A stretch of 64,000 nt of DNA from contig JAFYLH010000001.1 of NCBI GenBank assembly GCA_017537175.1, positions 15,387-79,386 of the forward strand, read 5' to 3'. The translations under genes and the position numbers were made by a program. Of the stretch, positions 1-64,000 are shown one piece after another. Each line of letters opens with the position of its first letter. The stretch's first letter is position 1. The notes beneath the pieces are model-generated. The model searched no databases and was not told the origin of the DNA. It saw only the letters and a program-made list of their open reading frames with translations. This DNA comes from Clostridia bacterium. GTDB taxonomy: Bacteria; Bacillota; Clostridia; Oscillospirales; CAG-272.

Positions 1-888
1 CCTGCCGAGATAGATAACCTCTTTAAGGTAAACTCTGCGGCGGCAATAAAGGTCATAAGAGCCTTCTATGACCGTATAAAGGCAAACGAGCCCTTCTACT
101 GCGGTGTTATGGGCTCTATAGCAGGACTTGTAAGCTCCCCTATGTTCTCGGTCTATGCCGCAACAAAGGCGGCTGTCTGCCGCTTTACAGAGAGTGTAAA
201 CACAGAGCTTGAAGCATATGGTACACCTAACCGTATCCTCAATGTATCTCCCGGCTCTATTAAGGGAACCCGCTTTAACGGCGGTGAAAACGATCTCAGT
301 CAGACCGAGGCTCTGGCGGGTGAAATAGTACAAAATCTGTTTAACCACAGCGAGCTGTTTATACCTCAGTTTGATGAGACCTTTAAGGGTGTAATTGAGC
401 GCTACAATGCCGACCCCCACGCCTTTGGACAGAGCAGCTATGAGTACAAAAAGTCCTCCGGCAGAGCCGCAAATGAGAATAAGGTGGTTATAGGATATCT
501 TTCGGGAACATTTGACCTCTTCCATGTAGGCCACCTCAACCTTATCCGCAATGCAAAACAGCTGTGTGACTATCTTATAGTAGGCGTTCATCCAGATGCA
601 TCCCACAAGGGCAAGGAGACCTTTATCCCCTTTGATGAGCGTATGGCGGTCGTAGGTGCGATACAGTATGTTGACAAGGTGGTACAGTCTGTACCCGAGG
701 ACAGCGAGGCCTGGGAAAAGTGGCACTTCAACAAGCTCTTTGTAGGCAGCGACTACAAGGGAACCGAGAGATTTTTACGCTACGAAAAGTATTTTGAGGA
801 CAAGGGCGTTGAGATAGTGTATTTCCCTTATACCAAGAGCACAAACAGCACGCAGATAAGAGATCTGATTGTTAAGAAGTCGAAATGA
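1..888 (+). CDS. Short-chain dehydrogenase/reductase C-terminal part fused to a TagD-like cytidylyltransferase (5' end lies outside the window)
   Basis: Frame 1 is open from base 1. It has the SDR catalytic YxxxK motif (SVYAATKAA), followed by the cytidylyltransferase HxGH motif (GTFDLFHVGHLNLI). The stop overlaps the next start (ATGA at 885-888). Confidence 0.7.
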   Translation, partial: PAEIDNLFKVNSAAAIKVIRAFYDRIKANEPFYCGVMGSIAGLVSSPMFSVYAATKAAVCRFTESVNTELEAYGTPNRILNVSPGSIKGTRFNGGENDLSQTEALAGEIVQNLFNHSELFIPQFDETFKGVIERYNADPHAFGQSSYEYKKSSGRAANENKVVIGYLSGTFDLFHVGHLNLIRNAKQLCDYLIVGVHPDASHKGKETFIPFDERMAVVGAIQYVDKVVQSVPEDSEAWEKWHFNKLFVGSDYKGTERFLRYEKYFEDKGVEIVYFPYTKSTNSTQIRDLIVKKSK

Positions 889-1412
889 ATTTTACAGAAA
901 TTGCATTAAACCGTCAATCCTGCCGTAGCTACGACCCGACAAGACCGGTAGAAGATGAAAAACTGAATGCCATACTTGAATCGGCAAGGCTCTCCCCTTC
1001 CGCCTGTAACTCTCAGCCCTATCATATAACCGTATGCAAGGGCGAGAAGGCAAAAGAAGTAGCAAAAGCCTGTCAGGGTATGGGAATGAATAAATTTGCC
1101 GACAAGGCACCTGTTATGCTTGTAATATCCGAAATGCCCTATAACAAGACAGCAGCCATCGGAGCAAAGCTTAAGGACAATGACTACCGTTCTATAGATA
1201 TCGGCATACTTACCGCCTATATCACCGCAGAGGCAACGGCACAGGGACTTTCTACCTGTATCCTCGGCTGGCTCGACGATAAAAAGCTCCGTACCATCTG
1301 CGGAATCGATAACAAGGTAAGGCTTGTTATTACCCTTGGGTATGCGTCAGCGGATGATAAGCTCAGAGCAAAGAAGCGCAAGGATATTGATGAATTGGTA
1401 AAGAGAATATAA
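885..1412 (+). CDS. Nitroreductase family protein
   Basis: 175 aa. The N-terminus (ALNRQSCRSYDP ... SPSACNSQP) is typical of the NfnB/NADH-oxidase-like nitroreductase fold. The start overlaps the upstream stop (ATGA). Confidence 0.8.
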   Translation: MNFTEIALNRQSCRSYDPTRPVEDEKLNAILESARLSPSACNSQPYHITVCKGEKAKEVAKACQGMGMNKFADKAPVMLVISEMPYNKTAAIGAKLKDNDYRSIDIGILTAYITAEATAQGLSTCILGWLDDKKLRTICGIDNKVRLVITLGYASADDKLRAKKRKDIDELVKRI

Positions 1413-1443
1413 GACAAAAAGGACTGCGATTGCAGTCCTTTTG

Positions 1444-4400
1444 TTATGCAGCTAAAGCATTGGCATTGATGCTGTCAATAATCTTTTTTATACCAAACCA
1501 TACCGTTACATCGGTAAACACCTCAACGATGCTTCCGTTATCGGTAAAGGGTGATTCAGTAAGAATAGACATATCCTTCAACAAGCCGTTATGTACAATA
1601 TACTCTACTATCTGATTAACAAAGTATATCTGTTTGCTGTTAAGATTAGTATCATTAAGATACTCGGCAAAAGCTGTTTTTGCGGCATTCATATCAAGCC
1701 CGACGATTTCACGAACAAACTCACCAAGAGGCTTGTTACCGTATTCTGCTTCATAATCAGCCTTTGTGCCGACCTCACTCCACAGGATCTTTTCCAGAGC
1801 CTCAACATCCTCGTGGGTCAAAGGCTCGTTTGATTTTAATTTGGCAATAACAGCCTCGTTCTGATGCTGACGGACATAGAACTCCGCTTTTGCCTTATAG
1901 TTGGCAAGATCGTCGTTTTCAAGCTCGGATTCGTTCCAGTCTATAGCCAGTATTTCATCATCAAAATTTGTATTAAAAGTGATATGATTTACCGGAATAT
2001 ACTTAATAAGATCACGAAGCTTTTCTCGGATATGCTCAAACTCATTTATACCCGCATTATCTAAATAATCGGTATGAAGCAATTTGTCTATAAGCTCGCT
2101 TTGTGCAGTGATCTCGGGGATATTTCCGCCTATCTTTGCAAGAGCCGAAACCTTTTTATATAGATCGGTACGGGCTCTGGAATACTTTTTACCCACAAGA
2201 TATGCAAGCTCGATGCCGTACATCAATGCATCAAAGCGGACAGCCTTTGCTTCATCGTCATAGGGGGTTATAAGCGGTGCAAGCTCGTCTGTCATTTTTA
2301 AGGTATCTTCGTAGGTTAAGGTAGTATAGTTGTCCGGATTGGAATAGAGCTCAACATACCGTAAATGCTGTTTGACAGCAAAGTTCTCTTTGTTAAGCTC
2401 CCTTACCTTTGTGACCATATCATCAACAAGAGCTTTTCTGAACTCAATAAGCTCGGGACTCTGGAAATCAATGTCCTGCAGTTTGTATGCGATCTGTGAT
2501 TTCAAGCTGAATATAGCACCCTGTACAGATAACTGATTTGCATTAGCTCTGCCGTTTACGTTCATACGGAAGAACTCAAAGTTACCGCAAAAATCAAAGA
2601 TATAGAAAATTTTCTTATCCTCGCCGTCGATAAGTCCGTCACACTTACGCGTACCTCTGCCTATCATCTGCCAGAACTTCGCTTTACTCATTACCTTTTT
2701 GAAGAATACAAGATTCAAGGCTTCGGGAACGTCTATACCCGTGTCAAGCATATCAACGGAAATAGCGATCTGTGGCAACTTTTTAGCATCGGAAAATTCA
2801 TCTATGGCACTCTGCGCATAGGTCATATAGTTATCAATGACCTTGGCATAACCGGGCAGATGGGGATATTCCTTGTTGAAGATATCGTATATCTTCTCTG
2901 CGTGTCTGTGATTCTTGGCAAAGATAATGGTCTTTCCTATCTTTGAGCCATAGTCGATCTTAAGACCGTGGGTCATAAGAACATTGAGAACTTCCTTGAT
3001 GGTATCCTCGTTAAAGAGCCATTGATTGAGAGCAGATGAATTTATCTTCTCTGGCAGTTCTCCGTTTTCATCGGTAAAGGTAGCTTCGTATGCTTCCTTG
3101 TCCTCGTCGGACAGCTCGTCGTAAACTATTCCCTGTTCGATGAATTTGAGCTTTGTTTCTATGGTCATAAAGTCTACAAGGTAGCCGTCTCTGACCGCCT
3201 GTGCAAGCTCATAGCCGTAGGTGGGAACACCGTTTTCAAGCTCAAATATCTCATAGGTATTCTTATCTATCTCGTCCTTGGGTGTTGCGGTAAGTCCTAC
3301 AAGGGGAGCATCAAAATAGTTGAATATATCACGGTATTTGTTATATATTGACCTGTGGGCTTCATCACATATCACAAGGTCAAAATGACCGCAGGTAAAG
3401 AGCTTTCCCTTATCATCCTTGACCGAATCTATACAATTCATCATAGTCTGATAGGTTGAGAAAACACAATGTGCGTTATAGTTCTCCTTATCCTCACAGA
3501 GATTGGTAACCGAAAGATCGGGCAGCATATTGACAAAGCTGCGTTTTGCCTGTGTTACAAGAGAGTTACGGTCGGCAAGGAAAAGTATGTTCTTGACCCA
3601 GCCGTGATTTAGGAGAACGTCACACAGAGAAATAACCGTTCTTGTCTTGCCCGAGCCTGTAGCCATAACAAGCAGAGCCTTGCGGCGGTTACGTTCACCA
3701 AAGCTGTCGCATACAGCCTTGACAGCTCCCTCTTGATAATATCTGCCTGCGATATTCTTATCCACAGTAATATGCTTTAAGCTTGTACGCATAGTCTGCA
3801 GATTAAACAGCTTTTCAAGGTCACGCTTGGAGTATATAGCGGCAACTCTGCGCTCGGGATAGAGGTTATCCGTGATACGTGTATCAAAACCGTTGGTAAG
3901 GAATATAACAGGACGTCTGCCGTATTTCTTTTCAAGGAGGTCTGCATACAGCTTTGCCTGCTGTCTGCCCTTGGAAACGTCAACGCAGGTACGCTTGGCT
4001 TCTATAACAGCCAAGGCTCTGCCGTCATCCCCGTAAAGGACGTAATCGGCATAGCCTACCTCGGCATTGTTGGGCATACCCTCAAGCTCAACCTCGTTTA
4101 TCCAGTCCTTACCCTCTGCCCATCCCGCATCTATAAGCATAGCGTCGATATATACCTTTCGGGTGGTATATTCGGATATATCAAGAGGTTTGGGTACGTA
4201 GGTCTGCTGCTGCTCGGTACGTCTTGCGGTAAGCTCGTCCTTTAACGCCTTGTTTTCGGCTATAAGAGCTTCAAAGTCAACGTCGGGTATCTCTGCCTTG
4301 ACAGGTTCTTGGGTAGGCTTAAGCAGCGAAGGATCAAACTCGCCGCTCTCATACTCCTCACCGTAGCAGTAAGCTATAAAGTCAAGGAAGATATAGAGGT

Positions 4401-4737
4401 TTTCAAGACAAAGTACCGCCTGTTCGTAGGTCAGCTTTTTACCTGTATGAGCGGCATTATTACCTAAAGTGCGGATAAGCTTAAGGCGTTCCCATATATC
4501 GTTACCTACGATATCTCTGAAATCCTCGTTATCTGTAAGGCTTCTTAAACTGTCATCCCAAGGCATAGTGAGAGAACTGTCAACCGAATACATCCATTTG
4601 ACAGCAAACTCCATAGCCCTGCGGCAGTTAACGACACAGGCAGACAGGTCAATATGTAATATCTTCTCTGCAGCTATAGCAACATCTGAAAATGTGTCAA
4701 ACTGCGGGGATTTTTTTAGGAATTTAAAGTTAGTCAT
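1444..4737 (-). CDS. hsdR: Type I restriction enzyme R subunit
   Basis: 1097 aa with SF2 helicase motif I (MATGSGKTRT) and a DEAH box (VICDEAHRS). The long N- and C-terminal extensions are typical of HsdR. It is in an operon with hsdM and hsdS. Confidence 0.93.
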   Translation of the reverse strand: MTNFKFLKKSPQFDTFSDVAIAAEKILHIDLSACVVNCRRAMEFAVKWMYSVDSSLTMPWDDSLRSLTDNEDFRDIVGNDIWERLKLIRTLGNNAAHTGKKLTYEQAVLCLENLYIFLDFIAYCYGEEYESGEFDPSLLKPTQEPVKAEIPDVDFEALIAENKALKDELTARRTEQQQTYVPKPLDISEYTTRKVYIDAMLIDAGWAEGKDWINEVELEGMPNNAEVGYADYVLYGDDGRALAVIEAKRTCVDVSKGRQQAKLYADLLEKKYGRRPVIFLTNGFDTRITDNLYPERRVAAIYSKRDLEKLFNLQTMRTSLKHITVDKNIAGRYYQEGAVKAVCDSFGERNRRKALLVMATGSGKTRTVISLCDVLLNHGWVKNILFLADRNSLVTQAKRSFVNMLPDLSVTNLCEDKENYNAHCVFSTYQTMMNCIDSVKDDKGKLFTCGHFDLVICDEAHRSIYNKYRDIFNYFDAPLVGLTATPKDEIDKNTYEIFELENGVPTYGYELAQAVRDGYLVDFMTIETKLKFIEQGIVYDELSDEDKEAYEATFTDENGELPEKINSSALNQWLFNEDTIKEVLNVLMTHGLKIDYGSKIGKTIIFAKNHRHAEKIYDIFNKEYPHLPGYAKVIDNYMTYAQSAIDEFSDAKKLPQIAISVDMLDTGIDVPEALNLVFFKKVMSKAKFWQMIGRGTRKCDGLIDGEDKKIFYIFDFCGNFEFFRMNVNGRANANQLSVQGAIFSLKSQIAYKLQDIDFQSPELIEFRKALVDDMVTKVRELNKENFAVKQHLRYVELYSNPDNYTTLTYEDTLKMTDELAPLITPYDDEAKAVRFDALMYGIELAYLVGKKYSRARTDLYKKVSALAKIGGNIPEITAQSELIDKLLHTDYLDNAGINEFEHIREKLRDLIKYIPVNHITFNTNFDDEILAIDWNESELENDDLANYKAKAEFYVRQHQNEAVIAKLKSNEPLTHEDVEALEKILWSEVGTKADYEAEYGNKPLGEFVREIVGLDMNAAKTAFAEYLNDTNLNSKQIYFVNQIVEYIVHNGLLKDMSILTESPFTDNGSIVEVFTDVTVWFGIKKIIDSINANALAA

Positions 4738-5573
4738 CGGGAGTTCTCTCCTATGTACCGAGATAAATTATATTCTTCTTTTGAAATAAGCATCTTAGCT
4801 GATTTAGAGTGAACTTGATACAAATTAAGAAAATCTACAAATTCATCTCCTATTAAAATTACCCTGTTGTTAAAGTCATTCGCAGAATCTATAAATGCAA
4901 AAAAATAGTCTGGAGATATAGGAAAACCTATCATATCAAATTTTACATTTTTATATTCACCGTCTAAATTTATAATTGGGCAATCGCTTGTTATAAATTT
5001 GTGGTTTTTCGCTTTTAATATAAACGCGTTATTTTCGCTTATTGTGGATTGCATAGCCGGTATATATAATGCATGGTCATCCATACTTAAAAAATATTTC
5101 AAGAAGGCAAATGTTGTTATATCTAAAATATGCTTAGAATCACCACAACTACTTAATGATTTAATGTTTTGCTTCACATATTGTTTCGACAAGTTCACAA
5201 AAATCGGATGGCGTAGTATGGTGAGTGCCATAAATTTTGACAATATGTTTCTATCTTCATCTGATATCATCTCATCATTAGATTTCAGATGCAAAGAATC
5301 GAGTTTATTTATAACTGATTTATATTTGCCTTCTATCCCTATAAAACTATTTTCTATGCTGTTTCTATTAATATATATTTCATTACCGGTATCATCTTTG
5401 TATTTTTGCTCATACAAATCATTACAAAGACAAATATCATCAATAGAAACAAATTTACAATGACTTTCACTATTTATAATAATATATACCATTCTTGCTT
5501 TTTTACATTTTGTAGCAAAGGAACTTAAATAAGATTTGGGCAAGTAGTGTTGTCTTTTTGTTTTAGTTGTCAT
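4734..5573 (-). CDS. DUF4238-like protein embedded in the Type I R-M operon
   Basis: 279 aa. The N-terminal KRQHYLPKSYLSSF matches my recollection of the DUF4238 signature (HYvPqfYLr.F). Its stop overlaps the hsdR start (ATGA at 4734-4737). Confidence 0.7.
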   Translation of the reverse strand: MTTKTKRQHYLPKSYLSSFATKCKKARMVYIIINSESHCKFVSIDDICLCNDLYEQKYKDDTGNEIYINRNSIENSFIGIEGKYKSVINKLDSLHLKSNDEMISDEDRNILSKFMALTILRHPIFVNLSKQYVKQNIKSLSSCGDSKHILDITTFAFLKYFLSMDDHALYIPAMQSTISENNAFILKAKNHKFITSDCPIINLDGEYKNVKFDMIGFPISPDYFFAFIDSANDFNNRVILIGDEFVDFLNLYQVHSKSAKMLISKEEYNLSRYIGENSR

Positions 5574-5592
5574 ATTGATTATTTTACAGACT

Positions 5593-5769
5593 CTACATCA
5601 TTTGGAATAAACTGTATATTCCTTTATATTGTGCAAACTCATATGCAAGTTTTCGTTGCTCTTCAAGGGTTAAGGCACTAATTGCTTTATCGGTTTCTAA
5701 CAATAGTTTCTTTGCATTTTCATAGTTATTCTTTGGTTCGCCATCTAATTTCCATTTAATATCTGTCAT
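5593..5769 (-). CDS. Small hypothetical protein (58 aa), not in the ORF track
   Basis: Hand translation gives MTDIKWKLDGEPKNNYENAKKLLLETDKAISALTLEEQRKLAYEFAQYKGIYSLFQMM*. A GAGGTG Shine-Dalgarno sits 6 nt upstream of the ATG. It lies between hsdS and the DUF4238 gene. Confidence 0.4.
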   Translation of the reverse strand: MTDIKWKLDGEPKNNYENAKKLLLETDKAISALTLEEQRKLAYEFAQYKGIYSLFQMM

Positions 5770-5790
5770 TATTTCACCTCTTTAGACTAA

Positions 5791-5819
5791 ATTATAACAT
5801 CAGTTTTGAAAAGACACAA
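5791..5819 (-). promoter_or_regulatory. Putative internal promoter for small ORF, DUF4238 and hsdR
   Basis: In minus-sense: TTGTGT, 17 nt, then the extended -10 TGTTATAAT, about 20 nt upstream of the small-ORF RBS. Confidence 0.35.
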
Positions 5820-5847
5820 TGTCATTTTCATGTCATTTAAGTGTCAT
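5820..5847 (-). promoter_or_regulatory. Three phased TGTCAT (ATGACA) direct repeats next to the internal promoter
   Basis: TGTCAT occurs at 5820, 5831 and 5842, spaced exactly 11 bp apart (one helical turn). The repeats sit immediately upstream of the putative -35. Confidence 0.3.
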
Positions 5848-5871
5848 ATTAATGCTATTTTCGTGTAATTC

Positions 5872-6930
5872 TCATCCAAAATATTTTTGCATTAATGCTT
5901 TTTTTAGTGTTTCAAGTTTTTCAAGGCTTTCTTGAACTGCCAATTTTGATTTGTCGGTCTGTTCCAAAAAATCAACATATCTCTTTTGTTCTAATACATT
6001 CACATTAGGAACCATAAGTCTATTAAAATCTTTAAGATTCAAATTATTCCTAACATCTCGCGAATATTTCTTAAGTTGTTCTTTACCCGAACCGTAATTT
6101 AGGAAACTTGAAACAAATCTTGGATAGTATCTACTTACATCATTTATTCTTGTTACAATCGTAGCAAATCCCAATGAGTTATTGAATTCTTCTCCAACCA
6201 CAGCAGATGTACCTATATCGCCAGTGTGTACTGTAACAATATCATTAGTCTTATGCATCCTGCTCTTATTCGCTTCTGCAAATTCCACATCTAAATATGT
6301 CCCATCCCATACGATTTTGTCGCTCTTTATACTTGAATTAAACAAAAGGGGTGTTCCATTATTGCAGTAGTGTTTTGTCATGGTCGTAACTAAACCTATA
6401 TATGTGTGTGCAATATCAGTAATATTCACAAAATCACTAACATTCCCAAACAGTTCGACAAATCGTGCTTTGACGAGTTCGTTAAGTTTTTGTAATTGAG
6501 TAACACTATCTAAAATTAGATTATCAACTGAAGTTAAAATAGTAATGACTTCATCCTGTTCCGCAAGTGATGGGAGAGGAATGTCAATGTTAAGCAAATT
6601 TGCTTTTGTCAAACTCGGAATAGTTACAGTAGTGTTAAGTGCTTCAAAATTGAAATTTTCACAAAAGTAGTACAGATATTTTGGATGCAGAATGTCCTTG
6701 TTTGCCTGTAACCCAAATGCAGTATCTACATTCCAAAAAGGTGTTTCGACATAAATAGGGTTGTTGATTGTGCCTTTTCTACCAATAATAACTGTGTGTG
6801 GTTCGCAAATATAATGATCAGCATATCCCATTATTCCCCCACTACCATATATAGGGTATTTACCGTTAGGATTTTCAACCTGTTTTTGATTTTTACCGTT
6901 CTTTATTTCTAAAACATCAGAAAATTTCAT
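5872..6930 (-). CDS. hsdS: Type I restriction-modification specificity subunit
   Basis: 352 aa with two target-recognition-like halves separated by a conserved helical spacer (LPSLAEQDEV...). The N-terminus is typical (KNGKNQK...YPIYGSGG). It lies between hsdM and hsdR. Confidence 0.9.
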   Translation of the reverse strand: MKFSDVLEIKNGKNQKQVENPNGKYPIYGSGGIMGYADHYICEPHTVIIGRKGTINNPIYVETPFWNVDTAFGLQANKDILHPKYLYYFCENFNFEALNTTVTIPSLTKANLLNIDIPLPSLAEQDEVITILTSVDNLILDSVTQLQKLNELVKARFVELFGNVSDFVNITDIAHTYIGLVTTMTKHYCNNGTPLLFNSSIKSDKIVWDGTYLDVEFAEANKSRMHKTNDIVTVHTGDIGTSAVVGEEFNNSLGFATIVTRINDVSRYYPRFVSSFLNYGSGKEQLKKYSRDVRNNLNLKDFNRLMVPNVNVLEQKRYVDFLEQTDKSKLAVQESLEKLETLKKALMQKYFG

Positions 6931-6941
6931 AGCATCCCCCC

Positions 6942-8444
6942 TTACAATCCAAGCAAAGAATTAAGCTCGTCCATTTTCTCGGAAATCTGCTTCTGTAATT
7001 CGTATAAATCTGCCATTAACTCCTCGGTAGACGGATATTCTACAGGCACGTACTCGGTCTTTTTATACTTATTGATAGAAAGATCATAGTCGTTTGAAAC
7101 GATCTCCTCTTTGGATACAAAGAAGGATTTTTCGGTTCTTTCGCTTTCCTTTTCGGCTTCGAGATTTCTGAAACGTGCGATAATATCGGGTATATCATTG
7201 TCGGCTATAGCTGTACGCTTATCATCAAGGCTGTAGCCGTCGGCGGTCATATCATAGAACCAAACATTATCTGTACCGCCGTGTCCGGTCTTGGTAAAGA
7301 TAAGTATACCGGTAGATACACCTGCATAGGGCTTGAATACTCCGGAAGGCATAGAGATAACGGCTTCAAGGCGGTTGTTCTCTATAATCTCTCGGCGGAT
7401 AGCCTTATGTGCGGTAGAAGAACCAAAGAGGACTCCGTCGGGAACGATACAAGCACATCTGCCGCCTATGCGGAGCATACGCAGAAAGAGGGCTAAGAAA
7501 AGAAGCTCGGTCTTTTTGGTCTTGCAGACCTTGAGAAGATCAGCCGATACGGTATCATAGTCAAGACTGCCCTTGAATGGGGGATTGGCAAGGATAAGGC
7601 TATACTTGTCCTTGTCGAGGTTCTGGTCGGACAGGCTGTCACGGTATTCTATATAGGGACGGTCTACACCGTGGGTCATCATATTCATAGCACCGATACG
7701 GAGCATGGTTCTGTCCATATCATAGCCGTGGAACATATGATTCATATAATGATCCTTTTTGACGTTGTTAAAAAAGATCTCTTCTCTGTGATTTTCCTTT
7801 AAGTATTCTCCAGCACTTACAAGGAATCCTGATGTACCGCAGGCAGGGTCACAAATAACATCATCGGCCTTTGGCTGCATAAGCTCAACCATCATATGTA
7901 TGATATGTCTAGGGGTACGGAACTGACCGTTAAGCCCTGACTGTGCTATCTTATTGAGAAGATACTCGTATACGTCTCCGCGGATATCCTTATCCTCGGA
8001 TTTTGACATAAGGTCGTATATCTCGTCAAGGGCGTCTATTACCTTTGAGAGAAGCAGGGGTGTAGGCAGCTTGAAGATAGCATCATCCATATACTTGGAA
8101 TATGCGCTGTCCTTGTTTGCATCAAGGGTCTTTAAAAAAGGAAATACAAAATCCTGCATTATGGAATATGTCTGTCCTGCGTTGAGATCACGGAAAACAG
8201 ACCATCTGAGCTGGTTTGCATCTATTTCTCTGCCGTTAATATTTACAATTCCGGCAAAACGGCTTTTGTACTCTAAACCTAACATCAGCGATTCTTTTGC
8301 ACGGAGATTGTCGGTATCGTCAAGATCGCGGATAAACATAAGGTATGTGATCTGTTCTATAACGTCAAGAGGATTTACAAGTCCCCCTGCCGCAAATATA
8401 TCCCATAAGCTGTCTATTTTATTTTTGAGTTCGCCTGTTATCAT
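6942..8444 (-). CDS. hsdM: Type I restriction-modification N6-adenine DNA methyltransferase subunit
   Basis: 500 aa with the SAM-binding motif DPACGTSGFL, the catalytic NPPF (LANPPFKGS) and an N-terminal HsdM_N-like region. Confidence 0.95.
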   Translation of the reverse strand: MITGELKNKIDSLWDIFAAGGLVNPLDVIEQITYLMFIRDLDDTDNLRAKESLMLGLEYKSRFAGIVNINGREIDANQLRWSVFRDLNAGQTYSIMQDFVFPFLKTLDANKDSAYSKYMDDAIFKLPTPLLLSKVIDALDEIYDLMSKSEDKDIRGDVYEYLLNKIAQSGLNGQFRTPRHIIHMMVELMQPKADDVICDPACGTSGFLVSAGEYLKENHREEIFFNNVKKDHYMNHMFHGYDMDRTMLRIGAMNMMTHGVDRPYIEYRDSLSDQNLDKDKYSLILANPPFKGSLDYDTVSADLLKVCKTKKTELLFLALFLRMLRIGGRCACIVPDGVLFGSSTAHKAIRREIIENNRLEAVISMPSGVFKPYAGVSTGILIFTKTGHGGTDNVWFYDMTADGYSLDDKRTAIADNDIPDIIARFRNLEAEKESERTEKSFFVSKEEIVSNDYDLSINKYKKTEYVPVEYPSTEELMADLYELQKQISEKMDELNSLLGL

Positions 8445-8497
8445 ATTTACCTCGTTTTGGGTGATATCCTAAAAAAATTTATAATTATACAAAATAT

Positions 8498-8526
8498 ATT
8501 ATAATACAATATTCTTTTTATTTCAA
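8498..8526 (-). promoter_or_regulatory. Putative hsdM promoter
   Basis: In minus-sense: TTGAAA, 17 nt, TATAAT. A GAGGT RBS precedes the hsdM ATG. Confidence 0.4.
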
Positions 8527-8533
8527 GGTATAT

Positions 8534-8562
8534 TTGACATTTGTACTTAATTATGATATAAT
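8534..8562 (+). promoter_or_regulatory. Putative promoter of the 8596 gene (divergent from hsdM)
   Basis: TTGACA, 17 nt, then TGATATAAT (extended -10 with a consensus hexamer). Confidence 0.45.
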
Positions 8563-8595
8563 TTATTCATATAATAAATACAAGGAGTTATATCA

Positions 8596-9366
8596 ATGGG
8601 TAGACTGTTAGGTGCGCACGATTCGGATGAGCTTGACCGCCCCGATCTTAATAAATGTCCTGACTGCGGATGCTTTTTCCCTCAGGACAACTGTCCCTTA
8701 TGCGGCAAGGAATGTCCCGAGGCCTTCCGCGCGGGTAACCGTAAAAAGGTAAAGCATAAAAAGCACAAGAATTCATCAGGCAGAGTCAGATTTGTAGAAT
8801 GGTATCACAGCTGGTGGTTTATTGCCATAATGATGGTGTTTATGCCTGTTATAGGCATCATACTGCTCTTGACAAGTCCTCACAAAAAGGGTATCAAGAT
8901 CACCCTTGTGGTTATTGCCGCGGTATATTTTTTGGTTACCACATTCGGTATAGGCAGTATAGTATCAAGGGTTACAAATATTTTCAGCGAGCCTGTAGAA
9001 AGACTTCCCTATGAGGAATATACTCAAAAATGCGATACCGTTACCCCCGAGGACTTCTATCGCTCACCTAACAGCTACAAGGGAGATTTTGTCTGCCTTG
9101 AGCTTAAGGTAAAGAGTAAGTTCGTAGACCTTGTGGGATACTATGACGGTCTTGAATACAACACATATTATGTATGTACCGACACAGAATACGGTGACAT
9201 TGAGATAATAGTCCGCGACTGTCAGAAGGAGCTCAAAAATTATAAGGAGGGCGACATTATCGCCGTGTACGGCGAGGGCGCGGGTATGGATAGCTTTGAT
9301 GATCTCAATTATGAGTATCACCAGGGTCCCTGCATATTTGCGGCTTATATTGAAATCAAGAATTAA
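8596..9366 (+). CDS. Zinc-ribbon membrane protein, function unknown
   Basis: 256 aa. It has an N-terminal CPDCG...CPLCG zinc-ribbon, a basic linker, two hydrophobic helices and a C-terminal soluble domain. An AAGGAG RBS is present. Confidence 0.6.
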   Translation: MGRLLGAHDSDELDRPDLNKCPDCGCFFPQDNCPLCGKECPEAFRAGNRKKVKHKKHKNSSGRVRFVEWYHSWWFIAIMMVFMPVIGIILLLTSPHKKGIKITLVVIAAVYFLVTTFGIGSIVSRVTNIFSEPVERLPYEEYTQKCDTVTPEDFYRSPNSYKGDFVCLELKVKSKFVDLVGYYDGLEYNTYYVCTDTEYGDIEIIVRDCQKELKNYKEGDIIAVYGEGAGMDSFDDLNYEYHQGPCIFAAYIEIKN

Positions 9367-9468
9367 ACGGGGGCGGCCGGGGTCCTCAAACCGAGCTTGC
9401 CGAGGTTTGGGGTTCGCTGCGGCAATATGCCGCCCTCTCATTTTGGCAAAGCCAAAATATATCAACTA

Positions 9469-9499
9469 AAAAAGGTTACCTCGTTTAGGTAACCTTTTT
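9469..9499. terminator. Bidirectional rho-independent terminator
   Basis: Perfect hairpin AAAAAGGTTACC-TCGTTT-AGGTAACCTTTTT between convergent genes. Confidence 0.6.
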
Positions 9500-9507
9500 A
9501 CATTACA

Positions 9508-10806
9508 TTATATAATTACTCTTATCTTATCTATACCGTAATAGCGGAAAAGCTCGATGGCACTTTGGTCTATGACCTCTCCGCAGACCGCAATAGGCAC
9601 CGCAGGGGGACAGCTTACCGAGGGTGCGCCTAACACCCGTCCGAGAGCCTTATCGATGCTGACAGGCTCATTTTTTGACATTATAGCCTGTCTTGGGTTC
9701 ATAGCTTTTTCAAGGCACTTCAAGGCAGGCGGTGTGTCCTCTATGGGTGCGCGCCTGTCGATATACAGTAATGCGGATATGACCGATATTACCGCTTCCT
9801 TGTCGGGGGGAAGCATCATCACAAGATAGTCGGGGTCGGCAAACTCGCAGACTATTCCCTGCTCTGTCATCAGCTCTGACAGCTCTACACCGCTATAGCC
9901 GTATTTTTTTGCATCAAGGGTGAGCTTCATTGGCTCGTCGCCTACTGTGAAAAGGCTTTGCTTAAGCTCCTCTACACAGGGGATAGTATCACAAAGCCGC
10001 TGTCTCAACACGCTGTCAAGATAGCTGTTACAGCGATCAAGGGAATAAAGTATAAGGTATGACGGGCTTGTGGATGCAAAGAGACTCATTGCATCGTCCG
10101 CCATATCACAGAGATACTCGGGTGCGTTCCTTGAAATGTGGAGATATCCCGCCCCTGTAAGGCAAGGCAGGGTCTTGTGTGCCGAGTCACAGCATATATC
10201 CGCTCCAAGGTCTATTGGGTGCTGTGATGCGGGCAGAAACTTAAGATATGCACCGTGAGCGTTGTCGACCAACAGCATTACACCGTGGCGGTGACAGACT
10301 TCGGCAAGTCCCTTTATATCCGCCATATTACCGAGGTAATCGGGGGATGTGATATATACCGCTACGGGGTCGTTGTGCCGTAGGTATTCTTCAAGGGCGT
10401 CAGGTGTAATATTGCATGACAGAAGGCTGTCTCCGTAGAGCCAGTCTATCTCTATATCAAGGAGCGCACAGCCGTACATAAGCACCTTGTGGGCATTGCG
10501 CCCTGCGGCTATAAGAGGTCTTTTGTCACCCCGTGTAAGCATCGCAAGATAGAGCATAGCCTTGATTGAAAGGGACGAGCCCTCGGTGGAATAGAGGGTC
10601 CTCTGTGTGCCGAAGAGCCCTGTTGCGTTGTCCATACTCTGTCTGATAATGCCCTTGGCATTGTAAAGCACATCCGCACCCTCAATTTCGGTTATATCAA
10701 GTCCCTCGACACCCATACCGCCTACGCCCTTATGCCCCGGCATATGGAGGCGTAATTGGCTTCGGTCACGGTAGTTATCTAAAAAATCACAGATGGGGTT
10801 GGTCAT
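9508..10806 (-). CDS. PLP-dependent Orn/Lys/Arg decarboxylase family protein
   Basis: 432 aa with N-terminal LHMPGHKG and the PLP-lysine motif DSAHKTLP. The start overlaps the scfB stop by 1 nt (TAATG). Confidence 0.8.
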   Translation of the reverse strand: MTNPICDFLDNYRDRSQLRLHMPGHKGVGGMGVEGLDITEIEGADVLYNAKGIIRQSMDNATGLFGTQRTLYSTEGSSLSIKAMLYLAMLTRGDKRPLIAAGRNAHKVLMYGCALLDIEIDWLYGDSLLSCNITPDALEEYLRHNDPVAVYITSPDYLGNMADIKGLAEVCHRHGVMLLVDNAHGAYLKFLPASQHPIDLGADICCDSAHKTLPCLTGAGYLHISRNAPEYLCDMADDAMSLFASTSPSYLILYSLDRCNSYLDSVLRQRLCDTIPCVEELKQSLFTVGDEPMKLTLDAKKYGYSGVELSELMTEQGIVCEFADPDYLVMMLPPDKEAVISVISALLYIDRRAPIEDTPPALKCLEKAMNPRQAIMSKNEPVSIDKALGRVLGAPSVSCPPAVPIAVCGEVIDQSAIELFRYYGIDKIRVII

Positions 10807-12188
10807 TATTCTTCGTCTAAGCTCTTTGCGGCTTCAAGCATAATGGCACATTCCATACGCTTGCGGAAAAGGTCACAGCCGTCCTTGTAGATGCCCTTTA
10901 CCGAGCCTGTTGCGTGGTATGCATTAGCCGCGCATCCGCCCGAGCAATAAAGCTTTGCCCAGCAGTCACGACATTCGGACCTTGCATAGACATTACAGCC
11001 CATAAACTCGTCCTGCATCTCCTTGTTGGTGACACCCTGCCATACATCACCCAGCTTGAATTTTTCGTCACCTACAAACTGGTGGCAGGGGTAGAGGTCA
11101 CCCCAGGGAGTAACCGCCATATACTCGGTTCCCGAGCCGCAGCCCGATACTCTCTTATATATACAGGGGCCGCCCTTAAGGTCTATCATATAGTGATAGA
11201 AGGTAAAGGGTCTTCCCTCTTTTCGTCTTTCGAGCATAAGAGCAGCAAGCTGCTCATACTGCTCCATAACAATAAGCTTGTCCTCTTCGGTCAGAGCCAC
11301 GGGATCCCCCGGAGCTGTAACCACAGGCTCCATAGAAAGCTCATTGAAGCCAAGGTCAAGCATTACCTTGATATCCTCAAGGAAGTCGGGATTGTGGTGA
11401 GTGAAGGTGCCGCGCATATAGTAGTTCTTGCCGCCTCTTGCTTCTACGAACCTTTGGAACTTGGGAACTATCTTCTCCCAGCTTCCGTTACCTGCAAAGT
11501 CAACACGGTAGCGGTCGTGGACCTCCTTTCGTCCGTCAAGGCTGAGGACCACATTACTCATTTCACGGTTACAGAAGTCTATAACATCATCGTCAACCAG
11601 AACTCCGTTTGTGGTAAGGGTAAAGCGGAAGTTCTTGCCCTTTTCCTTTTCGATACTGCGGGCATAAGCCACAAGCTGCTTTACCACATCAAAGTTCATA
11701 AGAGGCTCACCGCCAAAGAAGTCGACCTCAAGGTTACGGCGGTTGCCCGAGTTCTCTACAAGAAAATCAAAGGCCTGCTTGCCTACCTCGTAGCTCATCA
11801 TTGCCCGCTCACCGTGGTACTTACCCTGACTTGCAAAGCAGTATGAGCAGTTGAGATTGCATGTGTGGGCGATATGTATGCACAGCGCCTTGACAACACC
11901 GGAGGTGCGCGCCTTAAGCTCACCCGCCATAGGCTCAAAGCTGTCGGGGGTATAGAGCTTGCCCATGGCCTTTAATTCATCTATCTGGTCAAGACATTCG
12001 GATACCTCCTCGGGGGTAACATCCTCTCTGTCCTTATATTTTTCAAGTGTTTCGGCGATTACCGTTTCTCTGTCCTTACTTTCATAAGCCTCAATCATAT
12101 CATAGGCAACCTCGTCCACCACATGGACCGAGCCTGAATGAATGTCAAGGACGATGTTAAGTCCGCCTAATTTATAGCAATGTAACAT
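10806..12188 (-). CDS. scfB: Radical SAM/SPASM thioether-forming SCIFF peptide maturase
   Basis: 460 aa with the radical-SAM CxxxCxxC motif (CNLNCSYC) and a Cys-rich C-terminal SPASM region. It lies directly downstream of a SCIFF peptide gene. Confidence 0.9.
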   Translation of the reverse strand: MLHCYKLGGLNIVLDIHSGSVHVVDEVAYDMIEAYESKDRETVIAETLEKYKDREDVTPEEVSECLDQIDELKAMGKLYTPDSFEPMAGELKARTSGVVKALCIHIAHTCNLNCSYCFASQGKYHGERAMMSYEVGKQAFDFLVENSGNRRNLEVDFFGGEPLMNFDVVKQLVAYARSIEKEKGKNFRFTLTTNGVLVDDDVIDFCNREMSNVVLSLDGRKEVHDRYRVDFAGNGSWEKIVPKFQRFVEARGGKNYYMRGTFTHHNPDFLEDIKVMLDLGFNELSMEPVVTAPGDPVALTEEDKLIVMEQYEQLAALMLERRKEGRPFTFYHYMIDLKGGPCIYKRVSGCGSGTEYMAVTPWGDLYPCHQFVGDEKFKLGDVWQGVTNKEMQDEFMGCNVYARSECRDCWAKLYCSGGCAANAYHATGSVKGIYKDGCDLFRKRMECAIMLEAAKSLDEE

Positions 12189-12199
12189 AGATTCTCCTC

Positions 12200-12229
12200 A
12201 TAAAAGTAGCCGCCCAAAAGGCGGCTACT
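12200..12229 (-). terminator. Intrinsic terminator/attenuator hairpin between scfA and scfB
   Basis: In minus-sense: AGTAGCCGCC-TTTTG-GGCGGCTACT followed by TTTTA, just upstream of the scfB RBS (GAGGAG). This fits precursor-to-enzyme stoichiometry control. Confidence 0.5.
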
Positions 12230-12302
12230 CGCTTTATAGCATATTAGAAGCTCGTGTGATGTGTCAAATACACCTCACCCGATTATAAACAGGCTCACCT
12301 GC

Positions 12303-12446
12303 TTACTTATTCTCTTTGTTCTCGCACTCCTGGTTTGCGATACCGCAGCTGGTCTTGCAAGCGGACTGGCAGGATGTCTGGCACTCGCCGCAACCGCCCT
12401 TGTTGGTGCAAAGATTCTTAGTTTCTAAAGTCTTGATATGCTTCAT
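12303..12446 (-). CDS. scfA: SCIFF (six-cysteines-in-forty-five) ribosomal peptide precursor, not in the ORF track
   Basis: Hand translation gives MKHIKTLETKNLCTNKGGCGECQTSCQSACKTSCGIANQECENKENK*, containing the canonical GGCGECQTSCQSACKTSC core. A GGAGG RBS is present. Confidence 0.9.
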   Translation of the reverse strand: MKHIKTLETKNLCTNKGGCGECQTSCQSACKTSCGIANQECENKENK

Positions 12447-12483
12447 TTCAGTTAGCCTCCGAAATTAAAATATTTATGGATAT

Positions 12484-12512
12484 ATTTTAGCACAATTATG
12501 CGTCTGTGTCAA
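12484..12512 (-). promoter_or_regulatory. Putative scfA promoter
   Basis: In minus-sense: TTGACA, 17 nt, TAAAAT. Confidence 0.45.
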
Positions 12513-12535
12513 TCATAAATGAGAAAATACTGAAA

Positions 12536-12847
12536 TTATTTATTCAAATAATTCTCAATATAGCCTTCGTATTCCAAAGTAATGCCTATATCGTACTTTT
12601 CAAAGTAGTGTATAAAATCACATGGAAAAATAAAATCCCCATCTTCGATTATACCTGCCTGTTCTATCCGTTCCCCATCAAATATATCTTCAACAGACAT
12701 CATAGCGATAGCGGAAACGGAAAGAGACTTCATATATGTTAGTATATCTGTTTTTGAGTATTTGTTGTTGATAGATCTGTAGAACTCAAAATCTTCATCA
12801 CATTCCCCGTATTTCATACCTTTGAAAAAACCGAAATATTTTTTCAT
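12536..12847 (-). CDS. Small acidic hypothetical protein
   Basis: 103-aa ORF immediately after the aldo/keto reductase gene. The only SD-like GAGGT sits about 15 nt upstream, and I recognised no motif. Confidence 0.4.
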   Translation of the reverse strand: MKKYFGFFKGMKYGECDEDFEFYRSINNKYSKTDILTYMKSLSVSAIAMMSVEDIFDGERIEQAGIIEDGDFIFPCDFIHYFEKYDIGITLEYEGYIENYLNK

Positions 12848-12851
12848 TAAA

Positions 12852-13955
12852 TTATTTATTTACCTCAAAAGTATTTGCCACAGTTTCAAGAAGTTCTGTA
12901 ATCTTAAGATGCTGGGGACACATAGCTTCACAGGCTCCGCACTTGATGCAGTCGGATGCTTTGCCCTTGCCCGCGGTGTGTACGTTCTTATAATAATAGC
13001 CGGGATTCCAGTCATCTATGATCTGCTTGGTGTTATAGCAGGCAAAGAGATCGGGGATAGAAATATTCATAGGACAGCCCTCAACACAGTATCTACACTG
13101 TGTACAGGGGATTGTGTTTGCGTTCTTCATAACATCACGGATGATGAAAAGCCGCTTGATCTCCTCCTCGGTAAGGGGCTTAAAGTCCTTCATATAAGAG
13201 GTGTTGTCCTTGACCATATCCATAGTACCCATACCCGATAGCACGGCTGCAACACCCTCAAAGCCTGCCGCAAAGCGGATTGCATAGCTTGCGGGACTGC
13301 CCTCGGTCAGCAGACTCTGTGCCTTTTCGGGGAACTTGGCAAGACTGCCGCCACGTACAGGCTCCATTATGAATACAGCCTTATTGAACTTACGGCATAT
13401 CTCATAGCAGCGCTTGCTCTGTACGGCGGTGTCCTCGTAGTCAAGGTAGTTGAACTGTATCTGTACCACCTCTATCTCGGGATATGCGGTAAGTATCTCT
13501 TCAAGCAACTCGGGGGTGTCGTGGAATGAGATTCCGAAATGCTTGAACTTGCCCTCTGCCTTAAGCTTAAGTGCTTCCTCATAGGCATTGCAACGGCGGA
13601 ACTTGTCATATATACCCCTTGTCTGGGAGTGCATAAGGTACACGTCAAAATAGTCCACACCGCATAATTCAAGCTGCTTTTCAAACAGCGGGCGGATGTC
13701 CTCCCGGGTTTCAAAATAGTTCACCGACAGCTTGTCGCAAAGTACAAACTCATCTCTTGGATAGCGCTTTGCCACACATTCGCGGATAGCCACCTCGCTC
13801 AGTCCTCCGTGGTAGAGGTGAGCGGTATCGTAATAGTTAAAGCCCTCTGACTGAAAATAGTCCACCATTTCGCATATTTTTGCGTGATCGGGCTTATCGT
13901 CAGCTGTTGGCAGACGCATCATACCAAAGCCTAATAATTTTTTGATTCCAAACAT
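12852..13955 (-). CDS. Aldo/keto reductase with a C-terminal 4Fe-4S ferredoxin domain
   Basis: 367 aa. The AKR N-terminus (LGFGMMRLP ... NYYDTAHLYHGG) is followed by C-terminal CxxCxxCxxxCP motifs (CTQCRYCVEGCP, CIKCGACEAMCP). A GGAG RBS and an upstream TTGAAA-17-TGTTATAAT promoter (13986-14014) are present. Confidence 0.85.
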   Translation of the reverse strand: MFGIKKLLGFGMMRLPTADDKPDHAKICEMVDYFQSEGFNYYDTAHLYHGGLSEVAIRECVAKRYPRDEFVLCDKLSVNYFETREDIRPLFEKQLELCGVDYFDVYLMHSQTRGIYDKFRRCNAYEEALKLKAEGKFKHFGISFHDTPELLEEILTAYPEIEVVQIQFNYLDYEDTAVQSKRCYEICRKFNKAVFIMEPVRGGSLAKFPEKAQSLLTEGSPASYAIRFAAGFEGVAAVLSGMGTMDMVKDNTSYMKDFKPLTEEEIKRLFIIRDVMKNANTIPCTQCRYCVEGCPMNISIPDLFACYNTKQIIDDWNPGYYYKNVHTAGKGKASDCIKCGACEAMCPQHLKITELLETVANTFEVNK

Positions 13956-14029
13956 ATTCTTCTCCGTTAATTATATTATACCGTGATTATAACAGATAAC
14001 CCGATATATTTCAATATTTTGTTTATAGA

Positions 14030-16045
14030 CTAAATTAATTTTTGTGATATCAATATGCCAAGCGACAGCTTTTTAATGCTTCCGTTATCAAAGCGAACCG
14101 AGATAAGCTCGCCGTCACGGGAAAGTATACGGCCTCTGCCAAAGGCACGGTGGCTTATGACCGAAGCCACAGTAAAGTCGGTATATTTATCTGTTCCGAG
14201 CTGCTTTGAGGTCTCAAAAAACTCCTCGGTAAAGGTGGAGGGGGCTGTTGAATAGCTGAATATATGCAGTCTGTTCTTTGCCCTTGTGACCCCTACATAA
14301 AAGAGTCTGCGCTCCTCCTCGTAGGCTTTTATATCGGTTTCATCTGCGTTACGGTAGTTTGATATTACATTTTCGGGAAATATACCGTCACAGACATCTA
14401 TGAGATATACCGTATCATATTCAAGACCCTTTGCGGAGTGAATGGTTGAGAGGATAATTTTGCTGTCGATATTTTTCCGCTCGGAAAGTATATCCTCAAG
14501 CTCCTCAAGTCTTGTAATCAGTTCACGGGGTGAGGATAGCCTCTGTCCGATAGCCTCAAGGATAGACAGCTTATTATCTCTAATATTCATACGGTCAAGG
14601 TAATCACCGTAGCCCATATAATTCTTTATACGGTAGACCGCGCTTCCCGCCTTCTCTGCCCTCATATTCTGAAAATGAGTAGATAGTGCTTTTACCGATT
14701 TCCTTGTACCCTGGTGGATAGGCAGATATTCGGCGGCAGAAAGAATGTCAATGCGCTTCTGTGCGGCTATCTCGCAGGCGCGCTTGGCGTTGTCCTTGGT
14801 AAGATAGCTTGATATCTTATAGTATATCCGCATAAATATATCCGCATCGGTTTGATCGTAAGCAAAGGATATTATATCTCTGATATCTGCCGTCACCTTA
14901 TGGCTGAAAAATGTCAGATCTGCGGCTCTTGTACGGTATTCGATGCCGTTTTGCTCAAAGAGATCCACCAAGGGCAGCATTGATTCATTGTCGCGGTAAA
15001 GTATAGCGGTTTCTTTTTCGGGGTTCTGTGCAACCTTTAAAAGATAGCTGTACTGGCTCAGTCTTGAGGTGGAATTAAGCTGCTTTACGGGTGTTACGGC
15101 TCTGCGGGTCGGCTTCATTGTCTTTTGGTGACGGAGTTTATTCTTTTGTATAAAGCGATCTGCGTGAGCCACTATATTTGCATCCGAGCGGAAGTTTTCC
15201 TCCATAAGAAGAACCTTGGCATCATTATAATCGGATTCAAAGGACAGTAGTGCCTCGGGATAAGCGGCACGGAAGCCGTATATGCTCTGGTCCTCGTCCC
15301 CTACCATAAAGAGGTTACCCGAGGAAATCAGCTTGATTATCTCATGCTGGATCTTTGATGTGTCCTGTGCCTCGTCGACACAGATATATCTGTATTTTTG
15401 CTTTACTGCATTTAAAATGTCGGGGTATCTCTTCAGAATCCGGTGTGCATATACCATCTGATCGTCATAGTCCATAAGACCGCTTGCTCTCAGGGTGTCG
15501 TTGTACTGCTTATATATAGCATATAGATCTACGGTATCGTCGATATCCTTGATCTCGGCTTCGGTCAGCATCATATTCTTACAGTAGGTTATATATGACC
15601 TCACCGCTTTGATGTCGCTTTCGGTGGGGAAGGTATCCTCCACCACTTGGTATATCCTTGATATGATACGGCTTATCTCGCCCTCGTTTGTAATAACATC
15701 AAAGGCACGGGTGTCGTTATAATGCTCGTACATACCGATGATTCGCTGGCATACTCCGTTTATTGTACGGAATTCAAGTCTGTCGGCATATTCGTCCCCG
15801 AAAAATGCGGTAAAGCGGCTTCTCATATCATGAGTTGCCGATACTGTATAGGTCATTGTAAGAATGGATTCGGGTTCAATACCGCAATTATATATCATAT
15901 AACCAAGACGGCTGACAAGCACCGTTGTCTTTCCGCTTCCGGGTACGGCTAAAAGCAGGGTGTTACCATCAACACTCTGCACCGCCTTCTTTTGCTGATC
16001 ATTTAATTGTAATCCGAATTTTTCGACAAATCTGTTAATACTCAT
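14030..16045 (-). CDS. UvrD/Rep/PcrA-family ATP-dependent DNA helicase
   Basis: It has Walker A (AVPGSGKTT), a DEAQD box (VDEAQDTS) and the helicase C-terminal motif VGVTRAK. I trimmed the start to MSINRF (16045). The track ORF extends to 16135, and the start remains uncertain because there is no clear RBS. Confidence 0.8.
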   Translation of the reverse strand: MSINRFVEKFGLQLNDQQKKAVQSVDGNTLLLAVPGSGKTTVLVSRLGYMIYNCGIEPESILTMTYTVSATHDMRSRFTAFFGDEYADRLEFRTINGVCQRIIGMYEHYNDTRAFDVITNEGEISRIISRIYQVVEDTFPTESDIKAVRSYITYCKNMMLTEAEIKDIDDTVDLYAIYKQYNDTLRASGLMDYDDQMVYAHRILKRYPDILNAVKQKYRYICVDEAQDTSKIQHEIIKLISSGNLFMVGDEDQSIYGFRAAYPEALLSFESDYNDAKVLLMEENFRSDANIVAHADRFIQKNKLRHQKTMKPTRRAVTPVKQLNSTSRLSQYSYLLKVAQNPEKETAILYRDNESMLPLVDLFEQNGIEYRTRAADLTFFSHKVTADIRDIISFAYDQTDADIFMRIYYKISSYLTKDNAKRACEIAAQKRIDILSAAEYLPIHQGTRKSVKALSTHFQNMRAEKAGSAVYRIKNYMGYGDYLDRMNIRDNKLSILEAIGQRLSSPRELITRLEELEDILSERKNIDSKIILSTIHSAKGLEYDTVYLIDVCDGIFPENVISNYRNADETDIKAYEEERRLFYVGVTRAKNRLHIFSYSTAPSTFTEEFFETSKQLGTDKYTDFTVASVISHRAFGRGRILSRDGELISVRFDNGSIKKLSLGILISQKLI

Positions 16046-16190
16046 AAGTAAATTATACATAAATCCTGGCAAATATTCAAGGTTAATATGATAATTTATC
16101 AAAATCGAAAAAAAAATATAAAAAGCACTATACAACCGAAAAAAAATGTGATATAATATTTCCGTAAATTTTATGATTGAGGTGCTGAAA

Positions 16191-16874
16191 ATGAAGAAAC
16201 TCTATACAGGCAAAACAAAAGATGTTTATGCTCTCGACAATGGCAATGTAATGCTTAAGTTCAAGGATGACTGTACCGGTAAGGACGGCGTTTTTGATCC
16301 CGGTGAAAATGCAGTTGGTCTTACCATCGACGGTATCGGCAAGGCAAACCTTCAGTCTTCCATTCATTATTTTGAGCTTCTTAAGGAAGCTGGTATCAAG
16401 ACTCACTATGTAAGTGCTAACCTTGATGATGCTACTATGGAGGTTCTTCCCGCAACAGTATTCGGTCACGGTCTTGAGGTTATCTGCCGTCTTGTTGCAA
16501 CAGGCAGCTTTATCCGCAGATACGGAGAATATATGGAGGACGGCACACCCCTTCCCGGCGGTTATGTTGAGTGTACCTTTAAGAATGACGAGAAGGGCGA
16601 TCCCCTGGTAACAGGCGAGGGTCTTGTGGCTCTTGGTGTTATGTCTCCCGAGATGTTTGAGTCCCTTAAGTCCCAGACTTTGGCTATCACAAAGATAGTT
16701 GCAGATGATCTTAAGTCTATCGGTCTTGACCTCTGGGATATCAAGTTTGAGTTCGGCTACAACAATGACGAGGTTATCCTTATCGACGAGATCGCTTCCG
16801 GTAATATGAGAGTTTACAAGGACGGCGAAAAGGTTGATCCTGTAGAGCTCACCAAGATGATCAACAACAGATAA
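16191..16874 (+). CDS. purC: Phosphoribosylaminoimidazole-succinocarboxamide (SAICAR) synthase
   Basis: The N-terminus is [23 protein letters not shown] lies 7 nt upstream of the ATG at 16191, and an extended -10 (TGATATAAT) is at 16149-16157. Confidence 0.92.
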
Positions 16875-16888
16875 AATATATTCGTTTC

Positions 16889-16917
16889 AAAAGGGTCATA
16901 TTTCTATGACCCTTTTC
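16889..16917 (+). terminator. purC terminator
   Basis: Hairpin AAAAGGGTCATA-TTTC-TATGACCCTTTTC. Confidence 0.6.
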
Positions 16918-16929
16918 TTTATAATATTT

Positions 16930-16954
16930 AAAGGTCACCTTTTGGTGACCTTTT
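16930..16954 (-). terminator. Terminator of the large minus-strand fibre operon
   Basis: Hairpin AAAGGTCACC-TTTT-GGTGACCTTT located 6 nt after the stop of the last operon gene. Confidence 0.6.
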
Positions 16955-16959
16955 ATATT

Positions 16960-17685
16960 TTAATTGTTCGCAAACAACCATTCCGGATCAGCACCGAAAA
17001 ATTCCTTAAATCTGTCAGGCTGAACCGACTCGACAACAGCTACAAGCTTCATATTTATACCGCTGGTTGTATCACTGTCATATTTGGTCGAGGCAGATGT
17101 AACGAAAGGAACCTCTGTAGGATTTCTCTTTTTAACCGTTTTTCCGTTCTCGTCCTTTTCGTTAACCTCTGTGTATGTCACGACATTTTTGTAATAGTAA
17201 TAATCTCCAACCTTTATCCAATCATCACCCAAAGTATAGGTGACATCTGTCGCAGGATGCATAACCTCGGTATCACCGCTAAGGGTATAAAAGTTCTCAA
17301 AAAGCTGTACTCTGATGTAAGCAGAGCTGGGTCCGGTGAATTTGACCTTAAGCTGTAATTCATCCAAATCATAAATATTAAAGACAACATCATCTGTAAG
17401 ATCGGTAAAATCGGATTCAGACGAAGACAACTTATAGAGGGTCTGTGTTTCAAAATCGGTGGTTATAACCGTAAGATCCGCATCCTGCTCGGGTGCAAAC
17501 CAAGAAAATGCCATACCGATAGAAAACACAACTACCATCAGAATTACAACAATTGCTGCAATCAGTATGCTGTAACGGCGGCGAAATTCCCTGCTTGAGG
17601 AAATATCATTCCTTTGCTTAACTTCACTGCCTTTTTTTGATATAGTTTTATCAGGCAGATTAGGTAATTTTTTACTTTTACTCAT
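16960..17685 (-). CDS. Secreted TasA/camelysin-like (SipW-substrate-like) protein, minor subunit candidate
   Basis: 241 aa with a basic N-terminus and a hydrophobic helix ending in ...IGMAFSWFAPEQD. This resembles the SipW-cognate signal-peptide end (A-x-F-S/T-D). It is the last gene of the operon. Confidence 0.5.
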   Translation of the reverse strand: MSKSKKLPNLPDKTISKKGSEVKQRNDISSSREFRRRYSILIAAIVVILMVVVFSIGMAFSWFAPEQDADLTVITTDFETQTLYKLSSSESDFTDLTDDVVFNIYDLDELQLKVKFTGPSSAYIRVQLFENFYTLSGDTEVMHPATDVTYTLGDDWIKVGDYYYYKNVVTYTEVNEKDENGKTVKKRNPTEVPFVTSASTKYDSDTTSGINMKLVAVVESVQPDRFKEFFGADPEWLFANN

Positions 17686-17691
17686 ATATTA

Positions 17692-18348
17692 TCATTCACC
17701 CGTATTCAATACTATCTTAAAGCTCATCATCGCATTGAGATTGAGTGCGCCTTCCTCGTCAATTATCTGTCCATAGGTTTTACCGGTTTTTTCGTCAACA
17801 TAGTGGTAATCAGCCCAGAATATGATAGCTACCATATGCTTATACACGCTGCCTTTGAAGTCGTCAGAGGTATATATCAATACGGCATCCTTGTCATTAC
17901 CCGAGCCTGCGGTATGGTTATTGTTTATCGTCTGTGAATAAGCTAAATTTGTATCTGTTCCCGCAACATAATCGGTATCAATGTAATAATGAAGACCCTT
18001 AGGAACAGTAATAGATATGCTTACATTGTTAGGCAAGGGGGACTCTACCTCAAGAGGCATTACACGAATAGCTTTTGAAAAGTCGTTAACGGAAATCTCA
18101 TCGTCACCCAGCTTGGTGGCTGAGGGTAATATGACCGATTTATCTGTAACGATATCCTGACCCAGTTCTGTTCCGTCCTGCTCGGATTTAACAGAAATAT
18201 AGAACGGATCGACCGAAACTGCTGTGTCGTCACCAAACCAGGCAAAAACCGCTGTTATAAGCAGAACGATTGCAAGGAGAAGTATGGCACCTGATTTTAT
18301 AAACTCGTTGCGCAGGTGACGCTTTCTTTCAAGCTCAACAGGTCTCAT
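17692..18348 (-). CDS. Secreted TasA/camelysin-like (SipW-substrate-like) protein, minor subunit candidate
   Basis: 218 aa. The signal-like N-terminus ends in ...ITAVFAWFGDDTAV. An AGGAGA RBS is present. Confidence 0.5.
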   Translation of the reverse strand: MRPVELERKRHLRNEFIKSGAILLLAIVLLITAVFAWFGDDTAVSVDPFYISVKSEQDGTELGQDIVTDKSVILPSATKLGDDEISVNDFSKAIRVMPLEVESPLPNNVSISITVPKGLHYYIDTDYVAGTDTNLAYSQTINNNHTAGSGNDKDAVLIYTSDDFKGSVYKHMVAIIFWADYHYVDEKTGKTYGQIIDEEGALNLNAMMSFKIVLNTGE

Positions 18349-18376
18349 ATCTTTCTCCTTTCATCAAATTTTTACT

Positions 18377-21300
18377 TTAGTTTGAGAATATTCTGTATAT
18401 ACCCCAAGGTAATGTGGGTTCTGATATATTGAAAATTATATAAACATCATCCAAATCAGCTATAGAGACATTCGCACCCGAATCGCTTGTAGTAACCGAA
18501 ACAGGCTGAGTACAAGCCGCATCCTTAAATGCGGTAATTGTATAAGTGTACTTTACGGGTAAAGTCATCTTAAAGTTCATTGTCTCGCCCACATAGAGGA
18601 ATCTGAGAGACTCAAATTCATCAGTCATCTGAGAATTGAGGAAAAGGTTATATTCATTAGCCAACGAATTAGTAACCTTAGTCAAGCCCTTGTTATGCAT
18701 ATCGGCATTATATTCGGTTTTGAGATCTGCATCTTCATACACAAACTTGTAGTGGACATTTATGCTCTTAACATTGAACATTACATACCTGGTATCGGCA
18801 TTAAATAACGCATTAAAGGGCTTTATTGTGTATAACTGCTTTCCACCGGTCTTCAGTTCAAACATACCGTTCTTATACATTCCGATATCAGTAGCACCGA
18901 TTAGATCTCCGCGAACAAAGGCATACCCTGTAGAAGCAGAGTCGGCCGGATATGCTACAGGCTTACCGATAACCATATTAGAGGTTACACTGTATTTATC
19001 GTAAGCCATTTTCATTTCAACCGTTTCAAAGCTTACAGAGGAAGCAGGTCCAAGTTCATTTACATAATTAAACGAAACAGAAGCAACAAATGATGTTCTG
19101 GATTTATATGTAGAATACACACCGTTGTAATTATCACCAGCAAAATATTTCAGCTGAGGATAGTGAACAGCACTTCCGCCAAGCTGAGATGTGACGGGAT
19201 AAACCTCCCATTTGTCACTTAACTCGATCTTATCTGAGTTACCTGTAAGATCGGCTGTTGTTACTGCATAGCTGTCTTCGGAATAGAGTATACCTGCAGC
19301 CTGCCAATCATAATAGGAATTAGTAACGGTACCGCTGTCAACAAGACCGTATCTTGTTCCGTTTTTTACAGTACCGATGTTTCCGGTAAATAATGAATCC
19401 TCGACATCACCGCCGCCGACTGCAAAGAATCCGCTTACTGTTTCGGCATCAACGACAACAGCAGTGGAATATGTGCTTATAGCTTTTGTAGTGTCATCAG
19501 TAACAGCTACAATGCCTGCTGCTGCCTCGGTGCCTGATACAATACCGTATGTAATACAGGTATCGATAAGAGTATCAGTGTTAGCCTCACCGGCAATCAT
19601 ACCCGAATTCTTAGAATTCTCTACTGTACCGGTGGCAATAACATTGATCACATTGCAATCCCTCATGCTACCTGCAAGTATACCCGCATTTTCAGCATAG
19701 ACAGGAGTACCGTCCGCTGTAGTTTTGTTACTCTTAATCACCGCATTGGAAATATGAAGATTTGAGATAGTACATTTATTGCTTACAGTTGCAAAAAGAC
19801 CTATATTTCCTTCATTTGCATTTGTAATACTAAGATTTGCAATTAAAGTTTTATTACCATCAAGAACGCCCTTCATACCTATTATAGGTAAATGACTTAC
19901 TGTTGCAAGGTCAAACAGCGCAGTTGTTGAAAAATTGTCCTGATATTTTACGGGAGTAAACTCCAATTTATAATTATACTTACCTGTTTCATCGTCAAGG
20001 CAGTATACTCTGATCATATCAAACTCATTATAATCATTGATTATAAAGGGAGACTGGGCTGTACCGTTACCGCCTACGATATAGGGGTTTTTGTCGGCTG
20101 TGGTTACATGAACATAGATATCGCGTTCGAAGCTGCCTGAATATGCGGTGAACTTGATGTCACCTGTATTTGTGAACAGGTACTTGCCTGTATTTGCATC
20201 ATATGTGTTTCCGGAAAGACCGTCTATAGTTGCGCCTTCATTAGTGGGAAAATTGCTGAGATCGGTGGGATCAAAGTAGTATTCATCTACACCGCCGCTT
20301 ATGCGCCAGTCAATTCTGTTTGAAGCAGTGCCTACATTTTTAGTAATTGTAGCATAAGAATATTTATCAGCAGATGAAACAACAGTAAATTCTCTGCCTG
20401 TAGTTAATCCGTCCTCGCGGCTAACATCCACAATAGCAGTAGATATCGCAGACATTCTTTTTATATTTTCCCTGTTACCGTCATCAAAGCTGATCTGAGG
20501 ATAATAACCCTCATAGTTGACCCAGCCTGTACCCTTAAGCTTTGACTTGATCTCCGCAGGCGTACAGCGGTGAGGATCCATGTCACCCTGTCGCTGCAAG
20601 GAAACATTCTCGTCGTAATATACATGATGTGATTCCTCAAGACCCTTGATAACACCGATAGACTTTACGGTATCGGCATAGGGATTAAGAATACACATAG
20701 ATGTGTATGATTCGGTAATACTGGGGGTAAAGGAATATCCGATAAGACCGCCGATATAATTGCGCCCGTCATTATCGATACTGCCTGTAGAATAACACTT
20801 TGTAACAAGATTGGTTGTAGCAGTCGATGATTCGGTATACGAGCCTATAAGACCACCGACATAACTGCCGTTAGTATTAATATCAACCATAGCAAAGCTA
20901 TTATGCATATCTCCGCCGAAGCTGCCAACAAGACCTCCTATATAAGAGGGATTGTCACCGTAAACAGATATGGTACCGTCAACTATACAGTCAACGACCC
21001 TGCCGGAGGTCATAACACCTGCAAGGAAACCGAAGCCTACTTTATTACCGGCATTTAAATCTGTAATTGTACAGTTGTACATTACGGTGTAGTAGAAATA
21101 ACTGCCCTTAGCAACATTAGTGAACAGTCCTCCACCGGACATATTCAAATTACTGATAGTATGATAATTACCGTTGAAATATATGACCTTATTAGTCGCA
21201 TCTATAGGGGTATAGGTGATTCCCGATGCATCTATATCAGCAGTAATTTTAATTGTAACAGGACTTGTTGCACTGTTAACGGAAGTAGCCAGTCCTGCAA

Positions 21301-21424
21301 GATCGGCAGCGGAGCCGACATTGATAGTGGTAGCAGCACTTGAGGTAAACATCATACCAAGATTACATGATGTGACCAATATCGCCAATGTAAGTATCAT
21401 AGATATAATCTTGATCTTTTTCAT
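18377..21424 (-). CDS. Large secreted GLUG-motif repeat protein (adhesin-like)
   Basis: I moved the start to MKKIKIISMILTLAILVTS, which has an AGGAGG RBS. The protein has a signal peptide and repeated GLUG-type motifs (IGGLVGS, VGGLIGS, IGGLIGY, AGILAGS). Confidence 0.7.
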   Translation of the reverse strand: MKKIKIISMILTLAILVTSCNLGMMFTSSAATTINVGSAADLAGLATSVNSATSPVTIKITADIDASGITYTPIDATNKVIYFNGNYHTISNLNMSGGGLFTNVAKGSYFYYTVMYNCTITDLNAGNKVGFGFLAGVMTSGRVVDCIVDGTISVYGDNPSYIGGLVGSFGGDMHNSFAMVDINTNGSYVGGLIGSYTESSTATTNLVTKCYSTGSIDNDGRNYIGGLIGYSFTPSITESYTSMCILNPYADTVKSIGVIKGLEESHHVYYDENVSLQRQGDMDPHRCTPAEIKSKLKGTGWVNYEGYYPQISFDDGNRENIKRMSAISTAIVDVSREDGLTTGREFTVVSSADKYSYATITKNVGTASNRIDWRISGGVDEYYFDPTDLSNFPTNEGATIDGLSGNTYDANTGKYLFTNTGDIKFTAYSGSFERDIYVHVTTADKNPYIVGGNGTAQSPFIINDYNEFDMIRVYCLDDETGKYNYKLEFTPVKYQDNFSTTALFDLATVSHLPIIGMKGVLDGNKTLIANLSITNANEGNIGLFATVSNKCTISNLHISNAVIKSNKTTADGTPVYAENAGILAGSMRDCNVINVIATGTVENSKNSGMIAGEANTDTLIDTCITYGIVSGTEAAAGIVAVTDDTTKAISTYSTAVVVDAETVSGFFAVGGGDVEDSLFTGNIGTVKNGTRYGLVDSGTVTNSYYDWQAAGILYSEDSYAVTTADLTGNSDKIELSDKWEVYPVTSQLGGSAVHYPQLKYFAGDNYNGVYSTYKSRTSFVASVSFNYVNELGPASSVSFETVEMKMAYDKYSVTSNMVIGKPVAYPADSASTGYAFVRGDLIGATDIGMYKNGMFELKTGGKQLYTIKPFNALFNADTRYVMFNVKSINVHYKFVYEDADLKTEYNADMHNKGLTKVTNSLANEYNLFLNSQMTDEFESLRFLYVGETMNFKMTLPVKYTYTITAFKDAACTQPVSVTTSDSGANVSIADLDDVYIIFNISEPTLPWGIYRIFSN

Positions 21425-21443
21425 ATTTACCTCCTTGTAGATT

Positions 21444-22064
21444 TTAATCTTTAGTATTTGTTTTATCATCGAAAGCATCTGCTTCCGATTTACCTGCTGT
21501 ATTATTACCAACCTTTTCGGGAGTATTGATTATAACAAACAGGTCTATCAGGTTTATAAGAACGATTATTGCAATGGGAAGAACTGTTATACAGAATGAT
21601 ATTGTTCTGTTGGAGAGTATCTCAAACACCTTACCTATGTGATAGGAGGTGAACACTACCCTTCCCATAATATCCTCTTCATAAACCTTATATTCGTCGG
21701 GCTCGGGGTTTGCCGCACCCTTGGTCGTAATTTCGGTGACACCGTCACCGTTGATATCAATTGCATATATATTGTGGGTATTGATGCTACCCTCAATATC
21801 CGGATCATGGGATACAAAGGATATTGTATCGCCCACCTCCAGCTTCTCAAAGGGAACTTCCTTTGCAATAATGAAGCTTCCTTTTCTTATGTCGGGTTCC
21901 ATGCTTCCTGTAAGAACATAATAGAACCTGCTGCCGAAAAACGACATTTCGGGATTAGCTCTGGAAAGTGTGGCAAAAACGAGAAGCGAAAACGAGAACA
22001 CAAGGAAAACTGCGGCAATCACGCTTGTGATCTTAATTGCTCGCTTGGTCTTAGGCTTGGTCAT
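21444..22064 (-). CDS. SipW-like (archaeal/ER-type, S26 family) signal peptidase I, copy 2
   Basis: 206 aa with an N-terminal TM helix, the catalytic-Ser box VLTGSMEP, a TKGAANPEPDE box and a C-terminal TM helix. Its start overlaps the stop of the upstream gene (ATGA at 22062-22066). Confidence 0.75.
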   Translation of the reverse strand: MTKPKTKRAIKITSVIAAVFLVFSFSLLVFATLSRANPEMSFFGSRFYYVLTGSMEPDIRKGSFIIAKEVPFEKLEVGDTISFVSHDPDIEGSINTHNIYAIDINGDGVTEITTKGAANPEPDEYKVYEEDIMGRVVFTSYHIGKVFEILSNRTISFCITVLPIAIIVLINLIDLFVIINTPEKVGNNTAGKSEADAFDDKTNTKD

Positions 22065-24142
22065 CAGTTTTCACCGTTGTCGTTAACAAAATTGATAGAT
22101 ACGGCATCCGCTATGCTCATAACCGACTCGTCGGATGCTTGTGTTATATCAGACTTTACCTGCTTTGGCTTTGAAACAGCCTTAGCCTTTTCCTTTGCGG
22201 CCTTTTCCTTAGCCTTAGCCTTAGCCTTTGCTGCTTTTTCCTTTTCAAGGGCTATAGCCTTTTCCTTTGCGGCTTTTTCCTTAGCCTTTGCTTTTGCTTT
22301 AGCAGCCTTTTCCTTCTCTATGGCAGCGGCTTTTTCCTTGGCTGCCCTTTCCTTTTCTTTTGCTTTTTGCTTTGCCTGTCTCTCTTTTTCGAGAGCCTCG
22401 GCCTTTTCCTTGTCTGCCTTGGCTTTAGCCTTTGCCTTTTCACGGGCTACGCGCTCTTTTTCAAGCGCATCAGCCTTTTCCTTGTCTGCCTTGGCTTTAG
22501 CCTTTGCCTTTTCACGGGCTACGCGCTCTTTTTCAAAAGCCTCGGCCTTTTCTTTATCTGCCTTGGCTTTAGCCTTAGCCTTTTCACGGGCTACGCGCTC
22601 TTTTTCAAGAGCCTCGGCCTTTTCTTTATCTGCTTTGGCTTTAGCCTTTGCCTTTTCACGGGCTACGCGCTCTTTTTCAAGAGCCTCGGCCTTTTCTTTA
22701 TCTGCCTTGGCTTTAGCCTTTGCCTTTTCACGGTCAAGGCGTTCCTTTTCAAGAGCTGCTGCCTTTTCCTTAGCAGCCTTTTCCTTTGCCTTCTGCTTAG
22801 CTATGCGCTCTTTTTCAAGGGCTTTTTCTTTTTCAAGCTTAGCCTTTTCACGGGCAATACGGTCAGCCTCGCGCTTCTTCTCTCTGGCAATACGCTCTTC
22901 CTCGCGCTTGCGAGCGGCTTCTTCTCTCGCCTTCTGACGAGCAATACGAGCCTTTTCTTCTGCCTTTTCGCGGGCAATACGCTCTTTTTCTGCCTTAATG
23001 GCATCTTGCTTAGCCTGCTTTTCGGCTTTAAGAGCATTGCTGATAGCCTCGGCAATAAGAGCATCCTGCTTTTCGCGCTTCTTTGCCGCCTTGACGATCT
23101 CATCAAGGTATACTCGCCTGATCTCGGTATTATAGATATCGTAGTCGTCTACGATCTCCTCGATCATATTCTTAACGAACTTAGGCTTGATCTGTCTGCG
23201 CTTCTTCTTGTGTTCAAGATCAACCTCATCTGAGGAATCTGCCGCCTTCTTAAGGCAGATATAGTTAAGAGCAAGAGCGTTATAAAATGCAAATACCTGC
23301 TGTTGCTCAAGCTCACGGTATTCGTTGATAACATCAATGGTATAGCCTACCTCGTGGTAGGTCTCGATAAACTGCCAGAGAACAAGAGCCTTTTTAAAGT
23401 TAGGGTCCTTAAGAATAACATTTGTTCTCATAATAGGAGGACGCACGGGAGCAGAGCCTCTCATAGAACGGGCAAATGCTGAGCCGCGGAACTCACGGAT
23501 AATATGGGAAAGACGGTCGATACGGGCAAAAATACTCATACGGCTGGTGTCCATATCGATCATAGATGTCTTATTTGTAGCAGAAATTTCGAGCTTGTAG
23601 GTAACATCCTCGGATCCATTGTTAAATGTTCCCTCCATGCCAAGCTCTGCGACCTCTTCATCGTCGGTAATACCGTAGAGCACCTTACGGCGGCTCTCAA
23701 CAAACTCCTCAACCTTGCCGAGAAGTGTATAGATAAAACGGTTTTCGTAGATGTCAAAGCTCTCTTCACGGTATACATTGAGTATCTCGTTGGGAGTTAC
23801 TCTGTCACCGTCTACTCTTGCTATGAGGTTGGTATGCTGTGCAAGATGGCGAACAGACTCATTGGTAATACGGCGTGCCTTTTCAATCGGCACTATCTCC
23901 TCCTCCTGTACGATGAAACGACGGGGGTTACGGATGATGGTATCAAGCTCAACAATGCAGTTCTCTATCTGCTCGATCCAGCGGACATCGATCTTCTTAT
24001 CCTTTTTCTTCTGATAAAAAGAGATCTTGTTACTGCCCGCACCGATATTCTCCATAACATAGCTATAGAACTCATCGCTCTCTATCATCGAGACAAAATT
24101 TTCATAGTATGAATCATATAATGAATCTATCTGTTTAGACAC
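22064..24142 (-). CDS. McrC/DUF2357-like N-terminal domain protein with a long K/E/A-rich coiled-coil repeat C-terminus
   Basis: 692 aa with a GTG start and an AAGGAG RBS 8 nt upstream. The first ~330 aa are globular and contain FDIYENRFIYTLL, which I associate with DUF2357/McrC-like partners. I saw no PD-(D/E)xK motif. Residues ~355-665 are repeats of the type (KEKAEALEKERVAREKAKAKAKAD)n. Confidence 0.55.
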   Translation of the reverse strand: MSKQIDSLYDSYYENFVSMIESDEFYSYVMENIGAGSNKISFYQKKKDKKIDVRWIEQIENCIVELDTIIRNPRRFIVQEEEIVPIEKARRITNESVRHLAQHTNLIARVDGDRVTPNEILNVYREESFDIYENRFIYTLLGKVEEFVESRRKVLYGITDDEEVAELGMEGTFNNGSEDVTYKLEISATNKTSMIDMDTSRMSIFARIDRLSHIIREFRGSAFARSMRGSAPVRPPIMRTNVILKDPNFKKALVLWQFIETYHEVGYTIDVINEYRELEQQQVFAFYNALALNYICLKKAADSSDEVDLEHKKKRRQIKPKFVKNMIEEIVDDYDIYNTEIRRVYLDEIVKAAKKREKQDALIAEAISNALKAEKQAKQDAIKAEKERIAREKAEEKARIARQKAREEAARKREEERIAREKKREADRIAREKAKLEKEKALEKERIAKQKAKEKAAKEKAAALEKERLDREKAKAKAKADKEKAEALEKERVAREKAKAKAKADKEKAEALEKERVAREKAKAKAKADKEKAEAFEKERVAREKAKAKAKADKEKADALEKERVAREKAKAKAKADKEKAEALEKERQAKQKAKEKERAAKEKAAAIEKEKAAKAKAKAKEKAAKEKAIALEKEKAAKAKAKAKEKAAKEKAKAVSKPKQVKSDITQASDESVMSIADAVSINFVNDNGEN
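22382..22741. repeat. Five tandem 72-bp (24-codon) in-frame repeats inside the 692-aa gene
   Basis: The unit CTCTTTTTC(A/G)AG... recurs at 22382, 22454, 22526, 22598 and 22670, an exact 72-bp period. More degenerate K/E/A-coding repeats flank it across about 22147-23077. Confidence 0.8.
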
Positions 24143-24186
24143 TTTCTGATCTCCTTATCTTGGGTGTGCCAATAACGGCTGATATT

Positions 24187-25731
24187 TTAGTAAAGCTTCT
24201 TGAGTCTGAGGAGGTATTCCTTGGACTCCTGCATATTCTGCTTGCCGAACATCTTATCCATATAGCTGATAAGACCGTCGATCTCATCACGGATAAAGGA
24301 AAGGTTGAGGGACTCAAACTTTCTGAATACCTTCTGCTTAAGTACATAGTCAAGACCGTCGATTTCTGTACCGCCGCAGCCTACATATGCAGGAACAAAG
24401 TCCTTAAGCTGCTTAACGATACGGTTACCGAATGCCAGTCTGAAGTGCTCGATTACATAGTCATCAAGCTCTGCAATCTTATCAAGGCTTTCCTGAGATA
24501 CCCTGTATTTATCCTTAGCCTCATCAAACATAGACTCGAGGTGAGTAAAGGAGAGGCTGAGATTCTCTGTATAGGGAGCATCGAAATACTTACCCTTGGT
24601 ATTGATATCGATAGGCATTGCACGGTCATAAACCTTGTCTGTAATAGCAAAGGTAGAGTCGTCGTTGTTTGCAGTACCGATATACCACATATTCTGAGGA
24701 AGGGTCATACGGCCTTCTACAACCATCTTGGGGTCGGTGGGCCATGCGGAGGGAACGAGGTCAACTACCCACTCGTCACGGGTAGGCATTTCAAGGATGG
24801 ACAGAAGCTCTGCAAAGTAGTACTCAACACGGGCAATGTTCATCTCGTCGAGGATGGTGAGGTATACATCGTCAGTATATTTTGCCTCGTACATCTTCTT
24901 TAATACCTCGGTCTCGTTAAAGCGCTTGGTAAATTCGTTGAAGTAGCCGAAGATCTCGGTACGGTCACGCCAGGAGGGCTGTACCGATGCTATTGTTGTA
25001 TCGTTCTGTGTAAACTTACCAAAGGCATAAGGCAAGGAGGTCTTACCTGTACCGGATATACCCTGGAGTATGAGAAGTCTGGTTGAAGCAAAGGAAGCAA
25101 GGAAAAGACGGATAGTCTTGATCTCATAGAACAGACCCATACGGGAGCATGCGAAGTTACGGAACATATCACATATCTCGGGAAGTGTGATATCCTTGTT
25201 ATATACAGGAGCTACATAGTTCTCGTACTGGCGGTCAACCATCTTGAGCTTGTAGAAACGGCCGATATCCTCGTCGGTAAGAGGCTTTTCTTCCTCGGTT
25301 GCTTCGGTATTCTCTTCCTCAGCGGGCTTAACCACGGGAAACTCGGGAGAAGGATCCAAAGGATTGACCTTCATAGCCAGGATGCGCTCCTTTTCACGGG
25401 TAAGCTTAACGATCTCACGGTTAAGGTTGCCCATCTCCTCCATCATCTCTGCACGGGAAACAAGATTTACACGGTTGTGTATGTACTTTCTGATAAGAAG
25501 GAACAGAAATACCAATATTACTATAAGAAGCGCAAATACGACAATTGCAACAAGGATAGCAAGTACCCACTCCAGTATGCCGAAATTCTCCTTATATTCT
25601 CCAAATACCTTTATGTATTTAGGTATATTGAATACATCAACAATACCAAAGAATATACCGGTAATGATCTTCCAGAGACCACCGACAAATACACCGGTAA
25701 AATCCTTAATAAATAATGCTAAGCTTTCCAT
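24187..25731 (-). CDS. Membrane-anchored McrB-like AAA+ (AAA_5) NTPase
   Basis: 514 aa with two N-terminal TM helices and a coiled-coil/acidic linker. It has Walker A (LQGISGTGKTS), Walker B (LTILDEMNIARVEYYFAELLS) and YIGTANNDDST, which resembles the McrB IGTMNtaDRS box. An AAGGAAGG RBS is present. Confidence 0.7.
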   Translation of the reverse strand: MESLALFIKDFTGVFVGGLWKIITGIFFGIVDVFNIPKYIKVFGEYKENFGILEWVLAILVAIVVFALLIVILVFLFLLIRKYIHNRVNLVSRAEMMEEMGNLNREIVKLTREKERILAMKVNPLDPSPEFPVVKPAEEENTEATEEEKPLTDEDIGRFYKLKMVDRQYENYVAPVYNKDITLPEICDMFRNFACSRMGLFYEIKTIRLFLASFASTRLLILQGISGTGKTSLPYAFGKFTQNDTTIASVQPSWRDRTEIFGYFNEFTKRFNETEVLKKMYEAKYTDDVYLTILDEMNIARVEYYFAELLSILEMPTRDEWVVDLVPSAWPTDPKMVVEGRMTLPQNMWYIGTANNDDSTFAITDKVYDRAMPIDINTKGKYFDAPYTENLSLSFTHLESMFDEAKDKYRVSQESLDKIAELDDYVIEHFRLAFGNRIVKQLKDFVPAYVGCGGTEIDGLDYVLKQKVFRKFESLNLSFIRDEIDGLISYMDKMFGKQNMQESKEYLLRLKKLY

Positions 25732-25804
25732 ATGCTGTACCTTCCTTTGATGAAGTAATTTTTAGCTTGGGAGAGATAGTGCCGTAAGGCTTATTCTAAG
25801 CTCT

Positions 25805-25956
25805 CAACTCTGAACTCATAGCATAGTTATGAGTTTACAGTTTAGAGTTCAGAACAATTACCGCCCTCCCCAATCAACTCTAAACTCATAGTTCTAAACT
25901 CTAAACTTGTAGCAAAAGAGTTTATAGTTTAGAGTGAAGAGCTTTAAAGGGGAGGC
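25805..25956. repeat. Two tandem hairpin-forming modules in the sipW-1/AAA+ intergenic spacer
   Basis: A 17-nt direct repeat, CAACTCTGAACTCATAG (25805) and CAACTCTAAACTCATAG (25875). Stems seen: TCTGAACTC/GAGTTCAGA (25809/25845), CTAAACTCTAAACT/AGTTTATAGTTTAG (25894/25919), and an outer GCCCTCCCC/GGGGAGGC (25863/25949). Confidence 0.5.
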
Positions 25957-25969
25957 AGTTAATATTCTA

Positions 25970-26728
25970 TCATTCGGACTTACTGTCCGTATTGTTTTCG
26001 TCTTTATTTGCTTCTGCTTCGTTAGCCTGCTTTGCGAGATATTCGGCAATAGCAGCCTGCTTCTGCTCATCAGAGAGTTCTGTACCCAAGCTGGGATCCT
26101 TTGACATTTTATACTCAATCATTGCTTTAACAAACTTATAAAGAGCATAAATGAAGAACGCAGCCATAGGCAGAACCATACAAATCATAATACCTGTAGG
26201 AGATTTAACAAAATCAAACACAAATCCTACGTAAGGTACACGTGTACCGGTATATACACCTACAATTCGGTAAGGGTTAACGGATACAGGGTCAACCTCG
26301 AGACCGTCCTTATCACCCTTTGTCATATAGAGGTCGCCGTCATATCCTACGATTCTATGGAGCTTAACAACTTCAAAAGGCTCGCCGATAGGCTCTTTAG
26401 TAATAGGGTCCTGCTTCTGCTGCATTTCGCGATAAGCAATGACCTCACCTATCTCAAGATCCTTAAAATCATTTTTGTCCTGCTTACAAATTACAAAATC
26501 ACCTACGTTGATAGAATCAGGTTTGTCTGTCTGCATTGAGTCAGTTTCTACATAAAGGAAGGTATATCCCAAAACGGCAGCCTGACCTGTACCTGTCAGT
26601 CTGGATGAAAATACAGATACAGCTACAAATAAAACGATAATAGTATACAGTATTACAAGGATAGTTGAAATAACATCCCAAACTTTTTTTGCAGTTGACT
26701 TATTCTTCTTTACTTTGTTATTATCCAT
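25970..26728 (-). CDS. SipW-like (archaeal/ER-type, S26 family) signal peptidase I, copy 1, with a C-terminal extension
   Basis: 252 aa with an N-terminal TM helix, the Ser box VETDSMQ, the His box KLHRIVG, a TKGDKDGLEVD box and a C-terminal TM helix. A ~50-aa acidic tail follows. Confidence 0.7.
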   Translation of the reverse strand: MDNNKVKKNKSTAKKVWDVISTILVILYTIIVLFVAVSVFSSRLTGTGQAAVLGYTFLYVETDSMQTDKPDSINVGDFVICKQDKNDFKDLEIGEVIAYREMQQKQDPITKEPIGEPFEVVKLHRIVGYDGDLYMTKGDKDGLEVDPVSVNPYRIVGVYTGTRVPYVGFVFDFVKSPTGIMICMVLPMAAFFIYALYKFVKAMIEYKMSKDPSLGTELSDEQKQAAIAEYLAKQANEAEANKDENNTDSKSE

Positions 26729-26764
26729 AAAACCTTATATCCTCAAAATATATACCGATATACT

Positions 26765-26784
26765 GGGCGGCGGCAGCACCGCCC
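26765..26784 (-). terminator. GC-rich hairpin after the major subunit gene (possible partial terminator)
   Basis: Stem GGGCGG/CCGCCC with an 8-nt loop, 48 nt downstream of the 266-aa gene stop. There is no clean U-tract. Confidence 0.3.
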
Positions 26785-26831
26785 ATAATATCAATATTCT
26801 CTAAATTAGAATTAACTTTTGTTAATTTAAA

Positions 26832-27632
26832 TTATGCCCAAGCGATGGAAAGAGCGAATTGCTGATCCTGCATAGACCAAGAACCGGAACAATCCTTATC
26901 CATACCCTCAAGCCAGATAGCAACAGTTACGAGCTTGTCGCCTGCCTCGTCAAACTTGATTGAGTAGCCGTCGTTACCGAGAGCAGCCTGAGTTCTTGCT
27001 GCTGCAAAGCCGGTAGCTGCGTCATCAGCGGGAACGAAAAGCTGAGTACCGTCATCCTTAACGCTTACAGCACCTGCTGCGTTGCAAGGTCTGTAGGAGT
27101 CAGCGGAATCAACATCGATATCATAGATGGTCATTTCGCCCTGCTCTGCAGTATCACTTACGCCGAGAGCGTACTTGATGCCAGCCTGGAAGGTAGCGTT
27201 AGCAGATGTGTTAACATTGATAGTAGCTGTACCAGCCTTAGGAGCTCTTACCCAGAAGCTGAAGAGCATGTAGCCTGCAGCGTCAGCATCAGCGGTTGTC
27301 CAGTTGTTAGCTGTATCGCTGTATGTAGCAGGATAGAAGCTCTTTGCATCAGCTGTAGAGTGAGCAACGAATGCCTCGTCAATGATAGCCCAATCAGCTG
27401 CGGTATCCCAGTCTACAACATTAAGTGTAGGCTTGAATGCACCTGCGGAGTAGTTGCTGGATGCGTCAGCAGCAGCAAGAAGAAGAGCTCCGTCGGATGC
27501 GGTTACATCGATCTTGAAAGCCTCAATAGAGTTGGTGTTAGCGGATGTGAACCATGCATAAGATGCTGTTGCTAAGCACATAAGAGCTACGAGCAGAACA
27601 GCTGTAGAAGTAATTAAAGCTTTTCTTTTCAT
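26832..27632 (-). CDS. Secreted TasA/camelysin-like protein, candidate major fibre subunit
   Basis: 266 aa. The N-terminus MKRKALITSTAVLLVALMCLATASYAWFTSAN fits the SipW-cognate signal class. The body is Ala/Asp/Thr-rich, the C-terminus carries IWLEGMDKDC, and the AGGAGG RBS is strong. Confidence 0.6.
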   Translation of the reverse strand: MKRKALITSTAVLLVALMCLATASYAWFTSANTNSIEAFKIDVTASDGALLLAAADASSNYSAGAFKPTLNVVDWDTAADWAIIDEAFVAHSTADAKSFYPATYSDTANNWTTADADAAGYMLFSFWVRAPKAGTATINVNTSANATFQAGIKYALGVSDTAEQGEMTIYDIDVDSADSYRPCNAAGAVSVKDDGTQLFVPADDAATGFAAARTQAALGNDGYSIKFDEAGDKLVTVAIWLEGMDKDCSGSWSMQDQQFALSIAWA

Positions 27633-27789
27633 TTTAGATTTCCTCCTAAAATAAGATAAATTGATATTATATATTTACGCCTATCCCGATTATCCTTGCG
27701 TGTACAATCTGCCATACACTTGGGGTTTAACCCCGGGACTCAGGAAAAAATCGGCTAAAATATAACTAAGTTAGATTACATTACAGGAA

Positions 27790-28620
27790 TCATTCGGATG
27801 TTTCTTTTGCTGATTCCTTATATTTGTTTTGAACATTGAAGTTCATTTCAAATTTAAGTGAGTTGCCGAATATGTCATTGTTACATTCCGGATCTTCGCC
27901 CTCGAGCCACATTACTACTGTGTATCTGTCTGTTACACCGGGATCGATCTCGTTATTAGCAACCTCTAATAGATCAGGTTCTCCTAAAAACTCAACGGTG
28001 TCGGCTTCAAGTGGAGTTCCTTCGATAGGTGCTTTTGCCCATACAACACTTTCACCGTTTCGTATGATCATAATTCTTATGGCATCAAGTGCATCAACCT
28101 GTTTGTTGATAAGCTTATCAACAAGAATCATATCATAAGTATAACGGATAGGCTCATCTGTAACATTCTTTAAATGGAATGTATAAGCAAGATAACTGGG
28201 ATCCTTTTCGGTAGGCGTGGGCTTATTAAGCGAAGTTTTGCTATGAGCACCTCCGTCAACCTCAGTATGTATATTTTCAGGAATCCAGGATCGCCCATTG
28301 TGCCAAAGATCATGAACACTTGTACCCTTGAGCAGAATCGTAGGATCATCGAAATTACTTGTTTCACAAAGTGATATAAGATTTCGCTGACCTTTGTCGA
28401 TCTTTACGGTGAAATCGCCAAATTCATCACCTGATCCGGCACCACCCTGCCAGAAGAACAAGAATAACAGGTATAAAATTATTACTAACAACAACAGCGA
28501 TACTACAATCCATTTTGTTACCTTTATGCGTTGCTGCAGCTTTGCCGTCCTTTGACCGGATCGCTTGACTGCTATCGCGTTAGCAACAGGATCATTACTG
28601 TTGAAATTTTTTCCAGCCAA
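27790..28620 (-). CDS. Membrane-anchored paralogue of the fibre subunits (TapA-like anchor candidate)
   Basis: 276 aa with a TTG start. A ~35-aa cytoplasmic basic tail precedes one TM helix (WIVVSLLLLVIILYLLFLFFW). The extracellular domain ends in MWLEGEDPEC, the same motif as the 266-aa protein. Confidence 0.5.
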   Translation of the reverse strand: MAGKNFNSNDPVANAIAVKRSGQRTAKLQQRIKVTKWIVVSLLLLVIILYLLFLFFWQGGAGSGDEFGDFTVKIDKGQRNLISLCETSNFDDPTILLKGTSVHDLWHNGRSWIPENIHTEVDGGAHSKTSLNKPTPTEKDPSYLAYTFHLKNVTDEPIRYTYDMILVDKLINKQVDALDAIRIMIIRNGESVVWAKAPIEGTPLEADTVEFLGEPDLLEVANNEIDPGVTDRYTVVMWLEGEDPECNNDIFGNSLKFEMNFNVQNKYKESAKETSE

Positions 28621-28695
28621 GTTTTCACCGCCCTTCCATTAGATTCATCTTCGGGCGGATAATATCCGCCCCTACAGGGTCAGATAACCAACCCG

Positions 28696-29493
28696 TCAAA
28701 ATGCAGAGATTTCCCTTTCGGGAGTCGAGAAATAGTTGCCCTCTATAAGGAAGCAACGCATTCTCTTCATTTCGTTAAGCTGTTCCTTGGTGTCAATACC
28801 GTCGGCAATTACAAGGACATTAAGCTTTTCGCATAGCTCTACTATACCCTCGGTAATACCGGCTGCTCGCTCACTTACCGCAACATCACGGGTGAAGTCA
28901 CGGTTGAGCTTGACATAATCGACCTCGAAGGTCGCCAGCTTACGAAGCGAGGTGGACTCAGAGCCAAAGTCTGTGATGCACACCTTGGCACCGCCCTCAC
29001 GGAGCAATCTGATATTTTCAAAAAGCTGATCTGTTCCTGCCATAAGCTCGGCTTCGTTTATCTGAATACCAAAGCGCTTATGGGGTATCTCGTATTTAGC
29101 CAGTATCTTGGTAAATTCGGTATAGAAATCAGCTCTGGTAAGATATCTTGCCGTAAGTGTTATAAAGATACGGTGGATATGCTTACCGTAGGAGTTCTGA
29201 CGCTTAATAAGCTCACAGACCTCCTCAATCTGCCACTTGCCTACACGGGATGCAAGCTGATTTCTGCCCGCAACCGCGGCAACGCGGTCATATGTAAGTG
29301 TGCCGAGTTTCTTGTCATTGATTACAAGTGCGGCATCGTAACCTAAGATGATATTGGAGTTGGTATCGTATATCTGCATAAACAGATATTCCATAGGACG
29401 AAGCTCTGTTGCGCGCTTGCGTCTGGGACGCTTTGCCGCAGGCTTCTTTCCCTTCTCCTTTATCTCGGTTTTTACTTTTGTTTCTTCTGCCAT
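28696..29493 (-). CDS. Degenerate EAL-domain protein with a Lys/Arg-rich N-terminal tail
   Basis: 265 aa. The layout is EAL-like, but the signature positions are substituted: EAL becomes DAA (GYDAALV), EITE becomes QINEAE, DDFGTGYSS becomes TDFGSESTS, KID becomes KLN, and the AEGVE...QG positions read ADGID...EGNYF. Confidence 0.65.
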   Translation of the reverse strand: MAEETKVKTEIKEKGKKPAAKRPRRKRATELRPMEYLFMQIYDTNSNIILGYDAALVINDKKLGTLTYDRVAAVAGRNQLASRVGKWQIEEVCELIKRQNSYGKHIHRIFITLTARYLTRADFYTEFTKILAKYEIPHKRFGIQINEAELMAGTDQLFENIRLLREGGAKVCITDFGSESTSLRKLATFEVDYVKLNRDFTRDVAVSERAAGITEGIVELCEKLNVLVIADGIDTKEQLNEMKRMRCFLIEGNYFSTPEREISAF

Positions 29494-29518
29494 AGTAAGT
29501 TTTCCTTTTCTGCAGAAA

Positions 29519-32500
29519 TTAGATTGTCAGCCAATCGGTGGTTGCAGTTACAAGATTGCCGCTTGCATCCTTGTAAATTGCATAACCGTAGCCGTAGTAT
29601 GCACCTGCCTTAAGTCGGAGCTTAAAGGTGCCGTTGATGCTAAAGTCTGTGGTCGTCAGTCTGTAAGTAGCTGAAGTATCACACAGCTGATCAAATGTAA
29701 CCTGTGTGCTTGCGGTAGTCAAAAGGAAACCGCTTTCCACCAAGGTGTATCCGTCAGGCGCATTTCGCTGAATAATAACCGTGTCATTACTGTTACTTAA
29801 CAAAACCACACCTGCTGCAGCTGTGCCCGAGTATACTGCCGTAATGTTTGCATCACAGGATACCCTGTGCTTGTATACAGGCTCGTAGCTTACAAATCTA
29901 CCACCTATCTGCCATCCTACAAAGTTTTTGGCATCGGTCATAAGAGTCAACACTTCGTCATAAAGCGCACTGTGTGTCTTGTTCATTGCTGTGTAGGTTG
30001 AACCGGATACAGTTATACTGTATGAGGTGTCACTCTTATATTCATAGTACAATGCACTGTCTATAACAGTATCACCGGCTACACCTGTCTTTGTACGGGA
30101 GGATGAAGCAGGATATAGCTGCCACGGATCATCCGAGCTTCTAAGCAGCTTATTATTGCGATCAATATAGAAGCCGTTCTTACTGCCCTCACTTACAAAC
30201 TGCGCCGTCATAGCACAATGTGACACGATGGTAAAGGTATATGTTGACCTGTTGGTCAATATACGGTCGGATTTTAACCTGAGATTAACATCACTCGTAC
30301 CACTCTTATGGTTATTATTCCAGGTGAAATATGCGAACTCATAGCCCGATGCTGCAGCTACATTGGATATCGAAACCTGTGTACCGTAGATACATTTGAA
30401 GGTTTTGGTTTCGGTAATATTGCTGTCGGTAACCGGCTCGCTCACACCCGGCGCGGTATAGGTTACGGTTGCAAAGGAGCTTGCGCCCTTACCGCCCTCA
30501 ACCAAGGTAAAGTTAACTACCTTTGTCCACTGAGCATAAAGGGTAATGCCGGGCTCCATAAACAGACATGCCGCGGTTGTGGGCGACATTGTAAAGTTTA
30601 CGGAATAGGAGGTACCCGTACCGTCAGCCTTGGTGTTCCAGGATGTGATAACATAGTTATCGGTTGTAAACAGATTACTGTTGTAGGTAACATATTCCCC
30701 ATAGGGAGAAACAAGACTGTAAACAGTATCTCCTCCGGTATAGCCCTCATTATCGGGGGTCTGGCCTACAGGATAATTAGCCTTGTATGCAACGGTATAA
30801 TCCCATTGCTGATAGTATGCATACTGCTCGGTAAATGCGGGATTAAGTGTTCCGAATCCATTAGGATATGTCAGCTTTAATCCCGAGCCGTATACCTGAT
30901 AACCCGTGGTATAGGAATTACTGTTATAGTCGGTATAAGCCTTGTATCTTTGCTGACCTACCTCGGAATACGGAGCATGAAAGTATACACCCTTACCGCC
31001 GTACGGAAGAATATCATGATAGTTATGCAGCGTTGCTGCAGTTCCTCCGTCATACTGGTAGGGGATCAAACCCATCTTGAATGCTTCCCAAGAGGGATAA
31101 TGAACAGAATCCAAAAGATTATAAGAGCCGAGGGTAGTTATCTCGGTATATATGAACATAATCGGATATACTACTTCCTTAAACTCGGTTTTGGTGCTTA
31201 CAAACCGTTTATCACCTGCAGAGGTATAAAAGGTATTGCCGTTAACCGTCTGCTTATTCGCGGTTATAAGCTCATCAGAGCTTGTGTTACCCTCGGGGTC
31301 ACATACCACCGTGGGGAATGTGAAGTGTGCGCCTTCGCCGATATATATGGTATATCGCTTTGGTTCCTTGGCGATAACCACACCTTTTTCAACAAACTCT
31401 TCCTTATATACATTGATATTAAAATCACATATATACTGCTCATGAGAAGAGGGTGTGAATTTATACGCGTCGATATAATCCTCATCGGGATCATATGCAA
31501 ACAGAGGTTCGCATACAACAGGATATTTGGTACCGTTATATTCTACATAATCCATACCCGCGCTGTACGGTTTATATACACCGTTTTCGGTAGGCCTGTA
31601 ATAGATATAGTACATTGTACCGCCGGACTTTTCATTCGGATCAAAGTAGGCGTTGTTATAAGCACCGCCGTTCATATGTGCGTACTTATTGTTGGCATAA
31701 TAGGTACTGAGATAACCTACCGAATACTCGTATCTATCGTTATCTTCATCATAATACTCATAGTGTGCATAAATGATACTGTCGGATGCATGCTGGTAAA
31801 GCTGACCTTCGTTCCAGGTTGCGCAATCGATAAGATGATCATTATTTTCTATATGAGCCTTACCGCTGTGCTTCCATCCTACACTTACATGCAGCACACC
31901 GTTTACAGTATGCTTTGCCGTAGGAATGTAGTAGAGACAGTCCTTGTAGGTCTGCCCTGCCATGATAGCCATTACACCGTATCTGCGGTTAGAGTCAACT
32001 ATGACACCGTCACCGTGAGGTGCTTCGCCATTGTTGTCTCTGTTAACACCGCCGTCAAATACTACTTCGTAGTATCCTTCGGTGTAAATAGCATACAGTT
32101 CCAGATGGGTATTTCTTAAGGGACCTGAACCCTCAACACCCTCACCGGGGTCTTCGTAATCGTCATCAAAAATATACTGCCAACCGTATTTATTATCATG
32201 AGTTACATACTGTTGTTTACCGCGGGAATCATAGTATGTCCAACCTACCCAGGCAGCTTCGGTATTCTTGGCTGCAACAAGACAAGGATTGAAATCGATA
32301 CAGATCCTGGGATCGTTGTCATCGTCGATATAGTCGATCACTCGACTTGTAGCCTTATCGAATATAAGGTTATCAGAGGTTTCGCTAAGCTTGAACAGAT
32401 CCTCCATAGGAAGATTTTCAGAAAGACAGATGTCTCCGCTCTTGTTCCAAAGCTTAACTCTATATCCGTATGCACCTATCCTGTTACACTCGGGACAGGT

Positions 32501-34564
32501 TCCGTAATCACGCTGTTCACCGTCTTCCCAGGATAAGGTGTGATAATTGCCGTTATCGTCCTTGTGGTCACACCACCAGCGCCACATAGCAACTATCTGT
32601 ACGTCACCTTCATACTCGTGTACAGCATCGCCCCAGCCTTCTTCGGGAGTAAAGAGCTTGTTGACAAAATTGCCGCTTTCATCCTTGACCATCATGCCCC
32701 AACCCTTAAAGGTATAGTTGGTTCTGGTGGGCTCGGGAAAACCGCCGACTATAGTAGCAATAGAATTGTTTAATGCTATGCCGTATTCCAAGGAATATCC
32801 GCTCTCCATAGTTGCGGGATTCACAGCGTCATCGTTAAGATTGAAGATGATCTTATATGGAGTATCGATCCATACAGCATCCAATGTTATATTCTGCCCG
32901 AAATAATAGGTCTGGTTCTCACCCCAGCCCTCGGTCCAGTGATGGTCGGTACGGTTATTCCACTGCCATCCGCCAAAGGCATAGCCCTCACGGGTGGGTG
33001 CCGGGAATCCGCCGATAACATCGTTGAAGTACTGTCCGTCAAGGAAGGTATAGGTCGTATTGTATCCGGACGGCATTGTACCGCCTTTCAAATTAAATGT
33101 TAAAGTACGCTGTGTTTTCGGTGTATATTCTGCCTTGAACACAGTACTGCCTACAGGATCGGGTCTGTATCTGCTGGATGCCCAGGTAGAGGAGGTATAT
33201 ATGCCTCCCTTGACACCGTTATTGTAAACCCTCCATCCTGTGAAGGTATAACCCGGTAATGTAGGCACGGGAATGGTAGGACTGACCGCATCTGAAAGAA
33301 GATCGTCATAGTGAATCTCTACCACGGTATCAACACCCTCAGGCATTGTAGCTGCCCTCGGAGGATCAACAGTATCATCCTGTCCGGGCTCAAATGTAAT
33401 TGTGTATGTCTCCTTACCGTATATGGCATGGAGTGTATAGTTAACTGCTGACGAAAATGTTGTGTCAGCCTCTTCTGCGTAAGGGTCAATCGACCAGCCG
33501 AGGAATTTAGCTCCCGGCTTAGTCGCACTGAAGTTCGGTTCAACGGGAACCGAGGCGTTTTCATTTGTGGTCTTCAGCTCGTAGGTGTCGACTTTTGTAG
33601 GCTGATCTATTGCTGTACCGTTAACAACAAGCTTACCGCCGTTTGCGTTAAATGTAACGTTTATACGCTTTTTATTAAAGCTGCGGCAGACAGTACATCT
33701 GTACAGATCATATCTGTTCTCACCATCAGAAGTAACCCACTGTCTGGTGTGGTCGATCTTGGGTATAGCGGTCGTGAATGTTTCGCCGCAATTATTACAC
33801 TTTTGGGTCTTGGAGCCTTCCTGTGTACAGGTAGCGGCAACCGTGCTTGTTACAGTTGTGGAAGTGTGCAGACACTTCCAAACAGCTGTCATTGTAGCAT
33901 CGCCGGTTAATGTATAATAATTGTTTTCCCAGCTGCCTGTGTGAAGACCGAAAATTTTGTTGTAATCATAATACTGAAATTCGTATCCGTCTCTCACAGG
34001 AGTGGGAAATGAGTTGTTAAATGCTTCCTTGTAAGACTGATTATACTTGATAGAATATGCTTTGGTGTTAGAACCATTTATCTTGCCGCCATTGGCATCA
34101 AGGGTTAGTGTATAGGTTTTTGGGATCCAGCAAGGATTGAGATACCAAACTCGGTTTGCGGTAGTTTCTATTGCAACCTCTGATCCAAACGGTCCTATCC
34201 AACCGTCAACTCCGTTGTTGGAGTAGTAGTACGAACCGGAAAAATCATATCCGGTACGGCTAAAGGCGGGATTTGAAAACAGATTACTATATGCGGTGGG
34301 AGCAAAAAGATTTCCCGGGGTCGTCGGATTAGTGCTTGTTCCGCATACGATACCGTACCAGTTAGGAAGACCGTTTCCTGTCTGCTCGGAAAAATAAACT
34401 GTATTAAGATTAACCGTAGTAGCGTCACCCATGTATATATACATAAAAACATTATGAGCCGCATTACCGGATAAATCGAAATATACGAATGAGCTTAAAA
34501 TCGTAAGAAGAGCCATAATAAATGTTATAACACGCTTGACGGAATGAAGCTGTGTATTTGTCAT
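29519..34564 (-). CDS. Giant (about 1681 aa) secreted/anchored protein with Listeria-Bacteroides (Flg_new) repeats
   Basis: I trimmed the start to MTNTQLHS, which has a GGAG RBS 9 nt upstream. The N-terminal signal-anchor is followed by at least 5 modules of the type YT(L/I)TF.ANGG ... GY.F.GW ... AVW. There are two Cys4 zinc-ribbon-like inserts (CNNCG...CTVC and CDH...CPEC) and a long Tyr/Asn-rich C-terminal region. Confidence 0.8.
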   Translation of the reverse strand: MTNTQLHSVKRVITFIMALLTILSSFVYFDLSGNAAHNVFMYIYMGDATTVNLNTVYFSEQTGNGLPNWYGIVCGTSTNPTTPGNLFAPTAYSNLFSNPAFSRTGYDFSGSYYYSNNGVDGWIGPFGSEVAIETTANRVWYLNPCWIPKTYTLTLDANGGKINGSNTKAYSIKYNQSYKEAFNNSFPTPVRDGYEFQYYDYNKIFGLHTGSWENNYYTLTGDATMTAVWKCLHTSTTVTSTVAATCTQEGSKTQKCNNCGETFTTAIPKIDHTRQWVTSDGENRYDLYRCTVCRSFNKKRINVTFNANGGKLVVNGTAIDQPTKVDTYELKTTNENASVPVEPNFSATKPGAKFLGWSIDPYAEEADTTFSSAVNYTLHAIYGKETYTITFEPGQDDTVDPPRAATMPEGVDTVVEIHYDDLLSDAVSPTIPVPTLPGYTFTGWRVYNNGVKGGIYTSSTWASSRYRPDPVGSTVFKAEYTPKTQRTLTFNLKGGTMPSGYNTTYTFLDGQYFNDVIGGFPAPTREGYAFGGWQWNNRTDHHWTEGWGENQTYYFGQNITLDAVWIDTPYKIIFNLNDDAVNPATMESGYSLEYGIALNNSIATIVGGFPEPTRTNYTFKGWGMMVKDESGNFVNKLFTPEEGWGDAVHEYEGDVQIVAMWRWWCDHKDDNGNYHTLSWEDGEQRDYGTCPECNRIGAYGYRVKLWNKSGDICLSENLPMEDLFKLSETSDNLIFDKATSRVIDYIDDDNDPRICIDFNPCLVAAKNTEAAWVGWTYYDSRGKQQYVTHDNKYGWQYIFDDDYEDPGEGVEGSGPLRNTHLELYAIYTEGYYEVVFDGGVNRDNNGEAPHGDGVIVDSNRRYGVMAIMAGQTYKDCLYYIPTAKHTVNGVLHVSVGWKHSGKAHIENNDHLIDCATWNEGQLYQHASDSIIYAHYEYYDEDNDRYEYSVGYLSTYYANNKYAHMNGGAYNNAYFDPNEKSGGTMYYIYYRPTENGVYKPYSAGMDYVEYNGTKYPVVCEPLFAYDPDEDYIDAYKFTPSSHEQYICDFNINVYKEEFVEKGVVIAKEPKRYTIYIGEGAHFTFPTVVCDPEGNTSSDELITANKQTVNGNTFYTSAGDKRFVSTKTEFKEVVYPIMFIYTEITTLGSYNLLDSVHYPSWEAFKMGLIPYQYDGGTAATLHNYHDILPYGGKGVYFHAPYSEVGQQRYKAYTDYNSNSYTTGYQVYGSGLKLTYPNGFGTLNPAFTEQYAYYQQWDYTVAYKANYPVGQTPDNEGYTGGDTVYSLVSPYGEYVTYNSNLFTTDNYVITSWNTKADGTGTSYSVNFTMSPTTAACLFMEPGITLYAQWTKVVNFTLVEGGKGASSFATVTYTAPGVSEPVTDSNITETKTFKCIYGTQVSISNVAAASGYEFAYFTWNNNHKSGTSDVNLRLKSDRILTNRSTYTFTIVSHCAMTAQFVSEGSKNGFYIDRNNKLLRSSDDPWQLYPASSSRTKTGVAGDTVIDSALYYEYKSDTSYSITVSGSTYTAMNKTHSALYDEVLTLMTDAKNFVGWQIGGRFVSYEPVYKHRVSCDANITAVYSGTAAAGVVLLSNSNDTVIIQRNAPDGYTLVESGFLLTTASTQVTFDQLCDTSATYRLTTTDFSINGTFKLRLKAGAYYGYGYAIYKDASGNLVTATTDWLTI

Positions 34565-34662
34565 TATTATCAACTCCTCTCTCAAAAATTGTATGCCTGA
34601 ACTATAAATTTTATGTTCACAGACAAATGGGCATAACTATACCTATAGTTACTCGTTATTAT

Positions 34663-34691
34663 ATAATAGCACTTTTTCCTTTAGTTGTCAA
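34663..34691 (-). promoter_or_regulatory. Putative promoter of the fibre operon
   Basis: In minus-sense: TTGACA (34691-34686), a 17-nt spacer, then TATTAT (34668-34663). This implies a ~90-nt 5' UTR. Confidence 0.4.
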
Positions 34692-34785
34692 GTACTACCG
34701 GTGCTTTTGTTAATATTCGCTTAACATATTGATTGTTCAATATTTTTGTATGTTTGTAAACATATAGTTTTCCCTATATATAATA

Positions 34786-34826
34786 AAAGGAAGGTTTTCG
34801 TTCAAAAAAACGAAAATCTTCCTGAA
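34786..34826 (-). terminator. purF terminator
   Basis: Hairpin AGGAAGATTTTCGTT-TTTTTG-AACGAAAACCTTCCT followed by TTTTATTAT (minus-sense), immediately after the purF stop. Confidence 0.6.
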
Positions 34827-34830
34827 TTTA

Positions 34831-36243
34831 TTACTTTTTTCCGTCCCAGCAGTAGGTACAGAGTCTTTCCTTGGGCAAGCCTGTTGCTTCAACAAGATCG
34901 TCAACGGTGGGATAACGAAGAGTTGTAAAATGCATCTGCTCGCAGATACGGTCTACCATCTTCTGATATTTCTCTGTAGTGGGATCTGCGTACTCTGCTA
35001 TTGTCTCCTCGTCGGGAGTACCTCCCTCAAGCTCGGCTATGACACGACGGGTAATGAGATCCATATTTGAATTGGAGCGGGAGAAGGACAGATATCTGCA
35101 AACATACATAAGGGGAGGACAGCCAAGACGGACGTGGACCTCTTTTGCTCCGCTTTCGTATAAGAAGTCTGTGGTCTCGCGAAGCTGTGTTCCGCGCACA
35201 ATTGAGTCGTCTATCAAGAGCAGCTTCTGCCCCTCGATAAGGTCGTGTATGGCAAGGAGCTTCATCTTGGCGATAAGCTCGCGCTTGGTCTGGTTGGGGG
35301 GCATAAAGGATCTGGGCCAGGTAGGTGTATACTTAACAAAGGGTCTTGCATAGGGTATCTTTGATTCGTTTGCATAGCCTACCGCGTGGGCAATACCAGA
35401 GTCGGGTACACCTGCAACGATATCAGGCTCTACGACTCCCTTATCCTTGCGGGCAAGTATCCTGCCGCAGTTGTATCTCATTTTTTCTACGTTTATTCCC
35501 TCATAGGATGATGAAGGATATCCGTAATATACCCAAAGGAATGCGCAGATCTTCATATCATCGCCGGGTGCAACGAGAGTTTTAACAGAGTCGGCGGTCA
35601 TAATCACTATCTCGCCGGGTCCGAGCTCTTTATAATTCTTATAACCGAGATTGAGATGTGTAAAGCTCTCGATACTTGCGCAGTAGCCGTCCTCCTTCTG
35701 TCCGATGACGATGGGAGTTCTGCCCAGTTTGTCACGGGCGGCGTATACTCCTAAGGGAGTAAGGATAAGCATACTCAGCGAGCCGTCGATGATCTCCTGC
35801 GCGTAGCGGATACCCTCGATGAAATTTTCCTTTTGGTTGATAAGAGCGCATACCAGTTCGGTGGGGTTCACCTCACCGTTGGTCATTTCAAAGAAATGAG
35901 TGGCGGGTGAAATATATTTTTTGAGAATCTCGTTAACGTTGTTGATCTTGCCTACCGTAGTAAGCGCAAAGGAACCGTGATGAGAACGGATATATATAGG
36001 CTGTGCCTCATAGTCCGATATACATCCGATACCCATAGTACCGTGCATAGAGGTAGACTCGGAGGTAAATTTGGTTCTGAAGGGAGAGTTTGATATATTA
36101 TGTATGGCACGGTCAAAGCCGTCCTTTTCGTCGTATACCGCCATACCCGCACGGCGCGTGCCGAGATGGGAATGATAGTCAGTACCGTAAAACAGGTCAA
36201 ATACGCAATCTTCTTTTGAAACTACACCAAAAAATCCGCTCAT
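34831..36243 (-). CDS. purF: Amidophosphoribosyltransferase (class II glutamine amidotransferase plus PRTase)
   Basis: 470 aa. There is an Ntn-type region (GIGCISD...) and the PRPP-binding motif LLLIDDSIVRGTQ. Confidence 0.88.
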   Translation of the reverse strand: MSGFFGVVSKEDCVFDLFYGTDYHSHLGTRRAGMAVYDEKDGFDRAIHNISNSPFRTKFTSESTSMHGTMGIGCISDYEAQPIYIRSHHGSFALTTVGKINNVNEILKKYISPATHFFEMTNGEVNPTELVCALINQKENFIEGIRYAQEIIDGSLSMLILTPLGVYAARDKLGRTPIVIGQKEDGYCASIESFTHLNLGYKNYKELGPGEIVIMTADSVKTLVAPGDDMKICAFLWVYYGYPSSSYEGINVEKMRYNCGRILARKDKGVVEPDIVAGVPDSGIAHAVGYANESKIPYARPFVKYTPTWPRSFMPPNQTKRELIAKMKLLAIHDLIEGQKLLLIDDSIVRGTQLRETTDFLYESGAKEVHVRLGCPPLMYVCRYLSFSRSNSNMDLITRRVIAELEGGTPDEETIAEYADPTTEKYQKMVDRICEQMHFTTLRYPTVDDLVEATGLPKERLCTYCWDGKK

Positions 36244-36330
36244 AGCTGTACCTCTGTTGAAAAATATATATTATTATAGCATATAATATTAAGGTTGAAA
36301 AGTATTTTTAAACAAAAAAATTCAACAATT

Positions 36331-36984
36331 TTATTCTTTTATTTCAAGGGTATCCTCGGTAATATTGCACCCGAGCATAACTACCTCTACTCCTGCCACC
36401 TTTGCTTTTTCCAATGCTGTGCCAAATTCGGGGTGGGTGTCGATATTTGCCCTGACCTCACTTACACACGGCATCTGTATTACAAAGCAGACAAGACATT
36501 TGTAGCCCTCATTTACCGCAGCGGTCAGCTCATTTAAGTGCTTGACGCCTCTCTCGGTGGGAGCATCCGGAAAATAGCCGATACCGTCTATCTCAAGGGT
36601 ACAGCCCTTGACCTCCATAAGATAACGGTCGCTTCCCTTCTCCATATAGAAGTCAAAGCGGGAATTGCCGTAGGTATGCTCCGGCTTTACAAGGTCGTAG
36701 CCCTTTGTCATAAGCCATTCGTATACGACCTTATTCGGTGCCTGGCTGTCTATGTTTACAAGTCCTAAGCCCTCCTTGTATACTGCAATAAGATCGTATT
36801 TTGTCTTGCGGGCAGCGCTTGTTCCCTCTTCCAGGATCACCGTTGCCCCCGGTACAAGCAGCTCCTTGCATCTGCCTGTGTTTTTGACATGGACGGTCTC
36901 GGTATTGCCGTCTATATTCACTTTTGCTATAAATCTGTTGGGGCGCTCGATAAATATGCCCTTTTTAATAATGTTATACTTCAT
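36331..36984 (-). CDS. sfsA: Sugar fermentation stimulation protein A homologue
   Basis: 217 aa. The N-terminus (FIERPNRFIAKVNIDGNTETVHVKNTGRCKELL) is typical of SfsA. Confidence 0.88.
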   Translation of the reverse strand: MKYNIIKKGIFIERPNRFIAKVNIDGNTETVHVKNTGRCKELLVPGATVILEEGTSAARKTKYDLIAVYKEGLGLVNIDSQAPNKVVYEWLMTKGYDLVKPEHTYGNSRFDFYMEKGSDRYLMEVKGCTLEIDGIGYFPDAPTERGVKHLNELTAAVNEGYKCLVCFVIQMPCVSEVRANIDTHPEFGTALEKAKVAGVEVVMLGCNITEDTLEIKE

Positions 36985-37057
36985 ACATCAAGTATATCAT
37001 AATCTCCTTATAAAAGCAATACGGCAGGTCTATTACACCCGCCGTATCACTTTGCCG

Positions 37058-37336
37058 CTAAAGAATGTCATCCAAAATATCATAAGCCGTGCATGGAGTA
37101 ACTGTATTTTGGCACATCAGCCTCGCTATCTCCACCGCTCTCTGTGCTGTACGGGATATATCATACACTAATAATGAATCATTGCCCCATGTCTCTGAGA
37201 TTGCTATTATCAACAGAGAGTACACCTTGTTCAGATCCCGATCGATATTGCCTGCATCCACCGAGCTGATAATACTGTAGCGCAGTTCAATATCAGCGTC
37301 GGTGTCTTTAGCAACTTCGGTAAATATCTCTTCCAT
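37058..37336 (-). CDS. Small hypothetical protein (92 aa)
   Basis: I moved the start to MEEIFTEV, which has an AAGGAGAAGG RBS. The longer track ORF (to 37420) lacks an RBS. I recognised no catalytic motif. Confidence 0.4.
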   Translation of the reverse strand: MEEIFTEVAKDTDADIELRYSIISSVDAGNIDRDLNKVYSLLIIAISETWGNDSLLVYDISRTAQRAVEIARLMCQNTVTPCTAYDILDDIL

Positions 37337-37716
37337 AGTCCTTCTCCTTACAACTGCTGTGATAATTATAACACCTGAACCGATCAAGGTCAAACATATA
37401 CTACCTTTGTTATTCGACAAATTATCTCTTAATTCAGCGACTTTGCTTCTATGGCAGGCACCTGTAATTCAATATAGATCAAATTATGAGGTTGTGGTGC
37501 TGTATTTTGTCGAAAATGGTATAATTATACCGTTTTTGTATAATATTTACTCGTACAATCTTCTTAAGTACATATTGTTATTATTTTTATTATCTTTGTT
37601 AATTATGACAGTTGTGAATTAAGTTTTTTGTAGATATGGATAATGGCTATTGAAAAATACGGAGATATTGATTATAATATACAATATACAATATAATTAT
37701 ATGCGAGGTTATATTT

Positions 37717-38589
37717 ATGAAGCTGACACAGAATGATATTACCAGAGTAAAGGGTCTTGGTTGTCTGAGAGACAAAAGAACCGAGGACTGCTTCAATGTC
37801 CGTGTTATAACCGTTAACGGTAAGCTGACAGCCGATAAAATGCAGGCTGTAGCCGAGGCATCAAGGCTTTTTGGCTCGGGAGAGGTTACAATGACATCCC
37901 GTATGACCCTTGAGATACAGGGGGTAAAATACGAAAGCTTAGAGGATCTGTTTGAATTTCTCAACAAGCACGGTCTGGAGTCGGGAGGTACAGGTCCTAA
38001 GGTAAGACCTGTGGTATCCTGTAAGGGTACTACCTGTCAGTACGGTCTGATAGATACATTTTCTCTCTCCGAAAAGATACACGAGCGCTTTTATAAGGGT
38101 ATGCACGATGTTACACTGCCCCATAAATTCAAGATAGCTGTAGGCGGCTGTCCCAACAGCTGTGTAAAGCCCGAGACCAACGATATAGGTATAGTGGGTC
38201 AGAGAGTTCCTGTATTCAATGAGGATAAGTGTAAAAGCTGCAAGGTATGCTCCGCTGCCGAAATTTGCGCTGTTAAGGCCGCGTCCTTTGACGGTGGATT
38301 TAAGATAAAGGAAACCTGTAACGGCTGCGGCAGATGTATTGCAAAATGTCCCTTTGGAGCTGTTGAAGAAAAGGTAAACGGCTACAAAATGTATATCGGC
38401 GGCAGATGGGGCAAGAAAAAGGCTATGGCTATGCCTCTGTCAAAGGTATTTGCAAGTGAAGAGGAGCTGCTGGATGCTGTTGAAAGAGCTATACTCTTCT
38501 TTAAGGACGAGGGTATTGCAGGGGAGAGATTCTCTGATACTATCGCCCGTCTTGGCTTTGAATACGCAGAAAGCAAGATAATCAAGTGA
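37717..38589 (+). CDS. Nitrite/sulfite-reductase-like 4Fe-4S/siroheme-domain protein with a 2x[4Fe-4S] ferredoxin insert
   Basis: 290 aa. It has a NIR_SIR ferredoxin-like N-terminus, the Cys motif CKGTTCQYG...GGCPNSC, and two CxxCxxCxxxC(P) clusters. Its stop overlaps the next start (GTGA). Confidence 0.65.
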   Translation: MKLTQNDITRVKGLGCLRDKRTEDCFNVRVITVNGKLTADKMQAVAEASRLFGSGEVTMTSRMTLEIQGVKYESLEDLFEFLNKHGLESGGTGPKVRPVVSCKGTTCQYGLIDTFSLSEKIHERFYKGMHDVTLPHKFKIAVGGCPNSCVKPETNDIGIVGQRVPVFNEDKCKSCKVCSAAEICAVKAASFDGGFKIKETCNGCGRCIAKCPFGAVEEKVNGYKMYIGGRWGKKKAMAMPLSKVFASEEELLDAVERAILFFKDEGIAGERFSDTIARLGFEYAESKIIK

Positions 38590-39506
38590 AAAGACTTTTA
38601 ACTATAGTACTTTTATCAGTTATCCTTACAGGATGTACACCCAAGGTTGTATCGGTGGATGGATGCTTTTATAGCTTTACCGATTCGTCGGGCTATGAGG
38701 TGATCCTTGCAGACAAGCCCCAACGGGTGGCAGTTCTTTTCTCCTCCTATGCCGAGATATGGAATATCTCGGGAGGGACTGTGGATATCAGCGTAGCGGA
38801 AAGTGTGGAAAGAGGCTTTTGCGGCAAGGATACTGTTCTTGTGGATGACAAAAGCGGTCATACAGCAATAAATACAGAGCTTCTTTTGGCAAGCAAGCCT
38901 GATCTGGTAATAGGAACCCTTGACCACGAGATCCAACGGGAATGTGCGGAGCTTTGCCGTAATGCGGGTATTCCGGCGGCACTTTTCAAAGTCGAGGGCT
39001 TTGAGGATTATCTCAAGATGCTCAGGATATGCTGTGATATCAATGAAAACGAGGAAAGCTACAGGATATACGGCTCCGATATAGAAAAGGAGATAAACGG
39101 ACTTTTAGATACCGTACCCGATAAAAAAACAGAAATTCTCTTTGTCCGTTGCGGCTCGGCTGAGCGATCCACCAAGGCAAAGACGGCAGAAAACAACTTT
39201 GTTTGCAAAATGCTTTGTGAGCTTGGCACATATAATATTGCACAAAATGCGCCAATACTCCTTGACGGACTGAGTATAGAGGAAATAATCAAGGAGGATC
39301 CCGAGCATATCTTTGTCACCACAATGGGGGATGAGAAGGCTGCGCAGGACTATTTTTCTTCCCTGCTTAAAACAGAGGGGTGGAGCTCGCTTACCGCGGT
39401 AAAGACAGGGAATGTGCATTTTCTGCCCAAAAACGACTTTCATTATAAGCCCAACCACCGTTGGGCAGAGGCATACAGGTATCTGTATGAGCTGATATAT
39501 GCTTAA
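38586..39506 (+). CDS. ABC transporter substrate-binding lipoprotein (iron-siderophore/heme/cobalamin class, PBP type 8)
   Basis: It has a GTG start and a lipobox (VILTGC). The length and layout are FecB/BtuF-like, and it is followed by a FecCD permease and an ATPase. Confidence 0.75.
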   Translation: MKRLLTIVLLSVILTGCTPKVVSVDGCFYSFTDSSGYEVILADKPQRVAVLFSSYAEIWNISGGTVDISVAESVERGFCGKDTVLVDDKSGHTAINTELLLASKPDLVIGTLDHEIQRECAELCRNAGIPAALFKVEGFEDYLKMLRICCDINENEESYRIYGSDIEKEINGLLDTVPDKKTEILFVRCGSAERSTKAKTAENNFVCKMLCELGTYNIAQNAPILLDGLSIEEIIKEDPEHIFVTTMGDEKAAQDYFSSLLKTEGWSSLTAVKTGNVHFLPKNDFHYKPNHRWAEAYRYLYELIYA

Positions 39507-40458
39507 AAAATTCATTTTGCTCCTTATCTTGCTTATATTAAGCATTGCACTTGCCCTTTGTGTAGGTGCGGTCAATATATTTGCCTGTGATAAGGACACC
39601 CTTTATACAATACTTACCACAATACGCCTGCCCCGTGTGCTTGGTGCCGCCCTGTGCGGTGCCGCACTTGCTACAGGCGGAACAATACTGCAATGTGTTA
39701 CCCAAAACCACCTCAGCGCGCCCTCTGTTATAGGTATTAACTCGGGGGCGGGGTTTGCAGTCATACTGACCCTTTGCTTTATTCCCTCTCTTTGGATGCT
39801 TTTGCCTGTGGCTGCCTTTTTGGGTGCCATACTCAGCTGTGCTCTTATAATGGGTATAGCCTTCGGTACAGGTAAAAAAACAGGCGGAAGTATTATCATT
39901 CTCTGCGGTGTGGCCGTTTCTTCAATGCTTTCGGCAGGGATATCCTTTTTGTCGCTTCGGTATCCCGATGTGTTAAGCTCCTATACCGCTTTTTCGGTAG
40001 GAGGCTTCTCGGGTACAGGCTGGAGAGAGCTTTTGATACCCTGTATAATTATTCATATTGCTCTTATCGTTTTACAGGCTATCTCTCCCAAGCTGAACCT
40101 GCTTTGCTTAGGTGATGAGATGGCTTCTACCCTTGGTGTAAATGTCAGATCAATACGCATAACCGCCCTTATCTGCACCTCTGCACTGTGCGCCTGTGCG
40201 GTATCCTTTGCAGGTCTTTTGGGATTTGTGGGACTTATAGTACCTCATATTGTCCGCCGTATGGCCGGAAATGATATACGGTACAATATCCCCCTTTCTT
40301 ACACGGCGGGTGCGGTGCTGTGTGTACTCTCGGATCTTTTGGGAAGAACCCTTTTTACCCCTACAGAGCTTCCCTGCGGTATAATTATGGCATTTATAGG
40401 TGCTCCCTTCTTCCTTTATTTGCTTATAGCAAGGAGGTACAAAGGTGATAGAATGTAA
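39499..40458 (+). CDS. FecCD/BtuC-family ABC permease
   Basis: 319 aa and polytopic. The conserved LPRVLGAALCGAALATGG and MAFIGAPFFLYLL regions are present. Confidence 0.88.
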   Translation: MLKKFILLLILLILSIALALCVGAVNIFACDKDTLYTILTTIRLPRVLGAALCGAALATGGTILQCVTQNHLSAPSVIGINSGAGFAVILTLCFIPSLWMLLPVAAFLGAILSCALIMGIAFGTGKKTGGSIIILCGVAVSSMLSAGISFLSLRYPDVLSSYTAFSVGGFSGTGWRELLIPCIIIHIALIVLQAISPKLNLLCLGDEMASTLGVNVRSIRITALICTSALCACAVSFAGLLGFVGLIVPHIVRRMAGNDIRYNIPLSYTAGAVLCVLSDLLGRTLFTPTELPCGIIMAFIGAPFFLYLLIARRYKGDRM

Positions 40459-41161
40459 AAATCTGTCTGTTAAAGGCATCCTCCGTGATATATCATTCAA
40501 GGCAAATGCCGCAGAGATAACCGTTATTATCGGCAAAAACGGTAGCGGTAAGACCACACTTTTAAGGTGTCTGTCAAATGCTGTCGGATATAAGGGTGAG
40601 GTCTTTATAAATAATAAGGAAGTAAAATGCTACGGCAAAAACGAGCTTTCAAGGTTGATAGCTCTTATGCCACAGTCTCTCCCACTTCCCGATGTCAGCC
40701 TCAGAAGGCTTGTTGGATTTGGCAGAGCGCCCTATACAGGCTTTAGCGGAAGGTTATCACTTGAGGACAATAAGATCATCGATTCTGCCATCCAGGCGGT
40801 GGGTCTGGGTAATATTGCCGACAGGAGCATCACTCTGCTGTCAGGCGGCGAGAGGCGTCTTGCGTATTTTGCAATGCTTCTTTGTCAGTCAACACCGGTT
40901 ATTATCTGTGATGAGCCTACGGCTAATCTTGACACAGAGCATCAAAAGGCTATTCTTTCGCTTCTCTGTAAACAAAGAGAGCTTGGCAAGACGGTTATTT
41001 GTGTACTCCACGATATAAATCAGACCGTAGAGATCGCTGACCGTATACTTTTGATCGATTCGGGTACTCTGAGCTTTTACGGAACCGAGCTTTATGATCT
41101 GCCTGTAAGCCATTTTGGCCTGACCGAATATGACTGCAACGGCAAAAAGCTGTACTTGTGA
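40445..41161 (+). CDS. ABC transporter ATP-binding protein (FepC/BtuD-like)
   Basis: It has Walker A (GKNGSGKTT), the signature LSGGERRL and Walker B (VIICDEP). Confidence 0.9.
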   Translation: MIECKNLSVKGILRDISFKANAAEITVIIGKNGSGKTTLLRCLSNAVGYKGEVFINNKEVKCYGKNELSRLIALMPQSLPLPDVSLRRLVGFGRAPYTGFSGRLSLEDNKIIDSAIQAVGLGNIADRSITLLSGGERRLAYFAMLLCQSTPVIICDEPTANLDTEHQKAILSLLCKQRELGKTVICVLHDINQTVEIADRILLIDSGTLSFYGTELYDLPVSHFGLTEYDCNGKKLYL

Positions 41162-41180
41162 ATAAAGTTTGAAAAAACTA

Positions 41181-41209
41181 TTGACAAACGGTATTCATAG
41201 TGCTACAAT
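41181..41209 (+). promoter_or_regulatory. Putative aro operon promoter
   Basis: TTGACA (41181-41186), a 17-nt spacer, then TACAAT (41204-41209). Confidence 0.5.
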
Positions 41210-41237
41210 GTAATTAATTCTTTAACGGAGTAAACCA

Positions 41238-41306
41238 ATGAAGCAGAATTTCTACTTTAGCAACAACTATTTTTACTTTACTGAGTATTTTGGTAAGGTC
41301 ATTTAG
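41238..41306 (+). CDS. Candidate Phe/Tyr-rich leader peptide (22 aa)
   Basis: Hand translation gives MKQNFYFSNNYFYFTEYFGKVI*, with 5 Phe and 4 Tyr in 22 residues. A GGAG lies 7 nt upstream of the ATG. It sits between the promoter and a terminator hairpin, upstream of the aromatic biosynthesis genes. Confidence 0.55.
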   Translation: MKQNFYFSNNYFYFTEYFGKVI

Positions 41307-41345
41307 TGTTGCCGTGATTTATTGGTCTTAAATAAGATTATTTAA

Positions 41346-41380
41346 CCCCGGTAACTAAAAGGTTATCGGGGCTTTATTAT
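41346..41380 (+). terminator. Attenuator terminator in the aro leader
   Basis: Hairpin CCCCGGTAAC-TAAAAG-GTTATCGGGG (10 bp including one G-U) followed by CTTTATTATT. The left arm (CGGTAAC) can alternatively pair with GTTGCCG at 41308-41314, just after the leader stop codon. Confidence 0.55.
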
Positions 41381-41406
41381 TAAATATAATTTTAAGGAGA
41401 TATATT

Positions 41407-42414
41407 ATGATCATCGTTTTAAAGGAGCAGCCCGAGGCACAACAGCTGCAAAATCTTGAGGAGTGGCTTATAGGCTTAGGACTTGAAATACATCATTCTG
41501 AGGGTATTCACTCTACCGTTTTGGGTCTTGTTGGTGACACAAGCCGTGTTGACACGGATCTTATTGAAGCCCTTGATATAGTTGCAAGTGTTAAACGGAT
41601 CCAGGAGCCCTATAAGAACGCAAACCGTAAGTTCCATCCATTAAACAGCGTTATAAACATAGGCGACACCTCTATAGGCGGTGACATATTTGCCAAGATA
41701 GCAGGTCCCTGCTCGGTTGAGAGCGAGGAGCAGATAATCTCCATAGCTAAGGATGTCAAGGCTGCCGGTGCTACGATGCTCCGCGGCGGTGCATTCAAGC
41801 CAAGAACCTCTCCCTATGCCTTCCAGGGTATGGGCGGTGACGGTATAGAGCTGCTTCTCAAAGCCAAGAAGGAAACAGGTCTTCCCATAGTTACCGAGGT
41901 TATGGACTTAAGTCAGCTTGATCTGTTCGCAGATGTGGATGTTATCCAGGTTGGCGCAAGAAATATGCAGAACTTCCAGCTCTTAAAGGAGCTTGGACAC
42001 TCAAACAAGCCTATTCTCTTAAAGAGAGGTCTTGCGGCTACCATAAGCGAGCTTCTTATGTCGGCTGAATATATAATGGCAGGCGGTAACGAAAATGTCA
42101 TCCTCTGCGAACGTGGTATCCGTACCTTTGAGACTGCAACCCGAAATACCCTTGATATATCAGCTGTTCCTGTACTCAAGGAGCTTTCTCATCTGCCTGT
42201 GGTAATCGACCCCAGCCACTCGGCGGGTATTGCAAGATATGTGCATACCCTGACTATGTCGGCGGTAGCGGCTGGTGTTGACGGTATTATGATAGAGGTA
42301 CACAACGATCCTGCAAAGGCCCTCTGCGACGGGCCTCAGTCGATAAAGCCTGATGCCTTTGCAAAGATATCAAAGGATATAGATACACTTCTTGACACGG
42401 TAAAAGGATTTTAA
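41407..42414 (+). CDS. aroF: 3-deoxy-7-phosphoheptulonate (DAHP) synthase, type I-beta, with an N-terminal ferredoxin-like regulatory domain
   Basis: 335 aa. A KDO8P/DAHPS I-beta core (GPCSVES...KPRTSPY...DPSH) is preceded by a ~70-aa extra domain. Confidence 0.9.
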   Translation: MIIVLKEQPEAQQLQNLEEWLIGLGLEIHHSEGIHSTVLGLVGDTSRVDTDLIEALDIVASVKRIQEPYKNANRKFHPLNSVINIGDTSIGGDIFAKIAGPCSVESEEQIISIAKDVKAAGATMLRGGAFKPRTSPYAFQGMGGDGIELLLKAKKETGLPIVTEVMDLSQLDLFADVDVIQVGARNMQNFQLLKELGHSNKPILLKRGLAATISELLMSAEYIMAGGNENVILCERGIRTFETATRNTLDISAVPVLKELSHLPVVIDPSHSAGIARYVHTLTMSAVAAGVDGIMIEVHNDPAKALCDGPQSIKPDAFAKISKDIDTLLDTVKGF

Positions 42415-42416
42415 TT

Positions 42417-43253
42417 ATGAAAAAAACAGTAGGTATTATAGGTCTCGGTCTTATCGGCGGTTCACTTGCTAAGGCCTTTAAAAAGCATACAAATCATACT
42501 ATTTTAGGCTATAACCGTACCCTCACCGTCTGTAAAAAGGCGCTGGAGGATGAGTCTATTGATGAGATAATGACTATAGAGGATCTGGGTAGATGCGATA
42601 TGGTCATAGTAGCGCTCTATCCCGAGGCTACCATCAATTTTGTAAAGGATAACATTTCTCTTTTCAAAAAAAGTGCGGTAATAATGGACTGCTCGGGTAC
42701 AAAGCAGATGGTCTGCACAGAGCTGTCCCCCCTTTGCCGTGAGAACGGTCTCTACTTTATAGGCGGACATCCTATGGCAGGCATAGAGCGCTCGGGCTAC
42801 AAATATTCATATGCCGAGATGTATGAGGGTGCTACAATGATCCTCTGCCGTGATGAAAACACTAATCTTATTGCCTTAAAGGCTGCGGAGCTTCTGTTCC
42901 TTGAAATAGGCTTTGGACGTGTAACCGTAACCGATGCAAAGACCCACGACTCAAATATTGCATTTACCTCACAGCTTGCCCACGTGGTATCAAATGCCTT
43001 TATCAAAAGTCCTACAGCCAAGCGTCAGGACGGCTTCTCTGCCGGCAGCTACAAGGATCTTACCCGTGTTGCAAGGCTTAACGAGGATATGTGGACAGAG
43101 CTTTTCTTTGATAACAAGGCTCCGCTGAGTTATGAAATTGAAACCATAATCGAGAGCTTACAGCAGTATCTTGATGCTTTAAATTGTGATGACAGAGAAA
43201 AAATGAGAACACTTCTGCGTGAAGGCAGAGAGGCTAAAGAGTCTATCGGCTAA
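42417..43253 (+). CDS. tyrA: Prephenate dehydrogenase
   Basis: 278 aa with a Rossmann motif (VGIIGLGLIGGSLA) and GGHPMAG. Confidence 0.87.
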   Translation: MKKTVGIIGLGLIGGSLAKAFKKHTNHTILGYNRTLTVCKKALEDESIDEIMTIEDLGRCDMVIVALYPEATINFVKDNISLFKKSAVIMDCSGTKQMVCTELSPLCRENGLYFIGGHPMAGIERSGYKYSYAEMYEGATMILCRDENTNLIALKAAELLFLEIGFGRVTVTDAKTHDSNIAFTSQLAHVVSNAFIKSPTAKRQDGFSAGSYKDLTRVARLNEDMWTELFFDNKAPLSYEIETIIESLQQYLDALNCDDREKMRTLLREGREAKESIG

Positions 43254-43327
43254 GCGGCAAGTTGCCGCTGCCAAAATCGGGTGAAGCAAGAAGAACAAAT
43301 CACACGAGGATGAAGGAAGATAAAATC

Positions 43328-44362
43328 ATGAAGAATATCAATGTTAAGACATCTAAACCATATGAAGTCAGGGTCGGAAAAGGACTTTTAGAAAATATTG
43401 CCCGGGAAATATCCGACCTTAAAAAGCCGGAAAAATGTATGATAATATCGGATGATATCGTATTTTCCCTCTACGGTGAGAGAGTAAAGAAATCCCTTAC
43501 CGAGGCGGGATATACCGTATACGAGGCGGTGTTCCCTCACGGAGAGGAATCAAAGAATATGGAAACCGCACTTTCGCTCTTAACAGCTTGCTTTGAGGCA
43601 GGACTTACCCGCTCCGACTTTATTATAGCCCTTGGCGGCGGTATAGTCGGGGATGTATGCGGCTTTGTCTCCTCTATATATCTACGCGGCATTGATTTTA
43701 TACAGATTCCCACCACCCTGCTTGCGGCAATAGATTCATCGGTAGGCGGCAAAACAGGAGTTAATACAGACTACGGTAAGAACCTTATCGGTGCCTTCCA
43801 TCAGCCTGTAAGAGTGCTCTGCGATACCGATACCTTTAACACTCTGCCCTATGACATATATACCGCAGGTATATGCGAGGCTTTGAAATACGGAGTTATC
43901 CGTGACGGGGACCTCTTTTATGCCATAGGTAACGGAGATATAGAGGACATCGTGTGCAGATGTGTACAGATAAAGGCAGATATTGTAGAAAATGACGAGT
44001 TTGACCACGGTGAGCGACAGCTTCTTAACTTCGGTCATACACTTGGTCATTCTATCGAGGCTTTAAGCAATTTTGAGATATCCCACGGTCACGCCGTAGG
44101 TCTGGGAATGCTTATAATGACCCGTGCCTGTGAAAACCGCGGACTTTGCGAAAAAGGTATATCAAACGAAATAGAAAAGGCTTTGAAGAGCTTTGAAATT
44201 GATACAGATATCAGCTACACGGCAAAGGAATTGGCATCCTTTGCTATGTCTGACAAAAAGCGCAAGGGTAACAAAATAACCCTTGTTATTCCCGAAAAGA
44301 TGGGAAAATGCGTATTACACACCATATCTACAGATAATTTAGAGGAATTTATCAGCTTATGA
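43328..44362 (+). CDS. aroB: 3-dehydroquinate synthase
   Basis: I trimmed the start to MKNINVKT. It has GGGIVGD and the metal-binding motif HTLGHSIE. Confidence 0.9.
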   Translation: MKNINVKTSKPYEVRVGKGLLENIAREISDLKKPEKCMIISDDIVFSLYGERVKKSLTEAGYTVYEAVFPHGEESKNMETALSLLTACFEAGLTRSDFIIALGGGIVGDVCGFVSSIYLRGIDFIQIPTTLLAAIDSSVGGKTGVNTDYGKNLIGAFHQPVRVLCDTDTFNTLPYDIYTAGICEALKYGVIRDGDLFYAIGNGDIEDIVCRCVQIKADIVENDEFDHGERQLLNFGHTLGHSIEALSNFEISHGHAVGLGMLIMTRACENRGLCEKGISNEIEKALKSFEIDTDISYTAKELASFAMSDKKRKGNKITLVIPEKMGKCVLHTISTDNLEEFISL

Positions 44363-45522
44363 TAGCAACCATCACTCCTGCCGAACTCCGCGGCAGTATA
44401 GAAGCAATCGCTTCAAAATCCTATGCTCACAGAATTATAATCGCCGCAGCTCTTTCGGACAAGCCTACCGAAATATATATCAACGGCATTTCAAACGATG
44501 TTATTGATACCGTAAATGCGGTAAATTGCCTTGGTGCAAAGGCAGAAATAAAGGGCAATATCATCTCCGTTGAGCCTGTAAAAAAGATCTCGGGTGAGGT
44601 CAATATAGAGATAAGCGAAAGCGGCACCACCGCAAGACTTATACTGCCCATAGCCTGTGCCTTATATCAAAAGGGTACTCTTACGGGCAAGGGGTCTCTT
44701 GTAAAAAGACCCTTTAAGCCGTTATGTGATGCCATATCCGAGCACGGGATAGCTTTTTCGGGCAATTATCTGCCCATATCCTTTGAGGGTAAAATGACAG
44801 CAGGTGAGTATAAGATAGCAGGCTCGGAGAGCTCACAGTATATCTCGGCTCTGCTCTATACCCTACCTCTGCTGAACGATGAAAGCAAGGTAACGCTTAC
44901 ATCTCCTCTTGCATCCGAAGGGTATGTGGATATAACCCTTGATGTATTAAAACAGTTTGGTATAACAGGTGGCTATGAGTATAAGGGCGAAGAAAAATAC
45001 ACCACACCCGGCAGAATAAGCGTTGAGGGGGATTGGTCAAACTCAACCTTCTGGCTTTGTGCGGGAGTTGAGGTGAAGGGGCTGAAAGCAGATTCCTGTC
45101 AGCGTGACCGACTATTTGACCTTGTAAAGGACCAGGACGAAATTGATGCAGAGCATATACCCGACCTTGTTCCGATATTAAGTGTATATGCGGCATCCAA
45201 AAACAAAAATACAAGAATATACAACATAAGCCGCCTTCGTATAAAGGAAAGCGACCGCATAAGGAGTGTATGCGATATGATCACATCCCTTGGCGGCAGG
45301 ATAGAAGCAGATGACAACGAGATGGTCATTTACGGTACAGGCTCTCTTACAGGCGGTACTGTTGACAGCTACAATGACCACCGCATCGTTATGAGTGCGG
45401 CTATTGCATCAACAATATGCAAAAACAAGGTCATAATCCGCGGTGCCGAAGCGGTAAACAAGTCATATCCTGACTTTTTCAATGATTTTAACTCTCTCGG
45501 AGGTAAGGCAGATGTCAAATAG
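44359..45522 (+). CDS. aroA: 3-phosphoshikimate 1-carboxyvinyltransferase (EPSP synthase)
   Basis: 387 aa with SKSYAHR near the N-terminus and C-terminal DHRIVMSAAIA. The start overlaps the aroB stop (ATGA). Confidence 0.9.
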   Translation: MIATITPAELRGSIEAIASKSYAHRIIIAAALSDKPTEIYINGISNDVIDTVNAVNCLGAKAEIKGNIISVEPVKKISGEVNIEISESGTTARLILPIACALYQKGTLTGKGSLVKRPFKPLCDAISEHGIAFSGNYLPISFEGKMTAGEYKIAGSESSQYISALLYTLPLLNDESKVTLTSPLASEGYVDITLDVLKQFGITGGYEYKGEEKYTTPGRISVEGDWSNSTFWLCAGVEVKGLKADSCQRDRLFDLVKDQDEIDAEHIPDLVPILSVYAASKNKNTRIYNISRLRIKESDRIRSVCDMITSLGGRIEADDNEMVIYGTGSLTGGTVDSYNDHRIVMSAAIASTICKNKVIIRGAEAVNKSYPDFFNDFNSLGGKADVK

Positions 45523-46573
45523 AATAGGAAACAGCATATCGGTACAGATATTCGGACAGTCACATTCAAAGGTCATAGGCTGTATAATAGAGGGTCTGCC
45601 TGCAGGCTTTACCCCCGATATAGAACGCATACAAAAGGACCTTGACAGGCGCAGAGGCGGTAAGAACCGTTATTCTACAGCCAGAGCAGAGGCAGACGAG
45701 CCTTATATCCTCTCGGGACTTGTAGACGGTGTTACCTGCGGTGCGCCCCTGTGTGTGTCCTTTAAAAATAAGGATACCAAAAGTAACGATTATGACGAAT
45801 TAAGAGATAAGCCCAGACCCGGACACGCAGATTACACCGCATATGTACGCACAGGCGGTCATAATGACATCCGCGGCGGCGGTGAGTTTTCGGGCAGACT
45901 GACCCTTCCCTTATGCTTTGCAGGCTCTCTCTGTAAGCAGCTGCTTGAAACAAAGGGTGTATATATCGGTGCTCATATAGCCTCGGTAGGTATAGTAAAC
46001 GACAGTCTGTACGATCCCGTAAGCCTCACAAGACAGGATCTTGAGGCTGACGGCTTCCCTGTTCTTGATCGCGATATGGTCGAGGTTATGGAAAAATATA
46101 TGACCGAGATCGCAGAAGAGGGTGACTCGGTAGGCGGAGTTATAGAATGTGCCGCTATCGGTATGCCCGCAGGCTACGGCTCGCCTATGTTTGAGGGTGT
46201 GGAGAGTGAGATAGCCAAGATCATATTCGGCATCCCCGCCATCAAGGGTATTGAGTTCGGTGCAGGCTTTAGTGTTGCACAGATGAAGGGCTCTGAGAAC
46301 AACGACCCCTTTGAATATGACGGCAGAAAGGTAGTTACCGGGACAAACAATGCAGGCGGAATCCTTGGCGGTATTACCAACGGCATGCCCATAATCTTCC
46401 GCTGTGCTGTCAAGCCTACTCCTTCTATTGCAAAGGAGCAGAACACCGTAAACCTTAAAAGAGGTGCAAATGACACCCTTGTAATCAAGGGCAGACACGA
46501 TCCCTGTATAGTACCCCGCGCCGTTCCTGTAGTAGAGGCGGCCTGTGCCATAGCACTTATCAATCTTCTGTGA
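45512..46573 (+). CDS. aroC: Chorismate synthase
   Basis: The start is at MSNRIGNS with a GGAGG RBS 8 nt upstream. GQSHS and the RPGHAD motif are present. Confidence 0.92.
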   Translation: MSNRIGNSISVQIFGQSHSKVIGCIIEGLPAGFTPDIERIQKDLDRRRGGKNRYSTARAEADEPYILSGLVDGVTCGAPLCVSFKNKDTKSNDYDELRDKPRPGHADYTAYVRTGGHNDIRGGGEFSGRLTLPLCFAGSLCKQLLETKGVYIGAHIASVGIVNDSLYDPVSLTRQDLEADGFPVLDRDMVEVMEKYMTEIAEEGDSVGGVIECAAIGMPAGYGSPMFEGVESEIAKIIFGIPAIKGIEFGAGFSVAQMKGSENNDPFEYDGRKVVTGTNNAGGILGGITNGMPIIFRCAVKPTPSIAKEQNTVNLKRGANDTLVIKGRHDPCIVPRAVPVVEAACAIALINLL

Positions 46574-46583
46574 GGAAAAAAGA

Positions 46584-47720
46584 ATGGATCTCAAGGATAT
46601 AAGAAACAAAATAGACTCTATAGACGATGAGCTGTTAGAGCTCTTTAAAAAGCGTATGGATATAGTATCCGAGGTTGCCGCCTACAAGCGTGAGCACGGA
46701 CTTCCCATACTCAATTCGCAAAGAGAACGGGACATAGTTGCCCGTGTGAGCGAGGGTATGGATGATTCTATGGCATCCTATACCAAGACCTGGTTCAATA
46801 CCATGTTTGAATGCAGCCGCTCTTATCAGAGTATGCAAAACAAGCCTAAAACAGATACAGAAGCAAAGATCGAGGCTGCTCTGCTCCCTGCTGAAACTCT
46901 GTTCCCCAAGAGTGCGGTGGTTGCCTGTCAGGGTGTGGAGGGTGCAAACTCTCAGCTTGCCTGCGACAGGCTCTTTGACAGACCCAAGATCATGTATATG
47001 AGCTCCTTTGACTCGGTGTTTACCGCCGTTGACAAGGGATTATGCAAGTACGGCATCCTTCCTATAGAAAACTCGCTCCACGGCTCTGTTATATCTGTAT
47101 ATGACCTTATGAAGAAGTACCGCTTCCACATTGTTCGCTCTGTTCGTATAAAAATAGACCATATGCTTATGACAAAGCCGGGGGTTGCCCTCTCTGATAT
47201 AAAGGAAATATACTCCCACGAGCAGGCACTTGCTCAATGCAGTGATTATCTTTCCTCCCTTGGTATACGGCTTATCCCCTGTGAGAACACCGCAACCGCG
47301 GCAAAGATAGTCTCCGAGAGTAACCGCCGTGATATTGCGGCAATATCCTCCCGCAACTGTGCGGAGCTGTATGATCTTTGTATAATTGCCGATAATATCC
47401 AGAACAGCGACAACAATTATACACGCTTTATCTGTATATCAAAGGATCTTGCCATCTATCCCGGTGCCAACAAGATATCTATTATGTTTACCATTCCCCA
47501 CCGTCCCGGTGCACTTTATTCAATAATATCCACCTTCTCGGTGCTGGGTGTCAACCTTACAAAGCTTGAAAGCCGTCCCATACCGGGCAAGGACTTTGAG
47601 TTCATGTTCTACCTTGATTTTGATGCTTCGGTGTATTCCAAGGATATACGTCATCTGATCTCGGTGTTGGAAGAAGATCCTGAATATTTTGCCTTCTTAG
47701 GTAACTATCTTGAGGTTTGA
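46584..47720 (+). CDS. pheA: Bifunctional chorismate mutase / prephenate dehydratase (P-protein)
   Basis: 378 aa. It has an N-terminal CM type 2 domain (IDSIDDELLELFKKRM), a PDT domain and a C-terminal ACT domain (ESRP). Confidence 0.9.
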   Translation: MDLKDIRNKIDSIDDELLELFKKRMDIVSEVAAYKREHGLPILNSQRERDIVARVSEGMDDSMASYTKTWFNTMFECSRSYQSMQNKPKTDTEAKIEAALLPAETLFPKSAVVACQGVEGANSQLACDRLFDRPKIMYMSSFDSVFTAVDKGLCKYGILPIENSLHGSVISVYDLMKKYRFHIVRSVRIKIDHMLMTKPGVALSDIKEIYSHEQALAQCSDYLSSLGIRLIPCENTATAAKIVSESNRRDIAAISSRNCAELYDLCIIADNIQNSDNNYTRFICISKDLAIYPGANKISIMFTIPHRPGALYSIISTFSVLGVNLTKLESRPIPGKDFEFMFYLDFDASVYSKDIRHLISVLEEDPEYFAFLGNYLEV

Positions 47721-47721
47721 T

Positions 47722-48945
47722 ATGTACGGACTTATAGGAAAAAAATTAGGTCACAGCTATTCTGTACCCATACACAGAGCCTTGGGTAACAAGGATTATA
47801 CCCTGAAGGAAATCCCCCCTGAGGGGGTCGAGTCCTTTATGCGTGAGCATAGCTTTAAGGGTATAAATGTTACAATTCCATACAAAGAGGCTGTTATGCC
47901 CTATCTTGACGAAATATCGGACAGGGCAAAGAGAATTGGCTCGGTCAACACTGTTGTCAACCGTTGTGGCAGGCTGTACGGTGACAATACCGATTATTAC
48001 GGCTTTAGCTATATGGCAAAAAGCGCGGGAATAAGCTTTAAGGATAAAAAGGTAGTTATATTGGGTGGCGGCGGTACTTCCCTTACCGCACAGGCTGTTA
48101 CGCGTGATGAGGGTGCAAGGGAGATAATTGTTGTCAGCCGTAAGGGCGAAAACAATTATGACAATCTGCATCTACATTACGATGCCGAGATTATTATAAA
48201 CTGCACTCCTGTGGGTATGTACCCAAATGTAGAGGACACACTTATTGATTTAGAACCCTTTACAAAGCTTTGCGGTGTCATAGACGTAATATACAACCCC
48301 TCAAAGACAAACATCCTTATAGATGCAAAAAAACGCGGTATTCCCTGCACCAACGGTCTTTCCATGCTGGTAGCGCAGGCCAAGCTTGCCCACGAGCTCT
48401 TCTTTGATACTACAGTTGATGACACTGAAATAGAACGCATCAAACAGGATCTTGAGCTTGATAAAGCTAATATTGTTTTTGTAGGTATGCCGGGCAGCGG
48501 AAAGTCTACCCTATCCCACAGCATTGCAAGTATACTTGGAAGAAAGGTGATCGACACCGATGATATGATCTGCCAAAGGGATTGCAGAAGTATACCCGAC
48601 ATTTTTGCTGATAAGGGAGAAGAATACTTCCGTGACCTTGAGTCTGACTGCATCAAGGAGGCCTGCCAAAGCGAAAAATCGGTTATAGCAACCGGCGGAG
48701 GTGCTGTGCTGCGTGAAGAAAATCGCAGATGGATTATGCGTAACTCTGTTGTTATTTGGCTCAAACGTCCTGTACAGGAGCTTGCCCGTGACGGCAGACC
48801 GCTGTCAAGTGAGGATGACGCAAAGATGCAGAAAATGTATGAATTCCGTGAGCCCTTCTACAATGTGGTAGCGGATATCATAATCGACGTTGACCCCGAT
48901 CCCGCCGTAACAGCAGATAAAATAATGCAAAAATTAAGGAGCTGA
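47722..48945 (+). CDS. aroE: Shikimate dehydrogenase / shikimate kinase fusion
   Basis: The start is at MYGLIGKKLGHSYS with GAGG 6 nt upstream. The AroE N-terminal and Rossmann domains are followed by the AroK Walker A (GMPGSGKST). Confidence 0.88.
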   Translation: MYGLIGKKLGHSYSVPIHRALGNKDYTLKEIPPEGVESFMREHSFKGINVTIPYKEAVMPYLDEISDRAKRIGSVNTVVNRCGRLYGDNTDYYGFSYMAKSAGISFKDKKVVILGGGGTSLTAQAVTRDEGAREIIVVSRKGENNYDNLHLHYDAEIIINCTPVGMYPNVEDTLIDLEPFTKLCGVIDVIYNPSKTNILIDAKKRGIPCTNGLSMLVAQAKLAHELFFDTTVDDTEIERIKQDLELDKANIVFVGMPGSGKSTLSHSIASILGRKVIDTDDMICQRDCRSIPDIFADKGEEYFRDLESDCIKEACQSEKSVIATGGGAVLREENRRWIMRNSVVIWLKRPVQELARDGRPLSSEDDAKMQKMYEFREPFYNVVADIIIDVDPDPAVTADKIMQKLRS

Positions 48946-48958
48946 ATTTCAGCTCCTT
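48936..48958. terminator. Bidirectional terminator between the aro operon and aroQ
   Basis: Palindrome AAGGAGCTGAA-T-TTCAGCTCCTT spanning both convergent stop codons. Confidence 0.5.
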
Positions 48959-49385
48959 AAAATTTTACTAATTTGTATAAAGCGAGTATGTATCCGTCAG
49001 TACCCAGACCGCAGATCTGACCCATACAGTTGGGTGCAGTAAGGGACTTGTGTCTGAACTCTTCCCTTTTGTGGATGTTTGATATATGCACCTCTATTGC
49101 AGGGGTGTTGACAGATGCAAGGGCATCACGGATGGCAACAGATGTATGGGTATAAGCTGCGGGATTGATGATAATGCCGTCATACACACCCAAGGTCTGC
49201 TGTATTTTTGTTACTATCTCGCCTTCAATATTGGACTGGAAAAAATCTATCTCACAGCCAAGCACTGCGGCTTCACTTCTGAGTCTGTCATTGATGCTCT
49301 CCATAGTTTCGTTACCGTATATTCCCGGTTCGCGTTTGCCTAACATATTGATGTTGGGTCCGTTTATTACAAGTATCTTTTTCAT
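48957..49385 (-). CDS. aroQ: Type II 3-dehydroquinate dehydratase
   Basis: I trimmed the start to [16 protein letters not shown], which has an AGGAGA RBS. HISN and the other conserved type II motifs are present. Confidence 0.9.
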
Positions 49386-49441
49386 ATTGATCTCTCCTGC
49401 AGATATTCCTTTAAAAGCATACATAAATTCTACCACAGATA

Positions 49442-50327
49442 ACTAAAAAATTCAATAGTTATTTGAGTATTATACCGAACGCTGAGTATGATTTGACCTA
49501 TGCCCTGGAGGCCGACGAGAGTCTGCTGACCAACCGGGATGTTAGTACAATACCGGTACCTGGACGCCCATTGCACCTTATCATGAAGATTATCAGTTGA
49601 GAACACAGGGGTTCTTATTCAATGAATCTTCCGACGGCGTAATTAAGGTAACAACATCAGACTACCAAACCCTTAAGGGAGGATATGGCTGCAGTGCTGT
49701 ATCAAACAAAGCTACTACCCCTCTTGACGGACTATCGGTTGCCATCACCCCCGATGAGTTCGACTCCATAAATGACGCTTATGCAGGCAACAGCATCAGC
49801 ATTATATGGAGCGAAGATACCACCAGCGGAAACAAGACACCTGTTTCCAGAGTACACGAGGTCATCGACCTGTCTGATGGACTCTATGTCAATGTAAGAG
49901 CTGACGACAGGCTGGGCTACATCGTTAATGTTAACGGTTATGATTACTACAGGGGCGATGAGATGGCTTATTTCCCGGACTGCAATACCGATATGTATGC
50001 TGGGTGGTAGAAAAGGACATTACAAGCGGTATCTCTGAGACAAAATTCGGCCCCAACAACAATGTGACAAGAGCTCAGCTTGCAAGATTCTTCTATGCGT
50101 ACACCGAGCTTATCGGCGGCGATATTGAAGGTGCAGCAGATATCACAGCATATCCCGATGCAGCTAAGGTGCCCGCCTGGGCAAAGACCTCCATAGAATG
50201 GGCGGTTAATAAAGAAATCATTGCCGGTGTAAGCAAAGGCGGTGAGACCCTTCTTGACCCCAACGGCAACGCAACAAGAGCACAGGCAGCTCGTATGATC
50301 ATGATCTACACAAACCTTACCGAATAA
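49442..50327 (+). pseudogene. Decayed, 5'-truncated SLH-domain surface protein gene
   Basis: The coding signal jumps frames. Frame 2 is open 49442-49597 (...EYDLTYALEADESLL...), frame 1 covers about 49544-50010, and a -1 shift leads to 50004-50327. The junction reads ...MYAGW|VVEKDITSG, a normal SLH start. The last segment carries two SLH repeats (TRAQLARFFY, TRAQAARMIM). There is no start codon, signal peptide or promoter. Confidence 0.55.
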
Positions 50328-50344
50328 TCAAAATAATAAAATAT

Positions 50345-50375
50345 AAAGGAGAACTACGGCTCTCCTTTATTGTTT
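50345..50375 (+). terminator. Terminator after the SLH pseudogene
   Basis: Hairpin AAAGGAGA-ACTACGGC-TCTCCTTT followed by ATTGTTT. Confidence 0.45.
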
Positions 50376-50474
50376 ACAAAATATGCTATATTTTTGAATT
50401 ATTTTGTGTATAATAATATATAGTTAAGTATTTTTTACCACTCTATCTCGTTTTTAATACTATGTGGAGGTCCT

Positions 50475-51104
50475 ATGAAAAAGAGATATTCCTTAGGAGA
50501 AGAAATATTCAATGCCGTGACCCACGGTGTGGGCGGCGGATTATCTATTGCAGGCTGTACTCTTATGATAATTTTGGCTGCCTTTACAGGTGATGCCATG
50601 AAGATAGTATGCGCATCCATATTCGGTGCGACACTTATAATACTGTACACAATGTCTACCCTGTACCACGCGCTTTCCAATCCCACGGCCAAAAAGGTTA
50701 TGAGAATATTTGACCATTGTACCATATTTATGCTTATTGCAGGTACATATACCCCCTTTACCCTTGTAGTCATAGGCGGAGCGTTGGGCTGGACACTCTT
50801 TGGTATACTCTGGGGCGCTACTGTTATTGGTATAGTCCTTAATTCCCTTAGCCTTAACAAGTTTAAAAAGCTGTCTATGGTCCTCTATGTGGTTATGGGC
50901 TGGTGCGTTGTTTTTTGCGTTAAGCCTGTTATCGATTATCTCGGCATCTGGGGCTCGCTTATGCTCCTTGCAGGCGGTATCTTCTATACGGGAGGTATTC
51001 CCTTCTTCTCGATCAAAAAGAAGTACTTTCACTCGGTATGGCATATATTTGTTGTGTTAGGCAGCGTGTGTCATATATTCTGTGTGATGTTCTGGATAAT
51101 ATAA
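50475..51104 (+). CDS. Hemolysin III / PAQR family membrane protein
   Basis: 209 aa with 7 predicted TM segments. The N-terminal EEIFNAVTHGVG and the HxxxH-type C-terminal histidines (HSVWHIF) are present. Confidence 0.87.
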   Translation: MKKRYSLGEEIFNAVTHGVGGGLSIAGCTLMIILAAFTGDAMKIVCASIFGATLIILYTMSTLYHALSNPTAKKVMRIFDHCTIFMLIAGTYTPFTLVVIGGALGWTLFGILWGATVIGIVLNSLSLNKFKKLSMVLYVVMGWCVVFCVKPVIDYLGIWGSLMLLAGGIFYTGGIPFFSIKKKYFHSVWHIFVVLGSVCHIFCVMFWII

Positions 51105-51130
51105 AAGGTGTCCTCACGGACACCTTTTCT
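51103..51130. terminator. Bidirectional terminator
   Basis: Hairpin AAAAGGTGTCC-TCAC-GGACACCTTTTC. Confidence 0.55.
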
Positions 51131-51132
51131 TT

Positions 51133-51249
51133 TTAGAATGATAGCAAATAATATAACAGTGTTGCTATACTGCCTATAACCATTAGTGCACACAGAAAGA
51201 TACACATTATACGGGCTGCAAGCTTGGATTTGTCAATTCGTTTTTTCAT
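51133..51249 (-). CDS. Possible 38-aa small membrane protein (not in the ORF track)
   Basis: Hand translation gives MKKRIDKSKLAARIMCIFLCALMVIGSIATLLYYLLSF*. A GGAGAA RBS is present, and the ORF lies directly downstream of the topoisomerase gene. Confidence 0.3.
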   Translation of the reverse strand: MKKRIDKSKLAARIMCIFLCALMVIGSIATLLYYLLSF

Positions 51250-51292
51250 TATTATTCTCCGTTCTATGTAGGGGTGGATATTATCCACCCGC

Positions 51293-53530
51293 TCATATTA
51301 ATGATATCTGCTGAGCCTCAACATCCAGCTCCTCAAGGGCTGTGCCTGTTGCGGGTATCTTGGTCTTTTTATATTTCTTGAGATTTGCGTATCTCGATGC
51401 CTGATCGGTTATGGCTTCGATGATGCGCTGATTTTTACGCAGAGTATAGAGAGTTATACCCTGTGCGTTACGGGTGGTCTTTAAGGAAATAAGCTCGGAA
51501 TTAACGATTATAGCCTTGTTTATGTTGGATATAAGCATAATATCCACAGGCTCGGTCTCTCTTATTGCCGCAACAATGGGAGAAGCGTCAGAGAATACAC
51601 CAACAAGCTTACGGCGGTTATTCTTGGTCTGATATGAGGTCAGAGGAACACGGGCGCCCTTGCCGTTTTCAAAGATGAATATCATATTATGGTTGGGATC
51701 ATATTCCTGAACCACCACCATGGAGAATACCCTTTCTCCATCCTCAAAGCCTAATTCAACAGGAATAAACTTACCGAACTCTGATGCCTTGCAGTTATCA
51801 AAATCACAGACCTTGGCTTTATATGCATTTGCCTTATCGGTAAAGAATATAAGCTCGTTCTGGCTGTTGGCATCGGCATTGTATACTATCTCGTCTCCGT
51901 CCTTAAGCTTTTGAACATCACTTCCCTTAAGGGATGCCATTGTTATCTTCTTAAAATATCCCTCGCGGGTAAGGACAATACGATAGTTGATATCCTCTGC
52001 CTCTTCCTTTATCTCAAACTCCTCGATCTCATCATCCCAGATAAGCTGGGTACGGCGGTCCTGATGATATTTCTTTTTGATCTCACGAAGCTGGGAGGCT
52101 ATATAGTTCTTTGTTGCCTTTTCACTTGCAATAAGAGCCTCAAGCTCTGCAATTTCCTTCTGCAGCTCCTCTATTTCCTTAATGCGGTTCATAATATACT
52201 CGCGGTTAAGGTGACGGAGCTTGATCTCAGCGATATATTCGGCCTGTATACGGTCTACCCCAAAGCCCTCCATAAGGTTGGGGACAACATCCTTTTCCAG
52301 CTTTGTTTCGCGGACTATTTTTATTGCCTTGTCGATATCAAGAAGAATCTTGCCAAGACCCATAAGAAGGTGAAGCTTTTCCTGCTTTTTATTAAGCTCA
52401 AAGCTCAACTCCCGTCTTACACAGCCTACTCTGAATTTGATCCACTCCTCAAGTATTTCCTTTACACCCATAACGCGGGGGGAGGAGTTGACAAGCACAT
52501 TAAAGTTACAGCTGAACTGACTCTCAAGCGGTGTAAGCTTATATAGCTTATTCATAACAAGCTCGGGGTCACTTCCCTTTTTAAGATCGATTGCCAGTCT
52601 GAAGCCGTGTAGACCTATCTCATCACGCATATCAGAGATCTCTCTGAGCTTACCGTTCTTATCGTTGACAATATCGGCAACTGCCTTTATTATCTGCTCA
52701 ATGGTGGTACAATAAGGTATCTCTAATATCTCGATACAGTTATTCTTTTTGTCATACTGCCACTTTGCGCGCATACGGAAGCCGCCGTGACCTGTTTCGT
52801 AGATCTCACGCATCTTATCACGGTTATAGATGATAGATGCTCCGCCCGGGAAATCCGGTGCCTTGATGATATCAAGAAGCTGATCTACCGTTGTGGAGGG
52901 GTTGCGCAAAAGCTGGATAGCACCGTCGCAGACCTCGGAAAGATTGAAGGAGCATATCTTTGAAGCCATACCTACCGCAATACCCTCGTTGGGACAAACA
53001 AGCACATTGGGGAATGTGGTGGGAAGGAGCACAGGCTCCTTTTTGGTGCTGTCATAGTTATCCACCATATCAACGGCATCCTTGTCTATACCCGAAAACA
53101 GCTCCTGACATATATCAGCCAGCTTTACCTCGGTATATCTGGATGCGGCAAACGCCATATCCGAGCTGTACTGCTTACCAAAGGAGCCCTTTGAATCAAC
53201 AAAGGGATGAAGCAGAGCCTCATTATCCTTGGTCAGTCTTACCATAGTCTCATAGATAGACATATCACCGTGGGGGTTGTACTGCATTGTTGCACCCACA
53301 ACATTTGCGGACTTGGTACGGTTGCCCTTTAAAAGTCCCATCTTATACATGGTATAGAGGAGCTTACGGTGAGCGGGCTTGAAGCCGTCTATCTCGGGAA
53401 TGGCACGGGAGATGATAACGCTCATTGCATAGGGCATATAATTCTTCTCTATTGTTTCGGTTATGGGCTGGGGAGTGGCAGGAGCCGGTGGAAGGGACTC
53501 TGTGAGCTCTTCTTTTTTCTTTCTTGCCAT
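51293..53530 (-). CDS. parC: Type IIA topoisomerase subunit A (topoisomerase IV ParC-like / GyrA paralogue)
   Basis: 745 aa with RAIPEIDGFKPAHRKLLY and the active-site Tyr region (AASRYTEVKL). It is shorter than a typical GyrA. Confidence 0.85.
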   Translation of the reverse strand: MARKKKEELTESLPPAPATPQPITETIEKNYMPYAMSVIISRAIPEIDGFKPAHRKLLYTMYKMGLLKGNRTKSANVVGATMQYNPHGDMSIYETMVRLTKDNEALLHPFVDSKGSFGKQYSSDMAFAASRYTEVKLADICQELFSGIDKDAVDMVDNYDSTKKEPVLLPTTFPNVLVCPNEGIAVGMASKICSFNLSEVCDGAIQLLRNPSTTVDQLLDIIKAPDFPGGASIIYNRDKMREIYETGHGGFRMRAKWQYDKKNNCIEILEIPYCTTIEQIIKAVADIVNDKNGKLREISDMRDEIGLHGFRLAIDLKKGSDPELVMNKLYKLTPLESQFSCNFNVLVNSSPRVMGVKEILEEWIKFRVGCVRRELSFELNKKQEKLHLLMGLGKILLDIDKAIKIVRETKLEKDVVPNLMEGFGVDRIQAEYIAEIKLRHLNREYIMNRIKEIEELQKEIAELEALIASEKATKNYIASQLREIKKKYHQDRRTQLIWDDEIEEFEIKEEAEDINYRIVLTREGYFKKITMASLKGSDVQKLKDGDEIVYNADANSQNELIFFTDKANAYKAKVCDFDNCKASEFGKFIPVELGFEDGERVFSMVVVQEYDPNHNMIFIFENGKGARVPLTSYQTKNNRRKLVGVFSDASPIVAAIRETEPVDIMLISNINKAIIVNSELISLKTTRNAQGITLYTLRKNQRIIEAITDQASRYANLKKYKKTKIPATGTALEELDVEAQQISLI

Positions 53531-53547
53531 ATGTTCAACTCCTTTTT

Positions 53548-54558
53548 TTAATCTAAATCAAGTATCTCAAAGCCTGCGGCACGGATAAGTCGGTTAAGCA
53601 CCGCAAGTCCTATACCGTCAGAGGCTGTCATAGGTGCGTAAATGGTTTTGATATCCTCTATATCGTCAAATTCTCTGAGCTTGGCAAAGAGGTTTCTTGC
53701 CTGCTCCTTGGGTGAGTCCTTGGAGCCTACTGCCAGAGCGTATCTGTTTTTTAAAAGCTCGGTATCCTCGTCATAGCAAAGCATTCCACATTCGCTTTTA
53801 TCCGCCAAAAACGCCTGTCTTGCCTCATCTGCTCCACGGAGCAGAACCACATTGGCTCTGGGAGAATAATGCTTGTACATCATACCGGGAGACTCGGGCC
53901 TTCCCTGGTGCTGATTAAGTACTGCGTCGGATATTTCAATATCGGGACATATCTCTCTCAGTTCCTCTACGGTTACAAGACCGGGGCGAAGAAGCTTTGG
54001 CACAGGCGAGAGGGTGATAATAGTTGACTCTACCCCTATATCACAGTCATCCCCTGCTATTATCATATCTATACTTCCCGATAGATCTCTTATAACATGA
54101 CCTGCCATTGTAGGGCTGGGCTTGGTAGAAAGATTGGCTGAGGGAGCGGCCACAGGCACGCCTGCAAGCTCGATAAACCGATGCGCTACCCTATCCGAAG
54201 GAACTCTTACAGCGACAGTATCAAGACCGCCTGTTACCTCATAGGGGACAATATCCCTTTTGGGGAGTATAACGGTCAGAGGTCCCGGCATAAAGCGCTC
54301 TGCCAGCTTATAGTATGTCTCATTTGTATGGCAGTAGCTTTCTGCATCCTCGGGCCTTGCAAGGTGGATAATAAGAGGATTGTTGCTTGGTCTGCCCTTT
54401 GCCTTGTATATTTTATTTGCCGCTGTGGGATCAAGAGCATTGCCCCCAAGGCCGTACACCGTCTCGGTGGGAAAAGCCACAAGACCGCCCGATCTTATCG
54501 TTTGTGCGGCTTCTGTTAATGTTGTGTCGTTTATATCGTAGATTATTTTAGTATCCAT
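53548..54558 (-). CDS. tsaC: L-threonylcarbamoyladenylate synthase (Sua5/YwlC/TsaC type with a C-terminal Sua5 domain)
   Basis: 336 aa with a YrdC domain (FPTETVYGLG ... KGRPSNNPLI). Confidence 0.9.
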   Translation of the reverse strand: MDTKIIYDINDTTLTEAAQTIRSGGLVAFPTETVYGLGGNALDPTAANKIYKAKGRPSNNPLIIHLARPEDAESYCHTNETYYKLAERFMPGPLTVILPKRDIVPYEVTGGLDTVAVRVPSDRVAHRFIELAGVPVAAPSANLSTKPSPTMAGHVIRDLSGSIDMIIAGDDCDIGVESTIITLSPVPKLLRPGLVTVEELREICPDIEISDAVLNQHQGRPESPGMMYKHYSPRANVVLLRGADEARQAFLADKSECGMLCYDEDTELLKNRYALAVGSKDSPKEQARNLFAKLREFDDIEDIKTIYAPMTASDGIGLAVLNRLIRAAGFEILDLD

Positions 54559-54569
54559 AGAATCCTAAT

Positions 54570-54788
54570 AATGCAGAGTGCAGAATTATTGTTGATTTTC
54601 GACTGCTGTCGAAAATCTTCATATTATTTTTCCGCATTCTGTAATTGCTTGATTATCTGCAATTTATACTTTTATGTACTTATACTTTGATCACAAGTAG
54701 ACTCGTATATGATCTGAATGGAATTTTTGTCACCAACGGTGACAAAAATCTCCTCAATTCTGCACTCTGCACTCTGCATTTTGCACTC
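54570..54788. repeat. MITE-like unit: TGCAGAG-type terminal inverted repeats enclosing two internal hairpins
   Basis: AATGCAGAGTGCAGAATT (54570-54587) is inverted relative to AATTCTGCACTCTGCACTCTGCATTTTGCACTC (54756-54788). Internal hairpins are GATTTTCGAC-TGCT-GTCGAAAATC and ATTTTTGTCACC-AAC-GGTGACAAAAAT. Confidence 0.45.
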
Positions 54789-54806
54789 ACAGAGTATCTT
54801 CTGATA

Positions 54807-55877
54807 TCAGTTTTCTTGTGATTTTAGTCTCTCCGCTGCATCTGCCGTTGCAAGCGCGGTAAGCATATCCTCGATATGGCCGTTTAAGAAGTTTTCGAGT
54901 GAATAGAGGGTCAGACCTATACGGTGGTCTGTAACACGGCCCTGAGGGTAGTTATAGGTGCGGATACGCTCGCTTCGGTCGCCTGTTCCTACCTGAGCCT
55001 TGCGCTGTCCCGCGATCTTGTCGTGCTGCTCCTGTGCCTTCATATCATAGAGCTTGGAGCGAAGAATCTTCATAGCCTTGTCCTTGTTCTTGTGCTGGCT
55101 TCTTTCATCCTGGCACTCTACCACAATTCCTGTGGGAAGGTGGTATATGCGGATAGCGGACTCGGTCTTGTTGATATGCTGACCGCCTGCACCGCTGCTC
55201 TTACAGGTCTCTATCTTTAAGTCTGCCTGATTGATCTCTACCTCAACATCCTCCATTTCGGGAAGAACGGCTACGGTAACCGTGGAGGTATGGATCCTGC
55301 CCTGGCTCTCGGTCTCGGGAACTCGCTGAACACGGTGAACACCGCTTTCAAACTTAAGCTTGGAATAAGCTCCGTCACCCTCGATCATAAAGGATATCTC
55401 CTTATAACCGCCAAGCCCTGTTTCGTTGGCGTTGAGGATCTCTGTCTTGAAGCCTACTGTATCCGAATACATAGAGTACATACGGTATAATACTGCAGCA
55501 AAGAGCGCCGCCTCGTCACCGCCTGCACCGCCGCGGATCTCCACGATAACATTCTTGTCGTCATTTTCGTCACGGGGTAAAAGAAGGACCTTAAGCTCCT
55601 CCTCTATCAGAGGGAGCTTTTCTTTGTTTTCTTTATATTCTGCCTCAACCAGCTCTCTCAGATCATCATCAAGCTTTTCTGCCATCATTTCCTGTGCTTC
55701 ATCGATAGCATCCCTTGTGGCAACATATTCGCGGTATTTTTCTATAATGGGAGTAAGCTTTTTCTGCTCACGCATAAGCTCCTTATACTTGTTCTGGTCT
55801 GATACCACCTCGGGCATACTCAGCTCCTCAAGTATCTGCTCGTATCTTTTTTCTGCGGCTTCTAACTTTTGTAACAT
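54807..55877 (-). CDS. prfA: Peptide chain release factor 1
   Basis: 356 aa with the GGQ motif (SGAGGQHINKTESA) and the PxT-type RF1 region. Confidence 0.95.
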   Translation of the reverse strand: MLQKLEAAEKRYEQILEELSMPEVVSDQNKYKELMREQKKLTPIIEKYREYVATRDAIDEAQEMMAEKLDDDLRELVEAEYKENKEKLPLIEEELKVLLLPRDENDDKNVIVEIRGGAGGDEAALFAAVLYRMYSMYSDTVGFKTEILNANETGLGGYKEISFMIEGDGAYSKLKFESGVHRVQRVPETESQGRIHTSTVTVAVLPEMEDVEVEINQADLKIETCKSSGAGGQHINKTESAIRIYHLPTGIVVECQDERSQHKNKDKAMKILRSKLYDMKAQEQHDKIAGQRKAQVGTGDRSERIRTYNYPQGRVTDHRIGLTLYSLENFLNGHIEDMLTALATADAAERLKSQEN

Positions 55878-55949
55878 GTTATTTCTCCATATATTTAATC
55901 ATTATATTATATCATAAATATTTATATTTGTAAAGACGAAAGCTTCCTT

Positions 55950-55982
55950 AATTCTGCATTCTGCACTCTGCATTTTGCATTA
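55950..55982. repeat. Third copy of the TGCAGAG-type repeat, upstream of prfA
   Basis: AATTCTGCATTCTGCACTCTGCATTTTGCATTA is in direct orientation relative to, and nearly identical with, 54756-54788. Confidence 0.45.
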
Positions 55983-55983
55983 G

Positions 55984-56021
55984 ATATAAAATAAGTCCTC
56001 AAAAGAGGACTTATTTTATAT
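55984..56021 (-). terminator. Terminator of the acyltransferase-like gene
   Basis: Hairpin ATATAAAATAAGTCCTC-AAAA-GAGGACTTATTTTATAT overlapping the stop codon. Confidence 0.5.
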
Positions 56022-56958
56022 CCATAACTACCGTTTCGGGGGGATTGTCAAGCTGAAGGGGATTTTTGAGTATAGAGCGCAAAAGCTTCATACCCGATGC
56101 AAAATAGAAGCCGTCGCAGATTCGTTCGTCGGTTACAAAGGTATAGTCCACAAAGGACTGCTTTTCTACCCTGCCGTCATCAAGAACCACATTTTTACGG
56201 TACTTGGCTCCAAAGGACATAAACACGGGCAGATTGCCGAAATCATAAAGATGGTGGTATATGGGCGGAATACCAAGTGAACCCATAGAGGTTATAAAGA
56301 ATGAGCCGTGGAAGGGGCTGAGCTTAGTAAGAAATCTGGGGAGCATACCGAAATAATCAAGAAAACGCAGACCTCCAACCGCAGCCTTAAGCGCAAGACC
56401 GGGTACATAGGCAAGCAGCTTGACCGTTTCCTCAAAGTTACCGCCCGGAGCATTGCGGAAACCCTCTACCGCATCATTTATCTGATTGTAAACATCGTAT
56501 ATGGTGGCATCCGGATAAAAATACATTTTGAGTGCCGTATCCTGAGAATCAAGAGACATAGTCTTTTTGATAACAAGGGATATCTCCACATTCTTTCTGG
56601 CATAAATACGCTGTCCCTGTATAAATCGGTTAATGGCGGGACGCTGTGAAACAACACGGATATATGCCGCAATAAGAACATGCATAAGGGTAAGATTAGT
56701 AAGACCCTCTACCCTCTTCTGGCGGATATAGTCCTCCAGCCTTTCGATCCTTATGGTATCCCTGATATAGTTTGAGGAATCCTGCCTTGTACGCATAATA
56801 TAGGGAGAAACCACCGACATATAGGGTAAGCCTCTGACCTTTCGGCCATACCGTCTGATCTTATCGGGAGGGATAACATTGCCGCGACGGTCTTTCTGCT
56901 TGAAGTCGTCGGACAAGCCCTTTACTGTGTTATTCTTCTCGATAGTCTTTTTATTCAT
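56011..56958 (-). CDS. 2-oxoacid dehydrogenase acyltransferase catalytic-domain-like protein
   Basis: 315 aa. The C-terminal DERICDGFYFA resembles the DHRxxDG active-site motif of E2/CAT-fold acyltransferases. No lipoyl domain is present. Confidence 0.5.
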   Translation of the reverse strand: MNKKTIEKNNTVKGLSDDFKQKDRRGNVIPPDKIRRYGRKVRGLPYMSVVSPYIMRTRQDSSNYIRDTIRIERLEDYIRQKRVEGLTNLTLMHVLIAAYIRVVSQRPAINRFIQGQRIYARKNVEISLVIKKTMSLDSQDTALKMYFYPDATIYDVYNQINDAVEGFRNAPGGNFEETVKLLAYVPGLALKAAVGGLRFLDYFGMLPRFLTKLSPFHGSFFITSMGSLGIPPIYHHLYDFGNLPVFMSFGAKYRKNVVLDDGRVEKQSFVDYTFVTDERICDGFYFASGMKLLRSILKNPLQLDNPPETVVMDIK

Positions 56959-57070
56959 AGTATACCGTCCGTTTTTGATATATTTAGGACATTATAACAT
57001 AAATATTGGAAGAATGCAAGGGATATAATAAATTAGACTGTTTTGGTTATGTCAATATTTCGTACAATCA

Positions 57071-57145
57071 ATTATTCATTATTCATTTAAAACCGTTCTG
57101 TGAAGTTAATGAATAATGAAAAATGAATGATGAATAATGAATAAT
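57071..57145. repeat. AT-rich ATTCATT-type long hairpin
   Basis: TTATTCATTATTCATT ... AATGAATAATGAAAAATGAATGATGAATAATGAATAA forms an imperfect inverted repeat built of heptamer-like units. Confidence 0.35.
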
Positions 57146-57146
57146 A

Positions 57147-57349
57147 CAAACAAAAAACCGCTCTCTTACGAGAACGGTTTTTGTTTGGTGACCCGTGGGG
57201 GAAGAAGCTTTGCTTCGCAAATCTTCACTGCTTGCTTTGCTACTCGCAAAGCTGTGCACCGCTTGGCTATGAAACCTGCCACCGGCAGCTTTCATTTAAC
57301 GCCAATCGCCCTCTCAAGGTTCGATTCCCGCGGGTCGGACCCGCTGCCA
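57147..57349. repeat. tRNA-Glu-associated structured module, copy A
   Basis: It has its own hairpin (57147-57187). Next come 19 nt, of which the first 18 are identical to the tRNA-Glu 3' end (TGGTGACCCGTGGGGGAAG, 57186-57204). A ~135-nt segment with three hairpins follows, ending in GCCCTCTCAAGGTTCGATTCCC, a tRNA-Glu-like anticodon-loop plus T-arm in the opposite orientation. Confidence 0.55.
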
Positions 57350-57402
57350 TAATCGCATTTTGCTTTGTGCTATCAACGTTGTACGAATTGTCAGTTCAGC
57401 GA

Positions 57403-57590
57403 AAAACAAAAGAACACACCGAAGTGTGTTCTTTGTTTTGGTGACCCGTGGGGGAAGAAACTTTGCTTCGCAAATCTTCACTGCTTGCTTTGCTACTCGC
57501 AAAGCTGCGCACCGCTTGGCTATGAAACCTGCCACCGGCAGCTTTCATTTAACGCCAATCGCCCTCTCAGGGTTCGATTCCCCCAACAAA
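57403..57590. repeat. tRNA-Glu-associated structured module, copy B
   Basis: The architecture matches copy A, and I saw only a handful of differences over ~135 nt. Its hairpin (57403-57440) is identical to the true tRNA terminator. It can be closed by GGGGGAA/TTCCCCC. Confidence 0.55.
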
Positions 57591-57597
57591 GTTATGT

Positions 57598-57637
57598 ATA
57601 CAAAACAAAAGAACACACCGAAGTGTGTTCTTTGTTT
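57598..57637 (-). terminator. tRNA-Glu terminator
   Basis: In minus-sense: AAAACAAAGAACACAC-TTCG-GTGTGTTCTTTTGTTTT, immediately after the encoded CCA. Confidence 0.6.
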
Positions 57638-57712
57638 TGGTGACCCGTGGGGGAATCGAACCCCCGATTCAGCCGTGAGAGGGCTGCGTCTTAGCCGCTT
57701 GACCAACAGGCC
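57638..57712 (-). tRNA. tRNA-Glu: tRNA-Glu (anticodon CUC)
   Basis: The 75-nt hand fold is GGCCTGT/TG/GTC-AAGCGGCTAA-GAC/G/CAGCC-CTCTCAC-GGCTG/AATC/GGGGG-TTCGATT-CCCCC/ACGGGTC/A/CCA. It closely resembles Bacillus tRNA-Glu. An upstream promoter TTGACA-17-TGTTATACT is at 57732-57760. Confidence 0.9.
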
Positions 57713-57842
57713 TTGTGTCGATTGCTTGGATAGTATAACACAATGATATACAATTGTCAATAGCTTTTTTGAAAAAAATCAAATATTTTTCGGCTTTTGT
57801 TTTTTTCTTTATTTATATGACAAATATACCTTTCATGCCCTG

Positions 57843-58577
57843 TCAGTTCACAGGGCATACGGTAATCATAGCTTCACAGTTAACGGTGTCACCTACATAG
57901 CTTCTGAAATAATAAGTAAGGCTGCCATCTTCATTTGCCGCCGCATCGCTGCGGTGAACGGTAAGCTCAGCTCCCAAGGGTGCCTCTGCCCTGTAAGTAA
58001 ATGACATATCCTTGACATAGTACTTCTCTACCCCCGGGATAAAGCTGTAGAACATATCCGGATAATTAGTGTTGTTCATATGCATATTGCAGTCTACAAG
58101 GTTATATGTAACCCTGTGCTGCCCTGCCTCGCTCATACCCTCCCTTGGCATACGGAAGCGAAGTCCCTCTACCGAATGCACCGGACCTGCCTCAAGATTA
58201 GAAAGATCTGCTTCCTCTACACGGAGCAGCTTTTTTGTTTCTATATCCACCAACGCCCAGACACCCACACCTCTTGCGACCTCTTCACCGTCTATGTATA
58301 TTGCATAAGAACGGTTAAAGGCTACACCCTTGTCTGAGTCACAAGGCCAGGTGGCGACCTCTATATCCTCATACTGCTTTATGGGGCGATAGATATTCAC
58401 CGCCATACGGCTGAGAATAAACGCTTTGCCGCTCTGCCACAGCTCCTCGTATGAGGGGCCAAAGTCACGGAGCTGACGATTTGCTGTCTCCTGCATATAT
58501 CGCTGTATAGCTGTGGGACGGAGTATTCCGTTTATATCCGCATCGTGGTTAAGTGTGTTATATTTTTGTGTATACAT
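57843..58577 (-). CDS. Acyl-ACP thioesterase
   Basis: 244 aa with a double hotdog layout. The N-terminus (DADINGILRPTAIQRYMQETA) is typical of the FatA/B-like bacterial thioesterases. Confidence 0.82.
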   Translation of the reverse strand: MYTQKYNTLNHDADINGILRPTAIQRYMQETANRQLRDFGPSYEELWQSGKAFILSRMAVNIYRPIKQYEDIEVATWPCDSDKGVAFNRSYAIYIDGEEVARGVGVWALVDIETKKLLRVEEADLSNLEAGPVHSVEGLRFRMPREGMSEAGQHRVTYNLVDCNMHMNNTNYPDMFYSFIPGVEKYYVKDMSFTYRAEAPLGAELTVHRSDAAANEDGSLTYYFRSYVGDTVNCEAMITVCPVN

Positions 58578-58654
58578 AGTTTTTTCCTTTTGTTTTTTGA
58601 TATTATAACATTTAATGACAAAAAAATCAAGGAAGGCTTGATGCCTTCCTTTGA

Positions 58655-60124
58655 TTATTTTGTTATAAAAAGCGCCTCCGTCTCAACACTGAGAGATTTG
58701 AGAACCTTATCCATAAACAGGATCAGAGCTTCTCTTGTGTTCTTTTCAAGCTCTTTTGCGGCATCTTCGCTGTCTACCAGAAAATCATTGCCGTTATATT
58801 CAAATAAGGTTTCTGTATAACTGCCGTTACCCACGATACCCTCTGCAAGGATGCAGTTGTCATAGCTATAGTAATAGTCATAATTATCATCAAGACAGTA
58901 TATCTCTATAGATGCATATTCAAAATCACCGACAGTAATTGAATTGCGGTATTCGCCGTATTCAAATCTGATGATCCCGGTCTCGGACTCGTACACAACA
59001 CAATATGCATAATCCGAAGAATCGGGATAGTATCTGTAATCACCGAAGCTGTCTTCCTGACCGCCGGTAAGTACTGCGTTCTTTATTACCTCATAGGCAC
59101 CCTTGCGGTCCATAGGCTCGGTATTCTTCAAGTACTCCGAAAACTGCATAAGCAAGCGGGAGGCCTGCGCTCTGTTTGCTGTTGCGCGGGGAGCAACAGA
59201 GCTTTCGCTTACACCCGATATAAGTCCCTTGGCTACCGCCCACTGAGTTTCGGTATATGCCCAGGGAGCAATATCGCCCCTGTCCTCATACCTCGAGAGA
59301 TCGTCAAGCTCTCTCATATCGTATCCCAGATATTCTGCATATACATAGAACATCCTGATCATTTCCTGACGAGAAATGTCTCGGTTAGGTTGGAACTCGG
59401 TCTCGGTAACACCTGCTGTTATGCCTGTCTTTTTTGCCCAGATGATAGCAGGCGCACACCAACTGTTTACACCTACATCATCAAAACCGCTCTCACCCTT
59501 ATATTCGTCTGCATCCTCGCCCGAGATATTAAATAATATCTGTACCATCTGTGCACGGGTAAAGCTGCCCGCGGGAACAAACCTGCCGTTGCCTACACCC
59601 GACATAATTCCCTCCTCTACACAGTATCTTACAGAATCACCGTACCAAGCACCAAAGTTTACATCGGTAAGCTTATCTGCCGCAGAGTTGACAGGATCTG
59701 CACCTGCCGCCTTTGCAAGCTCCGCCATCTCTTCTTTTGTCAGTAAAGTAGAAATATCTGTTTCGGAGTGGAATATAAATTCGCCATCCTTATATGCAAA
59801 GAGATTGGCTATATAAGCCTCATATGCAAAAACAAAGTTATAACCCCCTATAACCTTCTCACCGATGACTGTTGAAACAAGGATGTCATCCGCAAAAAAT
59901 ACACCTATATGATATCCACCGAACTCACCGTAATAATCTACCAGACTGAGGCGGTCGGCTTCAAGGGTACGGCTGCCGAATTTATAAAGAACCATGTCGT
60001 CCATATTCTGACGCATTTCTTCAACAAGCTCCACAGGAGCATCAGGCAGTTTTGCAAAAGCACCCACGGATAAAAGCATCACCGTACATAAAACAAGCGA
60101 AATGACTCTCATGATCTTTTTCAT
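58655..60124 (-). CDS. SLH-domain cell-surface protein (paralogue 1)
   Basis: I trimmed the start to MKKIMRVISLVL, which has an AGGAGG RBS. The signal peptide is followed by three central SLH repeats (TRAQMVQILF, SRQEMIRMFY, NRAQASRLLM). The C-terminal domain ends in ALFITK. Confidence 0.8.
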   Translation of the reverse strand: MKKIMRVISLVLCTVMLLSVGAFAKLPDAPVELVEEMRQNMDDMVLYKFGSRTLEADRLSLVDYYGEFGGYHIGVFFADDILVSTVIGEKVIGGYNFVFAYEAYIANLFAYKDGEFIFHSETDISTLLTKEEMAELAKAAGADPVNSAADKLTDVNFGAWYGDSVRYCVEEGIMSGVGNGRFVPAGSFTRAQMVQILFNISGEDADEYKGESGFDDVGVNSWCAPAIIWAKKTGITAGVTETEFQPNRDISRQEMIRMFYVYAEYLGYDMRELDDLSRYEDRGDIAPWAYTETQWAVAKGLISGVSESSVAPRATANRAQASRLLMQFSEYLKNTEPMDRKGAYEVIKNAVLTGGQEDSFGDYRYYPDSSDYAYCVVYESETGIIRFEYGEYRNSITVGDFEYASIEIYCLDDNYDYYYSYDNCILAEGIVGNGSYTETLFEYNGNDFLVDSEDAAKELEKNTREALILFMDKVLKSLSVETEALFITK

Positions 60125-60230
60125 AATATAATACCTCCTTTTGATATCATTTAATCCTTTGATAATAAGTACACATTTGGGCATAGCTTTACTACAAAAT
60201 AATCAAGGAAGGCTTGATGCCTTCCTTAGA

Positions 60231-61988
60231 TTATTTTGTTATAAACAGATCGGCTCTTTCAAGACCGCATTCTGTGAGAAGGTGATCGATGAAGGTGTAC
60301 ATTGCCGATACCGCTGTGTCACGCTTTTGGGTTGCGAACTCTGTGTATTCCTCGTTATTGAGGAAGTAATGTTCATAATCATCTGTAATAACGTAATCAC
60401 CAAACTCAAATTTACTTTCATTATATCCTTCCGCTGTGAACACACCGCTTGACATTACGATCGGATCATCGTTTTCGCCCATGGGGTAATAATGGTAATT
60501 GTATTCATAGTCCGAATTGAGTCCGTATAAGGTCATATAGGAATTCTCCATACACATTGAATGAGATCCGGTGATAAAATGCTCTTTGTACTGCTCACCG
60601 CATACGTAAAGCACAATTTTATCACTTGAAGGAAAATATTCCGCCGAGCCGCGAAGATCACCTATACCGAAGGAATAAATATACGTATCAGGCCAATATC
60701 CACCTTGATATCCGTTTTCTACTATGTAATCCGCAAGCTCTCTGAAGGCACCTGTGGTTATACGCTTGTTTTCTTTGATATACTCATCGAACTTCTTAAG
60801 CATCTGAGCAGCCTGAGCGCGGGTAGCCGTGGTGCGGGGGGATATGGTTTCAACGCTCATACCTGATATAAGTCCTACCGCTATGGCCCAGGACATAGGT
60901 GTTTGTGCCCAATCGGCGATCTCTGAGGTATCGGCAAAAGCATTCCATCTGTCAGGGTTGTCTATCTCTGCACGGGGGTAGGTATAATAGCCGTCAAGAT
61001 AGCCTGCATACACGTAGAAGAAACGTGCAAGCTCCTGCCTTGTAATATTTCTGTTAGGTGCAAACTCGGTCTTTGACACACCGCTTGTGATACCGTTCTC
61101 AACAGCCCAGTTAACCGCAGGAGCATACCATGCAAGGGCATCTACGTCATCAAAGCTGCTCTTACCCATATAGTCGGACTTGCTTTCACCCGACATATTG
61201 AATAACATCTGCACCATCTGTGCACGGGTAAGATTCATATTTGGAGAAAACTTATTCTCGGCAGTTCCTGTCATAAGACCTTTAAGATAAACATATTCTA
61301 CCGAATTATAATACCAATAATTCTCTTTAACATCCTCAAAGGGTAGTTCCTTATCCGTAACACCTGTAAAACCGTTGTCTGAGACAATAAAATCGTCGTT
61401 CCAGATAACTCCGTCACCGAAGGCGGCTTTTGCTTCCTCTGTCCAGGTAAGGTCGTCCTCCATATAGAATATACGGGTAAGATACGCGGCATTATTGTTA
61501 TCCTCTCTGTAAAAGCCGCTCCAATCAACAAGGGTGGGAACATTACCCTTGAACACCATTATACCCACAGGCTCGCTCATTAAGAAAATGTCAGACAGAG
61601 TTTTCAGGCTCTTGGGAAATTCTATTCTTTCAAGAGAAAGTGTGTTTTCAAAGGCACCGAAGCCGATGCTTTCAAGAGTTTCAGGCATTTTGATACCTGC
61701 AAGCCTCTTATAATTCTGAAATGCGTAAGCTCCTATTGAGGTAACACCCTCTTCGATAATAACTGTGGTTATTTCATCTCTGTAACTAAAGAAGGGATTA
61801 GGCTTTTTGCCTTCGAGATAATTCTCCATCTCTCCCTCGCCGGAGATCGTGAGAGTCATTGTTTCTTTGTCAAGTGTCCAGGTAAGCACTCCCGACACCT
61901 TACTTTCGGTAGTTTCGGCAAATATACCAAGAGGTAAAACACCTATCAGCATTACCGTCGTAAGTATCAATGCAAATATTTTTTTCAT
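60231..61988 (-). CDS. SLH-domain cell-surface protein with BspA-type leucine-rich repeats (paralogue 2)
   Basis: It has a signal peptide, LRR_5-like repeats (VTSIGAYAFQN..., LESIGFGAFEN...) and three SLH repeats. The C-terminal domain is homologous to paralogue 1 and ends in DLFITK. Confidence 0.8.
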   Translation of the reverse strand: MKKIFALILTTVMLIGVLPLGIFAETTESKVSGVLTWTLDKETMTLTISGEGEMENYLEGKKPNPFFSYRDEITTVIIEEGVTSIGAYAFQNYKRLAGIKMPETLESIGFGAFENTLSLERIEFPKSLKTLSDIFLMSEPVGIMVFKGNVPTLVDWSGFYREDNNNAAYLTRIFYMEDDLTWTEEAKAAFGDGVIWNDDFIVSDNGFTGVTDKELPFEDVKENYWYYNSVEYVYLKGLMTGTAENKFSPNMNLTRAQMVQMLFNMSGESKSDYMGKSSFDDVDALAWYAPAVNWAVENGITSGVSKTEFAPNRNITRQELARFFYVYAGYLDGYYTYPRAEIDNPDRWNAFADTSEIADWAQTPMSWAIAVGLISGMSVETISPRTTATRAQAAQMLKKFDEYIKENKRITTGAFRELADYIVENGYQGGYWPDTYIYSFGIGDLRGSAEYFPSSDKIVLYVCGEQYKEHFITGSHSMCMENSYMTLYGLNSDYEYNYHYYPMGENDDPIVMSSGVFTAEGYNESKFEFGDYVITDDYEHYFLNNEEYTEFATQKRDTAVSAMYTFIDHLLTECGLERADLFITK

Positions 61989-62000
61989 TTTAGTTACTCC

Positions 62001-63593
62001 TCATTTCTGTTCTTCGAGCATCAATCCCATCTGCCAGAGCATAGTGGCACACTGCGCTCGCTTAAGCTCTGTATAGGGGGATATCATCAAAATGTCGTCC
62101 TTGATGCTGATTATTATATTACTTCCCACAGCCCAGGATATCTGGTCGTACGCCCAACCCGGGATGCGGTCGTAGTCAACATATTTAGTAAGATCTGCTC
62201 GTACCGTCATATCGGCACCCAGCCCCTGTGCCGCAAAATATATCAGTCTGGCAAAGGCAGCACGCTGTATCTTCTGTCCGGTGCCGAAAGTGTTTTCATT
62301 CATACCTTTAACGTATCCCGCCTTTGCTGCCCAGGTCACAGCTCCGCTGTACCAATGATTTACAGGCACGTCATCAAAGCCACTGGGAATACCGTAATAC
62401 TGTGAAAAATCCACATTCAATATATTAGCAAGGATCACTACACACTGTTCACGGGTAAGAGCAGTGTTGGGAGAAAAACGGTTGTTTCCCATACCCGACA
62501 GATATCCATGCTTGACACAGTATTCGACACCCTCTGCATACCAGGATGCTTCCCTGACGTCGGTAAAGGCGTTGACGTATTCGATCACAGGTATCGCCTT
62601 GTATCTATAGTCACCGCAAAGACGGCATACCGAGATCTGTTGTCCCTCTTTGATATAGGTCGGACGATACCGTACTACCCAATCAGACCACTTATGTCCC
62701 CTGCCCTTACATATATCGGATATGATCAGCCTGATGCCGAGATTATCGGGATTTGATACTCCGTTATTCCAGGAGGTGCTGATATTATAACCATCGTCAG
62801 TATAATATCGGTTATACAGTTTTCCTTGCATATTTTCACTACAGATCCACATATCGGTATAGCATGCTCCCGCTCTGATAAGAGTACCGTCGGATACGAT
62901 TTCCTCGGGAATATTGATCTCAGTTCCTGCACAGTACTGCATATCCTCACGGATGAGACTCCAGGGCAACCATGCTTCAAATCGCCATCCGTCATCGGTA
63001 GCCGCTCCCTTGAGCTTCACCTTATCAGTAATATCATAATCACCTTGACTACTGTAAAGACTGAACATTCTCAAGCTACCGTCACGATATATATAGATAT
63101 TATATTGGGGACATCTGCGATAAGAGGAATGAGGCATACCGTATTCCCGTAATACATCCATAACGTCTATTCCCAGTGAAAAGCAATCTCCGTCCTCAAG
63201 GTAACCGTCCACTTCGTGATAGGTTGAATATACCAGGCCTGCCGCCATCTTTTTATCCGTCCATTCGGGTATTACGGTTCCGGGAGAGTAAGCTCTGATG
63301 TTTTCGGTAATATCCGCGGCAAAGTAGAAGCCCTCGCGGTCTACAGCAAAATACACCTCAGCGAAGATATCCAGAGGAAGCTTCTTGTTTTCGTATAATA
63401 AGGTATCCTCATTCATATATGCAGGCTCGGACCAACCCTCGGTCTTGGTTATATTACCGTCTACCGTAGGGCTGTCCACCGAAAGTATGATACGGTCATT
63501 GGGCTGAACGTAATCCTGTGCGGCATTTATGCAAAAAGACAGCATACATATCGTAAAAAGCACTGACAGAATCACAAATATGCATTTTTTCAT
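62001..63593 (-). CDS. SLH-domain cell-surface protein (paralogue 3)
   Basis: I trimmed the start to MKKCIFVILSVL, which has an AGGAGG RBS. The signal peptide is followed by an N-terminal domain of unknown fold, a CRLCG Cys pair and C-terminal SLH repeats (TREQCVVILA, QRAAFARLIY, KRAQCATMLW). Confidence 0.75.
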   Translation of the reverse strand: MKKCIFVILSVLFTICMLSFCINAAQDYVQPNDRIILSVDSPTVDGNITKTEGWSEPAYMNEDTLLYENKKLPLDIFAEVYFAVDREGFYFAADITENIRAYSPGTVIPEWTDKKMAAGLVYSTYHEVDGYLEDGDCFSLGIDVMDVLREYGMPHSSYRRCPQYNIYIYRDGSLRMFSLYSSQGDYDITDKVKLKGAATDDGWRFEAWLPWSLIREDMQYCAGTEINIPEEIVSDGTLIRAGACYTDMWICSENMQGKLYNRYYTDDGYNISTSWNNGVSNPDNLGIRLIISDICKGRGHKWSDWVVRYRPTYIKEGQQISVCRLCGDYRYKAIPVIEYVNAFTDVREASWYAEGVEYCVKHGYLSGMGNNRFSPNTALTREQCVVILANILNVDFSQYYGIPSGFDDVPVNHWYSGAVTWAAKAGYVKGMNENTFGTGQKIQRAAFARLIYFAAQGLGADMTVRADLTKYVDYDRIPGWAYDQISWAVGSNIIISIKDDILMISPYTELKRAQCATMLWQMGLMLEEQK

Positions 63594-63606
63594 CACAAAT
63601 ACCTCC

Positions 63607-64000
63607 TTATACATATTTATCTATAGTATATGTGTTTCCAATTATAACTGCCGCTTCGGCACGGGTACAGTTTCCCTTAGGGTTTATATATCCGTTATGT
63701 CCCTTAATAATGGGTTCTACGTTAATATGGCTTGTGGGATCGTGGGTTACTACCATACATATACCGGCAGAAAGTCTCATAGCGGGAATAGCATATGCAG
63801 AGATCTGCCTATAGTCCTTGAAGCCGTCTATAATATTGTTTCTGACGTAGATGCCGCTGTCACCGCTCGAAAGTCCCCATTTGACATCGTACAAACGGTA
63901 TATAAATGTTATAAAATCCTGTCTGGTGATATATTCGTTGACACCGAAGCGATCTTTGGTCACACCGCTGGTTATTCCCTTCTTGTACATCCATTCCACC
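63607..64000 (-). CDS. SLH-domain protein, C-terminal part (5' end outside the window)
   Basis: The frame is open to the window edge. SLH repeats are present (WMYKKGITSGVTKDRFG...TRQDFITFIY and TRAEAAVIIG). Confidence 0.7.
   Translation of the reverse strand, partial: VEWMYKKGITSGVTKDRFGVNEYITRQDFITFIYRLYDVKWGLSSGDSGIYVRNNIIDGFKDYRQISAYAIPAMRLSAGICMVVTHDPTSHINVEPIIKGHNGYINPKGNCTRAEAAVIIGNTYTIDKYV

Follow-up and report, generated by a model that had tools for sequence, protein, structure and literature searches.

A DUF4238-type gene and a family of small acidic proteins in the hsdS-hsdR cargo slot of a Type I restriction-modification clade of gut and rumen Clostridia

Defence genes are embedded in Type I restriction-modification (R-M) operons, and the hsdS-hsdR junction has been described as a potential recombination hotspot (PMC12255303, PMC11411939, bioRxiv 10.1101/2024.01.29.577857). 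Known defence genes at this junction include PrrC, DarTG2 and TgvAB ("guilt-by-embedding," Payne 2024). PrrC of EcoprrI, DarTG2 of the EPEC RRDM island, TgvAB of V. cholerae VPI-2 and the Campylobacter Rlo genes are, like the two genes described here, placed between hsdS and hsdR and are co-expressed with the restriction subunit. Our locus differs from that of PrrC in the family of the effector and in its host, which belongs to the gut Clostridia and has a HEPN-fused HsdR. For the larger of the two genes, which encodes a DUF4238 protein, the closest described system is a DUF4238 gene of a P2 prophage hotspot which, on its own, protects E. coli strongly against T7 (Rousset 2022, PMC9122126); this system is represented as DUF4238-Pers in PADLOC and as Rst_DUF4238 in DefenseFinder. 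The two proteins share a full-length PF14022 match in a single domain, a size of about 280-300 aa and an N-terminal HY(V/L)P motif, but ours is remote in sequence and lies in a Type I operon of Clostridia, whereas the gene of Rousset et al. lies in the P2 prophage hotspot of Enterobacteria. The smaller gene can be compared with those of RptR and the C proteins, which are also small (58-79 aa) and tied to R-M operons, sometimes by a promoter with phased repeats, and with that of lambda Ral, a 66-aa modulator of Type I R-M of similar size and with a conceivably similar modulating role.

The window, i.e., the whole stretch of 64,000 nucleotides that was analysed, encodes a complete Type I R-M system with intact and co-oriented hsdM, hsdS (two target-recognition domains) and hsdR genes, identified by Pfam, PADLOC and NCBIfam, with a partial EcoAI-type match for HsdR in the last (Table 1). 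Two non-hsd genes are nested between hsdS and hsdR on the same strand, which is the PrrC-type arrangement. The original prediction, made from the sequence alone, had proposed the order hsdM, hsdS, a 102-nt spacer, a 58-aa ORF, a 279-aa DUF4238 gene and hsdR, and the coordinates confirm it, with all features on the minus strand. The proposed overlap of the DUF4238 stop with the hsdR start can be read directly from the bases: the plus strand has tcat at the overlap, so that the TGA (4736-4734) overlaps the ATG (4737-4735). Homologous loci have overlaps of 4 or 14 nt at the hsdR start. The Shine-Dalgarno sequence of hsdR (AGGAG) sits within the 3' end of the DUF4238 gene, and DUF4238, 19 nt from the 58-aa ORF, has no good Shine-Dalgarno of its own in the window. 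The scan for terminator-like sites found none in 4737-5871 except a weak hairpin within the DUF4238 gene. In HsdR, residues R89, G92, N93 and H97 of the DUF4145 domain are invariant in the six proteins compared; the HEPN assignment of DUF4145 and the R-x7-H spacing of RAZR were taken from published papers. The operon belongs to a Type I R-M clade that is found widely among the Clostridia of gut and rumen and has HsdR proteins with this HEPN-like domain.

Table 1. Features of the Type I R-M operon and its insert (window positions).
Feature	Position	Strand	Evidence
Terminator-like hairpin immediately 3' of hsdR (11-bp stem, T-rich tail)	1417-1442	-	Scan
hsdR, 1097 aa: N-terminal DUF4145 (HEPN-like), HSDR_N nuclease, SF2 helicase, EcoEI_R_C	1444-4737	-	Pfam; PADLOC REase_I 3.1e-153
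DUF4145/HEPN-like domain of HsdR, aa 23-113, invariant R89 and H97	4399-4671	-	Pfam 3.7e-15
ATGA, overlap of DUF4238 stop and hsdR start	4734-4737	-	Read from sequence
DUF4238 gene, 279 aa	4734-5573	-	PF14022 E=2.3e-27
58-aa ORF	5593-5769	-	
Spacer from hsdS to 58-aa ORF, exactly 102 nt	5770-5871	-	
Shine-Dalgarno GAGGTG of 58-aa ORF, 5 nt (AAATA) before ATG	5775-5780	-	Read from sequence
Putative internal promoter region	5791-5868	-	Layout conserved in seven homologous spacers
hsdS specificity subunit, 352 aa	5872-6930	-	Pfam Methylase_S 5.3e-28, two stretches
hsdM, Type I N6-adenine methyltransferase, 500 aa	6942-8444	-	Pfam N6_Mtase 1.2e-64 and HsdM_N; PADLOC MTase_I 5.5e-181
Promoter-like site 5' of hsdM: TTGAAA, 17 nt, TATAAT (11/12 bases)	8498-8526	-	Consensus scan only

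The DUF4238 assignment, originally based on an N-terminal signature, was borne out by the Pfam profile: PF14022 matches the 279-aa protein with 96.6 bits (cut-off 27; E=2.3e-27) over profile positions 1-269 of 281. The N-terminal H-Y-(V/L/I)-P motif is present, and a comparison of nine diverse members, including copies from Staphylococcus and Priestia plasmids, revealed invariant residues all along the protein (H9, Y10, P12, L16, F19, E55, E74, E81, R121, T195, S196, P199, P218 and P221). We found 19 further homologues with 31-88% identity. The AF2 model of the protein (pLDDT 82.8, pTM 0.84) has a single fold match, a protein of the P2-like phage Smp131 (E=7e-10). Foldseek found no relative of this model in the PDB (best E=0.5, TM about 0.1), and the DUF4238 profile retrieved nothing among PDB sequences. 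Searches of both insert proteins gave nothing significant in NCBIfam and PHROGs and no match in PADLOC, even at E<=10. The HMM built around the validated defence protein (DUF4238-Pers) thus does not recognise the window protein, but it weakly matches a 61%-identical homologue (P0009; 9.6e-6) and the DUF4238 protein of locus L079 (1.2e-7). The gene had no tblastn match in 50,697 phage records, and the scan of viral contigs gave one weak relative only. The original prediction knew of no demonstrated function for the family, which is out of date given the anti-T7 defence of one member (PMC9122126) and the existence of a PADLOC model. Since the window protein is related only remotely to the validated one, a defence activity is extrapolated across the whole Pfam family. 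At this level, the window gene probably encodes an anti-phage defence of the DUF4238 type, placed within a Type I R-M operon.

How particular is the position of this gene? We surveyed 80 species genomes with the HsdR clade of the window, 59 of which have hsdS upstream. The gap between hsdS and hsdR exceeds 250 bp and contains 1-5 co-oriented ORFs in 56 of these 59 loci (95% of the surveyed species). The 95 cargo proteins fall into 63 unrelated clusters. Pfam identified AbiH nine times, DUF2806 four times and DUF4238 once, and also SieB, Schlafen, HNH, SIR2_2, AbiJ, AbiU2, RelA_SpoT, Mrr and DUF6414 with AAA_2; PADLOC identified AbiH, DolB (Dodola) and many PDC candidates. Because so many unrelated clusters share the slot, it is a generic cargo hotspot. 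Hence, the expectation that genes between hsdS and hsdR are often accessory defence modules holds in this clade, in agreement with the literature. The further argument that tight coupling to the nuclease subunit shows the gene to be functionally tied to restriction is not supported, since all the clusters of the slot share this coupling and distant DUF4238 genes are found outside Type I systems. The tight coupling to hsdR is a matter of operon architecture and is not evidence of a specific partnership.

These data bear on the possibility that DUF4238 acts as a guard in the manner of PrrC, i.e., that it is held latent on the Type I complex and freed as a suicide effector by a phage anti-restriction protein. 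The gene occupies the position of prrC and its stop overlaps the hsdR start. All homologues with at least 51% identity and a recovered context sit in the same slot, but those with 31-36% identity have no Type I genes nearby and lie next to Type II R-M genes or a UvrD/CoiA helicase; the distant copies on Staphylococcus plasmids have no Type I genes around them either. A second, distant DUF4238 gene, that of L079, is also within the slot. The known members of the subclade of the window gene are all embedded in Type I operons, so the proteins of this subclade could depend on the R-M complex. Yet, a member of the family works as a single cloned gene (PMC9122126), and the position says little when 63 unrelated clusters show the same coupling. 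The activity of PrrC is controlled by the R-M complex, and the comparative evidence argues against an obligate link of this kind for the window DUF4238. We thus regard the guard as quite unlikely.

The 58-aa ORF has 19 close homologues. Searches of a library of 1.84 billion proteins revealed 56 related clusters, and a profile of the distant members gave 93 matches that partly overlap the earlier ones. The family is real and lacks annotation; its roughly 150 members are small acidic proteins with a helical hairpin and a link to restriction systems. It is acidic throughout (median pI 5.3 and net charge -1 among 143 members), and the AF2 model of the window protein (pLDDT 82) has two helices (15-31 and 35-57) after 11 N-terminal residues that are disordered in the monomer. 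The family is missing from Pfam, NCBIfam and PADLOC. The window protein has no match in Pfam, NCBIfam, PDB sequences or PDB folds (Foldseek), including any helix-turn-helix (HTH) or ribbon-helix-helix (RHH) domain. The scan of viral contigs gave no relative, and the metagenome scan with the alignment of the small protein gave one locus, the patterns being too degenerate. A second family of small ORFs, in L079 and L076, was considered as kin, but the similarity is not significant (probability 0.4%). The idea of a Ral-like protein was also rejected (hhalign probability 0.06%); the window protein has no detectable similarity to Ral and is encoded by the host rather than by phages, with no homologue in the scanned viral contigs.

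The original prediction suggested that the 58-aa protein could be an antitoxin or adaptor, which would make it and DUF4238 a toxin-antitoxin or adaptor-effector pair. The small ORF lies directly upstream, at 19 nt from a gene with no good Shine-Dalgarno, and the pair is found in L009 and L018 as well as in the window. However, the same small protein (62-81% identity) precedes unrelated cargo in other loci: a 199-aa protein, AbiH, a 213-aa protein with DUF6680, 184-aa and 165-aa proteins, and others. Altogether, at least eight unrelated cargo arrangements are preceded by the small ORF. More distant members of the family precede DUF6414 or lie, in a Type III-like system, between the res and mod genes. 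In the L003-L008 lineage, an intact DUF4238 ORF is accompanied by a frameshifted small ORF, and distant DUF4238 genes lack an ORF of this type. The strict co-occurrence expected of a Type II toxin-antitoxin pair is thus not observed. Given the association of the family with varied cargo and a Type III-like system, the 58-aa protein is unlikely to be the antitoxin or adaptor of DUF4238, and we find the pair very improbable. The family is translationally coupled after hsdS in Type I systems and between res and mod in Type III-like ones, and it could therefore be a shared small subunit or modulator. This leads to a tentative reading, doubtful but worth considering, in which proteins of 54-70 aa with an acidic helical hairpin are a new accessory of ATP-dependent restriction, and the cargo of the slot consists of candidate new defence genes. 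Such a shared modulator might control the assembly or the establishment of the restriction complex, or link the complex to the embedded effectors.

The spacer upstream of the small ORF was predicted to contain its own promoter-like signal, and the conservation of its layout indicates that the signal is real. A putative -35 element (TTGTGT, 5814-5819) is followed by a 17-nt spacer and an extended -10 element (TGT-TATAAT, 5791-5799), and the layout, TTGnnn/17/-10, is shared by seven homologous spacers. The -10 element is TGnTATAAT in the window, L003, L009 and L018, and weaker hexamers are present in L019 (TCTAAT) and in L086 and L109 (TATGAT). The generic promoter scan missed this site because its -35 element matches the consensus at only 3/6 bases. 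The ribosome-binding site proposed for the 58-aa ORF is also in place (Table 1) and aligns with AGAGGTG, AGGAGGTG or GGGAGTG in homologous loci. Upstream of the -35 element are five boxes in 11-nt phase (TTACAC, TAGCAT, TGACAC, TGACAT, TGACAT); an A-rich stretch follows each of them, and four of these stretches end in AAA(A).

This arrangement raises the possibility that the 58-aa protein regulates transcription from the internal promoter as a controller and, like C proteins or RptR, times the expression of hsdR and the cargo following transfer. The ORF is the first gene of a unit that ends in hsdR, and seven loci have the promoter flanked by four or five boxes with 11-nt phasing; a triple TGNCAY box at this spacing occurs once in the 64 kb against 0.03 expected. 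The disordered N-terminal residues of the monomer model would fit the strand of an RHH protein, and the published RptR, a small repressor of Type I islands, provides a precedent. However, the 58-aa protein has no sequence or fold similarity to RptR or C proteins, lacks an HTH, is acidic, and is encoded after hsdS or res rather than upstream of the operon. In L023, L024, L026, L048 and the Type III-like loci, the small ORF lacks its own promoter, and its translation is coupled to that of the preceding gene. The idea of an RHH autoregulator is weakened by these loci and by the acidic pI of the whole family, and we keep it as a rival. Phased A-rich stretches, as in A-tract upstream elements, can be intrinsic bends; most spacers share such stretches, which could bend the DNA without a protein. 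We consider a controller of this type unlikely.

The insert is compositionally foreign: GC content is 26-30% at about 4650-6150, compared with 41-50% in the hsdR and hsdM genes and roughly 50% in the flanking DNA. The 3' end of hsdS (coding ...LMQKYFG), which is conserved across loci, forms the left border of the slot. In L003, this end is duplicated as a direct repeat of 33 nt on both sides of a 1181-bp two-gene insertion. The loci bearing DUF4238 and those bearing the small ORF are scattered across the HsdR tree. In ruminant gut metagenomes, the 3' end of hsdS and the 5' end of hsdR are deeply covered, and the depth of the cassette is about zero. A joint 4629->5871 in a metagenome contig was rejected as an empty-slot allele, as only 22 letters match on one side and the start of hsdR would be lost. 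The low GC, the replacement of the DUF4238 ATG by ACG in L003 and L009, and the frameshift of the small ORF in L003 could suggest that the insert is decaying hitch-hiker DNA with no current function. Against this, both ORFs are intact in the window, both protein families retain invariant motifs at identities as low as 30%, and the AF2 models of both proteins are confident, which makes decay extremely unlikely.

Overall, we think it probable that the slot of this clade is a general cargo site, that the window carries a horizontally acquired two-gene insert of low GC, and that DUF4238 is an independent layer of defence while the small protein is linked to R-M. The two genes of the insert and hsdR would be read from the conserved putative internal promoter, with probable additional read-through from hsdMS. 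Translation may be coupled along the small ORF, DUF4238 and hsdR through the 19-nt gap and the ATGA overlap. DUF4238 would then be a second line of defence of its own, an enzyme-like sensor-effector rather than a subunit of the restriction enzyme; the invariant residues to be considered for an enzyme-like role are H9, Y10, E55, E74, E81, R121 and T195-S196. The small protein would be part of the R-M system rather than a partner of DUF4238, and its role would probably be that of a protein-binding accessory. The cargo could be swapped by recombination in the conserved 3' end of hsdS and 5' end of hsdR.

The insertion of DUF4238 in a Type I operon is a clear example of a known phenomenon and brings little that is new in principle. 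Its consequence is for annotation: the gene should be named a probable DUF4238-type anti-phage gene in a Type I R-M operon, and not a protein of unknown function. A biochemical handle on DUF4238 would be useful, since this is a validated defence family without a relative of solved fold. The small protein is the sole element of the locus without a name in databases. If it proved to be a general accessory of Type I and Type III enzymes, it would add a component to systems that were thought to be fully inventoried. The clade itself has an unusually rich and regular cargo hotspot, mostly unannotated, which makes it a hunting ground for defence genes by "guilt-by-embedding." With 63 clusters in 59 genomes, its cargo includes dozens of uncharacterised families, which are candidates for new defence genes.

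The gene order of the operon, its 102-nt spacer and the GAGGTG ribosome-binding site of the 58-aa ORF, all named in the original prediction, were borne out on the minus strand (see the table), as was the overlap of the DUF4238 stop with the hsdR ATG, where plus-strand positions 4734-4737 read tcat, i.e., ATGA on the coding strand. HsdR has an EcoEI-type C-terminal domain and a DUF4145 N-terminal domain (Pfam). The insert is compositionally foreign, since its GC content, like that of the 3' part of hsdS, is 26-30%, against 41-50% in hsdR and hsdM and about 50% in the flanks. Only 11 nt separate hsdM from hsdS in the window; elsewhere this junction commonly has a second, smaller variable gap (4829-5362 in L003, with, e.g., a 177-aa ORF, and many of L031-L110). 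Farther off, a radical SAM maturase gene (460 aa) adjoins a 47-aa SCIFF peptide gene, called on L001, a contig identical to that of the window. Such pairs are typical of Clostridia and bear no relation to the cassette.

Features of the operon and related loci (L numbers: loci compared with the window)
Feature	Locus	Positions	Strand	Remarks
hsdM	window	6942-8444	minus	Pfam and PADLOC Type I, strong
hsdS	window	5872-6930	minus	Pfam and PADLOC Type I, strong
Spacer, 102 nt	window	5770-5871	minus	between hsdS and 58-aa ORF
-35 TTGTGT	window	5814-5819	minus	predicted promoter; 17 nt to -10
Extended -10 TGT-TATAAT	window	5791-5799	minus	predicted promoter
58-aa ORF	window	5593-5769	minus	GAGGTG, then AAATA (5 nt), then ATG
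DUF4238 gene, 279 aa	window	4734-5573	minus	Pfam PF14022
hsdR	window	1444-4737	minus	Pfam and PADLOC Type I, strong
DUF4145 domain of HsdR, aa 23-113	window	4399-4671	minus	
Radical SAM maturase	window	10806-12188	minus	
SCIFF peptide	window	~12303-12446	minus	
Small ORF + DUF4238	window, L009, L018			
Small ORF + 199-aa protein	L019-L022			
Small ORF + AbiH	L023			
Small ORF + 213-aa protein with DUF6680	L024			
Small ORF + 184-aa protein	L026-L029			
Small ORF + 165-aa protein	L048			
Small ORF + AbiH, Mrr, AbiH	L071			
Small ORF + 134-aa and 310-aa proteins	L086			
Small ORF + 302-aa protein, DUF2806, 266-aa protein	L109			
Fic-domain gene	L003	2236-3297		
Fic-domain gene	L019	3156-4211		
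Fic-domain gene	L023	3238-4299		
Fic-domain gene	L112	2891-3982		

The 279-aa protein matches Pfam DUF4238 over nearly its full length (E=2.3e-27; 96.6 bits, cut-off 27), which upholds the proposed family assignment. Checking against PADLOC, as had been suggested, gave no match for it even at E<=10, although the model DUF4238-Pers is in that collection. The 61%-identical homologue P0009 (weakly, 9.6e-6) and another embedded DUF4238, in L079 (1.2e-7), do match this model, of which the window protein is a distant relative. Nine diverse members, Staphylococcus and Priestia plasmid copies among them, have H9, Y10, P12, L16, F19, E55, E74, E81, R121, T195, S196, P199, P218 and P221 invariant, a pattern that resembles an enzyme active site. 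AlphaFold gave a confident model (pLDDT 82.8, pTM 0.84) that has no relative among PDB folds (best match E=0.5, TM about 0.1), and the sequence profile has no match among PDB sequences. The sole match in a fold search of a viral library was an uncharacterised protein of the P2-like Stenotrophomonas phage Smp131 (E=7e-10). This is consistent with the P2-like prophage hotspot from which Rousset et al. (2022; PMC9122126) cloned a lone DUF4238 protein that gave strong resistance to T7, its molecular function being given as unknown. Later surveys list DUF4238 among defence systems, and it occurs with TIR domains in one validated E. coli system. The earlier statement that the family has no demonstrated function is thus out of date, given this anti-T7 single gene and the PADLOC model.

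In L003 (7780-8000) and L009 (about 7966-8000), ACG replaces the DUF4238 ATG, and gene callers start the gene at a TTG within HYLPKSYL, which would lose the invariant His-Tyr; an ATT slightly upstream may be the true start. The start region ATCAATATGACAACTAAA (window 5562-5579) is similar to the spacer box ATTAATATGACACTTAAA (window 5836-5853), and ATGAC begins the small ORF, DUF4238 and hsdR alike; these likenesses may reflect either coincidence in AT-rich sequence or a common recognition element.

All close DUF4238 homologues (51-100% identity) with recovered context, namely, L001, L003-L008, L009 and L018, lie between hsdS and a DUF4145-HsdR. At 31-36% identity, the gene adjoins a UvrD/CoiA helicase-nuclease in an island with an integrase (L010-L012) or Type II R-M clusters that include C5 methylases (L013, L017), and relatives at about 26% lie on Staphylococcus plasmids beside a recombinase and an Fst toxin. 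Since these more distant homologues are outside the hsdS-HsdR junction, the family overall is a stand-alone gene tracking defence islands and mobile elements, and it is the subclade of the window that has settled in Type I operons. PrrC occurs almost exclusively within Type I systems, EPEC has DarTG2 between its hsdS and hsdR genes, at a site that the DarTG2 authors call a potential recombination hotspot, and TgvAB is embedded in a V. cholerae Type I operon, as DUF4238 is here; Payne et al. have put "guilt-by-embedding" on a formal footing (PMC12255303; PMC11411939; bioRxiv 10.1101/2024.01.29.577857). The window locus is of a known kind: a Type I R-M operon whose cargo gene comes from a defence family with experimental support. 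That its DUF4238 subclade depends on the Type I complex, as PrrC does, we consider improbable.

The junction itself proved to be rich in cargo. We aligned six HsdR N-termini (330 residues) and scanned one genome per species, obtaining 80 loci, most of them in gut or rumen MAGs, which belong to Oscillospiraceae, Acutalibacteraceae, Lachnospiraceae, Ruminococcus and other groups. The hsdS gene lies upstream of hsdR in 59 of them, of which 56 have a gap longer than 250 bp (median about 1.3 kb, maximum 4.4 kb), with 1-5 co-oriented ORFs inside. Cargo proteins of 90 aa or more number 95 and form 63 clusters. Pfam identifies AbiH (n=9), DUF2806 (n=4), two each of DUF4062, SieB, FRG, DUF6173, Schlafen/AlbA_2, HAD, DUF2971 and HNH, and one each of DUF4238, SIR2_2, AbiJ, AbiU2-HEPN, RelA_SpoT, NTase+HEPN, Mrr_cat and DUF6414+AAA_2 (a Dodola-like pair). 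PADLOC adds AbiH, DolB and many "PDC" candidates, and many cargo proteins lack any annotation. The slot is thus a general cargo hotspot in this Clostridia HsdR clade and, together with the literature, these frequencies agree with the proposal that genes between hsdS and hsdR are accessory defence modules. The cargo stop overlaps the hsdR start by 4 or 14 nt in L003, L009 and L018, because the cargo ORF runs into the hsdR ribosome-binding site. Since the slot is a general hotspot, such overlaps are its usual architecture, found with 63 unrelated cargo clusters. The argument that tight coupling to hsdR means working with restriction is therefore not supported, and the overlap does not by itself indicate functional partnership.

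Three lines of observation support the exchange of cargo through recombination within its conserved borders. In L003, part of the hsdS 3' end is present as a 33-nt direct repeat (91% identical; 6455-6487 and 7636-7668) on either side of a 1181-bp insertion with two unannotated genes (245 and 131 aa), a footprint left by a cassette that entered the slot at its left border. Loci with DUF4238 are dispersed across the HsdR tree. In gut metagenomes from goats, cattle and sheep (contigs of at least 90% likeness), word depth was 17-250 on the hsdS 3' end and 6-75 on the hsdR 5' end, and about zero on the DUF4238 cassette: many co-resident strains have the borders in common but not the cassette. The depth on the borders (window 4471-4737 and 5806-6072) was several-fold to 50-fold that of neighbouring hsd sequence in four gut metagenomes. 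Some loci have two hsdS genes (L026, 3171-6570; also L027, L028, L036 and L110); in L026-L028, a tyrosine recombinase gene lies between them, upstream of the cargo slot, an arrangement that looks like a phase-variable specificity shufflon.

The promoter-like signal noticed in the spacer gained support from conservation. Each of the seven loci with a spacer keeps the TTGnnn/17/-10 layout. The -10 reads TGnTATAAT in the window, L003, L009 and L018; L019, L086 and L109 have a weaker hexamer that lacks the full TGn extension. The promoter is preceded by four to five boxes that recur every 11 nt exactly (TTACAC, TAGCAT, TGACAC, TGACAT and TGACAT in the window). An A-rich stretch comes after each box, and four of the five stretches in the window end in AAA(A). 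A triple TGNCAY array occurs once in the 64-kb window, against 0.03 expected. Phased A-rich stretches are common to most spacers, while hexamer identity is limited to the closest loci; such tracts bend DNA and stimulate promoters without protein. Given the shared layout and phased stretches, we call the spacer a predicted conserved internal promoter for a unit of small ORF, cargo and hsdR. Because a scan of the window found no terminator-like site between hsdS and this promoter, read-through from the hsdM promoter into the cargo is also possible.

Sequence comparison shows the 58-aa ORF to be a real gene. It has 19 close homologues (58-94 aa, 62-100% identity); a library of 1.84 billion representatives yielded 56 clusters, almost all of them stand-alone proteins of 54-96 aa, and a profile of distant members gave 93 matches, partly overlapping the former. 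Residues E11, Y16, A19, L23, L33, L41 and E44 are near-invariant; P12 and K20 are the commonest at their positions but more variable. In the model (pLDDT 82), residues 1-11 are disordered and 15-31 and 35-57 form helices. The protein has no match in Pfam, NCBIfam, PHROGs, PADLOC, PDB sequences or PDB folds, and no phage homologue was found; a likeness to lambda Ral was rejected, the sequences not being similar.

In Type I loci, the small ORF always follows hsdS, directly or after one more small ORF (L026, L086), and heads a cargo that varies between loci (see the table); the proteins directly 3' of it show no similarity among themselves. It is present in 4 of about 60 loci of the species survey. 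In one locus that lacks a nearby hsdR, a distant member comes after hsdM-hsdS and ahead of DUF6414. Another, of 68 aa (L112-L116, 7001-7207), is in a Type III-like operon, flanked by the genes of a 956-aa Res helicase and a 623-aa N6_N4 methyltransferase, with a TAATG overlap with each; it was seen in 184 blocks of the collection and is very common in metagenomes. Several related small-ORF loci have a Fic-domain gene immediately before hsdM or res, and in those of the Type III-like kind its product has a winged-helix C-terminus; no Fic gene lies upstream of hsdM in the window. A second family of helical ORFs of 60-63 aa, with no significant similarity to the first, also heads cargo right after hsdS, preceding a distant DUF4238 in L079 (4554-4745) and an unannotated 258-aa protein in L076 (6697-6879).

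These varied contexts mark the 58-aa protein as a facultative companion of R-M genes. The original prediction saw in it a regulator, antitoxin or adaptor. An antitoxin or adaptor of DUF4238 is unlikely: the ORF heads unrelated cargo, lies in a cargo-free operon of the Type III-like kind, and is frameshifted in the L003-L008 lineage, where the DUF4238 ORF is intact (L003 has two 1-nt deletions). A controller-type regulator is conceivable, because the ORF opens the hsdR unit, with a structured promoter in front, but this reading is weakened by the acidic composition of the family (median pI 5.3, net charge -1; 143 members), the absence of a DNA-binding fold match, and loci where the ORF has no promoter of its own. 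We infer that a protein-binding accessory is slightly more likely.

The restriction subunit may have an RNase module of its own. DUF4145 was classed as HEPN (Anantharaman 2013) and is an active RNase in RAZR, with catalytic R146/H154; R89 and H97, invariant in the six HsdRs aligned, stand at the same R-x7-H spacing. For the locus as a whole, a layered defence is the most likely working model: restriction by HsdMSR would come first and a separate DUF4238 effector, independent of HsdMSR, second, both co-expressed from one operon, with the cargo exchangeable via recombination at the conserved hsdS and hsdR ends. The literature searched describes neither the R-M-linked small protein family, which through its 68-aa member reaches beyond Type I into Type III-like systems, nor how regular and rich the cargo slot of this Clostridia HsdR clade is.

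Follow-up and report, generated by a model that had tools for sequence, protein, structure and literature searches.

What is a GTPase related to a restriction enzyme doing beside signal peptidases and secreted proteins? The question is raised by DNA from a Clostridia bacterium (the window, 64,000 nucleotides in all), in which eleven co-directional ORFs (g1 to g11, numbered 5' to 3') run along the minus strand from purF to purC, both flanking genes being identified with Pfam. A first-pass annotation had described them as a single fibre operon, and the ORFs lie where it placed them, with listed intergenic distances of -68 to 238 nt (Table 1). Correcting the start of g9 to the ATG at 21427 turns a 68-nt overlap with g8 into a 16-nt gap. 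The predicted promoter that had been taken as the upstream boundary is the top match within 16000-35500 and agrees with the consensus at 11 of 12 positions. At the other end, the terminal hairpin (-16.5 kcal/mol, z -5.7) is followed on the minus strand by a short U-tract, UUUAAAUAUUAU, and the independent terminators of the neighbouring genes were also located, each as a hairpin with a T-run (34823-34788 for purF, 16889-16916 for purC).

Table 1. Genes and structural features of the locus, listed in 5' to 3' order of the minus strand.
Feature	Positions	Strand	Basis
Promoter TTGACA-17-TATTAT, sigma-70-type, TG extension before -10	34663..34691	-	~100 nt upstream of g1
g1, giant secreted protein, Flg_new/Listeria-Bacteroides repeats, variable cargo	29519..34564	-	Pfam Flg_new
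g2, cytoplasmic protein, catalytically degenerate EAL domain, basic N-terminus; first core gene	28696..29493	-	Pfam EAL
GC-rich hairpin after g2, no U-tract	28653..28671	-	GGGCGGAUAUUAUCCGCCC
g3, membrane-anchored subunit paralogue, proposed uncleaved base/anchor	27790..28620	-	Paralogy, one TM helix
g4, secreted subunit, candidate major fibre subunit	26832..27632	-	Signal-anchor, family motif
Extended stem-loop after g4, GC core 26766-26785, then AUAUAUUUUG	26742..26805	-	Folding energy
g5, SipW-1, SipW/archaeal-type signal peptidase I	25970..26728	-	NCBIfam TIGR02228
Structured 238-nt g5-g6 spacer, AACTCTAAACTRTAAACTC twice	25732..25969	-	Lineage-specific
g6, membrane-anchored McrB-family AAA+ GTPase	24187..25731	-	McrB matches, TM helices
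g7, DUF2357 (McrC N-terminal domain) and long coiled coil, no nuclease	22064..24142	-	Pfam
g8, SipW-2, second SipW/archaeal-type signal peptidase I, variable	21444..22064	-	NCBIfam TIGR02228
g9, 1016-aa secreted protein, GGL[IV]G (GLUG-like) repeats, variable cargo/adhesin	18377..21427	-	Pfam, orthologues
g10, small signal-anchored protein, ..FAWFGD motif, candidate minor subunit	17692..18348	-	N-terminal region common with g4
g11, small signal-anchored protein, ..FSWFAPE motif, candidate minor subunit	16960..17685	-	Distantly related to g10
Terminal hairpin AAAGGUCACC-AAAA-GGUGACCUUU	16930..16953	-	3' of g11, convergent gap with purC

Related loci reveal which of these genes travel together. 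The loci were collected with g6 peptide patterns, so that the sample comprises relatives of at least ~49% identity, all in metagenome-assembled genomes; linkage was counted over 44 distinct g6 loci, with the loci informative for each gene as the denominator. Genes g2 to g7 are a core that recurs in almost every related locus and across many genomic contexts, its members being found in 29-37 of 30-38 informative loci. Upstream of g6 there is a SipW-type gene in 37 of 38 loci, a subunit gene (g4) in 33 of 36, and g3 and the EAL gene (g2) in 29 of 30 each, while g7 lies downstream in 36 of 37; one Erysipelotrichaceae locus has no EAL gene. The surroundings of these loci are unrelated, including ABC transporters and chromate transporters, and because the core recurs in such contexts the GTPase pair (g6 and g7) is part of the fibre locus, not an inserted defence island. 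Where g4 falls to 22-25% identity and g3 to 31-34%, g6 remains 65-68% identical, as is usual where conserved machinery serves a subunit that is exposed and evolves fast. The core thus bears out two earlier proposals, that SipW-type peptidases and secreted, signal-anchored subunits form one conserved functional unit and that this unit includes the AAA+ pair and the c-di-GMP-type domain.

What is lineage-specific lies outside the core: the two giant proteins (Flg_new and GLUG-like), the second peptidase, and the placement between purC and purF. Only the closest relatives have purC and purF as flanks, and the eleven-gene layout at this site cannot be generalized; in a synteny check of the whole block the g2-g7 core proved widely conserved, but the full g1-g11 arrangement is limited to close relatives. 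A second signal peptidase lies within 10 kb downstream of g6 in 19 of 32 loci. The most likely start of g1 is the ATG at 34564, preceded by the ribosome-binding site GAGAGGAG, giving 1681 aa, the length at which this gene is also called in L001. The protein has an N-terminal TM or signal segment, matches Pfam Flg_new in five stretches (2.5e-14), lacks an LPXTG motif, and has orthologues in close relatives only (L009, L010, L012, L015, and L050). In g9, the corrected start (MKKIKII...) and the signal peptide are conserved among orthologues, and the Pfam Glug match (E 0.031, 15.1 bits) falls under the cut-off of 20.5; other lineages have an LRR_5 protein or a 5158-aa giant at this position. Neither giant is homologous to the subunits.

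This distribution bears on whether the eleven genes are one operon at all. The core might instead have independently transcribed neighbours, g1 upstream and SipW-2 (g8), g9, g10, and g11 downstream, whose only common need is a SipW-type peptidase. Such an arrangement would fit the confinement of these five genes to a close clade or their variability between lineages, the lack of homology of g1 and g9 to the subunits, the spacers of 157 and 238 nt, the several weak promoter-like sites within the region, and the strong hairpin after g4. We regard it as possible though somewhat doubtful, since every gene is co-directional, the gaps from g6 through g11 are -1 to 44 nt, there is a single strong promoter, and no internal minus-strand terminator-like site with a U-tract was found in the g1-g11 region. 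The complete g1-g11 order is also retained in L009, L010, and L012, where g6 identity is 84-93%.

Two GC-rich hairpins, one after the EAL gene and one after the major subunit gene, had been taken to suggest graded expression along the operon. Both were located, and the suggestion finds support at the junction after g4 but not elsewhere. The stem-loop after g4 (-32.9 kcal/mol, z -4.78) was equalled in stability by 0 of 200 shuffles, and a strong hairpin occupies the post-subunit spacer in all 43 of 43 distinct loci, compared with 1/35, 4/38, and 0/11 for neighbouring spacers. We propose that it is a partial terminator or 3'-end stabiliser that raises the subunit transcript over the machinery transcripts. 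The hairpin after g2 sits in a 75-nt spacer (z -2.05) and has no counterpart in most loci, the g2-g3 spacer being shorter than 45 nt in most. The long spacer between g5 and g6 is also highly structured (-73.5 kcal/mol, z -5.35), and its repeated element is present in 2 copies against 0.04 expected. Similar sequence occurs in close relatives only, the spacer is 22-120 nt in most other loci, and no Rfam family was found in it.

The candidate major subunit, g4, opens with the signal-anchor MKRKALITSTAVLLVALMCLATASYAWFT, which terminates in the family motif [YF]AWF[TS], and continues with a variable middle and a C-terminal WLEGMDxDC. Across 37 homologues there is little or no change in the first 29 residues, and identity over the remainder drops to 31%. 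The motif stands at the anchor end of 61 subunit ORFs and matches no NCBIfam model; it may correspond to the SipW-cognate signal peptide end of TasA and CalY (hydrophobic core, aromatic-A-aromatic-F, then S/T/N/D). A full-length paralogue of g4, g3 (hhalign against the g4 family 96.8%, 218 columns) has its TM helix at 30-65, a basic cytoplasmic tail conserved in the orthologue alignment, AG[DR]FTV in place of the AWF motif, and a C-terminal WLEGxDPEC. The g10 protein matches the A1 profile (3.8e-11), and its hhalign match to g4 (96.8%) spans the N-terminal 53 columns only. For g11, the match is to g10 (81.5%, 106 columns), with that to the g4 family not significant. The signal-anchor region is common to g3, g4, g10, and g11, with detectable homology among g3, g4, and g10. 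Most domain calls of the first-pass annotation stood (Flg_new, EAL, the g3 paralogue, both peptidases, the McrB-like g6, and the coiled-coil g7); those that weakened were the sub-threshold GLUG repeats of g9, the subunit likeness of g10, which is N-terminal only, and that of g11, which is linked solely through g10.

The same four proteins and distant family members match no Pfam or NCBIfam model, and the family has no PDB sequence match and no hhalign match to TasA, for which an approximate sequence was used. An AF2 model of the g4 monomer (pLDDT 86) has an N-terminal helix, a disordered segment at residues 25-39 directly after the anchor, and a beta-sandwich. Its top PDB match with Foldseek is the subunit of the Saci_0406 thread, an archaeal donor-strand filament, a weak match (probability 0.95, E 3e-3, TM-score 0.26/0.36); TasA is absent from the top 50. 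The TasA/camelysin (Peptidase_M73) identity that had been expected for the small proteins was accordingly dropped on Pfam, NCBIfam, PDB sequence, and hhalign searches. On this sequence evidence the subunits are a large, separate, unannotated family, with 3187 representative clusters for g4 at E<=1e-3. Two other types of surface fibre were considered and rejected. Sortase-assembled pili are ruled out by the absence of [LI]Px[TSA]G sorting signals, LPXTG included, from the 11 locus proteins and of a sortase domain from the locus genes. Type IV pili are ruled out because each N-terminus consists of MKRK and then a hydrophobic core and lacks the G-F-x-x-x-E leader, and because the peptidases are S26-type and the sole NTPase is McrB-like, as opposed to PilD and PilB/PilC.

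Both peptidases clear the TIGR02228 cut-off of 51.85 bits (g5 at 56.2, g8 at 73.4), and their SipW-type nature was confirmed; against the Bacillus SipW equivalog they match at 1.8e-20 and 1.5e-17, both below its cut-off. They are 26% identical to each other. The catalytic Ser (DSMQ) and His (HRIV) are both in g5, and g8 has GSMEP and the His. In addition, g5 has a second TM helix, and its cytoplasmic C-terminal tail bears a conserved motif, ...EQKQAAIAEYLAKQ..., which takes the form EAEKQKAIEEYIAQQKA in orthologues of up to 547 aa, in 1-3 copies. The core gene g2 matches Pfam EAL at 8.6e-47 and is degenerate, as the earlier reading had it. Alignment with DosP places substitutions in all seven motif regions (EALAR to DAALV, N to T, EITE to QINE, DD to TD, KID to KLN, EGVE to DGID, and QG to EG), and most of the catalytic motifs have changed. 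In 37 of 37 sequences compared the EAL domain is degenerate, the full catalytic set being present in none, and the HD_5 domain fused to long g2 orthologues has lost its HD motif in 7 of 8. An active c-di-GMP phosphodiesterase is ruled out for g2 by its altered catalytic and metal residues. The protein is presumably a candidate c-di-GMP receptor or adaptor, with binding made uncertain by loss of the Arg of EALxR.

The most unexpected members of the core are g6 and g7. In g6, two TM helices (~13-35 and 47-89) are followed by a short coiled coil, a variable linker, and the GTPase, with a conserved helical stretch at 83-125. The helices, coiled coil, and linker make up the N-terminal 190 aa, in which no DNA-binding domain was found; a weak Pfam FtsL match there (E 0.3) is not significant, and DivIC/FtsB did not match. 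The nucleotide motifs are intact (Walker A GISGTGKTS, Walker B ILDEMNIAR, NxD TANNDDST), and the last aligns with MNTADRS of McrB. N[NIV]DDST is present in 120 of 121 aligned g6-family proteins, the remaining one having NNDAST. Matches include McrB in the PDB (3.3e-6, motifs aligned) and NCBIfam (1.2e-6), and PADLOC PDC-M26A (6.7e-34, GTPase core only). Its partner, g7, matches Pfam DUF2357 at 1.3e-13, the sole family to reach the Pfam cut-off in it and in its 18 orthologues, and present in all 18. It also has a K/E/A-rich coiled coil of ~300 aa, built on a 72-nt tandem repeat (22382-22780, x 5.5, 92% matches). No nuclease domain was found in g7 or these 18 orthologues, and 120 listed homologues carry PF09823 alone or nothing. 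A search with the g7 model recovered no McrC from the PDB, so that Pfam DUF2357 and the literature are the basis for the link to McrC. What had been annotated as an AAA+ pair is McrB-like with TM helices as described, but more specifically an McrB GTPase plus a protein with the McrC N-terminal domain.

A type IV restriction system of the McrBC kind is ruled out, as g7 lacks the PD-(D/E)xK nuclease and g6 the DNA-binding domain. On a looser version, g6-g7 would be a defence module of the McrBC kind (type IV restriction or CoCoNuT-like), complete in itself and unrelated to the fibre. The McrB and PDC-M26A matches, the latter to a candidate defence protein, would agree with this, as would the nearest plasmid relatives of g6, which are AAA+/DUF2357 pairs of the defence-island type. 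However, the PADLOC match spans the GTPase core only, TM helices stand where a DNA-binding domain would be, and the nuclease is missing in g7 and all 120 listed homologues. In 36-37 of 37-38 loci the pair keeps its place, with SipW-1 on one side and the downstream fibre genes on the other, and g6 retains 65-69% identity across families, unlike fast-turnover defence genes. Searches of 72,556 plasmids and 50,697 phages gave no match covering at least 80% of the query. We consider a separate defence module very improbable, and synteny largely refutes it.

A closer counterpart is described by Bell et al. (2024), who gave the name CoCoPALM to McrB-type GTPases paired with signal peptidases. In their passages on these systems, the GTPase has a shortened NxD motif, usually followed by D or E, and an N-terminal TM and coiled-coil segment, as in g6; the McrC homologue has DUF2357, the McrC N-terminal domain that activates McrB GTPases, together with a coiled coil, as in g7; and signal peptidases adjoin, as g5 does directly upstream and g8 directly downstream of g6-g7. 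They term the GTPase N-terminus FtsB-like, a homology that Pfam did not reproduce for g6. CoCoPALM takes up a single paragraph of that account, with its analysis left to a "forthcoming publication", and the literature searched yielded no follow-up. The more elaborate appendage machine initially proposed does have the AAA+ pair and the EAL protein, but is less novel than it seemed, its peptidase-linked pair being already known as CoCoPALM. New beyond those passages are the degenerate EAL partner, the g3/g4 subunit family, the SipW-1 tail motif, and the post-subunit hairpin.

We infer that the locus is probably a CoCoPALM-type surface-fibre system with g6-g7 and g2 as its control or motor module. 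The major structural subunit, g4, would use Sec for export in the form of a signal-anchored precursor, with [YF]AWF[TS] closing its hydrophobic N-terminus, and be released by its dedicated peptidase g5 through cleavage at ASYA↓WF. Released g4 would polymerise at the membrane, possibly by donor-strand-type assembly, on the uncleaved g3, which would remain anchored with its conserved basic tail facing the cytoplasm. The g10 and g11 proteins would join as minor subunits, and g1 and g9 may be co-expressed adhesin cargo in the present lineage; SipW-2 probably processes g1, g9, and the minor subunits. The hairpin after g4 would hold subunit mRNA above machinery mRNA. On the cytoplasmic side, g6 would be an McrB-type GTPase without its former DNA-binding domain, tethered to the membrane through two TM helices and the coiled coil, and g7 would retain the McrB-activating McrC N-terminal domain, with the long coiled coil replacing the nuclease. 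Presumably as a c-di-GMP receptor or adaptor, g2 could gate GTP turnover, and turnover in this membrane complex might set the timing and site of subunit processing and of subunit addition to the base of the fibre. Control would be routed, perhaps by direct contact, via the cytoplasmic tails of g3 and SipW-1.

The proposed logic resembles that of LapD-LapG, in which the extracytoplasmic protease that processes the LapA adhesin is under the control of a membrane c-di-GMP receptor, EAL-type but catalytically dead. LapG is a periplasmic cysteine protease of Gram-negative bacteria, and no GTPase is involved. Homology is limited to the EAL domain, and we offer LapD-LapG as an analogy for what g2, g6-g7, and SipW-1 might do. 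To our knowledge, known SipW/TasA-type and archaeal donor-strand fibres assemble with no cytoplasmic NTPase, and a motor role would therefore be without precedent. A bolder version is tentative: the locus could be a fourth Gram-positive fibre route, beside sortase pili, type IV pili, and self-assembling TasA-like fibres. A Sec/SipW-dependent donor-strand polymer would then grow from g3 as membrane anchor, driven or gated by a membrane-embedded GTPase complex of McrB-McrC descent and switched through c-di-GMP by the dead EAL protein (in some lineages a dead HD-GYP). If so, it would be the first restriction-enzyme motor rebuilt as a protein-assembly machine, in thousands of gut and rumen Clostridia.

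A GTPase pair at the membrane could also act in other ways. It may be a positioning device, not a motor, directing a SipW-dependent structure of the envelope or spore to the septum or pole. The S. aureus protein PcdA is an McrB-family AAA+ protein co-opted for division-plane selection, and hence another member of the family with a non-restriction, cell-biological role in Bacillota (PMC10602043). This precedent, the weak FtsL match of g6, and the FtsB-like N-terminus ascribed to these GTPases in the CoCoPALM passages of Bell et al. (2024) lend the idea some appeal. Yet in PcdA the nucleotide motifs are eroded, EVE domains are present, and an McrC-NTD partner is lacking (PMC10602043), whereas the motifs of g6 are intact, it has TM helices, and its partner is always there; the FtsL match is not significant, and none of the loci examined has a linked division or sporulation gene. 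We hold positioning to be unlikely. Less likely still, the secreted proteins could be effectors: an McrBC-derived sensor would detect infection or envelope stress and set off the peptidase, so that surface fibres serving as phage receptors are shed, blocked, or remodelled. Such a role would accord with an origin in the NxD McrB clade, other members of which are described as predicted defence systems in the passages of Bell et al. (2024). Its conserved linkage to peptidases and surface proteins and the rapid diversification of the surface subunits, expected of phage receptors, would accord with it as well. Against it, no nucleic-acid sensor domain was found in g6 or g7, the strong conservation and near-universal core better suit a housekeeping-type structure, and the conserved post-subunit hairpin implies constitutively high subunit output.

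The favoured reading, a surface-fibre system with a GTPase module, combines elements of otherwise separate systems. As in the tapA-sipW-tasA operon of B. subtilis and sipW-bsaA-bsaB-bsaC of C. perfringens, a dedicated SipW-type peptidase adjoins secreted subunit paralogues, signal peptides appear to close with an aromatic-A-aromatic-F type motif, and LPXTG is absent. One paralogue there is the major polymer and another an accessory or anchor, the roles proposed here for g4 and g3. Those operons differ in having three or four genes with no cytoplasmic NTPase, McrC-like, or EAL protein, and the g3/g4 family does not match TasA/camelysin (Peptidase_M73). Published TasA-superfamily loci offer the same set of parts as the present one, from major and minor subunits through a tip protein and a membrane anchor to a TIGR02228 peptidase. 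The archaeal filaments of this superfamily (Saci_0406 threads, Tafi, AbpA/AbpX) have it too, and Saci_0406 is the top fold match of g4, but the match is weak (TM-score as above), there is no sequence-level link, and no GTPase module is reported in those loci. With E. coli McrBC, the pair shares an AAA+ GTPase with the same Walker A/B and signature region and a DUF2357 partner of the type that, per Bell et al. (2024), activates the GTPase. It differs in lacking the DNA-binding N-terminal domain and the PD-(D/E)xK nuclease, in having NxD in g6 in place of NxxD, and in its membrane anchoring and long coiled coils.

If the reading is right, a restriction-enzyme motor has shed its nuclease and DNA-binding parts here and become a fixed, conserved part of the envelope. 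The parts list is testable: a cytoplasmic-tailed anchor, a tail-motif peptidase, a dead EAL protein, and a conserved hairpin 3' of the subunit gene. An adhesive fibre of this kind would probably give these poorly cultured organisms one of their main means of attachment to particles, mucus, or each other. Such systems are abundant in gut, rumen, and digester Clostridia, with more than 3000 representative clusters of the unannotated subunit family. The GTPase has more than 8000 homologous clusters (counted at 90% identity, 65-69% identical to g6) across Clostridia families, in Oscillospiraceae, Acutalibacteraceae, and related gut, rumen, and digester Clostridia.

The first-pass annotation described an eleven-gene block bordered by a promoter, terminator hairpins, purF and purC, and it proved correct in outline. 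Eleven ORFs run along the minus strand from 34585 to 16960 with gaps of -68 to 238 nt, and the borders are as described, comprising a promoter-like site, purF upstream and purC downstream by Pfam, a hairpin belonging to each of these flanks, and a third that closes the block (table). Two starts are better placed elsewhere: that of g1, a giant protein, at ATG 34564, which GAGAGGAG precedes by about ten bases (an identical gene in the metagenome contig L001 is called at 1681 aa), and that of g9, the other giant, at ATG 21427 (MKKIKII...), a start kept in orthologues that removes the apparent overlap with g8. The block does not stand out from its flanks: neither GC and GC3 nor codon usage and distance differ clearly, so horizontal transfer was rejected, and the deviations of g4 and g7 stem from the amino-acid bias of these two proteins. 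The window's lowest GC (0.32-0.35 at 4-7 kb) falls in a type I restriction-modification stretch at 1444-8444, with a DUF4238 gene between hsdR and hsdS. Scanning 16000-36500 against Rfam (E<=1) revealed no riboswitch, including none for c-di-GMP, and gave a spurious miRNA as its sole match. The 238-nt spacer between the genes for the signal peptidase SipW-1 (g5) and the GTPase (g6) matched no Rfam family; it is predicted to fold into two long hairpins (-73.5 kcal/mol, z -5.35), and AACTCTAAACTRTAAACTC occurs in it twice where 0.04 copies would be expected. Only the closest relatives have similar sequence, spacers in other lineages being 22-120 nt; a small inserted repeat element and a lineage-specific regulatory RNA are both conceivable.

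Features of the locus and window, with the number of related loci in which each gene is linked to the GTPase gene g6
Feature	Position	Strand	Assignment	Support	Linked loci
Promoter-like site	34691-34663	minus	TTGACA-17-TATTAT	best such site in region	
g1			Flg_new repeats		
g2			EAL domain	8.6e-47	29/30
g3			no Pfam or NCBIfam family		29/30
g4			no Pfam or NCBIfam family		33/36 (subunit gene)
g5 (SipW-1)			archaeal/SipW-type signal peptidase I	above TIGR02228 cut-off	37/38 (SipW-type gene upstream of g6)
g6			McrB relative; two N-terminal TM helices	PDB McrB 3e-6; Walker A/B and signature region align	
g7			DUF2357, then K/E/A-rich coiled coil of ~300 aa	coiled coil encoded on 72-nt tandem repeat	36/37 (downstream of g6)
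g8 (SipW-2)			archaeal/SipW-type signal peptidase I	above TIGR02228 cut-off	19/32 (second peptidase <=10 kb downstream)
g9			GLUG motif	below threshold	
g10, g11			no Pfam or NCBIfam family		
Third hairpin	16930-16953		closes block at 3' end		
SipW-1/GTPase-gene spacer	25732-25969	minus			
g7 tandem repeat	22382-22780		5.5 copies	92% matches	
Antisense ORF opposite g7	21639-22937	plus	432 aa		
Antisense ORF opposite g7	22367-23233	plus	288 aa		
hsdR	1444-4737				
DUF4238 gene	4734-5573				
hsdS	5872-6930				
hsdM	6942-8444				
SLH protein	58655-60184		509 aa	two SLH domains	

Homologues of g6 form more than 8000 clusters, and many that are 65-69% identical occur in MAGs of Oscillospiraceae, Acutalibacteraceae, Faecousia, and other Clostridia. 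Contigs of diverged members keep a constant order (EAL, two small proteins, S26 peptidase, GTPase, large DUF2357 protein) in quite different surroundings. The linkage counts were scripted over 57 loci, the denominators being those with enough flank among 44 distinct g6 loci; all related loci are MAG-derived, their ORFs were called mechanically, and, because they were found with g6 peptide patterns, relatives sharing about 49% identity or more are over-represented. No plasmid or phage record matched over at least 80% of the g6 query length. From the linkage, the constant order in differing contexts, and the absence of long plasmid or phage matches, g2-g7 is a conserved core and the remaining genes are lineage-specific cargo. 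Synteny thus holds for this core across contexts and not for the whole block: the complete g1-to-g11 order is confined to the closest clade, and purC, purF, and uvrD are neighbours only in the closest relatives (93-98% g6 identity), flanking the cluster on both sides in one locus (L009) and on the purC-uvrD side in two (L010 and L057).

Several individual loci stand out. One Faecousia MAG carries two separate loci, L017 (JAZMZW010000167) and L023 (JAZMZW010000229), each with a full-length g6 homologue 67% identical to that of the window, so the system may be present twice in some genomes, provided that binning is not to blame. Among complete loci, L049 (Erysipelotrichaceae MAG SVBA01000015, 6778-17998; g6 55% identical) is the most distant. 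It keeps a TM protein, a subunit with YAWY in place of YAWF, SipW, GTPase, DUF2357 protein, second SipW, and, further on, two small proteins of AWF/GWY type; an EAL gene is missing, which suggests that the EAL partner may have been added in Clostridia specifically. L053 (CAZSRL010000028, 2585-5218), labelled a Muribaculaceae MAG and binned as Bacteroidota, has a g6/g7 pair (49% identity) upstream of which neither a SipW nor a subunit gene could be recognised, and is either mis-binned or a reduced variant.

The GTPase g6 and its partner g7 belong to a class that has been named and left unexplored. Bell et al. (2024, PMC11090510) describe DUF2357 as the McrC N-terminal domain, which binds and activates McrB, and a large McrB clade whose signature motif is shortened to NxD. 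Within that clade they place CoCoPALM, a GTPase fused to an FtsB-like TM and coiled-coil segment, and leave its analysis for a later paper. We found no such follow-up in the literature searched, and two supplementary files of the CoCoNuT paper make no mention of CoCoPALM, signal peptidase, FtsB, or EAL; apart from the papers already cited, our searches found no work that connects McrB, AAA+, or c-di-GMP with SipW or TasA. In g6 the motif is N-N-D followed by D, with N[NIV]DDST in 120 of 121 aligned relatives and NNDAST in the remaining one, and no nuclease was found in g7 homologues (18 orthologues and 120 listed homologues). Since g6 fits the description and g7 homologues have no nuclease, the locus is a member of the CoCoPALM class; FtsB homology of the g6 N-terminus is unconfirmed (Pfam FtsL, E 0.3). 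PDB sequence and profile searches with g7 and its N-terminal profile gave nothing useful, and Foldseek of an AF2 model of that domain (pLDDT 76) against the PDB returned no match and did not recover McrC.

A PADLOC scan matched g6 through its GTPase core only, with no match for g2, g5, g7, or g8, and the nearest relative of g6 on plasmids belongs to a soluble AAA+/DUF2357 pair resembling those of defence islands. Synteny with the subunit and peptidase genes, high conservation, the missing nuclease in g7, and the anchoring of g6 in the membrane make it very unlikely that g6-g7 is itself a defence insertion unrelated to the locus.

The repeat encoding the g7 coiled coil differs in L001, which has an identical g6: the mechanical ORF call there (11590-13296) gives 568 aa versus 692, so either the species is variable in repeat number or copies were collapsed during assembly. 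The gene calls supplied with the collection show nothing on that strand at this place. The long antisense ORFs opposite g7 are low-complexity A/F/S/L-rich products of the repeat and almost certainly not genes, although a 202-aa minus-strand gene is called in the corresponding region of L001.

The EAL protein g2, aligned with DosP, is altered in each of the seven regions of catalytic motifs that were compared, and none of 37 EAL sequences compared retains the full catalytic set. Where an N-terminal HD_5 domain is fused, the HD motif is also lost in 7/8. The EAL domain is thus predicted to be catalytically dead, and these losses are what would be expected if the protein served as a receptor or adaptor rather than an enzyme.

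The small proteins had been read as TasA/camelysin-like and the peptidases as SipW-type. The second reading is borne out by the TIGR02228 scores of g5 and g8; the first is not, as the small proteins gave only noise against Pfam and NCBIfam at permissive thresholds, and neither Pfam, PDB sequence search, nor hhalign matched g4, the candidate major subunit, or its family to TasA (the hhalign comparison with B. subtilis TasA being a weak negative). By profile comparison, the subunits appear instead to form a large family of their own, with 3187 representative clusters for g4. In 37 close g4 homologues the 29-residue N-terminus is invariant or nearly so and WLEGxDxDC is kept near the C-terminus, while the middle falls to 31% identity; in 61 subunit ORFs the anchor end is [YF]AWF[TS]. 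The membrane-anchored g3 is a full-length g4 paralogue (hhalign 96.8%) that lacks the AWF motif and has a conserved basic cytoplasmic tail. Of the candidate minor subunits, g10 shares only its N-terminal region with g4, and g11 is related to g10 (both by hhalign). The giants g1 and g9 were considered as tip subunits and rejected, having no homology to these families. PDB sequence search with g4 and profile search with its family gave nothing useful; the AF2 model of g4 (pLDDT 86) consists of a helix, a disordered link, and a beta-sandwich, and its best PDB fold match, a weak one, is a Sulfolobus thread subunit of a donor-strand filament. A 2026 preprint treats TasA, threads, Tafi, and AbpA/X as members of a single superfamily, whose loci share a major subunit, minor subunits, a tip protein, an anchor, and a TIGR02228 peptidase, a parts list that the present locus also shows. 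Type IV and sortase pili were ruled out by motifs and gene content.

Hairpins after the EAL and major subunit genes had suggested graded expression, and only the latter is general. A strong hairpin lies 3' of the subunit gene in all 43 distinct loci, reaching -20 kcal/mol or lower in the best 45-nt window in 42 and beating 20 shuffles in every one, with stem sequences that differ among lineages; comparable hairpins are rare in neighbouring spacers (1/35, 4/38, and 0/11). The window's own stem, with a z of -4.78, is followed by a U-rich tail. Such a hairpin could act as a partial terminator or stabilise the 3' end, keeping subunit mRNA in excess, and supports g4 as the major subunit.

A conserved motif marks the cytoplasmic tail of SipW-1. 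It reads EQKQAAIAEYLAKQ in the window; orthologues, which reach 547 aa, have EAEKQKAIEEYIAQQKA instead, present one to three times and followed by long acidic tails. Such orthologues (390-550 aa) occur in several lineages (L002 8234-9877, L031 6668-8182, L032, L036, L040, L043, and L044), with 150-300 aa of extremely acidic, repetitive sequence after the motif copies, which is highly unusual on a signal peptidase.

Conserved parts facing the cytoplasm (the tails of g3 and SipW-1, the g6 GTPase, g7, and g2) support a membrane complex. We have fair confidence in a SipW-dependent fibre, which would grow from the g3 anchor, with g4 as an abundant protein exported and cleaved outside, its predicted mature N-terminus being WFTSANT.... 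From the homology with McrBC, GTP turnover stimulated by g7 is proposed with moderate confidence. With the EAL protein as its switch, the GTPase complex might control fibre processing or polymerisation at the base, although c-di-GMP coupling and the direction of control are held with low confidence. To our knowledge, no known SipW-type or archaeal donor-strand fibre needs an NTPase. It is also possible that the locus is a defence response that remodels surface fibres, or that the GTPase pair may, by analogy with PcdA, have a positioning role. The system is genuine, conserved, and of interest, named in the literature and otherwise uncharacterised; the dead EAL, separate subunit family, SipW-1 tail motif, and post-subunit hairpin are new and testable additions. 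Elsewhere in the window, a protein with two SLH (S-layer homology) domains points to a probable SLH-anchored surface layer in this organism; if there, it would have to be crossed by any fibre of the locus.

Follow-up and report, generated by a model that had tools for sequence, protein, structure and literature searches.

Within the window, the whole 64,000-nucleotide stretch of DNA that was analyzed, 11 genes form a co-directional block on the minus strand. The first gene encodes a 1,688-aa surface protein with a Listeria-Bacteroides repeat (29519-34585; Pfam Flg_new, 2.8e-14), just upstream of which lies the best promoter-like site of the region (34663-34691, minus strand), and it is followed near the head of the cluster by a gene for a stand-alone EAL-domain protein (28696-29493; Pfam EAL, 8.6e-47), a candidate c-di-GMP phosphodiesterase. 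Next come two secreted proteins, T276 (27790-28620) and T266 (26832-27632), of which the former resembles a paralogue of the latter and has in common with it the C-terminal motif W-L-E-G-x-D-x-[DE]-C; T266, which carries an N-terminal signal anchor (…SYAWFT…), is the putative major fiber subunit. An McrB-like AAA+ GTPase with an N-terminal membrane anchor (514 aa, ATG start; 24187-25731) and an McrC-like partner with a charged helical repeat (692 aa, GTG start; 22064-24142) are flanked by genes for SipW-type signal peptidases, SipW-A upstream of the GTPase (252 aa; 25970-26728) and SipW-B downstream of the partner (206 aa; 21444-22064). The block continues with a large secreted protein bearing a classical signal peptide (18377-21424), which had no Pfam family and whose homologues occupied this place in 10 loci; its listed open reading frame is 1,044 aa long from a TTG at 21511, but translation probably starts at the ATG near 21424, for a length of about 1,015 aa. 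Two small secreted proteins with T266-type signal anchors complete the block, T218 (17692-18348; …AVFAWFG…; N-terminal similarity to T266, E value of 1.6e-6) and, as the last gene, T241 (16960-17685; …MAFSWFA…).

Both peptidases scored above the cut-off (51.85 bits) of TIGR02228, the NCBIfam model for archaeal-type signal peptidase I, with 56.2 bits for SipW-A and 73.4 bits for SipW-B. SipW-A also matched the SipW model at 1.8e-20, and its Ser, His, and Asp were intact in 57 of 60 orthologous copies; SipW-B retains the Ser and His and has Ala in place of Asp (TKGAAN). The overlap between the partner stop and the SipW-B start recorded in the preliminary description is real, but the sequence given for it, ATGA, was slightly imprecise; TGA and ATG overlap by 1 nucleotide in TGATG at 22062-22066. 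The 241-nucleotide spacer between SipW-A and the GTPase (25732-25972) matched no family in an Rfam search and was predicted to be highly structured (minimum free energy, -77 kcal/mol; z, -5.85), with two long imperfect hairpins of AGTTTAG-type repeats at 25790-25965 on the minus strand.

The 514-aa protein had been read as a member of the McrB-like clade containing GISGTGKTS, LTILDEMNIARVEYYFAELLS, and IGTANNDDST. All three motifs were found in it and were invariant or nearly so among its homologues, and the clade assignment was upheld, in that its named matches were to McrB only and not to MoxR or a secretion ATPase. These comprised the NCBIfam McrB model (E value of 1.2e-6, far under the equivalog cut-off of that model), the McrB chains of PDB 6hz4 and 6ut6 (E value of 3e-6), and E. 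coli McrB by hhalign (probability of 96.7 %; E value of 4.7e-10); Pfam AAA_5 gave a subthreshold match only. The AAA+ core spans residues 197 to 400 (24532-25143, minus strand), with Walker A (GISGTGKT), Walker B (LDEMN), and the signature NNDD, and R370 occupies the Arg position of the McrB ALRRRF motif in the alignments. More than 8,000 homologues were present in a database clustered at 90 %, and the best 120 of them were at least 57 % identical, all but one at least 65 %. Among the 150 representatives with the best scores, most had N-x-D-[D/E]-S-T, and the N-x-D-[D/E] signature is common to the clade, in agreement with the NxD branch of McrB GTPases (PMC11090510).

Two N-terminal transmembrane helices had been proposed for the GTPase. 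Within residues 1 to 81 (25489-25731, minus strand), residues ~53 to 81 form an unambiguous transmembrane segment (Kyte-Doolittle 19-residue mean of 3.7), and residues ~13 to 34 form a conserved hydrophobic helix that is weaker (mean of 1.86); therefore, one membrane-spanning helix is certain and the second is plausible. W20, G25, G29, F34, Y39, and W55 were invariant in the homologue alignment. Since the basic cluster RKYIHNR directly follows the transmembrane helix, the C-terminal part of the protein is predicted to be cytoplasmic. Residues 82 to 123 (25363-25488, minus strand) make up a helical stalk, which corresponds to the coiled coil that Bell et al. called "FtsB-like" and in which E99, L103, N104, E113, K114, I117, L118, M120, and K121 are conserved; Pfam FtsL matched residues 63 to 115 weakly (E value of 0.16).

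As had been described, the partner gene begins 44 nucleotides after the GTPase gene with a GTG preceded by AAGGAG; the spacing between these two is 8 nucleotides. Its suspected relationship to DUF2357 was borne out by a Pfam match over residues 12 to 164 (23651-24109, minus strand; E value of 1.3e-13; 51 bits against a cut-off of 23), a domain corresponding to the McrC N terminus in which YENRF is invariant, DIYENRF falling at residues 130 to 136; several of its 1,951 homologues are named "DUF2357 domain-containing protein" by NCBI. This match by itself provides the putative link to McrC, as no significant match of the partner core to solved McrC structures, including that of E. coli, was obtained by fold or by profile. 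The earlier reading of the partner as lacking a nuclease also held, since no Pfam, NCBIfam, or PADLOC nuclease family was matched, no invariant acidic/Lys triad was present among the homologues, and the AlphaFold2 model beyond residue 247 showed one strand plus helices rather than an alpha-beta-beta-beta-alpha-beta core. The K/E/A-rich repeats, put at about 310 aa in the preliminary description, were located at residues 351 to 655 (22178-23092, minus strand; about 305 aa), a region with 50 to 66 % K/R/E/D, 20 to 40 % Ala, and no Pro or Gly, part of which is encoded by a 72-nucleotide tandem repeat (24 aa, 5.5 copies) at 22382-22780. The tail had been taken for a long coiled coil but seems closer to a highly charged helix of the ER/K or TolA type than to a canonical heptad coiled coil. 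Its length and type differ between lineages, and in some it is missing.

Synteny was assessed at loci from 80 other genomes or species, with GTPase identity as low as 52 % (best segment). The partner lay downstream of the GTPase in 71 of 72 informative loci (median gap, 39 nucleotides), and the pair did not travel alone; a SipW gene was in its neighborhood in 47/47 informative loci and fiber-subunit-like genes were next to it in at least 41 of these 47, consistent with the linkage previously proposed. T276 was syntenic in 55 of the 80 loci, T266 in at least 44, and the EAL gene was at its cluster position in 33. The order EAL, T276, T266, SipW, GTPase, partner, SipW recurred in loci labeled Oscillospiraceae, Acutalibacteraceae, Christensenellales, and "Bacilli" (metagenome-assembled genomes). 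Because SipW and subunit genes recur beside the pair, it is no stray defense cassette. McrBC systems are generally mobile, and nothing more speaks for a chance adjacency in which a degenerate McrBC cassette was inserted into the fiber operon of one genome; with the gene order recurring across 80 species and both genes intact and strongly constrained, this is vanishingly improbable, and the synteny analysis refuted an accidental insertion. GTPase identities were 65 to 68 % versus 40 to 50 % for the partner core, and in one related genome the putative subunit was 37 % identical and the GTPase 84 %. Flanked by purine biosynthesis genes (a SAICAR-synthase-like frame in the list of open reading frames) and UvrD, with no defense genes, and carrying a highly conserved GTPase, the pair behaves like housekeeping genes.

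With canonical McrBC (E. coli; PDB 6hz4, 6ut6, and 7vsr), the pair shares an AAA+ GTPase with Walker A and B, an Asn/Asp loop, and an Arg motif, as well as a two-gene operon whose second gene has a domain of the McrC N-terminal type (DUF2357). In contrast to that system, a membrane anchor replaces the N-terminal DNA-binding domain, the partner has neither a PD-(D/E)xK nuclease nor a significant sequence or fold match to E. coli McrC, and the context is one of secretion and fiber genes rather than restriction-modification. Restriction is the ancestral role of McrBC, and we considered whether the pair could be an anti-phage system that is linked to the envelope and uses the McrBC chassis, sensing phage attack at the fiber or membrane and then responding. 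Indeed, the AAA+ core matched the PADLOC defense candidate model PDC-M26A (6.7e-34), and the nearest GTPase relatives that lack transmembrane helices reside in defense-type CoCoNuT (coiled-coil nuclease tandem) loci with helicase, PP2C, kinase, and VWA genes. CoCoNuTs belong to the same NxD branch, have coiled-coil or helical extensions, and often have McrC homologues without an active nuclease; however, in the published account they always include nucleases (HEPN or others) and in many cases a UPF1-like helicase (PMC11090510), whereas the cluster studied here has no nuclease or helicase, and CoCoNuT GTPases have no transmembrane helices. Moreover, no effector or nuclease was identified in the 11-gene block with Pfam and NCBIfam, the partner had no match in a PADLOC search, and the unbroken SipW synteny, the recurrent subunit genes, the very high conservation, and the housekeeping context are unlike mobile, patchy defense islands. 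An anti-phage sensor is thus disfavored and in our estimation improbable.

The neighboring subunit genes had been labeled TasA, which was not confirmed at the sequence level; they matched neither the TasA/camelysin Pfam family nor the NCBIfam models, T266 had no Pfam family, and TasA was absent from its 50 best fold matches. In the AlphaFold2 model of T266 (pLDDT of 86), a signal anchor and a disordered N-terminal stretch precede a beta-sandwich, and the best PDB fold match of the model was the Sulfolobus acidocaldarius thread subunit 7pnb_A (E value of 3e-3; probability of 0.95), a donor-strand-complemented archaeal filament subunit. The locus therefore resembles the TasA/TapA/SipW operon of Bacillus subtilis and archaeal threads (Saci_0406) in having a dedicated ER/archaeal-type signal peptidase adjoining secreted beta-sandwich subunits with a signal anchor and then an extended N-terminal segment, and it differs from the former in that its subunits fall outside the TasA/camelysin family. 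We know of no NTPase in the tapA-sipW-tasA operon, and none was reported for the thread locus (PMC9715654).

The preliminary description regarded this arrangement as new. It has, however, been described already and named CoCoPALM, a large clade of McrB GTPases with the NxD motif for which the same association of an McrBC-like pair with signal-peptidase-type genes was proposed in a two-sentence statement, its authors postponing further analysis (Bell et al. 2024; PMC11090510). No follow-up on CoCoPALM after that paper was found in the literature. As far as that statement goes, the pair agrees with it in that the GTPase, McrB-like and of the NxD type, carries a fused N-terminal transmembrane and helical domain, the adjoining DUF2357/McrC-like partner has a long helical extension, signal-peptidase-family genes lie nearby, and the origin is in Bacillota, and no feature of the pair contradicts membership. 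The energy-dependent fiber assembly suggested earlier likewise agrees with what those authors imply. We consider it probable that the pair is a CoCoPALM module derived from McrBC that lost its DNA-binding domain and nuclease and became fixed in a SipW-dependent surface-fiber (pilus) biogenesis cluster; the best reading is that the McrBC chassis was exapted as a cytoplasmic-membrane component of this fiber locus.

The domain assignments, the lack of a nuclease, and the conserved synteny are observations, and on them a mechanism can be proposed in which oligomeric state, topology, GTPase stimulation, and any role in fiber assembly are all inferred. The GTPase would form an McrB-type ring beneath the membrane, tethered by its N-terminal hydrophobic and transmembrane helices and the short stalk, into which the DUF2357 partner would dock in the manner of McrC and stimulate GTP hydrolysis, its variable C-terminal helix perhaps serving as a spacer, dimerizer, or scaffold. 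The complex may organize or energize the handling of signal-anchored fiber subunits at the membrane, candidate steps being delivery of the subunits to the two SipW peptidases, their detachment from the membrane, and their ordered polymerization through donor strands. This part of the proposal draws on the extraction of type IV pilins, which is driven by cytoplasmic ATPases. The analogy to PilB/PilT and PilC is functional only: a hexameric NTPase on the cytoplasmic side of the membrane would work on membrane-anchored precursors processed by a dedicated peptidase, but the ATPase family is unrelated, the peptidase is of the SipW type rather than a prepilin peptidase, the subunits are beta-sandwiches rather than alpha-helical pilins, and no platform protein was identified.

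To our knowledge, TasA, archaeal bundling-pilus, and thread fibers are thought to polymerize extracellularly without NTP, and therefore a cytoplasmic motor is not obviously needed. The pair might instead be a regulatory or scaffolding switch that positions the fiber machinery (e.g., at poles or septa) or gates SipW activity or fiber anchoring on a cytoplasmic signal, without mechanical work on the subunits. Consistent with such a role, donor-strand fibers have no known NTP input (PMC9715654), the anchor is weakly FtsL/FtsB-like (Pfam FtsL; PMC11090510), the EAL gene at the head of many clusters suggests c-di-GMP control, and the partner tail is highly variable and dispensable in some lineages, as a scaffold or spacer would be. 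However, across the 80 loci the Walker A motif and NNDD were identical (80/80) and Walker B and the Arg were also invariant, which argues that hydrolysis itself is strongly selected, and the extreme conservation throughout the AAA+ and C-terminal domains points to an enzyme under mechanical constraint. A switch is accordingly conceivable but rather unlikely. With respect to the favored CoCoPALM fiber-biogenesis module, since the published text on CoCoPALM amounts to two sentences, several points exceed it: the pair lies between two SipW paralogues, the cluster includes thread/TasA-like subunit genes as well as giant surface proteins and an EAL gene, and the partner tail, ER/K-like in composition, varies among lineages to the point of absence.

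The GTPase gene (24187-25731, minus strand; a 514-aa McrB-like AAA+ protein) and the gene of its 692-aa DUF2357/McrC-like partner (22064-24142, minus strand) were found by ORF calling to lie within a block of eleven co-directional genes on the minus strand, running from 34585 down to 16960. The block begins with a 1688-aa surface protein carrying a Listeria-Bacteroides repeat (29519-34585) and continues with a stand-alone EAL protein (28696-29493; Pfam EAL, 8.6e-47), two secreted proteins with N-terminal signal anchors, designated T276 (27790-28620) and T266 (26832-27632), and a SipW-type signal peptidase recognized with NCBIfam (SipW-A, 25970-26728). Downstream of the pair are a second NCBIfam-recognized SipW-type signal peptidase (SipW-B, 21444-22064), a large secreted protein of about 1000 aa (18377 to about 21424), and two further small signal-anchored proteins, T218 (17692-18348) and T241 (16960-17685), all again on the minus strand. 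A purF-like gene, a UvrD-type helicase gene, and a SAICAR-synthase-like gene, the last named from its translation only, border the block, and no promoter-like site in the region is stronger than the one directly upstream of the block's first gene. The gene junctions reported in the preliminary description proved to be real: 44 nt separate the GTPase stop codon from the GTG start of the partner, AAGGAG is located 8 nt before that GTG, and the partner stop codon and the SipW-B ATG overlap by a single base (TGATG).

The AAA+ core of the GTPase spans residues ~197 to 400, and the named matches to it were all McrB. The NCBIfam McrB model matched at 1.2e-6, which is below that model's equivalog cut-off, a PDB search returned three McrB sequences (3-7e-6), and hhalign aligned the GTPase with Escherichia coli McrB at 96.7 % probability (E = 4.7e-10), with R370 placed opposite an Arg of the McrB ALRRRF motif. 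Pfam AAA_5 was sub-threshold (16.9 bits versus 22), and the top library match was the PADLOC candidate PDC-M26A (6.7e-34). The Walker A sequence GISGTGKT and the signature NNDD were identical in all 80 related loci, each of which also carried a Walker B of the form [LIVM]DE[MIVL]N. Relatives were abundant, with more than 8000 homologues in a 90 %-clustered database, of which the best 120 were at least 57 % identical and all but one of these at least 65 %; a 50 %-clustered library held 8885 representatives at E <= 1e-3 and 920 at E <= 1e-30. Relatives occur in at least 591 GTDB species. The carriers, several hundred species at the least, are mostly metagenome-assembled genomes (MAGs) of the class Clostridia, and many come from animal guts or the rumen. 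The GTPase is under strong purifying selection. One homologue of 646 aa (P0014) contains an internal duplication of ~130 residues that covers the last part of the AAA+ core and the beginning of the C-terminal domain; this is probably an assembly artefact.

Canonical McrB carries an N-terminal DNA-binding specificity domain, whereas the N terminus of the window GTPase is a hydrophobic, membrane-spanning module and matched no DNA-binding family in Pfam-type family scans. A conserved Gly-rich hydrophobic helix (residues ~13-34) is followed by a strong transmembrane (TM) helix (~53-81), a basic cluster, a conserved helix of ~40 residues, and an acidic linker. From this distribution of charge, the AAA+ domain would be cytoplasmic.

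Residues 12 to 164 of the partner correspond to Pfam DUF2357 (1.3e-13, well over the gathering score); the same precomputed domain is present in most partner homologues, several of which NCBI names "DUF2357 domain-containing protein." The invariant columns of the homologue alignment include Y132-E-N-R-F136, R151, R207, R210, P236, T240, N241, K245, and W256, and no acidic-acidic-Lys set was among them. An AF2 model of residues 1 to 359 (pLDDT 76) consisted of long beta-hairpins and helices; it held no PD-(D/E)xK core, and beyond residue 247 there were one strand and helices only. Likewise, no nuclease family was matched in Pfam, NCBIfam, or PADLOC. The partner thus differs from canonical McrC, which has a PD-(D/E)xK nuclease, in nuclease matches, catalytic triad, and fold. 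A Foldseek search of the PDB with the core model returned nothing at E <= 0.001 and no McrC, the partner profile against the PDB gave coiled-coil noise only, and hhalign against E. coli McrC was not significant; one such insignificant alignment did cover the McrC catalytic strand, with the catalytic residues missing. Because there was no significant PDB neighbor and the profile missed E. coli McrC, the predicted link to McrC has its basis in DUF2357; in their survey of McrBC systems (eLife 2024, PMC11090510), Bell, Makarova, Wolf, and Koonin treat this domain as the N-terminal domain of McrC. The preliminary description had proposed a membrane anchor, an McrB-type core, and a DUF2357 partner without a nuclease, and this structural interpretation was right; the identity that it set against McrB, a MoxR or secretion ATPase, gave no profile match.

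The partner also has a long helical tail. Residues 351 to 655 are 50-66 % charged, 20-40 % Ala, and 6-14 % large hydrophobic, with no Pro or Gly, and with so few large hydrophobic residues the tail of this partner was not taken for a canonical heptad coiled coil. The composition better fits a charged single helix of the ER/K or TolA type. Within the partner gene, a 72-nt (24-aa) tandem repeat is present in 5.5 copies at 92 % identity (22382-22780), which points to recent expansion, and tail length probably varies between strains. Tails with K/E/A repeats were found on the partners of Oscillospiraceae and Acutalibacteraceae, and tail-less partners of 362 to 376 aa were found in MAGs labelled "Bacilli," Erysipelotrichaceae, and Mycoplasmatota. 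In Ruminococcus-type loci, the tail is a more conventional coiled coil, sometimes with a small globular C-terminal domain. This small conserved domain (…SGKSxIGIYFYRG) was seen in place of the K/E/A helix in six loci (L028, L036, L053, L061, L064, and L074), and no Pfam family matched it in L028 and L036, the two that were scanned.

The pair had been presented in the preliminary description as undescribed. This did not hold, since Bell et al. had already named the class CoCoPALM (PMC11090510), with a GTPase fused to an FtsB-like TM/coiled-coil domain, and had postponed its analysis to a future paper. The window locus is a member of this class. It shares the McrB-like AAA+ GTPase domain, an adjacent DUF2357/McrC homologue, here with a fused K/E/A tail that is ER/K-like instead of heptad-like, and the association with signal peptidases, two SipW-type genes bracketing the pair. 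As for the anchor, the window GTPase has a TM helix and a conserved helix, and the sole hint of similarity to FtsB or FtsL was a sub-threshold match to Pfam FtsL (E = 0.16). The NxD branch of Bell et al. is marked by an Asp at position +2 of the signature, usually followed by D or E (PMC11090510). Of the 150 best-scoring 50 %-cluster representatives, those with an identifiable motif nearly always had the signature N-x-D-[D/E]-S-T-[F/Y], with the +2 Asp fixed and D or E usual at +3, and the locus thus matches this branch at the clade level. For the window GTPase taken singly, the feature would not be decisive, because its NNDD also fits NxxD and can be aligned without gaps to the NTAD of E. coli. 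A search of the available literature found no later CoCoPALM paper and nothing relevant on McrB together with signal peptidases and pili, and the 15 top-ranked papers on SipW/TasA-like proteins in gut Clostridia were likewise not relevant. The supplementary text files of the eLife paper contained no CoCoPALM, signal peptidase, FtsB, TasA, or camelysin. The existence of CoCoPALM is known to specialists, its biology being open to test, and what the present locus offers is a complete gene list for a well-resolved case, not a discovery.

Homologues of the window genes were placed by BLASTP on 80 loci taken from one-genome-per-species GTDB contigs. Of the 72 loci that had 1.5 kb or more of sequence on the downstream side, 71 carried the partner downstream of the GTPase (median gap, 39 nt). 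Where enough flank was available, a SipW homologue was present at -3 to +5 kb in every locus (47/47), and a homologue of any of the four small secreted proteins was present in 41/47, a figure that is a lower bound because the genes of these proteins diverge very fast. The order EAL, T276, T266, SipW, GTPase, partner, and sometimes a second SipW recurred across several orders, down to 52 % GTPase identity over the best segment. Linkage of the pair to a SipW-dependent fiber locus, as claimed in the preliminary description, is thus strongly supported, and the recurrent gene order together with the SipW count refutes the reading that a defense cassette was inserted here by chance. A defense role for the pair itself is unlikely, because an effector is absent and the locus behaves as a housekeeping cluster. 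CoCoNuT (coiled-coil nuclease tandem) systems are defined by tandem HEPN or other nuclease genes beside the McrBC pair; the neighbors here are SipW, secreted-protein, and EAL genes. CoCoNuT-like context was seen only for TM-less relatives. One of these, of 756 aa, lies in a CoCoNuT-like defense block (L083, 474-12301) together with VWA, Ser/Thr kinase, PP2C, and UPF1-like helicase genes and a 676-aa partner. Another relative (P0175), with 4 to 6 N-terminal TM helices, is followed by a 478-aa partner (L082, 540-3941) on a 6.7-kb contig that has a Rep (REP_ORF2-G2P) gene and no SipW; this pair is a distinct McrBC variant that is embedded in the membrane and possibly mobile.

The two flanking peptidases belong to the archaeal/ER-type signal peptidase I family (NCBIfam TIGR02228), with 73.4 bits for SipW-B and 56.2 bits for SipW-A against a cut-off of 51.85, and neither reached the 190-bit equivalog cut-off for Bacillus subtilis SipW. 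When all copies were aligned, the copy preceding the GTPase retained Ser, His, and Asp in 57/60 loci; the copy downstream of the partner retained Ser and His in 26/26 but had the Asp replaced in 10/26, and the window SipW-B has Ala for this conserved Asp (TKGAAN). Because of this difference in the retention of Asp, the two paralogues may differ in role or activity. As for their putative substrates, T266, T218, and T241 have in common a signal anchor ending in [AS]-W-F, and at the C terminus T266 and T276 carry a common motif, W-L-E-G-x-D-x-[DE]-C, in which W240, G243, and D245 were invariant and C248 nearly so among T266 homologues; a metal or disulfide site is one possibility. None of the four proteins matched the TasA/camelysin family (Pfam Peptidase_M73) or any other Pfam or NCBIfam model, their N-terminal signal regions alone matched no SipW-cognate signal model in NCBIfam, the 37 T266 homologues gave only sub-threshold noise against Pfam, and phmmer with T266 found nothing in the PDB. 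In the AF2 model of T266 (pLDDT 86), a signal helix precedes a disordered segment (residues 25-39) and a beta-sandwich. Its top PDB fold match was 7pnb_A, the donor-strand-complemented thread subunit of Sulfolobus acidocaldarius (E = 3e-3; probability, 0.95), with TM-scores of only 0.26 to 0.36, and TasA was absent from the 50 best fold matches. "TasA-like" thus denotes an analogy of function, backed by context and weakly by fold, and does not assign these proteins to the family. T266 is fast-evolving, as expected for an exposed subunit: in one related genome it retained 37 % identity, against 84 % for the GTPase.

No dedicated machinery is known that assembles and anchors TasA-, bundling-pilus-, and thread-type fibers or pushes them through a thick cell wall. 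A GTPase that is so strongly conserved and is fixed beside dedicated signal peptidases in at least several hundred species is an obvious candidate for this missing machinery. An McrB-type GTPase ring would sit beneath the membrane and be activated by the DUF2357 partner, and the complex would act together with the SipW peptidases on the signal-anchored subunits, the helix of the partner serving as a spacer or scaffold. The main rival to this mechanism is a regulatory or positioning role for the pair that involves no mechanical work. We tentatively propose, as a possibility that falls short of an even chance, that the CoCoPALM pair works as a machine driven by GTP, which powers or times the assembly of surface fibers of the donor-strand type in monoderm bacteria. 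Should this prove true, fibers of the TasA/thread class would have their first NTP-dependent apparatus, and McrBC its first derivative that acts on proteins at the membrane instead of nucleic acids; the motor of a restriction enzyme would clearly have been exapted to a cell-surface function.

The spacer between the SipW-A and GTPase genes is structured. Nine motifs of the AGTTTAG/CTAAACT type, alternating in orientation, form two long imperfect hairpins at 25790-25965, and within the window the motif is nearly restricted to this spacer. For the 241-nt spacer RNA (25732-25972), the predicted folding energy was -77 kcal/mol (z = -5.85), and none of 200 shuffled sequences was equally stable. Rfam, run over the whole window, identified a single tRNA gene (57641-57712, minus strand) and no family for the spacer. 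The hairpins may constitute an attenuator or a processing site between the subunit and machinery genes. In a related genome (L001, 2440-2640), the same position is occupied by other hairpins.
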